Source: Isurus oxyrinchus (taxonomy: Eukaryota). From it: 64,000 nt of DNA. Below the pieces are notes generated by a model. It saw nothing but the letters and a program-made list of their open reading frames with translations, did not search any database and was not told where the DNA came from. Below, piece by piece: positions 1 to 64,000 of the stretch. A program made the translations under genes and the position numbers. Numbering within the stretch: the stretch's first letter is position 1; every line of letters starts with the position of its first letter. The stretch lies in contig JANJGN010000008.1 of NCBI GenBank assembly GCA_026770705.1, positions 153,078,001 through 153,142,000 on the forward strand, given 5' to 3'.

Positions 1-620
1 TGAAAACTCACACTTGGATTGAAGAGACCAAGGTTGTGAGGGTTTAAATGAAGCTGGGAAATTCATCTAGATTTGTCTACAGGGAAGGATAACCCACATC
101 TTGAAAGCCAGTTTGGGGATTAGAAGTTATTCAGTTGGAAAAAGAAAATAAATGAAGTAGGCCCGCAGGAGCCAATAATCACTTTGGATTCTTTTGGGGT
201 ATATGTACACCTGGATAGTAGATTTTAGTTTAACTTGACCATTTCCAGGAAATTTTTTACATCATATTCACTAATAAGTTAACATGGTCAAGACACTAAC
301 ATTGAGCCAAAGCAATCATTTTGTATTCTGTACTTCATAGTCATTTACATGTATGAATTAATTACTGTTTGACAGTAACCAGTCAGCAACAGATGATTGA
401 ATAAGTACTGAGCCTGCAGGATTGATGGAAAAGTAATTAATCAAGCAGTTATTAAAGGCTGGATAATGTGCTAACGTTTGAAGTTTAAAGTATTAATTTG
501 CTGCTGCAAGCACCATCTGTGGGAAAAGAGTGCACTTGGTGTTACTGTCCTTGACCATCTGAGGCAGGTATAAGAGACTGAATGGAGATTTTTCTAAACT
601 CAGATGAAAGCAGAATCATG

Positions 621-1158
621 GACAAAATGTTTAACTTGGGTGGGCATGTGGCTGACCCGTTGAGCGTGAAATGACGTGCGCTGATGCTGGGTGAGCCTCC
701 CAATATCAACACACAGTCGCGCAATATTTTGGCCAACGGGCACATGTCTACCGACAATTAAAAGGCCTGTTAAGGCTATTAAATTGTCAATTAAGTTACA
801 TTTTTCGCTGCCCGTCCAACTTTACGATTGGCGGGCGGGCGAAAAAGCCAAGTGGCCTTTGCACTTTTTAGGAAACCTCATCCACGGGCGGGATGAGGTT
901 TCCTAAATCAAATAAAAATAAAATAAAAATTTTAAAACTTGATTAATAACATGTCCCTGCTCATGTGACAGAGTAACATAAAGGCGACATGTTTTATTAC
1001 ATTTTTAATTTTGTTTCTTTTTCATAACTCTTTATCTCTCTAAGGCAGCTCCGTGTCTAAGGGAGATTATGGAATCATCTACCAGCCTGACTGCAGGCAG
1101 CAGGCAGCTTCCTGACCACCCTCACCACGCCAGCCCGACAAAGGCAGGATTCTGCCCC
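621..1158. mobile_element. PIF/Harbinger-type MITE (large hairpin-rich family)
   Basis: Shares family motifs (aaacctcatccacgggcgggatgaggttt; catgtccctgctcatgtgacagag); ends attctgcccc; atg on both flanks. Confidence 0.7.
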
Positions 1159-1919
1159 ATGAAATCTCCCATTGTTCTTCTCCACGGAACAATGTGTGTA
1201 AACGGTCATGTCCAATAATATTAACCCAGTAACAGCAATGACCAATCGGATAATTACAATGGAACTGATTCAAGATGAGGAAATGCTATTTCAAGGGTAA
1301 AAGTTGGTTTCAAGAACCATCTTGTTGCTTGCAAGTCCAACTATAGTCATGGAGGTACTAGACGCTCCCTGGGTAGGGTATGTGAGAAATCGTTGTTAGC
1401 AAGGGAACCTGAGGAACATTTATATTAAAACCTGGGGTGATTGCCCAAATAGAAGGTGTAAAAGTCAGTCATATAATGTGATAAATATACTCTTACCTTT
1501 TACCCCTTTTTCTAAAAAAAACTTTGGTATTATTTGCTATTTCAAAGTTTTGTCTTTGCCTCATGGTTGAGTATCTCTCGAATCTAAAACAGTTTAAAGG
1601 GTTGATTTGGAACTGAGTAATTAGGTGCATGCAATTAAATTAAACTGGATCTGAATTTAAATTAAATACCCCTTTAAAATTGATGGGATTGAAGAGACCG
1701 AGGTTGTGAGAGTTTAAACAAAGATGGGAGATTCACATGGCTTTAGCTAAGTAGGAAAGGAAACTAAGGATCATTCTGACTGGTTCCAGGAGTGTCCACT
1801 TAAGGGACAGAGTAGGGTATAACTGTGGAGGGAGGTGATTGGTCACAGTAGAGAATAAACAAGGGAATTTCTCTGTAGTTTAGAGTATAAGTTGCCTACG
1901 AAATAGTGTTTAATTAACA

Positions 1920-2922
1920 AAAACAAAAATACCTGGAAAAACTCAGCATCTGTGGAGAGGGATACAGTTAACGTTTCGAATCTGAATGACTCTTCATCAG
2001 AACAAAGGAAAAATAGAAAAGAGGTGAAATATAACCTGGTTTAAGGGGAGGTGGGACAAGTAGAGCTGGACAGAGGGCCAGTGATAGGTGGAGATTGCCA
2101 AAAGATGTCATAGACAAAAGGATAAAGAGGTGTTGACGGTGGTGATATTAGCTAAGAAATGTGCTAATGGGGACATTAAGGTTAGAAAGCAGGATGAGCA
2201 AGGTACAGATAGCCCTAGTGGGGGTGGGGGGTGGGGGGGGGGGGTGGTGGGGGCGGGGGGAAGGGATCGAAATAGGCTAAAGGGTAGAGATAAAACAATG
2301 GATGGAAATACATTTAAAAATAATGGAAATAGGTGGGAAAAGAAAAATATATATAAATTATTGGAAAAAAGGGGGATCGGAAAGGAGGTGGGGATGGAGG
2401 AGAGAGTTCATGATCGAAAGTTATTGAACTTAATATTCAGTCCGGAAGGCTGTAAAATGCCTAGTTGGAAGATGAGGTGCTGTTACTCCAGTTTGCGTTG
2501 AGCTTCACTGGAACAATGCAGCATAGCCTATTTCGATACCTTCCCCCCACCCCCCCCAAAACCCCAGTTGGGCTATCTGTCCCTCGCTCGTCCTGCTTTC
2601 CACCCTTAATGTCTCCATTAGCACATTTCTTAGCTAATATCACCACTGTCAACACCTCTTTGTCCTTTTGTCTATGACATCTTTTGGCAATCTCCACCTA
2701 TCACTGGCCCTCTATGCAGCTCTCTACCTGTCCCACCCCCTCCCTTAAACCAGCTGATATTTCACCTCTTTTCTATTTTTCCTTAGTTCTGATGAAGAGT
2801 CATTCGGACTCAAAAAGTTAACTGTATTCCTCTCTGCAGATGCTGTCAGACCTGTTGAGTTTTTCCAGGTATTTTTGTTTTTGTTCTAGATTTCCAGCAT
2901 CCGGAGTATTTTCCTTTTATCT
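1920..2922. mobile_element. Penelope-like element (family 1), inverted pair of 3' ends with 16-bp TSD
   Basis: Left arm (minus, to ~2524) includes the GIY-YIG C-terminal coding remnant; right arm (plus) is its reverse complement; direct repeat tagtgtttaattaaca at 1904-1919 and 2923-2938. Confidence 0.85.
1967..2003 (-). ncRNA. Minimal type I hammerhead ribozyme motif (PLE family 1)
   Basis: Minus strand GUU-CUGAUGA-A-GAGUC-auuca-GAUUC-GAAA-CG-UU-AAC: intact core boxes, stem II, short stem I and palindromic ACGU stem III. Confidence 0.7.
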
Positions 2923-3707
2923 TAGTGTTTAATTAACATTACTTTTAGTTTGTTTGTTACTGTAAAATTTCTTAAAACCTGAAATCTTGTTGTACAATTC
3001 CTTTAAGTTGGTGGCTAGGAAATTGAATTTCTTTTTAAAAGATTTCAGTCTCTATGAGGGTCTTAACTACAGGAGATGGTACTCACTATTATCTTTTGTT
3101 GCAACATTCATTAAATACACTTTTACAAATGTAATTTCTGCAGTGAGTAGAGCTTGAACAAATACGGTCCAATGTATTAATACAGCTATGCTCTTCCATT
3201 AGAATAAGTGACCCGCAGTTGGTTCAGAGTTCTAACTGGTTTGATTTACAGCAAAATGATAGACTTCTATTGATTTAAAAAGTTTAATTCTACATTAACT
3301 CTGCCTACATTTATTCCTTTAACATTTTGTGTCAATCAGTAATTTATGAATGCAGTTTTTGTGCTCACATTCCTGCCATTATATCTTGGCTCCAAATTCA
3401 ATGTTGATGTACAGCTGTTGGCCAACTGAACAATGGAGCTACATTGTTTGACCACACTTCCAAGGGTGGGTGGATCTGGAGCTGCAAGTGATTGACAGCT
3501 CAGAGAGACAAATGCTGGACCACACAGTCTTTATGTGTTGCTCCTTGCTTTCTCTCTCTCTTTCTCTCCTCTGACAAGAGTGTGGGTGAACAGGCATGAG
3601 CAGCCTGTGCCAGAAACCAACTCGTTTTGGGACTGCTTAGCTTGAAGATGAATCTATATCTGTGATGTCAGTAAAGTTTAATTTTTATGGGCTCAGGAAA
3701 CAAGAAT

Positions 3708-3837
3708 GGTGAAGAGTCAGACAGACTCGAAACGTTAACTGTGCTCCTCTCCGCAGATACTGTCAGACCTGCTGAGCTTTTCCAGGTATTTTTGTTTTTG
3801 TTTCGGATTTCCAGCCTCCGCAGTTTTTTGCTTTTAT
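3708..3837 (+). mobile_element. Penelope family 1 3' terminal fragment (truncated within the hammerhead)
   Basis: gaagagtcagacagactcgaaacgttaact ... cgcagttttttgcttttat matches family ends at 2790-2920 and 5380-5503. Confidence 0.8.
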
Positions 3838-4387
3838 GAAAGTTGATTGATACAGTTACACAAAATGTGCTCTGCTCACTCGTGTAAAAGCAATTTCTTT
3901 GCCACCACGCCGTGTCTCAAGAGAACGCTTTTCAATCTGCATCTCGCAAGACAACAATTGTTAGCTCAAATAACAATACACACACAATACTTCAGTAAAT
4001 GGTTTACAAAACAAGGTCCTATCATTTTTTTAAAAATAGTGGATGGTTTTAGGATTGTGAGGTCTGCTTTGCAGAAGTGCCCAGTGACTATGACTGTATG
4101 TGGGTGGTCACAGTGGCAACTGCAAAAATATGAACCTGTTAATAATGAATCATTGGATGATTTTGCTACATCTAAAATAGCTTTGCTCACTGTGCCATAC
4201 ATGGGAAAATATTCTGTTTCTCAGCACAAATGTCCCTCATCTTAATGAGAACAAATGCTTGAGAATTTAGAAAAACCAGCTCAGCCTCGACTGCAGGGTC
4301 TGAGTATCTTCAGTCTATGAGCGCCAAGAGGTCAGTTTTATTTACTTAATGCAGGTATGTGCATTCGGTTTTTAGTTTAGAAGTTTA

Positions 4388-4760
4388 GGGGCAGAATATT
4401 AAGCTCAGTGGGCGGACACGTGCCCCACCCGGCCCGAGTGCAAAATGACACGCGATGATGTTGGGCGAACGTCATGATGTTATCGCTTAGTCCCGTGATA
4501 TTAGGTTCAGCCCGTGCGCACCAGGGTTTGCAGCGCGACCGCTGACAATTAAAAGGCCTATTAAGGCCATTAAAAAGGTAATTCATTTCAAATTTACTCT
4601 GCCCGTCCAACTTAAAGGTTGGCTAAAAGGCCAAGCAGCTTTTGCATTTTTTAGAAAACCTCATCCACGGGCGGGATGAGATTTCCTAAAGCAAAAAAAA
4701 ATAAAATGAGAATTTCAAACTTGAATTAAAAACATGTCCCTGCTCATGTGACGGAGCCAT
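4388..4760. mobile_element. PIF/Harbinger-type MITE, truncated next to a Penelope copy
   Basis: Begins tag|gggcagaat; family palindromes at 4656-4685 and 4733-4752. Confidence 0.7.
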
Positions 4761-4767
4761 GACCCCA

Positions 4768-5504
4768 CAGAACACCTTCGGTCTGTCCGCAAGCATGACC
4801 CAGACCTCCCTGTCGCTTGCCATTTCAACACTCCACCCTGCTCTCATGCCCACACGTCCGTCCTTGGCTTGCTGCATTGTTCCAGTGAAGCCCAACACAA
4901 ACTGGAGGAACAGCACCTCATCTTCCGACTAGGCACCTTACAGCCTTTCAGATTGAATATTGAGTTCAACAATTTTAGATCATGAACTCTCTCCTCCATC
5001 CCCACCCCCTTTCCGCTCCCCCTTTTCCAATAATTTATATTTTTAAAATATTTTTCTTTTCCCACCTTTTTCCATTATTTTTAAATGTATTTCCATCCAT
5101 TGTTTCATCTCCAAGTCTATTTCATTCCCTTCCCCCCACCCCACCCCCACGAAGACCATTTTTTACTTGCTTGTCCTGTTTTCTACCCTTAATGTCACCA
5201 TTAGCACATTTCTTAGCTAATATCACCATCATCAACACCCCCTTGTCCTTTTGTCTATGTCATCTTTGGCAACCTCTCCTTTGCTTCCAACTATCACTGG
5301 CCCTCTGTCCAGTTCTACCTGTCCCACCCCCTTCAACCAGCTTATATTTCACCCCATTTCTATTTTTTCTCAGTTCTGATGAAGAGTCTTACGGACTCGA
5401 AATGTTAACTGTTCCTCTCTGCAGATGCTGTCAGACCTGTGAGTTTTTCCAGGTATTTTTGTTTTTGTTTCAGATTTCCAGTATCCGCAGTATTTTGCTT
5501 TTAT
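4768..5504 (+). mobile_element. Penelope-like element family 1: GIY-YIG endonuclease C-terminus, 3' UTR and hammerhead
   Basis: 4770-4985 reads EHLRSVRKHDPDLPVACHFNTPPCSHAHTSVLGLLHCSSEAQHKLEEQHLIFRLGTLQPFRLNIEFNNFRS*, typical of PLE GIY-YIG C-termini. Confidence 0.88.
5371..5411 (+). ncRNA. Minimal type I hammerhead ribozyme motif (PLE family 1)
   Basis: CAGUU-CUGAUGA-A-GAGUC-uuacg-GACUC-GAAA-UG-UU-AACUG: 5-bp stem I, perfect 5-bp stem II, intact core boxes. Confidence 0.72.
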
Positions 5505-6127
5505 CTTACTCCCCTTCCTTGCTACCATACTCGACATCAAGGATATCACAAGGTTACTGGCACTCTAATGAAAGAAAATAATTTACAATTTAGCACTCAA
5601 ACCCCCTGCCCCGAATGCTACAAAGGGATTATATTTTGATTGTGAGGCACCTGAATTTTTTTTTTAAATATTTAAAATAAATAGTCTTCCTCTTCAACCT
5701 GAAGGTAGCTGTCCCTTCTGCTGTTGCTAAGGAGCTCAGGAACAGCACAACCATATCCAAACCATTCCAAGAGGTGACCTCCACCCGCACCCCCCCCCCC
5801 TCCCCCACATACACTGGACAGAAATCCTGTTGGGATCCCACTATAAATATCATAGTATCAGTGGAGATCAAGCTGGGCAGAAGCAAATCCCATAAAGATA
5901 CAGGGTTTACACCAGAGTGCAAAAACTATGGCTTTGAAGAGCTCTCTTGGCACAAAGTGATCACCAGAGTGTTAGGAGAGAAGAGGACAGAGAAAACAAG
6001 GGAAGGGAAGAGAAGAGAGTCAACAGAAACAGGCCTATCGGCACTGAACCTAGGAGTGAATTCCAATGTCACAGTTGAACAATGTGACAGACCAAGACCT
6101 CAAAAGTTCCAGTATCAAATAACATTA

Positions 6128-6810
6128 TAACATAAGAAATAGGAGTACGCCATTTGGCTCCTCGAGCCTGCTCCACCATTCTGTAAGACCATGGCTGATC
6201 TTCTTGTGTTTCGATTTCCACATTCCCATCTAACCCTGAAAACCTTTGATTCCCTTGCCTAACAAGAATTTATCTACCTCTGCCTTAAAAATATTCAATG
6301 ACCCCGCCTCCATCACCTTCTGAGGCAGAGAGTTTTAAAGTCGCACAACCCTCAGAGAAAAAATTTCTCCTCATCTCTGTCATAAAAGGGCGACCCCTAA
6401 TTTTAAAACAGTGCCCCTTAGTTCTGGACTCAGAAACATCCTTTCGAAGTCTACCTTGTCGAGGCCGTTCAGGATCTTATATACTTAAATTAAATCACTT
6501 CTCACTCTTCTAAACTCCAGTGGAAACAAGCCAAGTCTGTCCAACCTTTCTCATAAGACAACTCACTCATTCCAGATATCAATCTAGTAAACCTCCTCTG
6601 AACCGCCTCCGATGCATTTACATCCTTCCTTAAATAAGGAAACCAAAACTGCACACAGTATTCGAGGTGCGGTGTCACCAATGCCCTGTATAACTGAAGC
6701 ATAATATCCTTACTTTTATGTAATGTCTCATAATAAAGGATAGCATTCCATTAGCCTTCTTAATTACTTGCTGTACCTGCATACTAACTTCTTGTGAGTC
6801 ATGTACTAGA
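6128..6810 (-). mobile_element. CR1 LINE 3' fragment
   Basis: ORF 6502..6702 LYRALVTPHLEYCVQFWFPYLRKDVNASEAVQRRFTRLI is the CR1 ORF2 C-terminal motif; CR1-type 3' tail at 6128-6200. Confidence 0.9.
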
Positions 6811-7446
6811 AAATTTCAGCGTCTATCCTCGCCAGTTTCTTTTTTGTGCTTTCTCAGATGCTAGAGAACATGATTGATGCTGGTAATTAATGTGTGCAAA
6901 GCAAGCATAATCCTCCCTGGATGAACAAAGTCATTTCACTTCCAATTATCTGCAATGTGCTTTTTAATTGTCCTGTTGGGATACTACCTGCTCAAACCTA
7001 ATCATATAACAATGAACAATGCGACATGAATAATGTAACCTGTGGGTGGTTAACCCAGCCCACCAGCAAATCTCTCAGTTTGAGGTGATAATTCTGTTTG
7101 GATGACTGGATGAGTGTCAGAGGATGCTGGGCAGAGGAAGGGGTTAATTTACGGCTATAGTTACATGGCATACCTCTAGGCTTTTTGATAAATATATAAT
7201 AAGTCAATTTTACAATTATTTTGCTTCCAGCTGGAAGTCTAACCTATTGGGAGTGCATGTCAGTAAATAATGGATGATTTTCCATCTGTTAATTGGAAAA
7301 TGTGCTCAAAGTTCCCAAAGTGTGCTCCTGGGTGTGGGTCAAGGCTTCCTCACAGTTTTGCACTTACATTAAGCTGGCCCTGTGAAGCCATGGGACCCTC
7401 ACTGGCAGTTTTATTTTAAACATGTGAGTGCCTTAATTAGAAGGGG

Positions 7447-7740
7447 GATCTTGTGGCACAGTGGGTTGCTTCCCTACCTCTGGGCCAGAAGCTCCAGGCT
7501 CAAGTCCCTCTCCAGGATTTGATGGCCATGGAGGGTTTGTTCAAAACCTGGCCAAACAGGTGGATTATCAGCCTGTAAATCCTTCCAAAAACCTGGTGGC
7601 AGACAGTAAGAGTGGGACGGTTTCCTGGTCAACCATACTGCAGAGGGCAATGACAAGTGACTGCAGCACTTTGCCAAGCATAGTCCTGGACCAATCCAAT
7701 GGAAGCCCGTGGTCGCCAAGGCCCTCTTAGGGCTTGGGGC
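7447..7740 (+). mobile_element. tRNA-derived SINE-like repeat
   Basis: A-box-like gtggcacagtgg and B-box-like ggctcaagtccc at the 5' end. Confidence 0.45.
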
Positions 7741-8251
7741 CTGGGGGAGGAGGAGGCCTTACTCAGAGAGCTCTGAGATTGTGGAGCTCACAACCACATC
7801 GAGTGGGTTGAGGCAAATAGCACAGGTGCAATTAAGGCGAAGCTGGATAGACACATCAGGACGAAAGGAATAGAGGATATGCTGATAGGGTGAGCTGAAG
7901 AATGGGAGGAGGTCCCTGTGAAGTACTGACACAGACTGGCTGGACTCTGATAAAGAAGTTTCACTGTCCCATATCAAGACAGATTTACAGACAATACATT
8001 GAGGCTATCTTTAATGCAACACCATACCCGTTAACATCCCCATTAAGAACAGATACATTTTCTCAACTTTTACATTCAGAAGTATTGATTAAACTAAATG
8101 ATATTTTTTGGAGAAGTTCCTGACAAATTCCCTCAAGTCATGATTCCTATGATGGGACGTGTCACATTGGCTGTCGTACTGAGGTTAAGTCTAAACTGGC
8201 TAATTATTGAAACAACATTATTTCCAGAAGCTAACATTAATCAGCAAGGTA

Positions 8252-8990
8252 AAAGCAAAATACTGTGGATGCTGGAATTCTGAAACAAAAACAAAAATAG
8301 CTGGAAAAACTCAGCAGGTCTGACAGCATCTGTGGAGAGGAACACAGTTGACGTTTCGAGTCAGTATGGCTCTTCATCAGAACTAAGGAAATAGAGAAAT
8401 GAGGTGAAGTATCAGCTGGTTTAAGGGGGGGTGGGACAGGTAGAGCTGGATAGAGGGCCAGTGATAGGTGGAGGCAAAGAAGAGATTGCCAAAGATGTCA
8501 TAGACAAAAGGACAAAGGGGTATTAACGGTGGTGATATTATCTAAGGGATGTGCTAATGGTGACATTAAGGGTAGAAAGCAGGACAAGCAAGGGACAGAT
8601 GGCCCTAGCGGGGGTGGGGTGGGGGGAAGGGATCGAAATGGGCTAAAAGGTGGAGATAAAACAATAGATCGAAATAAATTTTAAAATAGGTAGGAAAAGA
8701 AAAATATATTTTTTAAAAATTCTAAATTATTGGAAAAAGGGGAATTGGAAAGGGGGTAGAGATGAAAGAAAGAGTTCATGATCTGAAGTTGTTGAACTCA
8801 ATATTAAGTCCAGAAGGCTGTAAAGTGCCTAGTCAGAAGATGAGGTGCTGTTCCTCCAATTTGTGCTGAGCTTCACTGGAACAATGTAGCAAGCCAAGGA
8901 CGGACATGTGGGCATGAGAGTAGGGTGCAGTGTTGAAATGGCAAGCGACAGGGAGGTCTGCGTCATGCTTGCGGACATACCGAAGGTGTT
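8252..8990 (-). mobile_element. Penelope-like element family 1 with 15-bp TSD
   Basis: Reverse complement of 4770-5503; direct repeat ttaatcagcaaggta at 8237-8251 and 8989-9003. Confidence 0.88.
8346..8384 (-). ncRNA. Minimal type I hammerhead ribozyme motif with GUC cleavage triplet
   Basis: Minus strand AGUU-CUGAUGA-A-GAGCC-auacu-GACUC-GAAA-C-GUC-AACU; one mismatch in stem II. Confidence 0.72.
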
Positions 8991-9111
8991 AATCAGCAAG
9001 GTATTGGCTCCTCCTGGGCTAAATTATATTGCACAAATCCCAACTTTGCTGACATTCTTCTTATCCCTTTCCACAAATGGCATCATGGTTAAATAGATAG
9101 GGGTTTTTTTT

Positions 9112-11565
9112 TCTTATTTATTCATGGAATGTGGACACACTGGCAATGCCAGCATTTATTGCCCATCTTCATTTCTCTTGAGAGAGTGGTGGTGATCTGC
9201 CTTCTTGAACTGCTGCAGTCCATGTAATGCAGGGCAGGGCATACTCACAGTGCTGTAAAGGAGGTGACCCAGTGACAATGAAGGAACAAAGATATATTTC
9301 CAAGTCACGATCATGTGTGGCTTGGAGGGGGACTTGCAGGGGGTGGTGTTTTCCTATACCTGCTGCCCTTGTCCTTCTGGATGGCAGAGGTTACAGGTGT
9401 GGAAGGTGATATTGAAGGAAGATTGACGGATTGCGGCAGTGCATCTTGTAGGTGGCACATACTGCTGCCACCATGCACCAGTGGCGGAGGGAATTAATGC
9501 TTAAAATGATGGATGTGGTGCCAATCAAGTGGGCTGCTTTGTCCTGGATGGTGTCGAGCTTCTTGAGTGTTGTGGGAGCTGCACTCATCCAGGCAAGTGG
9601 AGAGCATTCCATCACACTCCTGACTTGTGCCCTGTAGACTGGCACTTGTGTGGCGCAAATGTTACTTGCCACTTATGAACCCAAGCCTGAATCTTGTCCA
9701 AGTCTTGCTGCAAGTGGGCATGGAGTGCTACAGTATCTGAGGAGTTACAGATAGAAACAGAAATGTAGAAAATAGAAACAGAGGTAGGTAATTCAGCTCT
9801 TCGGGCCTGCTTTGCCATTCAATATACATTCAATATTCAATAGCCATTCAGAGGATCATGGCTAATCTTCTATCTCAACACCATACTCCCGCTTTCTTCC
9901 CATAACCCTTGATGCTTTTCGAGTCTAGAAATCTATCTATTTCCTTCTTAAATATATTGAGTGACTTGGCCTCCACAGCCCTCTGTGGTAGAGAATTCCA
10001 CAGGTTCACCATCCTCTGAGTGAAGAGGTTTCTCCTCATCTCAGTCCTAAATGGTTTACCCCAACTTCTGAGACAGGCTTTGGGAGTAAGAAGGTGAGTT
10101 ATTCACCACAGAATTCCCAGCCTCTGACCTGTTCTTATAGCCACAGTGTTTATGTGGCTGATCCAGTTCAGTTTCTGGTCAAATGGTAACCCCCAGGATG
10201 TTGATGATGGGGGAATTCAGTGATGGTAATGCCATTGAATGTTGAGCGGGCTGGTTCTCTCTTGTTGAAGATGGTCATTGCCTGGCACATAAGTGGCAAG
10301 TAACATTCCTGCCACACATCAGCCAAGCCTGAATGTTGTCCAGGTCTTGCTGCATGTGCGCAAGGACTGGACCAGAAACAAAATCTTATGGTTTCCCAAC
10401 AACAAACTCCATCATTATCATTGTTCTTCATCCTTCATCACATACAAAGGCACACAATGACAGCTACCAATTCCAAGGCAAATCTAAAACTGATTAAAAC
10501 CAATCACATAGATACAGTTAATATTAGCAAAATGATGGAAGGTGTCATCGACAGTGCTATCAAGCAGCACTTACTCATCAATATCTGCTCGCTCATGCTC
10601 AGTTTGTGTTCCGCCAGTACCACTCAGCTTCAGACATCATTATGGGCCAAAGAGGTGATGGAAGAGTGGCTGCTGTTGACATCAAGGCAGCATTTGACCA
10701 AGTGTGACATCAAGGAGTCATAGCGAAATTGAAATCAATAGGAATGAGGGGGAAAACCCTACATGCTAACACAAAGGAAGACAGTTGTGGCTGTTATCTG
10801 CATCCCACGATATCACTGCAGGCGTTCCTCAGGATAGTTTCCTAGGCCCAACCATCTTTAGTTCTGCCACTGACCTTCCCTCCATCATAAGATCAGAAGT
10901 GGGAATGTTTTCTGATGATTGCACAATGTTCAGTATCATTGCAACGTATAAAATTCTGACAGGGCTGGACAGACTGGATGCATGGATGATGTTTCCTCTG
11001 GCTGGGAGGTCTGGAACAAGGGGTCAAAGTCTCATAAATTGGGGTAAACCATTTAGGACTGAGATGAGGAGAAACTTCTTCACTCAGAGGATGGTGAACC
11101 TGTGGAATTCTCTTCCACAGAGGACTGTGGAGGCCAAGTCACTCAATATATTTAAGAAGGAAATAGATAGATTTCTAGACTCTAAAAGCATCAAGGGTTA
11201 TGGGGAGAAAGCGGGAGTATGGTGTTGAGATAGAGGATCAGCCATGATCCTCTGAATAGCTATTGAATATTGAATGTATATTGAATGGCAGAGCAGGCTC
11301 GAAGAGCTGAATGACCTATTCGTGCTTCTATTTTCTACGTTTCTGTTTCTATCTGTAACTCCTCAGATACCGTAGCACTCCATGCCCACTTGCAGCAAGA
11401 CCTGGACAAGGTTCAGGCTTGGGTTCATAAGTGGCAAGTAGGCAAGTAACATTTGCACCACACAAGTGCCAGGCAATAATCATCTCCATGAGAGATTCTA
11501 AGTGTACACCCACTAACTTGATGCCTAACAGCATTACCATCACAATTCCCCCGGTAATATTCATA
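9112..11565. mobile_element. Cluster of CR1-clade LINE fragments of two families in both orientations, including a local inverted duplication
   Basis: ORF 9391..9672 VRSVMECSPLAWMSAAPTTLKKLDTIQDKAA; ORF 10785..11228 GVPQDSFLGP..FSDDCT (RT motifs) fused to CR1 FRTEMRRNFFTQRMVNLWNSLP. Confidence 0.85.
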
Positions 11566-11629
11566 TTATTGATGGAGGATAAAATTTGGGTAAAATGGAT
11601 ATGTTACTGCAGAAAGATAAATATTAGTG

Positions 11630-12075
11630 TTAGCCATGGTTCAATTGGTAGCACTCTTGGCTCTGGGTCACAAAGTTGCAAGTTCAAGTCCCACTCCAAA
11701 GCTTGAGCATAAAAATCTAGGCTGGTGCTCCAGTTTTGAGGGAATGCTACACTGTCAGAGGTGCTGTCATTCAGATGAGACATTAAACTGAGGCCATGTC
11801 TGCTCCCTCAGAAGTAAAAGATCCCACGGCATTATTTCAAAGTAGAGCAGGGCTGTTATCCCCAGTGTTCTGGCCAATATTTATCTTTAAATCAACATCA
11901 TGAAAAAATAATATCTGAAGAGCACCACATTGTTGTTTTTGGGAGCTTGCTATGTGCAAACTGGTTGCTGCATGTCCTTATGTTACAAGAGATCTTCAAA
12001 ATTAACTTAGGGCTGCAAAATATTTTGGTATATCCTGAGGTTGTGAAAGGTGCTATATAAATGCAAGACTTTTTT
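11630..12075 (+). mobile_element. DeuSINE-type SINE (SacSINE1/AmnSINE1-like)
   Basis: tRNA-like head (ggttcaattggtagc ... gttcaagtccc), Deu-domain-like cagatgagacattaaactgaggcc ... aaaagatcccacggc, L2-like tail aaaggtgctatataaatgcaag. Confidence 0.75.
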
Positions 12076-12139
12076 TTGGAATGAGATGGTTCACAGTGTA
12101 ATTTGAAGTGATACAGACTAAATGATAAAAGTGAGTACC

Positions 12140-12453
12140 GGAGGCAATGGCATAGTGGTATTGTCACTGGATTAGTATTCCAGAGACCCTGATTCGAAAT
12201 TTGAATTCAGTAAAAATCTGGAATCTAAAGTTTGATGATGACCACGAAGCCATTGCCAATTATTGTAAAAAATCCATCTGGTTCTAATGCCCTTTAGGGT
12301 AGGAAATCTACTGTCCTTACCTGGCCTGGCCTACATGTGACTCCAGACCCGCAGCAATGTGATTCGACTCTTAAATGCCCCTGAGCAAGGGCAATTAGGG
12401 ATGGGCAACAAACGCTGGCCTAGCCAACCGCGTCCCATGAATGAATAAAAAAA
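12140..12453 (+). mobile_element. tRNA-derived SINE with a 3' tail shared with the local CR1-clade LINE
   Basis: Head tggcatagtggtattgtcactgg; tail gggcaattagggatgggcaa ... cccatgaatgaataaaaaa; further copies at 36095-36460, 49980-50335, 52000-52330, 61250-61615. Confidence 0.8.
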
Positions 12454-25179: not shown

Positions 25180-25274
25180 CCAGTGAAGACAAGGCAGAGC
25201 AGAGTACAAATCAGTATTGAAACTTGATTAGACATGGCGGATTGTGTCCTCTGAATGGCTCTATGCAAATCATT
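25180..25274 (-). CDS. KCNT1: KCNT channel coding exon (95 bp; S4-S5 linker and S5)
   Basis: ttctttctctccag|AAT GAT TTG CAT ... TTC ACT GG|gtgagt; encodes [31 protein letters not shown](G). Confidence 0.96.
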
Positions 25275-26786
25275 CTGGAGAGAAAGAAACTTCTGTTGGA
25301 GATCCAAATACAAATACAAACTGCCAGACAAGTCTGTGCAAATACATTTTCGTCAGCACCAAGGAGCTGTATTTTTCAACATGTAAAGATTAATTTCTCT
25401 CCTTAACAAATCAGCTTGAGTTGACAACGCAGGTTCTTAAAGTGGCACAATCTCTACCGCTCACCCCTGTGATGGTCCTGCATCACAATCAAGTGCAGCA
25501 GGTGGTGTCATTATGGTCTCATTGCACTTGTCACCCTATCAGGAAACATTAGGGATCCAGGCTTGGAGTGATGGTGGCACCAGGTGTAACAGCCATTGAC
25601 ATTGTGCCAATGGAGAGCATTCCATATTATGGGGTATCTCCAACTGCGCAGCATTCTCACAGTGCTGCAGTGAAGTGCCAAACTGGATTATGTGTTCGAG
25701 TCTCTGGCCCCGTGGTTTTCAATTTCAGTTAAAGAATCCTATCATTATTTTTTATTTGTTTACGGGATGTGGACATCGCTGGCTAGGCCAGGATTTATTG
25801 CCCATCCCTAATTGTCCTTGAGAAGGTGGTGGTGAGCCGTCTTCTTGAACTGCTGCAGTCCGTGTGGTGTAGATACACCCACAGTGCTGTTAGGGAGGGA
25901 ATTCCAGGATTGTGAACCAGCGATTATATTGCAAAATTTTGTGGAACCCCAATCCTCCCCTCCCCTCCCTCAGAAGCATCATTTGAACTGATAACCTTCT
26001 GACTAAGAGGTGTGCAAAAGTCCAGTCCCGCGGTAAGTCAACCAGTGGGCATTTTGAAGCTAATTGATAAATTAGACAAATTTAAAACTCTGCTCATCTC
26101 CACTATATTGTAATTCAGAAATTCGTGAAGAGGAGCTGCTAGCAAACTACAGTTTTAAGTACAGCCTGAGAATTAAGAAATCAACAGATGAACAGAATGA
26201 ATATAATAGCCAGAACAGCTAATTCAGCTCAGTTTCACTCCGTTAGTTAAGGATAGATGTTGCCTAGTTATTGAGCTGCATTTATCTCCCCTGCTGTTAT
26301 GTGGCTAATCGAGGAGGGCTTTTATTACAGAAATATGCACAATGTAACACAGGTTGTAAATTAGCTTTCTCTGACCTGTGAATGTTGATCGCTTGCTCAG
26401 TCACCTCCCACAACCACAGCTCCCCCACCCCAAATAACGATATTCTGAACCCTTGAGTAATGCCTATTCTTTCAAGTTGTGTGTCTTTCCAATAACTAGA
26501 TATTTATGCGGAAAGAAGAACTGCAAATGCCGGGAAGAAGATGGATTCTGATGAAATGTCTACTCCCAAACTGTTAATCAGTCTTCCTTCTTTTTAGATA
26601 TTGTGTATTCCCAACGTTTTGTGTTTACACATTTGAAGTATTTAATGACACAGGTCAATTTGCATCAATTCGATGGAACATCTTTCAAAAATCTAATCTT
26701 GGTTTATTTTTGGATTCAGAAACGTAAATGAAGTTCTTGGAAGTGCCTACAGGAAGTAGGATCAAAACTGATTCATTGTCACTTAC

Positions 26787-26870
26787 AATCATGTTCTCCA
26801 GTGCATGCTTGGCCAGCCAGCAGTTTAGAAACACTGGGATGAAGAGGTTCCTCAGGGGCGGCCAGAAAAT
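26787..26870 (-). CDS. KCNT1: KCNT channel coding exon (84 bp; S4)
   Basis: ctttccttccgttacag|ATT TTC TGG CCG ... ATG ATT|gtaagt; encodes [28 protein letters not shown] (visible inside ORF 26685..26900). Confidence 0.97.
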
Positions 26871-27061
26871 CTGTAACGGAAGGAAAGAGAACAGCTTCAC
26901 TCAGAAGGAAAACACAAGATAATATTAACAAAAGAAGTTCAATTTAACTCGTGTTTTTAACATAGAAACAACATCTCAAGGTGCTTCACAAATGGAAAAC
27001 AAGCAAAGCTGTGCAGCTCCAACAACACTCAAGAAACTGGACACCACCTAGGACAAATCCA

Positions 27062-27360
27062 GGGTTGGGATGGGGTTTCCAAAAGCAAACAAAAATAACA
27101 TAAAAGTTTTGCAACTGAATTAATAACATGTCCCTGCTTATGTGACAGAGTCACATGAGGGGACATGTTTCATTACATTTTTATTTTATTATTTTTTTGT
27201 TATATCTCTTCACCTCCCTGAGGCAGCTCTGTGCTGGCCAGGCCTTAATTGGCCTGTCAGCGAGAAATCGCAGAGCGGTGCCAATCGTGGGTGGTGGTTG
27301 GCTTCCCGACCACCCTCGCCCTCCCTGCTGAGCCCACCCGCCAAGGGCAAAGTTCTGCCT
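27062..27360. mobile_element. PIF/Harbinger-type MITE, partial
   Basis: catgtccctgcttatgtgacagagtcacatgaggggacatg palindrome; ends aaagttctgcc. Confidence 0.65.
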
Positions 27361-29119
27361 ATCTTAAATAGTCAGTTATATTAAAGTACCATTAACACAG
27401 ATACTTATACTTTAAACCAAACTTCTTAACTCAACTTTCCTTCTGCACCCATTTGACTTATAGCCCCCAATAACTCAGGAATTGGAAGATTTGATCTGAG
27501 TGCTGTTTCAAAGATTTGTAAAAGGGCCGAGATTTCTTGCATGTTCCACTTGCCTCTGGCAAAGTTGTCCCTTCAAATTTCCTCCAACTGACCCACAGTT
27601 GTAGACTTCCAGTTCACACACAGGCATCTTAAGCGTAGCCACCTCAGGTCAGAACTCCCCTGGTTCTAATGTTCTTTAACTTTGGAGCCTGGCATCTAAA
27701 ACTCTCTCTTTCTCTCTCTTCCTCTTCTCAGCTTGGCTATCCTAGAAGTTAAACCCACTGTTGGTCGAGTTCTTCAGCTATCAAGTTTTCTACATCCTTT
27801 TAGCCGGTATACAGAATTTCAACTAAACTCTGCTTGAAAGAGATGTTTCCTGCAGCAAGCCTGTTCTCAACTAAAAATAAAACCCTACTTGAGATCACAG
27901 CCATACCCACATTCTAACCCCCTATAACTAACTTCTTGTTGACCCTTTTCCTATTGCTTATCTCACAGGCAACTTGGTCACATGATCAGTTGCAAGCAGC
28001 GAGGTGCTTTACCAGAAATCATCTCCTAGCGAATCCTATTTCTTAAAGGGACCATCTCCACAACATAAAATATAAGTTTTCCCCCCAAAAAACAAATCTA
28101 ACTGTCCTATTTTAGAATGCCAGTTGATGAAGTGTATGGAACTAATCTTTACTTAGCTGTATCTTTATTTACAAAATGAAACATTACAAGCATACACCTC
28201 CTAAATCAACCACAGCACAGTTTCAATAAGTGTCTCTTTACATGTGCTCAACTGAAACCCCCATTAATGCCCACCAGCTGCATAAAGTTAAACACTAATA
28301 TAATACAATTAACACTAATATCATGAAAACTGGTTATTGACAGATAATTTTAAGGTTTTTTGAAATGAAAGTTCTTTGGCTTCATAGGCATTGAAACATG
28401 ATGGGGAGAATCATTGCTCTGTGGCTACCAATATATTTGTATCAGCTTGTAGATCATGAATCCTTTCAATGTGACATGTTGGATATGATAGGAATTAGCA
28501 GTCCCAACTTGAAACAGAATCTGAACTAAAATTCTCAGTAAAAACCTGAGAAATCCTCAGGGTTTAAAAGTGCCTCAATACTGATTGTGAGGTTTGCTCT
28601 CTAGATCTATTGGGCTCAGTAGCTCTTTCAAGGAAGAGTTTCTCCAAAGAAAGCAGCACAGTTAATTATTTGTATTGTACTTTAAAAAAAGGCTATTAAA
28701 ATAACCTATAACTTTTTGCACTCTATATAAAAAGAGCAGTAGTGAAATGGCTTATTGATAAATTTATTCCAAATGCTGTCGACTTACTTTTCTTACACTT
28801 CACACTTGGATGGAACAAGGCAGCAGCAGTAGACATTATGGTCCAGATTTTCTGGTCCCTGGACCATTGGAGACTAGACGTATGACCCAAGATGCACGTT
28901 GGGACCCCGTGGGATTCCCAGTGTGCTTACTCTGTGGGAATTGCCAAAGAAGTTTGAACTTCCAATGGGAAATTCCTCTGTCCCCTGGCGCCCTCCAAAA
29001 ATGTCTTGGATGCTGAGTTAGAGTTGGAAACTTTGGAGAGTTCGGACTTCCTTACCTGGATAGCTACCCAGGAAATGTTAGACAGAAAAATCCTAGTCTA
29101 ACTCCTGGATAGCTATATA

Positions 29120-29495
29120 ACTGACCCTCCAATCACTCACACTGCCCACCCCAAGTGACGCCCCACTTAAACCCCCAAGTACCCCCCTCACCCAACCCAA
29201 CTACTCCTCTGAACTGACCCGATTACCCTCCCAACCTGACCAAACTAGCCTCCAAACTGACAACCTCACCCGACCCAGCTACCCCCTGACACACCTACCC
29301 ACTCATCCATCTACTCACCTCATCCACCTGCCATCCTACCCACCTGCCATCCTACCACCTAACCCACCTACAACTCTACCACCTCACCCACCTGCCACCC
29401 TACCCACTTACCTTACCCACTCTACCCACTTACCCACATACCTCATCCACCTACCTACCCTACCCATTCACTCATTCATACATCCGCCCATTCAT
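29120..29495. repeat. C/A-rich low-complexity tandem-like repeat (cacctaccc units), probably inside a degenerate MITE at ~28840-29680
   Basis: Direct inspection. Confidence 0.7.
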
Positions 29496-29681
29496 TAAAG
29501 TTCACACTGGGCATTTAAATCAACTTTAAGGTGTCTAGTACCATAAAACAGTCACTTGACAGTTCTCTGTGTGGATTCCTGTGCTGAGGGAGTTCCTCTG
29601 CATTGTGTATCGGAGATCTAGCTTTTTCAAACATATCCAGGTAAGTGGGTAGTTTTCTGTCTGGTCAGTATTGGATACAGT

Positions 29682-30707
29682 GGGCACCATTTTGCTCTTG
29701 GCGGGGGTGTTTGGCAAGGACGGGCGGGGCGGTCAGGAAGCTGACCAGCCGTCCACGATTGGCTCCACACCGCGACTTCATGCTGGCAGGCCAATTAAAG
29801 CCCGGTCAGCGTGCAACGCAAGCGGCAGCCGTGCTGGCTGTATGTGGGGTGGGAGTGGGGGGTGGGGGAAGAGGGTGAGCGGGCCTAGCGTGATCTTCGC
29901 GCATGCACGTGAAAGAGCGTTTCAATCTCCCTGAGGCACGGAGCTGCCTCAAGGAGATGAAGCGCTGTTTGAAACAAAGTAAAGGAATAAGATTGTCATA
30001 CAACATGTCCCCTCAAGTGACTCTGTCACATGAGCTCGGATATGTTTTTGATTCAAAAATAACATTTTTACCTGACATTTATATGCTTTAGGAAATCTCA
30101 TCCCGCCCGTCATCCCATGTCATTTCAATTTTCAGGTTGGCAGGGGCACAGCCGAATCAGCTATGTGCCCACCGACCTGTCAAAGGCCAATTGAGGCCAG
30201 TTAAAAACTAATTGAAGTCATTGAAGGACCTGCCCGTCCAACCTTAAGGTTAGCGGGCAGGATGGAAAACCTGGCGGCCTTCAGAAAAAGCATGAAACCT
30301 CAACCACAGGTAGGATGAGGTTTCATGTCGGGTTTTAAAAATTTAATGAAAGTTTAACTAAAAGCGAGGGACATGTCCCAACTCATATGACAGTGTCACA
30401 TGAGGGGACATGTCAGGGAAATTTTATTTTTCTATATTTCACATTTTTGAATTTGGCGCCGATCTCCCTGAGGCAGCACTTAGCCTCAGGCTCAGGTACA
30501 TCAGTGTGCTCTTTTGCATGAAAGGGCGCAGTCTTGGCTGAGGGATCTCCCCCCCACCCAGCCCCGCACAGGGAGTGCATAGCGCTCCCTGGTGGATGTC
30601 ATTCTGGGCGGGCCTTAATTGGCTCGCCCACGTAAAATAGCAGCACGCCTCCCATCAGGGGCGTGAGCTTCTGAACCTCCCCCCCAACAGTGGGAAAATT
30701 CTTCCCT
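29682..30707. mobile_element. Two fused partial PIF/Harbinger-type MITEs in opposite orientation
   Basis: Family palindromes occur twice (30003-30043, 30371-30412); junction near 30110. Confidence 0.65.
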
Positions 30708-30709
30708 GT

Positions 30710-31830
30710 GGTTACAACAGCAGGTCAGAGGCTGGGAATTCTGTGGCAATTAATTCATCTCCTGATTCCCCAAAGCCTGTCCACTATCTACAAGTCAGGG
30801 GTCTGGTGGAATACTCCCCCGTTGCCTGGATGAGTGCAGCTTCAACAACACTCAAGAAGCTGGACACAATCCAGGACAAAGCAGTCTGCTTGATTAGCAC
30901 CCCATCCACCACCTTCACCAATCACTCCCTCCAAAACGAATGCATTGTGGCTACAGTGTGTACTACAACAACTCCCTGGGGATTCTTCAACGCCATTTTC
31001 CAAACCTGTGATCTCCACCGCCTAGAAGAACAAGGGCAGCAAGCACATAGGAACTTCACCACCGGTAAATTCCCCTCCATGCATCGTCCTGTTTTGGAAA
31101 AATATCGCCGTTCCTTCTTTAACATAGGAACGTCCTCCCGAACAGCATTGTGGGTGTACCTGCACACATGGGCTGCAGCAGCTCAAGGAGGCAGCTCACA
31201 AAAACCTTCTCAAAGGCCATGATGGACACGGCGGGCAGGCCTGGAAGTGGCTGGGAGATGGACCCGCTGCCCGCGATCGGCCCCCGACCCACGATTTCAC
31301 GCTCTCTGGCCAATTAACGGGCAGCCAGCGTGAAAGGTGCGCTGAAAGGGGTGGGGGGGGGGGGGGTGGGATGAGGGTGAGTGCAAAAGTCTCCTCATGC
31401 GCCAGGGGTGGGGAGCGCGCACTGACAGCTCCCTGTAGGCTCAAAAATTCTGCTCAAAAATTTATATTTATTTTTTATTTAATTGTAGGAGCCTCATCTC
31501 GCCTGTGGATGAGGTTTGCGAAAAAGTCAAAAGGCCGCCTGCCCCGCGTAACGTTGGACGGGCAGCGAAAAATAGCTTTCAACTGATCGATTAGGGGCCT
31601 CAATAGGCCTCTTAATTGTCGGTGGGCGCGCTGCCGACTCTCGCCCATGCCCACCTACCGAAATATCGCGTGAGTGCGCGATGACATCGGGACGCTTGCT
31701 CCACGTCACCGCGCACTATTTTACACCCGATGGGGTCGGGCGCGTGCCCATCTGCCTGCCTGCGGGATGTAAAATCCTACCCCTGGCCTTGCCAGCAATG
31801 CCCACCTCCCGTTGACAAATACTAAAGAAA
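30710..31830 (+). mobile_element. CR1-clade LINE 3' end interrupted near its tail by a Harbinger MITE (31225-31783)
   Basis: ORF 30743..31222 VEYSPVAWMSAASTTLKKLDTIQDKA; tail resumes tggccttgccagcaatgcccac at ~31784. Confidence 0.75.
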
Positions 31831-33374
31831 AAAGTAGCCTCAATTTACAATGGCTGGCATTATGTGAAATTACTGTGATTGTCTGGACACAAAAACCCCT
31901 CATTAGAATGACGAAGATTCAAGTTGCTACATGGATAATGATTGGCTTGGGATACTGAATGGGTGACCTTTACATCTGCCTGATGCACACAGCAGATTCA
32001 CATACACTGAGGTGCCCAAGTTCACCCATGGTACTGGATCCTCGAAAAACATTTTGCAGCGCAGTCTTCATGGGGTCCGTTGCCATAGTAAAGTGCCTTT
32101 CAAAACACTATTACAGCTAGACAGTGAAGTGCGTAATGATTCTAATAAGGCACCCACCACATCCAGTGCTACTAAATTTATAGCTTTTAATCTCAGTATT
32201 AATAAACTTGAAGCTAGGAATATGGAAAAACATCGGCCTGCAGGAGAAACAGCAGAAAGTACAAAAATCTAGTGTGCCAGAAATTTTCAGAAGGTATTGC
32301 AAAGGATCAATCACATGGGATTGCTAATTATATCCCTATATATTAACTGAATTGTGTTCAGTAAATGTTTAAATGGAAAATTATTTCACCAGCAGTTTAC
32401 CGCTTTGATATGGACAGACTCTGTGACAAGGTTTTGAGAGGTTGTAAATCTTTTGAGTCAACCAAATGAACTAAATTAACAAAATTAGTAACAAAGTAAA
32501 ATGCAGCCCCTTAAAAGGAAACAGCAAAAGCAAAAACAAAATTTAAAGGAAACTTGCAAACATTAAACCAAAGTGTGATTAATAGGGTCAATAAAAGGTG
32601 AAACTGAATATATAGACAGAGCACCTTCTGTAAATAATTTGTCTTTTGACTTCCTAGAGGCCCATTAGAGTTGTGACAATTTTATAGCGGTTCGGGGTCT
32701 GTAAACTTGAAGGTAGTTGTATTAACACATGAACGGTTGTTTGTGAAGAGAACACTGGAAGAAGTTATCTGTCAAAGGGGTGCAGCCTCAGGGGATGGGA
32801 AGGTTACATGTGCACATGAAGGTTAGAAGACCTTTGATAGTTTCTATGACTGGTTTCATCCTAAGGGTTTGATTGACTGATCAATCAGGAGGCGTAAGTC
32901 ATTGACAGCGGAACAATGAAAGGAACATTAAGTGATTCTAAGCCAATGCAAGGTTGGGTGGAAAAATGATACAAAACATTGTTAGGCCGATTTTTCACAG
33001 GCAAGGCAGTCAAGGGTTGGGAGGAGGGGGGGTGGCCAGGCAGAAAGTAGAGTTAAAGCCACAATCAAATCAGCCCTGATCTTATTGAATGGTGGAGCAG
33101 GCTTGAGGGGCTGAATGGCCCACTCCTGTTCCTATTTCCAGTGTTCTTATGTACCTTGAAACAGTTACTGCTGCAAGGGAAACCTCAGAATTTGATGAGG
33201 CTTAATCTGTTGACAGTTCAGCTGTTAATGTCTGTAAAAACTTGTAGGTGGTGATGTTAGGTGCATATTTAATTATTGAAAATAATATATATCATACACT
33301 TGAGGAGTAACATTAGTAGGAACATAAATCCTCAAACACACATTACCTTTCCTGATCTGAGCTTCGATGAGAAC

Positions 33375-33765
33375 ATACATTAAAAATCAACAAAGATTCA
33401 CATTCATATAGTGTTCTTCACAGTCAATGAAGTACTTTTTGAAGTATAGTTACTGTTGTAATGTAACACAACAGCCAATTTTCTCACAGCAATCTCCCAC
33501 AAACAGCAATGTAATAATGATAAATTTTGTTTAAGCCATCGGATATGCCTCCCCTGTTCTTCAAAATAGTATGAATGGATCTTTTACATCCACCTGCGAG
33601 GTTGGACAGGCTTTAAGGTCTCCTCGAAAGATTGCACCTCTGAGCATCCAGCACTCCTTCTGTACTGCTCCAGAGTGCCAGCTGTAATTTTTGTGCTCAA
33701 GCTTAGGAAGGGGACTTGAGCCTGGAACCTTGGACAAGAGAGCTACCAACTGAGCCACGGTCAAC
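33375..33765 (-). mobile_element. DeuSINE-type SINE
   Basis: Reverse complement resembles 11630-12075 (gtggctcagttggtagc ... gtaaaagatcc). Confidence 0.7.
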
Positions 33766-33952
33766 ACTCACGGTGATGGCATCATGGTGACACTGTCCCT
33801 ATGCCACTGGGACATGGGCAGGAAGAGGGAGCGACATTCAAACTCAATACTGCCGCTATAATAGCATTTTATTTGGAAAATCAAGACGAGGATCCCACTT
33901 TTCCATAAAATAAACTTCAAATGAAAAATTAGTCTGATTAGTGTAAAACATG

Positions 33953-34483
33953 GGGAGGATTTTCCCTTTGTCGGGCACAGCATGAAAGGCGCACTGAAGA
34001 GCTCAGCGCTGCTGGGGTGGAGGCAGGAGAGGGTGAGTGTGGAAGTCTGCGCATGGGCAGTGTAGCATGCGCTGACAACTCCCTGAGGGCACAGAGCTGC
34101 TGACCAATAAAGATTTTGCCAATGAAATAAACATATCCCCACATGTGACTCAGTCACATGAAGAGGGACTTGTTAAAAATGTTGAAACATTTTTCTTTAG
34201 TTACTGCTGGAAACATCATCCCACCAGTGGGTAAGGTTTCATTAAAAATCCAAAGGCCGCCTGGCCGATTCGCCAGCCCCCCCGCCACCTGTAAGATTGG
34301 AAAGGCAGCGACAAATAACGTTCAATTATTCGATTAAGGGCCTCAGTGGGCCTCTTAACTGTTGCCGACTGAAATATCGCACGAGTGAGCAATATTGGGA
34401 CGCTCGCCCGACATCATCACCCGCGATTTTACACCCGATCGGGTCAGGCGCCCGCCCACCCAGGGGGCATAAAATCCTGCCCC
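33953..34483. mobile_element. PIF/Harbinger-type MITE
   Basis: atg|gggaggattttccc ... aaaatcctgcccc|gtg. Confidence 0.75.
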
Positions 34484-35089
34484 GTGTTTTTTTAATTAGT
34501 ATTTGTATTTGGGCTGGTTCAAGAAGGAAGCTCACCACCATCTTCTCAAGGGTCAATTAGGAATGGGCAATAGGTCGCATCCCACGAACGAATGAAAAGC
34601 TTTTTCCGTCACTTCTATCTCACCCTGCCCTCTGCCATTCTAAACAGCTTTTGCCATTAAGAAGGGATGTTCGTCTTGAGCAATGAACCATTTTCCATTT
34701 TGAGTACTCAGTGTTAAAATGGACACCTCAGATCAAGCATATGATTGATCTACACCATCCCACCCCACCTGCCTCCTATTGCAACAGAGTGACATGTATC
34801 CATTTCCCACACCAGTCATTCTTTTGGCCTTGAATGAGACTTCCAATTTAATGCAAATTATTATTGAATTGGGGAGGTTTTGTATGCTGTTTATCCATGT
34901 TCACCGAGGGTTGGATTATAGAATGCTCAGATGTATCTCACATTAGGGCCCCATACAGAATAAACCCCAAATTAATCGTAATTATGTTGTTGCCCTAACA
35001 GCTGCCATCCTGAAACATTACAGCAGCGGAGTCACAAGTCGTGCACGGCTTTGAAAAAAGCACAGGTAAAAAGCACAGCAATGACTTAC

Positions 35090-35164
35090 TGTGATAATGA
35101 AAGGAACTGTGTTGATCATTTCAAGGATAAATGATACTCGGAAAATTTGCTCCCAGATATTCCC
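35090..35164 (-). CDS. KCNT1: KCNT channel coding exon (75 bp; S3)
   Basis: ttttgatctttacag|GGG AAT ATC TGG ... ATC ACA|gtaagt; encodes [25 protein letters not shown]. Confidence 0.96.
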
Positions 35165-35363
35165 CTGTAAAGATCAAAATAGCATCAATTGACATTTTTT
35201 ACATGAAATTTCACAATTTCTGTTTAGCTTTTCCAACCTTTGAAATTCAGTATCCAATAATGCTAAATTGTATGTCTGTATAAAGGTAAATTCACTGATA
35301 TGATTACACAGTGCTGGTTTCAAACCTGTTCTCCATCCAAATGCAGCTCCCCCTGGGAGCATG

Positions 35364-36073
35364 GGGCAGGATCTTCCCCCCGTTGGGGGCGAAGTTGAAG
35401 GGCAGGCACACAGAGGCGCACTTCCGATCGGTGCCCCCGATTGGTGGTGCAGCGCCATTTTATGTGGCCGGGCCAATTAAGGCCCGCCCAGCGTGACGTC
35501 TGCACGGAAGTGCTATGCGCTCCCTGTGAGGGCAGAGGGGGGAGTCCCTGAGCCGACAGTGTGCTCTTTCGCACATGCACACGGAAGAGCGCACTCATCT
35601 CCCTGAGGCTAAGTGCAGCCTCAGGGAGGTCAGCTCTAAATGTCAAAAAGCTAAAAATAGAAAAATAAAATTTCCCTAACATGTCCCCTCATGTGACACT
35701 GTCACATGAGTTGAGACATGTCCATAATTTTTACAAAAACTTTATTAAAATTTTTTAAAACCTACATGAAACTTCATCCTGCCCGTGGATGAGGCTTCAT
35801 GGTTTTTCTAATTCGCACCAGGGCTCCTGGACTGCCGGCCAACCTTAAGGTTGGACGGGCCGGTCCACTAATTAGTTTAATGACTCTGTCAGTGGCCTCA
35901 ATTGGCTGTTGACAGGTTGGCGGGGACGCAGCTAATTTTGCTGCGCCCCCGCCTACCGGAAAATTTAAATAGGGCGCGGTGACGTCGGGAGTTCCGCCCA
36001 ATGTCACCGGGCGTCATTTTATGTGTCAGCAAGTGGGCCCTGCCCCTTGCTCACCGACAGTAAAACCCAGCCC
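35364..36073. mobile_element. Full-length PIF/Harbinger-type MITE (710 bp)
   Basis: atg|gggcaggatcttc ... gtaaaacccagccc|atg: TIRs with 3-bp TSD; three internal hairpins. Confidence 0.8.
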
Positions 36074-37069
36074 ATGGAGTTGATTAATTTTTAAAAATTC
36101 TTTCATGGGACGTGGGCATCACTGGCAAGGCCAGCATTTGTTGCCTGCACCTAATAGCCCTTGGACTGCTCGGAGAATTCAGGCAGCAGTTAACAGTGAA
36201 TCACATTGCTGTGGGTTTGGAGACACACGTAGGCCAGACCAGGTTAAGGATGGCAGATTTCCTTCCTTAAGGGATATTAGTGAACCAGATGGGTTTTTAC
36301 GTCAATCAACAATAGCTTGCATGACTAGCTTTCAATTTTTGATTTATTAATTAACTACAAATTCTACCAACTACCATGGTGGAATTTGAACCCACACTTC
36401 CAGAGCTTTAGCCTGGGCCTCTGAATTACTAATGGAGTAACATTTCTGCTATACCACCATCTGCTCTGTGCCTTAGGGCAGGAACTGTGCCATACAATTG
36501 ATTTATTTTTTCAGTTATTTATTGGACTGTTTTAATTCTACCACCAGGACGCTGCACATCTCTTGATACCGAGCTTTCACAGTTGTCTATGCAACAGGAG
36601 CTGAGATTAGTTTATTGGGGGGTTGGTTGAAATTATCTGACTCCAGTGTATTGCAAAATGTATAAAGAGGGATAATATTGTGGCCAAAACTACTTCCCCT
36701 TGTTTCCAATATAGATTTTGGGAAAGCACTTCAAAGTGGTTTCAAAGCATAATATTCAACTAAGTCAAAATGCTTATTTGAAGAGCCGGTACAGACACAA
36801 TGGGCCAAATGGCCTCCTTCTGCACCATAACAATTCTGTGATTCTAAGAGTAGATTAGATTTGAATTGCTATCTCTTATATCCCTTTATTAGATTTTTTC
36901 TAATTAACAGTTATTTAAAGTTAAACTGTGCATTGATATCTAAGTACCTCTAATCAAATAACACAAAGGACAAGTTAAGTAATTGGCTATTTGTATCAAT
37001 TTGTTCTTTAGATAATCAACAAGATGATACATTTCAGGGGAAGCTAGATAAAGAACATGAGGGAGAAAA

Positions 37070-37478
37070 TTGGAATTTAAAAGAATGAGAGGTGATCTAA
37101 TTGAAACATGTAAGATCCCGAGGGGACTTGATAGGGTAGATAATGGAAGGACATTTCCACTTGTGAGAAAGATCAGAACAAGGGGACACAGTTTAAAAAT
37201 AAGAGGTCTACTGCTTAGACTGAAGTGACAATTTATTTCTGTCAGAGGGTCGTTGGTACGTGGAATTCCCTTACCCAAAAAGCAGTGGAGGCTGGGTCAT
37301 TGAAGTTATTCACAGCTGAGTAAGATAAATTTTCGACAGGCAAGGAAATCAAGAGTTATAGGGGGCAGACAAGAAAGTGAGTTGAGACCATAACCAGATC
37401 AGCCACGGTCTTATTGAATGGCAGAGCAGGTTCGAAGGGCTGAATGGCCTAATCCTGCTCCTAAGTCCGAGTTCCTAG
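37070..37478 (+). mobile_element. CR1 LINE 3' fragment
   Basis: agaatgagaggtgatctaattgaaac (RMRGDLIET), tggaattccctta (WNSL), tail gggctgaatggcctaatcctgctcc. Confidence 0.85.
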
Positions 37479-38514
37479 AAATAGGATGGTATTTTGATAG
37501 GGTTAGGTGAAGGAGGGTACAAGGTGACTCATGTGGACCATAAACACTTGTATATCCCTGTTGGACCAAATGGACAGTTTGGCAAGGCATCCAAACATTG
37601 ACCCCCCCACCCCCCCTCCCCCCTTTAAGGGCCTATGTAAGGATGAAACACAGTTGTACAGTACTAATGAACTATTAATCCTCACAATTCTCATCAAATT
37701 GAATAAAATGCTCTTTAAAACATTGGACATATTCTGTGAACAATATACAATTAGCCGGAGATGTGACAAGTGTGAGGCCACTTAAAACTCACCATTACTA
37801 AGAGAACAGTTCAGTTGGTTTCACTTATGCACATGTACATCATCTCACCGTCTAATCCCATTAGCAATTTCTCTTATATTCAGTCATGACCTTCATTTAC
37901 GTACTTCAAGTTGTCCTTCCTACTTCTCATAAACAAAGTTCCGCATCTCTAAATATCAAGATTAAGTGATAAAATAAGAGAATGCACTTTGGTGCTATTT
38001 ATTGGATATCTGCCAATTTTCCTGGGTTTGTGGTTTCAAATCCTGCCAGGGCAGATAAAATGAAAGTCACCTCTTTTAATGCTAATAAAATTAAAGTTCA
38101 TCATCTCAATTCAGTGCAGCACAAGCTGCTCCAAGGGAAACACTGCATAGTCATCTCGCTCAGCCTTCATAGGAGGAATAGGTGCAGACCTGGTCACTAT
38201 ATTACACAGGGACATCATCGCACTGGAAAAAGTGCATAAAAAGGGCTTATCTAACACCAGACAAATAGCAGAAATAAATGTTTATTTATGTTTGTCATAA
38301 AAGAGGCCCTGATGGTCTGAACCTTAAATCCTGAGGGTAGAAAAATGCATTATGAGCTACTAAATCTGCCAAAAAGGTGAGCATGCAATCAAACCTTTAA
38401 TGATGCACCATACAGAATCAACAGATTAAAAAAAAAGACCATAATTACTACATCAGAATTTGGCTTAGAATAGTTTATCTTTCATAGATAATCATTAGTA
38501 ATGTCGATTCTTAC

Positions 38515-38574
38515 CTTGTAGCTTAAATAGGTGAGGAGCATACTCTCCAGGAAACTAATTAAGGCCACTGTAAC
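38515..38574 (-). CDS. KCNT1: KCNT channel coding exon (60 bp; S2)
   Basis: ttttatttttctgtag|GTT ACA GTG GCC ... TAC AAG|gtaaga; encodes VTVALISFLESMLLTYLSYK. Confidence 0.95.
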
Positions 38575-40589
38575 CTACAGAAAAATAAAATGTGAATGCA
38601 AATGTCATCTTTAAGAATTATTTCGTTTTTCCTAATTACACAAAGCCAAAAGAAAAAAATCCACTTTGCATCCACATCAACTTTTACACTAAAATTAGCA
38701 GAAGGAATTTCACCCTCATGAAAATAAGGACTAGTGCATTCAAGAATATCGGAGCAGATTCTCCCCATTCTCTATTCACACGAAAACACAATTGCATTCT
38801 TTGTGTAAACATTGTTCCTGAAAGCATTCTCCAGATTTTCTCACACATTGCAAGGGCAGAACATTAAAAAAATTACAATGGGGTTTGTTCAAACATACAA
38901 GATTGTACACCATGTACTTTTGTCAGGTAAAGAGGTGACAAAGATACTGATTGGCTAACAATTTCCTTATAATGGCTCGGATTTTACATCATGAACAACA
39001 GTGAGCATAACAGCAATCACTGTTGTTGCTGAGAAATTTGGACAGCAACCTCCAGAGTAGACACTTGTGCAGTTAAACACAGAAATCTGGAAGTTGTGGT
39101 CTGAGTGACCCTGCTCCTCCATAGATTGTGCTGCAACAGAACCTCAACGTGGCATTGGAATCAATCTAAAGGTGTGAAGTGGCGATACTTATCCATTAGT
39201 TACCCACTAAACACACCGGAAAAAGTTAGGCCTGTTGCATTCAGCTACAAGTGAATTTCTAATGGCATTGTTATGATATGGCAGGTTGTGTTTGCCAGGC
39301 AGACCAAATCCCAAGAGAAATTTAGCCAAGCTACCACAGCGATTCTGCAGTTTGTATTTATTACGTGAAGGTATGTGCACTGAAGTCAGAAGTAAAGAGT
39401 CCACTACCACCTTTGAAGATTTTAAATAATAAACTAAAACATTTATTAACAAAAAAAACTTAAACACACAAGATTACAGTTACACAGTTAAATTTAGTCT
39501 TACATTTCCCAAAGGATTACTACTTAGCTAGACTCCCAAATAAACACCCTTTTCCAGGCAGTAGTCCTAAAAGATTCTTAATATATAAAAACATCCAGTA
39601 ATATTACCGCAAGGCACCCACTGTTTCTGTAAGGGAGGTACTTCATAGTTTCTCTTTCCCTCTTGCTCGACGATGCAACTCTAAGGCTTTTAACAAAATC
39701 TTGCTTTCTAAAACAAGTGAACACTTCTCTGGGGTGGCTAGAGGCTGCTTTTTCACAAGTCTGTTTTACACAGCCCACCTTTCAAGATCTCACATCACCA
39801 CTCACACCATACAGTTTTCAATCTTTCCTTAAGTATATTTTCTCGTTTCTGTTCTGTAAATTAATTGTTTCAACCTTGTTTTGGAAGTTACTTTTCCCAG
39901 AATATAAAAATATTTCATGTTGTCCTTATGGCTAACACTTATGGGAAAAATAAAGTTAATAACTTTGCCTTATTGATCTACAATTTTGCCAGTTATAAAA
40001 CATCCAGTCATGCCCCTTTGAAATTCAAACAGCTAACAATTCACTTCTGACTTATCTCCTGATGCAAATTCCCATTCATATTGTATCTACTGGGACCCCA
40101 TATTAGCTCATCCATCTCCATTTCAGAATGCCTGTTTCTATCCCATCCCCTTGATGATTTAAACCTTGCAGTCTGACTGTCTNNNNNNNNNNNNNNNNNN
40201 NNNNNNNNNNNNNNNNNNNNNNNNNNNNNNNNNNNNNNNNNNNNNNNNNNNNNNNNNNNNNNNNNNNNNNNNNNNNNNNNNNNNNNNNNNNNNNNNNNNN
40301 NNNNNNNNNNNNNNNNNNNNNNNNNNNNNNNNNNNTTCACAGCATCCTGCAGTAATATTAAGAAAAAATGATATTTCCTTTACAGTATATTCAGCCATAA
40401 TTACTTGCAAACAACCTCTCTGAGAACTGGCATAATTCAATGCCTCTGAGACTTTTGATGAAGCACTGAAGTCCTGGGTAGCAAACTGTATATGTACAAT
40501 AAGTGCAGAAATTCATGGGCTTGATCATATCTTGCCAATCATTTGTCCTAAACATAACCTCAGATCAAGTTTAAGGATGGTTAATAATT

Positions 40590-40965
40590 GATGAAAAAAA
40601 GAGACATGTCTAAGCTTTTCATCTTGCACTCATCAGGACACTTCACAAGAATACCAATATAACAACTTATACTGAAGGTGCAGAGAGTGCTGATTAGTTG
40701 GCAAATGGGGTTGCCATGGATAATGCACCACTGATAGTGAATGACAGTTAACTGCCAAGCATTGTTTGGAACTTAAACCACAGAGCTTGACCCTGATTAG
40801 TCAAGGCATTGCCCTGAGGAATGAGTCAGTGATTGGCTGTCACTTATTTTGTTTATCTGAAACAAGCACCATGTGTGTACATGTTCTTTCTATCTGCAAA
40901 CAGGGCCTTGTACAGTAATATATGTAGCTTCCAGTACATGCAAATGTGATGGTTAATAAGCTCTT
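40590..40965 (-). mobile_element. Penelope-like element family 2, 3' portion
   Basis: Homologous to 48030-48330 and 56185-56510. Confidence 0.7.
40607..40640 (-). ncRNA. Minimal type I hammerhead ribozyme motif (PLE family 2)
   Basis: Minus strand UGUC-CUGAUGA-GUGCAAGAU-GAAA-AGCU-UA-GACA: stem I UGUC/GACA and palindromic AAGCUU stem III. Confidence 0.68.
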
Positions 40966-41196
40966 GATGATGAATGCAGAACTTGGAAGTTGCTGATTCC
41001 AGCAATATACGCTACCCCCAAAAAATGATGCATTTAAGACGAAGAGAATAAACAACCACATTTAAACATACAGGCTTGGGCGAATGTTCGCACAAAGAAT
41101 GCATCTGTATTTTAGTACAATTAGAAAACGGAGAAAATCTTCCCCAATTTGATGAATACAGTTTTCATTTTTCTTTTATTGCATTTTATCACCCAC

Positions 41197-41245
41197 CTGA
41201 ATTCCCCACAGTGGCAGAGGTCTGTTCACCCAAAGTATAGATCCC
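41197..41245 (-). CDS. KCNT1: KCNT channel coding exon (49 bp)
   Basis: ttttgttatttacag|G GGA TCT ATA CTT TGG GTG AAC AGA ... ATT CAG|gtgggt; encodes GSILWVNRPLPLWGIQ. Confidence 0.93.
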
Positions 41246-41649
41246 CTGTAAATAACAAAAAAAGCGAAGCACAGTTGAATGTACCTTTCAAAATCTGCGT
41301 TCTACCCAGCCATTCATTCATTTCACTTCTGAGTGGCATTATAAATCTAATTTTTTCTTGGGAGATGGGCGTCACTGGCAAGGGCAGCATTTGTTGCCCA
41401 TCCCTAATTGCCCTTGAGAAGATGGTGGTGAACTGCCTTCTTTAACTGCTGCAGTCCATGTGATGTAGGTGCACCCACAGTGTTAATGGAGAGGGAGTTC
41501 CAGGAGGCTAAAGAAACTGCAAAACTGACGACATTCATGATCAGGTATAAATCTGAAGCCTCATCTTCTGAGGGTATGGACAGCGATAAAAGAAAATGAC
41601 AATAATTCCATCTGCAAATCTGTTGCCACCTGAGCTATCTCTGCCAATA

Positions 41650-42165
41650 AGTAGTAGTTGTGATCTGTTAAAGGACAGGTCCTCTGTTCATTTCCACACA
41701 TCTCAAAGTCTTGCACTTTCCTCTTCTGTTGTTCGTAGTGGCCTCCCATATGCAATTTCATCTTGTCAAATTTCATCATTCTCTTTTTCCCTCTTGACCT
41801 ATGTCCCCCTAATCTTCCTTCAATCACCTTCTTCAGTAAGACCTCATGCCTTAGAATATGACAAATCCAACTTTGCTGCCTTTCCTTGATATTCATTAAC
41901 AATCTTTCCTGCTCCACCACCCTCAGAGTTTCTTCACGGCTCTGTTCTCTCGAACTGACACTCTCCATCCTTCTCCAGAACCACAATTCACAATGTTCTA
42001 GACTTTGGATGTTGATTGTTCTCAAGGTTCATGTTTCAGTTGCGCAGAACAAGACCTTCCAAATCACAGAATTGATCATTTTTTTTCTTAAGATCTCTAC
42101 TCATTCCTACACTGAGCGATTCTTTATGTCAGCAGAATGCATCCTTTGCCACTGCTATGCCATAA
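41650..42165 (-). mobile_element. RTE-clade LINE ORF2 C-terminal remnant
   Basis: IAVAKDAF..LKKKMINSVIWKVLFCATET* followed by ELWFWRRM..EETLRVVEQER..WICHILRHEVLLKKVIEGRLGGHRSRG, matching the RTE post-RT pattern EMWCWRRM..NEEVL..WIGHILR..IIEG..GKR.RG. Confidence 0.8.
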
Positions 42166-42405
42166 GCATTCTAAAACTTTGCTTGCAGCAGCAGCACCAG
42201 TGCACACTTGATGTTGCACTGATGCACTAAACTAACCTATGGGATTCTCCTTAGTTAATAAGCATCGGCAGGGGTCATGGGGTGGGTAAATCAGAGGGCA
42301 GGTGGCGCTTTCAAGAGTCGAAAGGGTCTAGAGTTAGGCTGCAAGGCTGAAGATTGGACGCTTGATGGGCAAAGGCTGGAATGGGAGTGAGAACAGTCTC
42401 CTTCT

Positions 42406-45400
42406 TGTCGTGAACACTTTAATAAAAGAAAATGGTTCATCTTCAAGGATTAAGGACATTGTGGAAGAATTTGTGTTTTAAAAGACACTGCCCCTTAAAG
42501 GGTTAATGCAGGGCTCTGGGGAAAAAAAAAACATCCTTTTACAAGAAAAGGTAATTAAGCAGTTGACAAAAGGCTGGAAACTTCTTGACCCGGGTGAACT
42601 GCGTATGAAGGTGGGTCACACGGTTTTTATGGCTCTGAGAAAAAACCTTGCCGGGTAGACCGTGGCCAGTATTTCACATTCGGTGTGCGGGGAACTGGGC
42701 CCGACAGGCCGGAATGTAAAATGATGCGCGATGATGTCAAGAGTGTGTCCCAACGTCATCGCACTGTCTCACGATATTTCATTTGGCGGGCGCATGCCGG
42801 AGCTGGCTGCGCACCCGCCGATAATCGAAAGGCCTAATAAGGCCATTAACGAAGTAATTAATGTCAAGTTTACGCGGCGCAGGCAAGAAGGCCAAGCGGC
42901 CTTTACGTTTTTTAGGAAACCTCATCCAAGATCGGGGCGAGGTTTCCTAAAGCTTTTATGGATTAAATAAAAGCTTTTTCTGAAAAATAAAAACATGTCC
43001 CATCTCATGTGACACAGTCACATGGGGGGACATGTTTCATTACATTTTTATTGCGTTTATTTATTTCAAAGGCACTTTAATCCGGCGCCTCAGGGAAATT
43101 GAAGCGTTCTCTCATGTGCACACTCGAAAGAGCACTGGACCCGACTCTCTCTCCTCCCCCCGCCTGCACAGATAGCGCTCAGTGCTACCGCTCGCGTATT
43201 AAGCTGGGTGGGCATCAATTGGTCCACCCGCGTAAAATGGTGGTGCGGAGCCGATCGCGGGCGGTGGTTGACTCTGCGACCTCTCCCGCCGAGCCTGCCC
43301 ATCACAGAAAAAATTCAGGCCAGTGTTTTAAAAGCGGGTTTTGGTTTTGCTTTTGAGAAGAGAAGGATCAACTACTTGAGAAGGAAGACAACACCCTTTT
43401 TGCAGTCCAGAGCCAGTCCACAGCCAAAGTGAACAGAAGCTGCTGCTAAGTTGCTACATGCAGTAGAGTACCTGCCAGGGGTTGCAGGTTCAAATCTTGG
43501 ACAAGCCCCCAATCTATGTTAAGACTGGGATGACATACCTGTGAGTAATTCTCGAGCTCATCTGAAAAGCAGTGCCGGAGCCATTGATTGTTTCACGGTC
43601 AGTGCTGAGAGACCAATTGTATGACCCAGACACCATTTCAAGGACTCCACCATCTATCCTTTGCCTTTGAACCATTGACTTTTGACCTTTAGCAGAGTTC
43701 CTCCACTTCTATTTTTATTTAATTCATTGTATGTGTGTGAGTATGTGCACGTGTGAGTGTTTGTATGTGTNNNNNNNNNNNNNNNNNNNNNNNNNNNNNN
43801 NNNNNNNNNNNNNNNNNNNNNNNNNNNNNNNNNNNNNNNNNNNNNNNNNNNNNNNNNNNNNNNNNNNNNNNNNNNNNNNNNNNNNNNNNNNNNNNNNNNN
43901 NNNNATGCGACAGAGAGTGACTTAGGATATCTCGAAAGAGTAATTAGTATAATTTCATATTCCATATCCTATGTTGATAAGCTTTGCCCTTCTATTTGAC
44001 AAGATTGGTTTCATAATAAACCAATAGGTTTGTTGTTTATTGAAAAAAGCCTGGTTAAAGTCTCTTTTATTCTGGGTACCAGCAGTGAAGGCAAACACTC
44101 TTTTGGTGAGTAAATTAAACTTTTAAACTAATGCTACAACCTGTGGTGTAGTGAGGCTAAATCAATTGCGTACTCCTCCCATTTCAGTTGTAACATAGAT
44201 TGGGGGCTTGTCCAGAATTTGAACCCAGGACCTGTTGCAGGTACTCTATCCAAGCACATAGCAACTTAGGAGCAGCTTCTTTCACTTCTGGCTGTGGATT
44301 GGCTCTGGGCTGCAAAAAGGCTGCTGTCCTCCTTCTCAAGCAGTTGGTCCTTCTCTTCTCAAAAGCAAAACCAAAACCCACTTTTAAAATGCTTCCAGGC
44401 ATGGCTTTTTTTCAGAGCCATAAAAACCACATGAGCCCCTTTGTGCACAGCTCACCAGGGTCAACAGGTTTCTATAACATAAAAGCAAAATACTGTGGAT
44501 ACTGGAAATCTAAAATATAAACAGAAAACGCTGGAAAAACTCAGCAGGCCTGACAGCATTTGTGGAGAGAGAAAAACAGAGTTAACGTTTTGAGTCCAAA
44601 TGGCTCTTCTTCAGAGAATAAATATTATTTATTCAAGAGGTTTCCAGTTTTTTTTCAACGGCTTAATTACCTTTACTTGTAAAAGGATGCTTTTTACAGG
44701 AATAGCAATCAGAGTCCTGCATTAACCCTTTAAGAGACAGTGGGCAGGACTTTTAGCATGGCAGGTGGGCGCGCGCCTGAGCCGACTGAGTGTGAAATGA
44801 TGCGTGATGACATCGGCCAAGCATGCCAATGTCAATGGGCAGTCGCGCGCTAGTTCAGTCGGCAGCGCACCCGCCGACAATGAAAAGGCCTATTAAGGCC
44901 ATTAAGTTATCAACTGTGCTGAATTTTTCACTGCCCGTTCAACCTAACGGCTGACGGGCAGGCGAAAAGGCCAAGGGGCCTCCCGCCTATCCACGGGCGG
45001 GATGAGGTATCCAAGATCAAAAACAAATGAAATAAGATCTTTAATTTTTACTTAAAAACATGTCCCTGCTCATGTGACATGTTTTATAACGTTCTTGTGC
45101 TGTTTAAAAATTTTTCCAATATATTCTTCACCCCCCCGAGACAGCTCCGTGCCTCAGGGAGATTATTCGCCGCTCTTTCGCTCGCGCGCGTGTGTGAAGT
45201 TTGCGCTAGGCCTGCTCGCCCTCCTCCAGCGCTCAGCACCACCGCTCGCGTATCACGCTGGGTGGGCCTTAATTGGCCCGCCCGCGTAAAATCACAGAGC
45301 ACCCTCCCCCACTGATCCTGCACGCCCAGGGCAAAATTCCGCCCAGCGTTTCATAAAATACAAATTCTTCCAGAGTGTCCTTAATCCTTGAAGATGAGTC

Positions 45401-45410
45401 ATTTCTGTGG
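42406..45410. mobile_element. Two inverted copies of an LTR-like repeat (plus ~42406-44195; minus ~44185-45410), each with its own Harbinger MITE (42664-43321; 44742-45344); a PLE end lies at 44480-44617
   Basis: 43322-43530 is the reverse complement of 44185-44392; 42430-42590 is the reverse complement of 44630-44741 plus 45345-45405. Confidence 0.7.
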
Positions 45411-46066
45411 TTAGAGTGTGCATGACTCTTCTCAAGTCTTTTCATTTCAGTATAAGGCAGTCAGTAATAGTTATTGGTTGTATTACAGACATAAGGGGGG
45501 TTTAATTTAAAACAGGCCTGATTCCTCCCCTCACTACCCTTCTGTAAATAGAAAGGCCATTTTGGTTTTTGATTTGCCCCTTTACAATGAGAGAATGCTG
45601 GTTTCCTCTAATAAGATAGTGAGCTGCATAGCAAATAAGAAGCTCATTCTTCGTTCCAGTTGTGAGTGTAAGTTCCAACAGTGACTGCACGGTAACCACA
45701 CTAACCATAGTGGTAATAGTAGGCGCAGAACTGCACGGCCTGAGTTATAGTTTCTCCTGTTTTCTATTTTTTTTGTGAAAAAGTAACTTAAATATAAAAT
45801 GATGTCCCCTGCTCTATATTCTTAGCTTTTCATTGCTTAAAAACAGGAAATGGAGGAAATTATACCCCATTCGTTTTCTCAAAATGAGGAATGTGGAATA
45901 GAAGATAAAAAATGGTCAGTTTTCTGTGAATATGTGTCACTAAAGATTTACCCTTCTAGCCTTTACAAATCAGAAATATGCCATTAGACTTTAAGATTCA
46001 ATTTTCTCTCCCAACACCCCAAAAGAAAGCTAGCTCAAGCACATACCTCTCCAGAGAGTCACTTAC

Positions 46067-46123
46067 CAATCTATTTCATCATTGGGTAATGGATTAGAAT
46101 AATTCCTCTTTATACATCCCCAG
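46067..46123 (-). CDS. KCNT1: KCNT channel coding exon (57 bp; S1-S2 extracellular loop)
   Basis: ttttctcttag|C TGG GGA TGT ATA AAG AGG AAT TAT TCT ... ATA GAT TG|gtaagt; encodes WGCIKRNYSNPLPNDEID(W), homologous to KCNT1 WGCPKQNYSFNDSSSEINW, with the NYS sequon retained. Confidence 0.92.
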
Positions 46124-46349
46124 CTAAGAGAAAATCCATAAATAGACAAAAAGGTATCATCAGTAAAACACAAAGGTACTTGGACAAGCCATTCCACACA
46201 ATGAAATGTCCCAAGGTACTATACAAGGAACAAGTAGTACAGACAAGTTAAAAGGAGACAACTTAATGTGTAGCTAGAGAGATGGATGTTCAGGAAGCTT
46301 TTGAAGGCGAGATGATAAGTGCTAAGGTGACGAGGTTATCAGAGAATCA

Positions 46350-46880
46350 AACAGCACTGAAGGAGGCCATTCAGCCCATTGTGCCTGTCTTCGAAAGAAC
46401 AGCCGAATTAGATCCACTCACCAGCCTTTCTCCCCCTAACATTTCATTTTTTTCTTTTTCAAGCATATATCCAATTCCCGTTTGAAATTTACCACTGAAT
46501 TTAGTTCCATCGCCCTTTCGGGCAGTGTGCTTCAGACCTCAACAACTCGTTGAATAAAAAACTCTTGTTATCTTTTTCTGGTTCTTTGTCCAATTTTCTA
46601 AAATCTCATCTCTCTGGTCTCTGGCCAGTGAAAACAGTTTCCCTTTACAGGGGGTTTTGATAGAGTGGACGATTTTTTTCACCTTTATTAGACCTCCCAT
46701 AACCTTTTCTGCCCAAAGGAGAACAATCCTGACTTCTCTAGTCTCTCCGCGTAACTGAAATCCCTCATTCCACATATCATTCTGAAAAAACCTCTCTACA
46801 CCTTCACCAAGGCCCTAACACCTTCACAAAAGTATGGTGCCCAGAAATTGACATAATACGCCAGCTGAGGCCCAACCGAT
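46350..46880 (-). mobile_element. Degenerate CR1 LINE 3' fragment
   Basis: gaaggaggccattcagccc tail and aaggagaacaatcctgacttctcta (LEKLGLFS-like on the minus strand). Confidence 0.65.
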
Positions 46881-46911
46881 GACTAATAAAGGTTTTAAGG
46901 AAGTGAACTTA

Positions 46912-47460
46912 GGCGAGGATCTTCTGGTCGGCGAGCGGGGGTGGGGTGGGGGGCCTGCTTGCCAATGCGTAAAATGAAGTAGGATGACATTGGGTGGAAC
47001 TCCCGACGTCACCTCGCGTCATTTCCATTTTCAGGTCAGCGGGGGCACAGCCAAGTCAGCTGGGCGCCCACCGACCTGTCAATGGCCTATTGAGGCCATT
47101 TAAAAAGTAATTAAGGTCAATAATAGACCTGCCCATCCAAGTTTCGGGTTGGCATGCAGGCCGGGAACCCTGGCGGGCTTATGATAAAGCATGAAACCTC
47201 AACCACGGGCAGGATGAAGTTTCATGAGGGTTTGTAAATATTTAATAAAAGTTTCATTAAAAGTGATGGACATGTCCCAACTCATGTGACAGTGTCACAT
47301 GAGGGGACATGTCAGGGAAATGTTAATATCATTTGCTTAGCATTTTTGAATTTGGCGCCGATCTCCCTGAGGCAGCACTTATCTTCAGGGAGATCAATGG
47401 GATGACATGGCGTGAAAGCCCGCCATTGCAGCTGGCAGGTAAAATGACGATTTTCCCACC
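46912..47460. mobile_element. PIF/Harbinger-type MITE
   Basis: Starts ggcgaggatctt; family hairpins at 47191-47226, 47269-47312, 47363-47392. Confidence 0.7.
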
Positions 47461-48029
47461 CACTACTGTACTTTGTGCAAATCTGGGACGATTCTGCCCT
47501 CTGTCACCAGCATTGGGGTGGATCTGGGAGGGTGGAGGGTGCATTGTAGGGCACAGGCTTGTAGAAGATTTAAGGCAGTGTGGCATAATAAGGCCAAGGG
47601 GGGATTTGAAAAGGAGGGAAAGGATTTTGAAGTTCATGCTCTGGGAGAATGGGAGTTCATGGACACGAGTGTACAGGACTCTGAATGAGATAAGCAACAG
47701 CTTACTGGATGAAATAAAAACAGAAAGTGCTGGAAAGCTCAGCAGGTCAGGTATCAGGTGTAGAGAGAGAAACAGATTTCACATTTCAGGCCGATGAACT
47801 TTCATCAGAACTAGGAATGAGCTGGCAGTTTCTGTAGGGTGGGGATGGAAAGCTGAACAAGAACTTTACAGGGCAAATTAGACCATGAGGTGATGTCTAT
47901 GGTCTTCACAATGGCAATGAGGGAATTCTAATCACATTCTTTGTTAAGTCAGTTTTAAATTATCCAAGTGATATTGATACAACAAGGAGAGTATGAAATT
48001 CTTTTATAATTGTTTGGTAGTACAGGACT

Positions 48030-48898
48030 TGAGTATTGCTGAAAAAGAGAGCCATACTGTTGAAGCATTTTGTCTTGCGCTCATCAGGACAGATGCAAGA
48101 ATGCTAAATTTCAAAGGTAGCAACAAATTACACTGTATGAGAAAAGGGTGCTTATTGGTTGGCCAGTCAGCTCTGATTGGTCGAGGCGTTGCCACGGGGA
48201 ATGCACCTGGGAGATATTGCTCCCCGTGCTTTTGTTTAATTAAAAAAGGTGTAATGCCTGGACATGCTCTTTCTGCTTGCAGAGGATGTATGAACACATG
48301 TAGCTTCTAGCAAGCATAAGTGAGCTACACTGCAAGCCTGATTGATAATCCTAAATTGGCTGTCGGTGTAATTCTTAGCACATTTGGGATTGTTCAACAA
48401 GTGCTGCCCAATCAAGAATCACACCAAATGTTTGACGTTGGGCAGGATTTCCGTCCCCCGCCTGCCGCCAGGATAGTCTGGTTTCCCCCAAAAGTCAATG
48501 GGCTTTAGGTTGGGCTGCCAAACCTCCCGTGATGGGTCCCGCCATGGCGGGGCTGGAAAATCCCGGCTGTTATGTTTCGAGTTTTGCAAGCACCGTTTCG
48601 TTGAATACCATCAATGCCCTGCTTATTGTGAACAGCTGAAGGGACGGGCTGTTTGAAACGATCGCCAGTCATTGGGATGTACAGCCTACATACCTGGCAT
48701 TGCACCAGCACTGAAATTCACTTACCACATCTCTCATCTGTGTGATAGGTGATGCCAACTGACTGGCCAAGCAATCAGTACCCTTACCTCATGCAGTATA
48801 AACTGTTGCTTCCTTTGAAATTTGGCATTCTGGAATCTGTCCTGATGAGTGCAAGATGAAAAGCTTTGACAGCATGTCTCTCTTTTCAGCAATACTCA
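48030..48898 (-). mobile_element. Penelope-like element family 2: GIY-YIG remnant flanked by inverted pLTRs, each with a hammerhead motif; short MITE inserted at 48440-48568
   Basis: Minus strand from 48730: VVSEFQCWCNARYVGCTSQ*LA/DRFKQ ... IGQHLLNNPKCAKNYTDSQFRII..HLCLLEAT..LCKQKEHV; termini tgagtattgctgaaaa / ttttcagcaatactca are inverted. Confidence 0.82.
48838..48871 (+). ncRNA. Minimal type I hammerhead ribozyme motif (PLE family 2)
   Basis: UGUC-CUGAUGA-GUGCAAGAU-GAAA-AGCU-UU-GACA. Confidence 0.68.
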
Positions 48899-51800
48899 GG
48901 TTATTTTCTGTTATAATTTCCTGCAAGATCTAAGCATTGTTTATTGCAGGATTGTTATAATTCAAAACTGTAAGGTATTACCTGTCATTCCTGGGAGTCA
49001 GTTCTCCAATTGTCTTGGCCAATATTTATCCCCTAAAACCAGCATCACTAAAACAGATTATCTGGTCATTATCACATTGCTTTTAGCGGTACCTTGTTGT
49101 GTGCAAATTGGCTGTCACATTTCCTTCATTACAACACTGGCTACGCCTCCAAAAGCACTCCATTACCTGCTAATCACTTTGAGACACCCTGAAAGTCATG
49201 ACAGGCGCTATCGAAATGCATGTTCTTTCTTTTTCTTTGAATGGCGTAGTGGCTGCAACATTCCAGAGGAAACAATCTTTTCACTGAATCAGTTTTATAA
49301 TTTGAAGCTCACCTCAGGTTGCAAAGGGACATTATCCTTATAATTAAAACTGCTTCAGAAGCAGACTTTAAACATTGGTTTCCATATTGCACAGTTCCCA
49401 CTACCTGACGCAAGTGCTATGGGCTGTACAATTAAGACCAGCACACTGGGACAGTTGAGGCTCAACTTAATGATAGACAACCAGCTGGGAAAGGAGATGG
49501 GATCAATCAATGAGGTGCAACATTTTTGGGTATGGCCAACAGGATGGTATCCACCGTGGTAGTGTTGAACTGAAGAAAATTGTAACTAAACCGGAGATTG
49601 ATGGCTGGCTAGCATACAGACAACACGTTGACAATGATCAGACAATATAGTGACAGAAGAGCAGTGCAGTAAGCAATGGACAGCAGAGTATGTGGTGGCC
49701 ACATTATACCACAGTGATAGCACAACAGTGAGACAGCGCAGTGACAGTCTGGTGATGTGGTGATAGTGGGGCAACTCTGCAGTGATAGAAGGTGACATAC
49801 TGGCCAACAGGACAGTACTGTAACAGTCTGACAAGAGTTAGATGCTGGGGCAACAGCACAGCAGTAGAACCGTGAAAGAATAAAGGGACAGAATGGGAGC
49901 AAAGCCAACAGTGGGAGAATGGTGACAGTCAGTGGAAGAACAGGCAACTGTTGGCGGATGGAAAGTGGGTGACTTTCTTTTATTTATTCTTTCACAGGAT
50001 GTGGACATTGCTGGCTAGGCCAGCATTTACTGCCCATAAAAAGGTGAACTGCTGCAGTCCATGTGACATAGGTACAGCCACCATGCTGTTATGAAGGAAG
50101 TACTTTGTAGCTGTTTGATACAACTGAGTGGCTTGCTGTAGGTCTGGAGTCACATGAAGGCTTAGGATGGCAGATTTTCTTCCTCAGTGAACCAGGTGGG
50201 TTTTTACGTCAATGGTCACTATTACTACGACTAGCTTTTAACTTCACCAGCTATCGTGGTGGGATTTGAACCCATGCCCCCAGAGGATTAGCCTGGGCCT
50301 CTGGATTACTAGGCCAGTGATATTACCACTAGACCACTGTCTCCCCTGGGAGGATGGATAATAGTGGGACAATGGGTGACAGTGGGGCAGGTGGTGGGCA
50401 AAGTTATGGCTTTGAGGTAGAGCCAAAGGTCATTGGTGTATATATAGAAGACTCATCTGACATCTTTTTAAAAAGTGGAATATCTCTGTTTTACACTTCC
50501 ATAGAGATAACACATAATACTTCTGTGGCTTATGGTGATCAAGGATTCTCTATCAGTCCACTAAAGTTGGTGGTGTGCTCACTCCAATCAGAATCATGGA
50601 AAGTGCTGCTATTGAACCTTTGTTCTTCCCCTTAACACACAGAAGAGAATTGAAACTTAATACCTATACGCTGCTAAAGATTGTCATTATAAATGCAAAT
50701 CATAGATAACAGCTGGAAGTCTATTACTGCCTCGAGTACTTAAGGTTTAGTAATGTCTCAAACTGTACACCATGATACAGAAACTAACGTTTAATGTCTG
50801 CCTCTGAAGCAATGTGGATCATGAGGGAAATGTTAAAGATATTATTTGAAAGTATATTAATTCAACTCGCACACATGGCAGTATCAGAAATTTAACCGCT
50901 AAATTCCCTGCTCAAACACATTCACAAACCAACAAAAACCATCGAGGATAGTAACGGGAAGCACTTTACAGTTAATCTTACTTCTTTTCAGCTGCACTAA
51001 TGGCAGCTTTAAGTTAAGGGTGAAAATTCAGCAATGTAAGTCCACATAGAATAGAAAGCACTGAAACAGGCCATTCGGCCCAATCAGTCCATGCTGGCAT
51101 TTATGCTCCACTTGAGTCCCTTCCAATTCTTCCCCATTTAACTTTATTGGCATAATCTCTGTTCCCTTCTTCCTTATATGCTTTGCCTGAAAAGTGTCTA
51201 GACGACTCGTTCCAATTTGATCTAAACAAAGCATTTTATGAAATTTTTATGTTTCTTTTGTTGACAATTGGTAGGGTCAGTGGTCAGGGAGATTCAGTAA
51301 ATATAGGATCTACCATGCCCTTGGCAAATCCCGCAAGTTTACCATGACAATATGGGACCTATCATCAGGAGCTGGTGGTACATAAGACATCTTAGCTGCA
51401 ACACAATCTCTCAGTAACATTTGAAATCTGGTTTGATGACATTTAGGGAAGAATCTTACCGCTTTTACAGATTTTCAGAGGTCGGAATCCAAACCAGGTC
51501 CCAACACCGCAGGTGATGCCTGGCAGCCCGCCTGTGGGATTTTACAAGAGGCAGCTTCTGGTGATGCCATCCAAATTAAGGGTGGCAGGCAGGACATGCG
51601 TCCGATTTGCTTGGTACAGAGGTGCCCTGCCAGGAGCCCAACTGGGAAGGCGAGCGCTGCTGCGGCAGGCAGGAGAACACGAGGGCATCTCAAGACGAAA
51701 CCACTCCATGGGATGGGTGGCAGCTGCAGCTATGGCCCAGCTGTCTGCGACTCCACTGGGGAGAAGGGGTTGGGGGGGGGGGGGGGGGTAAGTATAGGAG

Positions 51801-51999
51801 GTATTCCTGGCTTTCTTGTCAATGGAGGGCTGTCCACAGCTGGGAAGATTTCAGTGGCATCCCCAATCAGCTGCCATCGTGGAACTTGAACCCATGTCCC
51901 TCGGGCATTAGCTTAGGCCTCTGGATGACTTACTCAGTGGCATTACCCCTGCGCCTGCATTTCCCCCAGAGGTGTTGATTAAGCCTGGCAATCAATCTC

Positions 52000-52330
52000 T
52001 ATCATCACTGGACTAGTATTCTGGAGACTCAGGGTAATGTTCTGGGGACCTGGGTTCGAATCACATCATAACAGATGGTAAAATTTGAATTCAATAAAAT
52101 TCGGGAATTAAAAGCCTGATGATGACTACGAAACCATTGCTGATTGTCAGAAAAACCCACCTGGTTCACTAATGTCCTCCAGGTAAGGAAATCTGCCATC
52201 CTTACCTGGTCTGGCCTACATGTGATTCCAGGCCTGCAGCAATGTGGCTGACTCTTAAACGCCCTCTGAACAAGGGCAGCTAGGGATGGACAATAAATGC
52301 TGGCCACATCCCATGAACAAATAAAAAAAA
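52000..52330 (+). mobile_element. tRNA-derived SINE (same family as 12140-12453)
   Basis: B-box gggttcgaatc; tail taaatgctggccacatcccatgaac plus A-rich end. Confidence 0.8.
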
Positions 52331-53432
52331 AGTCTACAACAGGAGAAGACATGAGGTGAGGAAAACCCCCAGTGGTTGAGAGCTTTGCAACCCATTCCTG
52401 AGCCATCCTACATGTGCCTTATGTCATGTTTCTAATTACTCATACGCTGCATTCTAAAATATTATTTTCTGAATGAAATCTACATATTTAATTTGCATTT
52501 GAATGAATCAATACAAACCATTGCCACCATCTCCCTAGGGAACCCATTCCATGGATTGACCACTCACTCACTGAAACATTAGGGGCAATTTTAACTGAAC
52601 TCACCCTTCAGGAAACTAACAGCACTGTGTGCAATGCTGGTTTTACTCTTCATTGAAGTGAAGAAAGACTAATATCGGGCAGGACCCTACCTGAAAGCTT
52701 TGACAAAATTCTGCGCCCAACAGTGTTAACTTGCACTCAATTGTGAAAGCTGTGTTTGAAAGTGAATTTTTAAATTATCATTTGATATCTTAAAGTAATC
52801 AAGTGAAGGAACTGACCTGAACCTACATCAGTTGTGAATGTTTATTTGCTTGCAACTGTAGAAACAACATCAATTGCGAGCAGCAACCGTTCACTTGACA
52901 TCATTGGTGTTAGGTCAGCGATCAGCTAATTCCAGAGTGTGCTCACAGCCAGTGGGTTTCCCAATGGACAGATTACATTAGGATCACCCCCACTGAAGGG
53001 ACCACCTCAGTAGGCATTAAAAATCAAGCACATATCGTGGATCTGACGTTACCTAGGAAAGGTTCCAAGTCCTCTTTGTGATCTTGTGACCTAGTTTTTT
53101 TTTTAACCACAGTTTATGAGCTTTTAATAAAAGCAAAATACTGTGGGGATTTGAAATAAAAAAACAGAAAGTACTGGAAAAACTCAGCCAGTCTGGCAGC
53201 ATCTCTGGAGAGGGAAACAGATTTAACGTTTCCAATCCAAAATGATTCCTCTTCGGAATTCCTTCAATGATTTTTGACTGGTGTTAATTCACCCATTATT
53301 AGATTCATTGAGTTTAATTTCGCAACATGGCATGTTAGGGATTGGGCTGACTCTGTTCAGGACCCTGACCACTAAGGCTACTATGATTTGGTCATGTAGA
53401 TGTCATGATGAGATATTAATGTGAACAATGTT

Positions 53433-54935
53433 GTTGGAAATTATTTTTTAAAATAGAATTCTAGTGGGAGGGATCTGTGTCTAGCTATGTGTCTGTGTGT
53501 GTCTTAATTGGATTAAAGACAGCTAGTCTAGGTACTTTGATGTGTAGTAGTTTTGAGATGTTAATTGGGTGAACAATAAGGAGAACAGTAAGGTAATGTG
53601 TTCATTTGCATTTGTTGAATAAACAATTAAAGGCTGTGGGTAAAATCTTACACCTAGCTGGAAGAAGCCAAACGATGTGTTTAATTTTTCAGCGTACTAA
53701 TAAAGTTGGTGCTATGAAAGGGGTTTTATTGTTAGAAGAGCTGAAGGTCAAAAGACCTAGTGCAGGATCTTTAGGTTGGCAAGCGGGGGCGGAGCCTGCT
53801 CACCAGCGTGTAAAATGACGCAGGATGATGTCGGGCGGAACTCCTGACGTCACCCCGCATCATTTCAATTTTCAGGTCAGCAGGGCCGCAGCCAAGTCAG
53901 CTGTGTGTCCGCCGACCTGTCAATGGCCAATTGAGGCCATTGACAAAGTACTTAACGAAATTAATGGACCTGCCCACCCAACCTTAATGTTGGCGGGCAG
54001 GCCGGGAGCCCTGGCGGGCTTAAGAAAAACCATGAAACCTCATCCATGGGTAGGATGAGGTATCATGAGGGATTTTAAATTTTTAATAAAGGTTTCACTG
54101 AAAGTGATGGACATGTCCCAACTCATGTGACACTGTCACATGAGGGGACGTCAGGGAAATTTTGTATTTGTCTCTGTAACATTTTAAAATTTGGAGCCGA
54201 TCTCCCTGAAGCAGCACTTAGCCTCAGGGAAATCAGTGTGCTATTTCAAGCGCATACACAAAAGAGTGCAATCTTGGCTGAGGGAATCCCCCCCCCCACC
54301 TGCACAGGGAGCGCATAGCGCTTCCTGGTGGACGTCATGCTGGGTGGGCCGTAATTGACCCGCCCATATAAAATGGCGACATACCCCCAATCAGGGGCGC
54401 CGATCGGAGGCGCGCCTGCCCACACCCACTTCTGCACACCCTCCCCGACGGGGGGAAAATTCTTTGCCTAGTGATACAATGGAAAATTTACATTCAAAGG
54501 GAAAGCTAGGTCAATAAAGACAGGAATTTGTGTGTGTAAGGCAGAGGCATTTAAGACCTAACCAGCCTGTACGCCTCCAACCAACTTGCAAAGGAACTTC
54601 ATTTGGAATTCATAAGGTCAAATGTGCTTTCCTGGTGTCTATTTAAAGTTTATGGGTTACTGTTGCCTTAGTGGAGATTTTCCTGGGGGTGATTAATTTG
54701 GGTATTTAAAAAGTTATTATAGTAGTGATTTATAGTCATGTGTATGTGTTCAATTTGTTGTTAAATTAATAAATGTTTAATTTAGTTTTATATAAAAACT
54801 ATGGTGGTCTTATTCCTATTTAATTCAAAGGCTGCACCTCGAGATTACAAATTGCAAAAATGGATATGACAGTTGTTTGAAGTTTCCCCCTGGGATTTGA
54901 ACAACTCAGCCTTTACCATCAACTGGGTCATAATA
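53433..54935 (+). mobile_element. Probable solo LTR with a full-length Harbinger MITE inserted at 53761-54468
   Basis: tgttgg start, AATAAA near 54768, end caactgggtcataa like the 13746-15042 LTR; MITE flanked by tag/tag. Confidence 0.6.
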
Positions 54936-55745
54936 TAGAATCCAAAGTGAATGTGAATGATTTGCTCCAATAGAATTCCTTTTAACATGAAGGATAGTAA
55001 AGAACGTTCATCCACTAAAATTTTGTACAAAAGGTAGAATGGGAAATGATTTGGCCCATTGGAATTATCTACAATGGGAGTGGATGAGAAGCAATTAGAA
55101 CAGCAGTCTCCTTATTGTAGCTGATGGGCTATATGTGACCCCCTCAAACCTTGGCCGTCCAGACCCCAAAAGCCCAGTTCATACCATCTCAATTCAACTT
55201 ATGTTTCTTGACCACTGGTTTGTTTTGTTTGAATTTCATGGGCTTCGGGGCTGGATGTGGTGTTGTTTCCTTTTTTATGCATGAATACTAAGGCAGAACT
55301 CCAGTTAGCACCAGCCACTTGAGACCTATTCAAATGAACACGTAGCATGGGTTAGTCTTCAGATGTGGCCCCCAAGACTGTTATATGGCCCGCAAAGAGA
55401 TAAAATCTTTAATGCCTGTGCACTAGATTTCTATATAATGGGAGTGAACATCAAGTGCTTTAGTACGTTAGAATTCAGTGCTTGGATCAGATATAGTGGA
55501 TGGACTACACTGATGATTAAAAAAAAACACATCTAAGAGGTAATAATGGGATTCAGTCTACTGCAGTCATGTCTTCTTGATGAATGGGCTAGATAAAACA
55601 AGCCATGCATCCTGATTTCCCTATGGTCTATCATTTATGTCTTGGCTGTTAAACACTTTCCATTTTCTCATTTTGCAGCACAGAACTAATAGTAATCCAC
55701 ATTCAGCAGAACTCTTGCTTTCTTGAAAAGTCTCCTCAACATACA

Positions 55746-55913
55746 AAACAAAAACAGAAATACCTGGAAAAATTCAGCAGTTCTGTTGAAGGGTCATGAG
55801 GACTCGAAACGTCAACTTTGTTCTTCTCCGCCGATGCTGCCAGACCTGCTGAGTTTTTCCAGGTATTTCTGTTTTTGTTTTGGATTTCCAGCATCCGCAG
55901 TTTTTTGTTTTTA
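55746..55913. mobile_element. Short inverted Penelope family 1 insertion with 15-bp TSD and near-intact hammerhead (55779-55817)
   Basis: TSD tctcctcaacataca at 55731-55745 and 55914-55928; agttctgttgaagggtcatgaggactcgaaacgtcaact. Confidence 0.85.
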
Positions 55914-56184
55914 TCTCCTCAACATACACTCGGGCCTCAAAATCTACCTTGAGGAGATAATGAACAAACATTCAATGCGTACCCCTGGATCCCTTCTCTC
56001 TGTGCCTTTACAGAGGCCCTTTAAAATAATTGGGTCACCATAGGTACAGTTGGGAGGAATTTCATTGAGATTGAATCTCTAATTTTCCATCCATTAACAT
56101 GGAAATAAAATAAGATCAGCCTTTAAGTGCTGATATTCATATCCCACAGCATCATTTCGGGGCTTATAAGTAAATCTGCCTATT

Positions 56185-56510
56185 GTTGAAAAGAGAGAGA
56201 TGTTGCTGAAGATTTTTGTCTTGCACTCATCAGGACCAACTCAAGAATGCCAAATTTCAAACGATCACAACAATTGATACTGCAGGAGAAAAGGGTCCTG
56301 ATTGGCTGACAAGTTGACTCTGATTGGCCGAGGCATTACTATGCAGAAAGCAGCACGGAATTATAGGCTCCCCCAAGCTCCTGGGTAATTCAAAAAAAGG
56401 GAAAGGCTTGAACATAGTCCTTTTAATTGCAGAAAACAGGTCCCTGCGTATGAAAAAATGTCGCCTCTAGCAAGTGTAAATGAGCCACTGATTATCTTAA
56501 ATTGGTTGTG
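56185..56510 (-). mobile_element. Penelope family 2 3' portion with degenerate hammerhead
   Basis: gtcttgcactcatcaggac and following sequence match 48072-48330. Confidence 0.7.
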
Positions 56511-56824
56511 AGTGTTTAAATCTGGCTACTTCACTGAAAGGCAAGGCCAGGTCTGCAGCAGCCCCCAGTCCTTCTTGTGGAGCCAGGAGGTGCAATCCTG
56601 TTCCTTCTGGCTGCACAGAAATGGAACTGTGAAAAAAAAGTTACTCGTCTTTTCGTGGGCAGCCTCCAGTGACACATTGAAAGAGAGACTGACAGTCAGG
56701 CTGACGAAGAGCCAGAACAACTGAAAGGAGCAGGTACAGTACAACCTCCACGTAGCTGATTACCACTTTTGCATCGGGATCGTAAGCTGATGTTAGAGCC
56801 CCAGTTTGTTTTTTTTTAAAATAC

Positions 56825-57150
56825 ATTCACGGGACGTGGGCTTTGCTGGCTAGGCCAGCATTTATTGCCCATCCCTAATTGCCCTTGAGAAGGTGGTGGT
56901 GAGCTGCCTTCTTGAACCGCTGCAGTCCATGTGGTGTAGGTACATCCACGGTGCGGTTAGGGGGGGAGTTCCAGGATTTTGACCCAGCGACAGTGAAGGA
57001 ATGGGCGATATATTTCCAAATCAGGATGGTGAGCGGCTTGGAGGGGAACTTCCAGGTGGTGGTGTTCCCATGTGTCTGCTGCCGTTGTCTTAGATGGCAG
57101 TGGTTGTGAGTTTGGAAGCTGCGATCGAAGGAGCCTTGGTGAATTCCTGC
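56825..57150 (-). mobile_element. CR1-clade LINE 3' end
   Basis: ORF 56875..57159 SFTVAGSKSWNSPP..HGLQRFKKAAHHHLLKGN*. Confidence 0.85.
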
Positions 57151-58575
57151 AGTGTACACTCATGCCTCCTAATGCCTGCTTCAGGCAGCCGTCCTGCACA
57201 TTTGGATACCCTGAGCTGCTAATTTGGTAGTCAAAACACCTCTGGTCAATATCAAGAGCGAAAAATTAGCAGCTGAAATTTGTCAGTTGCACAGACACAG
57301 GGGGATGAAGGTCATCCTTCCTTGCTGTAAGTTTCTAGGATCCTGCTGAACCTTAGTTTTTCAACCAAGAGAAAGGCAGATTCAGCAAGGTCCAATGTCT
57401 TGACACAAGTGTATGAGAAGTGGCAATTTGCCTCAGTAATTTCACAAGCTGCCATGAAAAGGAGCTCTAGCAAGTTAGAAATAAGAAATAAAAAACAAAG
57501 TGCTGGAGTCAGACAGCTGGGTGAACCTATGGGGATAAAATGGACAAGGGAGGCCATCTGAACTGTCAAGGTGACTTCATCTAGAGATAGTTCAGCTGCA
57601 TACACAATTCATCCAGTTACTTCATCCCCCTGGAGAGGCAAAACAAAACCTGAAGCTGTTTCATGAAATATTCCTCTAGTGAGCGTCTGGGAGGGTGAGA
57701 CCCATTCATATTTCAACTGTGGCCTTTCAGTCACAGAACAAAGTGTCTGATCCAGAAGGTTAACCTATTTCTTCTCTTACATACATGCCATATGGGTCTA
57801 GCAATCTCTGCTTTTGTCTCTATTGAAATTTATGCAAAATATTGTAAATAACCTTGACATTAAATCTTAAATGGAATCAATGTGTGTTAAATTATTCCAT
57901 GCACGTTGCTTTGCAGCACATTTCACAACAGGGAAAATCGCTTTTTGCTTCAACCGTTCACTGAATTGTTCATCTTGGGTCCAAGCCCTCCACTATAGGA
58001 CTTGAACACAGAACCTGGGCTGGCCATTCAACATTCTACTGAGGGAGTGCTGCATTGGTGGAAAATGCTGGCTGTCAGATCAGTGGGCCATGTTGAGTCC
58101 TGCAGACACAAAAGGTCGCATAGTGCAAGGAAATATTGCATCTAACCTGCATTCTAGTGTAAATGCTGGTGTAAACACTGAAGTCTATTCATAATATAAC
58201 CTGCTGGTCTACCTAAAAGAGATACAAATTATAGATTTTCTTTTATAGTTACTCACTGGTTGACTTTCTGTGATCTTGTGCACCCAGGGGCCAATGCTAA
58301 GTCTAGCCTTTAGAATAAGCAACCCTAGAGAGCAATGAGTAATTGAACCAGGATGTGTGGACATAACTCATTTCCCATTTTGAAGATAACGCATAATGAA
58401 TAAAATGACAATGATAAATGAGGCTTCTTTAGACAGGGACTGCACATAGATAGAAGCTTTTGAAGAGATTATATTGATATTTTCATAGAGCGAGATGAAA
58501 TAAGGTGGGAGGAAGCTCGTGTGGTGCCTAAACTTGGACATAAACCTGGGCCTAAAGGCCTGTTTCTAAGCTATA

Positions 58576-58700
58576 GGCTGGGATTTTCCAGCCCTGTCGT
58601 GGGTGGGACCCGCCGCGGGGGAGGCGGTGTCCCAGCCAGGAGTCCATTGACTTGCGGCGGGACCGGAAGATCCCAGCGGTGAGTGCGGGAAATCCTGCCC
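58576..58700. mobile_element. Short PIF/Harbinger-type MITE (125 bp; same family as 48440-48568)
   Basis: ata|ggctgggattttcc ... ggaaatcctgccc|ata. Confidence 0.75.
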
Positions 58701-59120
58701 ATAAATTCTATGTAAAGATATGTAATTTCCATGAACGTTATTCTTTTCAAATCTGAAGGACCAGACAATTGGTGCCCTAAGCAAGCCACCATTTCGACAG
58801 AAGTTAGCTGTACCAAGCAGCTCCCCAAAAAATTATGTCAAAATCCAGGAAGGATAGGAAACAGCCACCGTTCCCTCAACATTGAACAGATCAAAATCAT
58901 GGATGTAGCACTAGTAATGCAAAAGAATTTCTTTTTTTTAACAGTCACAATATTAGCTTAGTTAAATTGCACATGCTGATGTCGACATCATTGAATCTGG
59001 AACCACACCGAGATATAATTGGCAGAATGAATCACTGCCGGCTTTGTCAGAGTAGATTAATAATGGGAGTATGTGCATTGTGATTCCAGTAGCTTTAATT
59101 AAAAAAAAACAATGCTTTAC

Positions 59121-59220
59121 CATCCAATTCCTTGCGTGGGATCATCCAGTAAAACCCGGAATATGTACAGAATGCAGGTGAGCACCTTCAGGGAGAAGTT
59201 AAAGAGTCGTATTCTTAAAC
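59121..59220 (-). CDS. KCNT1: KCNT channel coding exon (100 bp; S1 segment)
   Basis: ctttctgtcattacag|GT TTA AGA ATA CGA ... ATT GGA TG|gtaaag; encodes [32 protein letters not shown](C). Confidence 0.96.
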
Positions 59221-59549
59221 CTGTAATGACAGAAAGCCAAAGCACCCTTGATTTAGGATCATTTGAAATGAAAGAATCAATGAATTAAAGGAGTGTCAAG
59301 TCTGGCTCAGTTGATATCACCTTTGTCACCGAGTCGGGGAAGCTGTAGGCAATCTTAACTTAGACTTTAGTGGAATACTGAAGGAGGGTTGCAAGGTCAT
59401 GAGAGCTGAAGTTTGCATGAGATGTTAAACAAAGTCACTTTTGGAAAAGTTTTGAAAAGTTCAAAACATGCAATAAATACAATATTTGAAGAAAACAATC
59501 ATGGCATGCGTTGATGAAATGGTGCTTCCCTGACAGAATAAAAATGGTA

Positions 59550-59879
59550 TACTGTAACCTCTCCTGACTGAAAATCTATTGTTCAGAAACACCCATTGTC
59601 CAGAAATATTTTGAGCAGAGTCAAGCAGCTCCTGGCATCATTTTAGTACACTATTTTGGCAGCGGAAACATGGAGGGCACAGTATTTGGAATAAGTCGAA
59701 CAATTCTTATCACTTGTGTTTTATCACTGTTTTATGCTCCTGGTGGATATTTGGATCTAGAGTGTTTACTGGTCCTCACACTTGTGTTTAGGCATTCTAA
59801 CCTCATTCTACAGTCCAGAAAATTCCAAAATCCACAAATTACTTGGTCCCAAGCATTTTGAACAGGAGAGGTTCCAGTG
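59550..59879. mobile_element. Tc1/mariner (Tigger/pogo-like) MITE
   Basis: TA|tactgtaacctctcctg ... caggagaggttccagtg|TA: TIRs plus TA duplication. Confidence 0.7.
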
Positions 59880-60449
59880 TACAACGAATCAGGTACACGT
59901 GTAGTTGAGAGGTACGTCAGCCACTAGAGGGAGAAATGTGCAAATTACAAATCCAACTTCAGCAACCAATTTCATGCCACATGTCAGAAAGAATTACACT
60001 GCGACAGCTCATCTCTTTGAGGGGTTTTATCCTTTTAGGCTGACCCAATTGACAAATGTATTATTTTCCTGCGATGCTGCAAAATTGAAACTTCCCTGGG
60101 AATCCTGGTTTCAAGCTTAATTCTGAGTGTGTCAATCTCAACGAGCTTTGCCATCGATGATGTCTCCTTAAGCCGTGGTTCTCTGACGTTTTTTTTCACA
60201 TTTGTTTGAGCAAATAAGTCATATTGAAGAAAGCTGCTTCTATCTGAGCTCAGCAAACCTGTATTCTTCAAACATCAGGAAAACACTTAAAAGCTGTTCA
60301 GCAATGACTTGCATTTATATTCCACCTTTAACATGGTAAAATGACACAGGGGTGATGGCAGACAAAATTTAACACCAAGCCACAGATATTAGGTTAGATT
60401 GCCAAAGCTTGATGGAAGAGGTAGGTCTTAAGAAGTGTTGTAAAGGAAC

Positions 60450-60858
60450 ATAGGATACTTTAGGGGAAATTGTTCCCATTTTTGGAAGGACCGAGAACAA
60501 GGGGCAAAAGAAGCAATGGTGACATGAGGAAAAACTTTCTCACACAGCAAGGTGAAGTTACAATCAGATCAGCCATGATCTCATTGAGTGGCGGAAGGAG
60601 CAGGCTCAAGGGGCTGAGTGGCCTACTCCTGCTCCTAATTCACATGTTTGTATGTTCGTAAGTGGTTAGGATCTGGAATGCACTGCCTGAGATTGTGGTG
60701 GAGACAGGTTCAATTGAGGCGTCCAAGAGGGAACCGGACTATTATCTGAGAAGGAAGAATATGCAGGGTGAGTAGTACTGGGTGAATTGTTCCTTCAGAG
60801 TGTCAGCACAGACAGAACAGGCCAAGTGGCCTCCTTCTGTGCTTTAACCATTCTGTTA
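60450..60858 (+). mobile_element. CR1 LINE 3' fragment with a nested CR1 tail
   Basis: FPFLEGPRTRG..MRKNFLTQ interrupted by a second tail (60560-60660), resuming gtggttaggatctggaatgcactgcctg. Confidence 0.7.
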
Positions 60859-61109
60859 CTGAGAAATTCGGGAAATTCGGGTCTCAGCAGCTCAATACTC
60901 AACCTGATTGGCTGCATTATGAACACACCTTCCTTGACCACTAAGCCCTGGGGTGGAACTCAAACCCAGAGCTTCTGGCTCAGAGGTAGGGACGCTGCCC
61001 ACTGCACCACGAGACCTCTTCTCTGCCTTCACACTACACTTTAAATACAACAGTTACATATGCAAGACTTAAAAGCATCATTTAAACTGCCATTCATCAT
61101 GTGACACAG

Positions 61110-61915
61110 GTACAGTAGCATAGTGGGTATGTTACTGGACTAATAATCCAGAAGCTTGGGCTAAAAGTACAGAGATGCAAGTTCAAACCTCATCAGGTTG
61201 AATGTACTTAAATAAAGCTGAAATAAAAACCTATCAGTGTGACTAATGGTGGCGGTGGTGTTGTGGTATTGTCACTGGACTAGTAATCCAGAGGCCCAAG
61301 GTAATGCTCTGGGGACCAGGGCTTGAATCTCACCACGGTAGTTGGTGGAATTTGAAACCAACAGCAAAAAAAAATCTGATAATGACCATGAAACCATTGT
61401 TGTAAAAACCCATTTGGTTCACTAATGTCCTTTAGGGAAGGTGATTCTGTGGTTCTGCGAAATCTACCATCCTTACCTGGTCTGGCCCATATATGACCCG
61501 AGATCCACAGCAATGTAGTTGACTCTTAAAAATGCCCTCTGAACAAGGGCAATTAGGGATTGACACTAAATGCTGGCGAGCCAGCAACTCCCACATCCCA
61601 TGAATGAATAAAAAATATGGTGACCACAAAACTACCACATTATGGTAAAAATCCAGCTGGGTGCATTAATGTCTTTTCGGGAAAACCCCTTGGGCTACAA
61701 GTGACTCAAGACCCAGAACAATATGGCTGACTCTTAATGACCTCTGAAATGGCCCAGCAAGCCGCTCAGCTGCATCAAAGCTGTTCCCAAAAGACTATAA
61801 TTCATATGGAAATTGCAGCAGTCCAACAAGACAGCTCACCACTGCCTCCTCAATTAGGAATGGGCAACAAGTTCTGACCTTGCCAGCAACACCCACATCC
61901 TGTGAATAAATAAAT
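61110..61915 (+). mobile_element. Nested SINEs: younger copy 61250-61615 inside an older copy of the same family
   Basis: Older head at 61110-61245 and older 3' half at 61617-61915 flank an intact copy. Confidence 0.7.
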
Positions 61916-62722
61916 CAAAAACTATCTAATGAAATGTCATTTGTAACGACAAGCCTTGGCTGCACTTTACTTCGTTTTAGCTGGTTTCAGTGATTCTTCT
62001 TTGCAATGTTAATTTTGGCTGTCACATAGTGTCACATCATGTCCAACCTGTATCTCATTTTAATAACAATGCCACTAAATTGAGTAAGTGGGCTGGGATG
62101 GCTCATTAAGGATCAGCATTTCCCAGAATTTTCTACCTGTATCTCTTCCCCACTCCCAAATTCAGTTGCCTTTCCTCACCTTTTCTTCTTGCTTGAATAG
62201 CCGCTGTTTACCTAACAAGTTCAGCATTTTTATTTTGTGTTTCCCTGGGAAGGATGTGACCGAATTCTTCCCTGGTCTGACAAATTAATAGGTTTAATGC
62301 AGCCTGACGTTATAAACACACATTCCCTCTTCTTTCCATCTAAGTGGGCATAGCATGCAGACAAAGCAAATGCATAGGAAATTACACAATGACTTAAGAC
62401 TTCACAAATTATTTTAATTTATGCAAGTTAACAATGTTATCGCTCATAGTGGCTACATGGCGTTGCCACTCATATTACTGTCTGGGGATTTTACAGTGTG
62501 CAAAGTGGCTGTGGCATTTTTCAAGCACTCCACCAAAATATTTAGTTGCATGCCAAGTCCTTCAAGATGTTTCTGAGAGATGTGTTAAGACACTACATAA
62601 ATGCAAGTGTTGTTTTATTAATTCTGTGTTTGACTGCTCTGTGGATTACGATACAGTTTTCCGTTACAAGTGTGAAACAGTGTTGTTGGGGATTTATTTC
62701 TGCAACCATCCTGGCCATTTCA

Positions 62723-62863
<141 letters not shown>

Positions 62864-64000
62864 TCAGTCTTCATATTATTATTTGTAGTGTTCATACATA
62901 ACACCACCCNNNNNNNNNNNNNNNNNNNNNNNNNNNNNNNNNNNNNNNNNNNNNNNNNNNNNNNNNNNNNNNNNNNNNNNNNNNNNNNNNNNNNNNNNNN
63001 NNNNNNNNNNNNNNNNNNNNNNNNNNNNNNNNNNNNNNNNNNNNNNNNNNNNNNNNNNNNNNNNNNNNNNNNNNNNNNNNNNNNNNNNNNNNNNGGTATA
63101 AACAGTGGGGTAGAGATCGAAGTAGTCAACACACTGGCCAGTGCTGCACAATCATTTCCCCCTGAGGTTCACTCAGCAGCCCAGCTGTGCGGCCGAGTCA
63201 GATGGGAGCCTCATGAATCCATTATTACAATCTTGTTGGAAATGTGGCCAGCAGTGGAAGTAAATGCATAAAGCATGCAACAGGTTGAATTAAGAAAGTG
63301 AGCATCTGTAATGTGTGTGCTGTATCATGTTTACCAGTAAAACAATGCAATCCTAAAGTATCACATGACAAGCATGTACTTAAACATTCCACTTCACCAC
63401 TAACATTATTGTGCGTCATGATACACAGCTGAGAAACATTCTGCTTGTGTGTAACACGATTGTAAATGCAGTCTGAGGGCTTCCTCTGCTCCATATTTCT
63501 AGTTCTTTTAGAATGTCTTTATAAAATATTCTCAGGTTAGTTAACGGGAGCCCCATTATGATCTTGCTGCATTTGGTAATCCTTGATTTCCAGGTCAGTG
63601 CTTTACATTCCTTCTTCATATTTCCCCAGAGGGGCCATCAGAAGTTTTGTGCTGTATGGTTCACGAGTGTCACAAGAACTCAAATGAGCCAGAAACTGGA
63701 CACAAACATCAATCGTGGATCACCACAAACAGTAAGTGCACCCAGACAGCAGCAAGGCTTTGAAAAATGCTTAAAACAGTTTATGACCTAAAAATAATAC
63801 AAACTGCAGACTTAATGGTTTATGGAAGAAAGCCCCCTATGGGCATCATAACCCATTTATGCCTGTGGCTTTACAGTGCAACCAGGTGGGTAATTTCTCA
63901 TACACTGTGAGACCCCAAGATGTAATGAATGTTTCACTGTTGCCCAGAAATGGTGTTATGAATTACTAACCACCAAAAGTTTAACATGTTCATCTCAATG

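Follow-up and report, generated by a model that had tools for sequence, protein, structure and literature searches.

Minimal type I hammerhead ribozymes of Penelope-like elements (PLEs) were described by Cervera and de la Pena (2014; PMC4209133), who found no activity in monomers and weak activity in dimers. These motifs have a U-rich 5' flank, a CUGANGA box, an extra base between positions 9 and 10.1, a G10.1-C11.1 pair, the GAAA segment, a palindromic C-G at 15.2-16.2 without loop 3, a UH site and a short stem I. Most are isolated motifs scattered with truncated copies, or members of pairs on opposite strands at a distance of 100-700 bp. The motifs reported here from the shark Isurus oxyrinchus are alike in each of these features of sequence and arrangement. 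In contrast, the published alignment, in the part available, has no shark among its 44 rows and has A6 in 44 of 44, whereas the dominant shark family has U at this position. The shark copy number is also far above the 4,000-9,000 given for coelacanth and frog (PMC4209133), although the search methods differ.

The role of the hammerhead in EN+ PLEs has been termed unclear (PMC8557442). In the Neptune/Nematis type (Craig et al. 2021, PMC8557442) a single ORF contains a DKG motif, RT, a CX2-5CxxC linker and, at the C-terminus, a GIY-YIG domain, as does that of the shark element, and the partial tandems, 5' truncation, inverted 5' copy, optional 30-40-bp tail and TSDs known from EN+ PLE structures (PMC3846280) are likewise encountered here. 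In PAc, the Poseidon element from Anolis carolinensis (Frangieh et al. 2024, PMC11167929), the hammerhead needs protein for cleavage and is dispensable for insertion in vitro. PAc has two 3' ends about 30 bases apart just past the hammerhead; the shark 3' ends lie at about +97 and +130 from C3, with signs, as in PAc, of uncleaved RNA as template. PAc nevertheless belongs to another clade, which has no Zn-finger linker by the definition of Craig et al. Its ORF starts inside the hammerhead, the core of which is canonical, whereas the long open frame of the shark element begins after the tail.

In amniotes, domesticated intronic hammerheads are conserved. Those in RECK and C10orf118 (PMC6155905, PMC3088659) resemble the shark copies in that the motif lies in an intron of a large gene; they are single-locus, canonical motifs with tertiary contacts, whereas the shark copies are ends of a repeat that show decay and have no stable stem III. 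Non-LTR retrozymes also carry type I hammerheads that descend from PLE ends and are reported in the one chondrichthyan genome sampled (bioRxiv 10.64898/2026.07.22.740005). Retrozymes are head-to-tail tandem repeats, and this identity is ruled out for the shark motifs by the lack of head-to-tail units, the copies studied here being dispersed or inverted, head-to-head. Our literature search for hammerheads or Penelope elements in sharks or chondrichthyans found no paper on these motifs. We conclude below that they are pseudo-LTR ends with hammerheads, from a PLE of very high copy number, that lie in both orientations in the introns of KCNT1 and are very probably inert, decaying passengers there and not a pair that cuts the pre-mRNA.

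Hammerhead motifs in the introns of shark KCNT1

The window, i.e. the whole stretch of DNA analysed, comprises 64,000 nt of the forward strand of contig JANJGN010000008.1 (positions 153,078,001-153,142,000; assembly GCA_026770705.1). Searches by tblastn with shark KCNT1 proteins identify the host of the copies as KCNT1, on the minus strand. An exon at 25179..25274(-), with 100% identity and visible GT donor and AG acceptor, forms the 5' side of the intron that carries the copies from 24988 to 1967; the next exon lies 8.6 kb outside the window start and the intron spans 33.8 kb. Seven more coding exons were located between 26787 and 62809(-), at about 62809-62726, 59224-59123, 46122-46066, 41238-41194, 38574-38515, 35167-35087 and 26873-26787. 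KCNT2 was ruled out as the host, the exons being about 100% identical to shark KCNT1 and the KCNT2 match being a locus on C16. A reading made earlier from the sequence alone (the sequence-only reading) had assigned the copies at 1967 and 8346 to the sense strand of a single intron of a KCNT gene, and this assignment was borne out.

All 12 places named in that reading contain a hammerhead motif or its remains, and the three stem II types that it distinguished (GAGUC/GACUC, GGGUC/GACUC and AGGUC/GACCU) are all present; the copies number 13, since the place at 13.6 kb consists of two arms. A 5'-truncated Penelope-like copy detected by blastn at 1916..2528(-), sense to KCNT1, comprises the end of the GIY-YIG ORF (amino acids 888-926 of the intact ORF match at 2527-2411 by tblastn), the 3' UTR, the hammerhead and a short 3' end. 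It forms one arm of an inverted insertion (1916-2933) with the same 16 letters at both flanks, in the manner of a TSD. The minimal hammerhead of this arm (1966..2004, minus strand; the 1967 copy) has a canonical core, a GUU triplet, a G.U in stem II and a 3-bp stem I with U.U at the outer pair, and its predicted cut falls between 1970 and 1969. The second, inverted arm, also found by blastn (2525..2933, plus strand, antisense to KCNT1), has a tail and a decayed hammerhead at 2785-2823(+) with G12A and a broken stem III. A solo pseudo-LTR end at 3707..3838(+) starts inside the hammerhead core.

Two further 5'-truncated copies retain the C-terminus of EN. That at 4770..5510(+), antisense to KCNT1, encodes amino acids 856-926 with 90% identity to the intact ORF and has a hammerhead at 5372-5410(+) (the 5371 copy) with a canonical core and C15.2>U. 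The other, at 8243..8990(-), is sense to KCNT1 and has one stop codon and a 14-letter TSD-like repeat. Its hammerhead (8346..8384, minus strand), with a canonical core, a GUC triplet, a 4-bp stem I and a C.A mismatch in stem II, is the best sense candidate in the window, with a predicted cut between 8350 and 8349. Residues 856-926 were matched at 85-90% to the intact ORF in the window copies with an EN end. The earlier designation of these hammerheads as near-intact needs correction for C15.2 in the 5371 copy, for stem II in the 8346 copy, and for the outer stem I pair and the triplet at 1967.

The remaining copies are shorter. A head-to-head fold-back insertion at 13500..13726 joins two young-family ends, each of which breaks off within the hammerhead core. 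Old-class solo ends are found at 23268..23403(-), with an AGGUC/GACCU stem II, G12A and a broken stem I, and at 24985..25089(+) and 44475..44615(-), both with a CUGAAGA core and G12A; old solo ends at 47703..47812(-) (G at position 17) and 53127..53258(-) (U4C, stem II broken) are strongly decayed. A young-family end at 55735..55916(+), antisense to KCNT1, begins with the first stem I base (55779), with a short inverted piece of the tail ahead of it, and its hammerhead (55779-55817, plus strand) has the CUGUUGA, or A6U, core. This core had been regarded as a variant, but it is the state of the dominant young family and not private to this copy, and the copies fall into four classes rather than the one family first proposed. 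The minimal type I core of PLEs (C3 U4 G5 A6 N7 G8 A9 / G12 A13 A14, A15.1-U16.1, H17) is present in three of the ten window copies that span the core (1967, 5371 and 8346).

The motifs do not arise by chance: a strict pattern of 35-41 letters gave 1,455 exact matches in the genome and none for the reversed control, and a profile search, seeded from the window copies, gave 171 hits in 1.24 Mb and none in the reversed sequence. An Rfam scan of the window (E<=10) called no copy a hammerhead, apart from a weak HH9 match at 53095-53165 (19.2 bits, E 5.5) on the opposite strand to the copy there; this near-silence is expected because the motifs are minimal. Rfam matches to mir-3202 and psbJ were rejected, as they correspond to the 13.6-kb fold-back.

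Abundance and parent element

In 80 evenly spaced 10-kb stretches (800 kb) we observed 97 hits, or about one end per 8 kb genome-wide, which extrapolates to some 600,000 ends in four age classes. The copies are therefore dispersed, and the proposal of a local intronic array was not upheld. At 16 hits, where 7.6 would be expected, the window has about twice the density of the genome sample (bootstrap P 0.015), with a profile that was itself seeded from the window; counting only the 13 hammerhead-bearing hits, the excess has P 0.074. Canonical cores are found in 3/10 core-spanning copies in the window and 4/60 in the random sample, and in 13 of 100 sampled core-spanning copies. Extrapolation from the four in 800 kb gives about 25,000 canonical-core copies genome-wide.

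Full-length units with two hammerheads occur at loci L035 and L167, and both pseudo-LTRs contain hammerheads at L035, L167, L168 and L170. L167 is a tandem, with units 99.5% identical and an open frame of 926 codons that matches Pfam RVT_1 (E 7e-8, above the cut-off) and GIY-YIG (E 9e-4, under the curated cut-off); a Cx4CxxC linker is present in the frames of L167 and L168. Pfam searches with three frameshifted fragments of L035 returned no family. The hammerhead lies about 100 or 130 bases from the 3' end of the element and, in tandem copies, flanks a 3.3-kb RT and GIY-YIG unit. The identification of the motifs as minimal type I hammerheads of Penelope type was thus correct, as they fit the consensus of PMC4209133 (Fig. 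S3) and flank a full RT and GIY-YIG element. The element is putatively of Neptune rather than Nematis type, on the basis of the linker and of its vertebrate host, which accords with the distribution of Neptune.

The insertions are truncated on the 5' side, and many of them are head-to-head (13 of the 35 young ones); some are bounded by TSD-like repeats, and partial tandems, inverted 5' copies and an optional tail are also present. The 5' ends of 13 of the 35 young insertions fall at -9 to +2 relative to C3 and only one at the cut site, a count that leaves out classes C and D, where an apparent start at the hammerhead may be the end of homology to the reference sequences. Self-cleavage was rejected on this basis as the origin of 5' ends in the young family. 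If the shark element resembles that of the anole, its protein would prime reverse transcription downstream of the hammerhead, at either of two sites, with uncleaved RNA as the template, and copying would often stop or fold back at the 5' half of the hammerhead to leave ends of 100-135 bp. Four contig sets compared with a young element (from 24 runs, all of them contigs and one on record as RNA) contain element sequence and contigs that cross the cut site, which are uninformative on cleavage, strand or level; neither a GT..AG joint nor a common end was seen in these assembled contigs.

Covariation and decay

The alignment of 58 distinct rows, with stems I and II, the extra base after A9 and the 10.1-11.1 pair, has 90.7% of cells paired, against 16-44% in slid controls. 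Pair 10.1-11.1 is GC in 44 rows, AU in 8 and GU in 5, and the palindromic 15.2-16.2 element without loop 3 is ACGU in 36/58 rows, decayed to U.G in 10 and unpaired in 11. Covariation of stem II is real, yet amounts to about two family-level changes. Conservation of stem II pairing had been taken as evidence of selection on structure; the pairing is kept across families, which points to selection in active master elements, where it would act on the stems, and not in the genomic copies of the window. Selection on the window copies is unsupported because CpG decay removes G12: CpG changes strike G12 and stem III, and 12 of 20 class D copies have A at position 12.

Non-CpG divergence does not differ between core and tail in class B (5/432 against 58/2381, P 0.11), A-A6 (0/90 against 11/473, P 0.23), A-U6 (5/97 against 23/492, P 0.80) or class D (14/218 against 99/1103, P 0.29). 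The core is better preserved than the tail in class C (11/143 against 102/662, P 0.016), and three other groups show the same trend without significance. Mixed masters together with detection bias, or weak selection, can explain this pattern.

Intronic copies and KCNT1 RNA

It had been proposed that the 1967 and 8346 copies dimerise and cut the pre-mRNA. Both are sense copies of the same intron, and each has a canonical core and an intact ACGU palindrome through which they could pair; dimers are the published mode of cleavage of such motifs, and an efficient intronic hammerhead can knock down a zebrafish gene (PMC11856399), so that cutting of KCNT1 pre-mRNA with lowered channel expression is possible in principle. 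Models of the locus nevertheless make this highly improbable. A distance of 6.4 kb, which includes three antisense copies, separates the two, the predicted 4-bp stem III duplex has only -1.7 kcal/mol, and pairing of the sense motifs with antisense copies is predicted to be far stronger (-52.4 and -43.8 kcal/mol). Its own inverted arm is predicted to sequester the 1967 motif within a 400-bp hairpin (fold of 1905-2940(-), -597 kcal/mol), and cofolding of the two motifs did not yield the hammerhead. As monomers, hammerhead-like folds have -4.2 (1967) and -1.8 kcal/mol (8346), neither being the lowest-energy fold, with no stem III in cis, and 8346 has the stem II mismatch in addition. The published PLE dimers are adjacent, yet still weak. 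Furthermore, no depletion of sense copies was seen among the 43 hits in KCNT1 (11 sense, 12 antisense) and KCNT2 (9 and 11; total 20 and 23, P 0.76), a sample from which small biases would escape.

A low rate of cutting at 8346 without an intronic partner, aided by the element protein or by trans pairing with other transcribed copies, would accord with the protein-dependent cleavage of the anole hammerhead (PMC11167929), the elements with intact ORFs, the canonical-core copies elsewhere in the genome and the element sequence in runs that we presume to be RNA. We regard it as very unlikely, since the mismatched stem II applies here too, insertion by the anole protein depends on the first 172 bases after its start codon whereas the 8346 copy stops about 130 bases after C3, and the anole element itself is also without RNA reads at the cut site (PMC11167929). 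Effects on KCNT1 RNA as long dsRNA (substrates for editing or back-splicing) or as cryptic splice signals, rather than as ribozymes, appear somewhat less remote but still unlikely. The segment 8990-8246 is predicted to form a 757-bp duplex (86% identical, -1135 kcal/mol) with antisense 4771-5510, 1916-2933 is predicted to fold back, and young copies have a pyrimidine tract and YAG at stem I with a CAG|GT donor-like site downstream. However, no exon lies inside these duplexes, inverted pairs are common across the genome, as among the young insertions, so that they imply no special role, and the contig sets gave no splice joint with the element. Inert passengers therefore remain the reading that we prefer for the KCNT1 copies.

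Loss of A6 in the youngest family

Family B is the youngest and most abundant, with 77,202 exact matches and intact ORFs. Position 6 is U in 99 of 100 among the matches listed, and A in 106 of the 77,202; in a sample of the youngest family U6 was found in 45 of 48 copies and the canonical A6 in none. The genome holds a series from A6 (old) through U6 with old stems (intermediate) to U6 with new stems (young). We infer that A6U weakens or removes cutting in the youngest family. As this family amplified most despite the change, the fold would be likely to matter more than fast cleavage. Our literature search found no paper on A6U in the hammerhead catalytic core, and the literature on PLE hammerhead variants may cover A6.

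As a tentative explanation, which we would not yet favour over its negation, the most successful Penelope family may have exchanged hammerhead catalysis for structure, with A6U fixed and stems I-III, G8, G12 and the GUC site kept. The first base of stem I would be the start of the transcript, the fold would serve the element protein as a 5' end signal, and the large set of solo and fold-back insertions of 100-135 bp would have arisen when uncleaved RNA was reverse transcribed from the tail up to this 5' end.

Viewed as an intronic ribozyme array that regulates a potassium channel, the motifs are of little consequence, as the copies are ordinary repeat ends such as occur about every 8 kb; their presence suggests that introns of this genome tolerate many sense-strand hammerhead-like motifs. 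That many insertion ends lie away from the cut site bears on whether PLE hammerheads must cleave at all. The A6/U6 series is a natural test of that question, and, since young, near-identical, intact elements whose core is altered coexist with older canonical ones, the need for cleavage is directly testable.

Hammerhead ends in the window and across the genome

The hammerhead motif or its remains were present at all 12 places named by a sequence-only reading of the window, one of which, at 13.6 kb, has two arms, giving 13 copies. The motif reads as a type I hammerhead, with stem I AGUU, the core CUGAUGA, one extra A and a 5-bp stem II, followed by GAAA, an ACGU palindrome that has no loop, a U or C in position 17 and finally AACU, and it fits the metazoan Penelope-like element (PLE) consensus as drawn in Fig. 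S3 of PMC4209133. The strict pattern has 1,455 exact matches in the 4.98-Gb genome and none in the reversed control. The observation is real, the motifs belong to a known class, and the canonical copies are further members of this hammerhead kind.

That the copies form an intronic array was not borne out. A profile for element ends, seeded from 12 window copies, matched 97 times in 80 evenly spaced 10-kb stretches, 16 times in the window, 30 times across the KCNT1 flanks (180 kb) and 28 times at KCNT2 (200 kb); the reversed-sequence control had 0 matches. It extrapolates to about 600,000 ends genome-wide. The window has about double the average density of the genome (bootstrap P 0.015 for 16 matches, 0.074 for 13), an excess to be read knowing that the profile was trained on the window and the window chosen for these copies. 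The core is spanned by 100 of 171 matches, which manually set rules divided into four classes: B with 48 copies (4.2% from the class majority), A with 19 (7.5%), D with 20 (11.5%) and C with 13 (15.6%). Since the ten core-spanning window copies are spread over all four classes (4 A, 3 D, 2 C, 1 B), they are insertions of different ages. The element lineage makes up about 6.4% of 800 kb sampled in 80 random stretches. Fragments of other repeats lie at 9391-9672, 10304-11228, 20369-21229, 30641-31222, 41561-42028 and 56875-57265, with translations that resemble LINE (CR1/L2-type) reverse-transcriptase ends, and a long CA/TG microsatellite region interspersed with N stretches occupies 17300-19100.

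The element and the starts of its insertions

Elsewhere in the genome, locus L035 has two pattern matches, 3.3 kb apart, on either side of a frameshifted reverse transcriptase-endonuclease frame, and L167 (contig C1, 460500-470400) is a tandem with three hammerheads whose units are 99.5% identical. The 926-codon open frame of L167 contains DKG, reverse-transcriptase motifs, a Cx4CxxC linker and a GIY-YIG-like end; because of this linker the element would be of Neptune or Nematis type as these are defined in PMC8557442. The last 39-71 codons of the frame are kept in three window copies at 85-90% identity. The element has two 3' end positions, about +97 and +130 from C3, much like an anole element for which two internal sites of priming and a tail are described (PMC11167929). 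At 1916-2933 two arms are joined head to head, with identical 16 letters on each flank of the insertion, a layout matching an arrangement described in PMC3846280. This TSD-like repeat (1905-1920 and 2923-2938) resembles the sequence after the tail in the full element, which suggests target choice by homology. Young elements at L167 and L170, tandem and single, have open frames of 865-926 codons, and the young family looks recently or still active.

Start positions come from 43 arms that share at least 90% identity with the young element; these reduce to 35 insertions, of which 13 are head-to-head. Thirteen begin at -9 to +2 of C3, seven at +3 to +28, four further down, ten further up and one at the cut site; the P value of 2e-8 for the pile-up is optimistic, as the bin was picked after the data were seen. 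With a single start at the cut site, templates appear to be mostly uncleaved, as reported in vitro for the anole element (PMC11167929). For the pile-up at stem I we favour either a transcription start or a reverse-transcriptase stop at the hammerhead fold. The TCAGTT or TTAGTT found there resembles an initiator, and an internal promoter is described in the pseudo-LTR of the fly element (PMC2377424), both in keeping with transcription start. The pile-up could also mark a splice acceptor, as described in D. virilis (PMC4209133), but no spliced joint was seen in four contig sets aligned to the young element.

Stem II and decay of the core

The proposal that stem II is under structural selection is supported for master elements and not for inserted copies. 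Pairing is kept in 90.7% of stem cells (78 copies, 58 distinct) against 16-44% in slid controls. Repeated double change occurs only at pair 10.1-11.1 (GC 44, AU 8); pair 10.2-11.2 has GU 26, AU 22 and GC 8, and the number of pairs with double changes is no better than in shuffles (456 of 500 reach the count). As the covariation signal amounts to about two family-level events, it is good evidence that masters kept stem II and says nothing of inserted copies.

A canonical core survives in 13 of 100 copies (3 of 10 in the window). Decay is fastest at G12 and C15.2, both of them within CpG; 12 of the 20 class-D copies carry A at position 12, as do five copies in the window (2785, the 13.6-kb plus arm, 23370, 24988 and 44580). 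Non-CpG divergence of core and tail did not differ in class B (P 0.11), the A6 and U6 subsets of class A (P 0.23 and 0.80) or class D (P 0.29). The class-C core is less diverged than the tail (11/143 against 102/662, P 0.016), which argues against wholly neutral decay, although a class that mixes several masters would be expected to show it.

The host gene and the proposed dimer

The window spans C8:153,078,001-153,142,000. Eight exons on its minus strand are matched at or near 100% by shark KCNT1 proteins, and a paralog on contig C16 matches KCNT2. A KCNT1 intron of 33.8 kb, reaching from 25178 to a point 8.6 kb ahead of the window start, contains 9 of the 13 copies, and this mapping confirms that the sense copies 8346 and 1967 share an intron. 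A candidate first exon, based on a match to the N-terminus of one shark protein, lies about 40 kb past the window end (window-relative 104338-104505, minus strand).

That these two copies dimerise and cut the pre-mRNA is, on predictions and indirect counts, unlikely. They are separated by 6.4 kb that includes three antisense copies; they would meet in a stem III of 4 bp, predicted at -1.7 kcal/mol, and pairing of a sense motif with an antisense copy is predicted at -43.8 or -52.4 kcal/mol. In the predicted fold of 1905-2940(-), the 1967 motif sits within a hairpin roughly 400 bp long (-597 kcal/mol), and the antisense arm of this hairpin is transcribed first. Stem II of the 8346 copy contains a C.A mismatch, and the 1967 copy has a GUU triplet, which is cleaved more slowly than GUC. 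Minimal PLE motifs are reported to show no activity as monomers and only weak activity as adjacent dimers (PMC4209133; reviewed in PMC6765202). An engineered fast intronic hammerhead is reported to knock down a zebrafish gene (PMC11856399), so real intronic cleavage would be costly; sense copies are not depleted between the mapped exons of KCNT1 (11 sense, 12 antisense) and KCNT2 (9 and 11; P 0.76). The local regulatory story is unlikely.

At 8385-8400(-), 5355-5373(+) and 2768-2786(+), a pyrimidine tract with YAG ends exactly at stem I, much as an intron of D. virilis Penelope ends at helix I. Beyond it lie a further acceptor-like site and a CAG|GT donor-like site. The acceptor AG is lost in sense copy 1967 and the donor GT in sense copy 8346; the donor is kept in all three antisense class-A copies, numbers too small for a test.

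An altered core in the young family

The CUGUUGA copy at 55779, noted as a variant, shares 92% identity with the young element and carries what is instead the state of a whole family. A young-family pattern in which the seven core letters are left free has 77,202 exact matches in the genome; among 100 matches listed, 99 have U6 and one C6, and fixing A6 leaves 106. CUGUUGA is likely a CpG-decayed form of CUGUCGA, the core carried by the intact-frame tandem L167, and the U6 change is older than the newest burst, as 10 of 19 class-A copies combine U6 with older stems. Directly 5' of stem I, the youngest subfamilies have a partial second copy of the hammerhead 3' half (L167:5040-5062 and other young copies). 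In one of these subfamilies the sequence preceding stem I is able to pair with this second copy in a 4-bp hairpin, which could block the hammerhead fold.

A6C is reported to lower activity in Mg2+ and to favour Mn2+ (PMC7151607; PMC3088659), and by analogy A6U is predicted to weaken cleavage. In the PMC4209133 alignment A6 is present in all 44 rows examined, in contrast to U6 in the young shark family. Our literature search, which did not extend to Lunse et al. 2017, found no report of an A6U hammerhead or of these motifs in sharks; hammerhead retrozymes are listed in one chondrichthyan (bioRxiv 10.64898/2026.07.22.740005). Judged by its sequence, the A6U family is a variant hammerhead, lacking one of the features that define the motif while keeping the fold.
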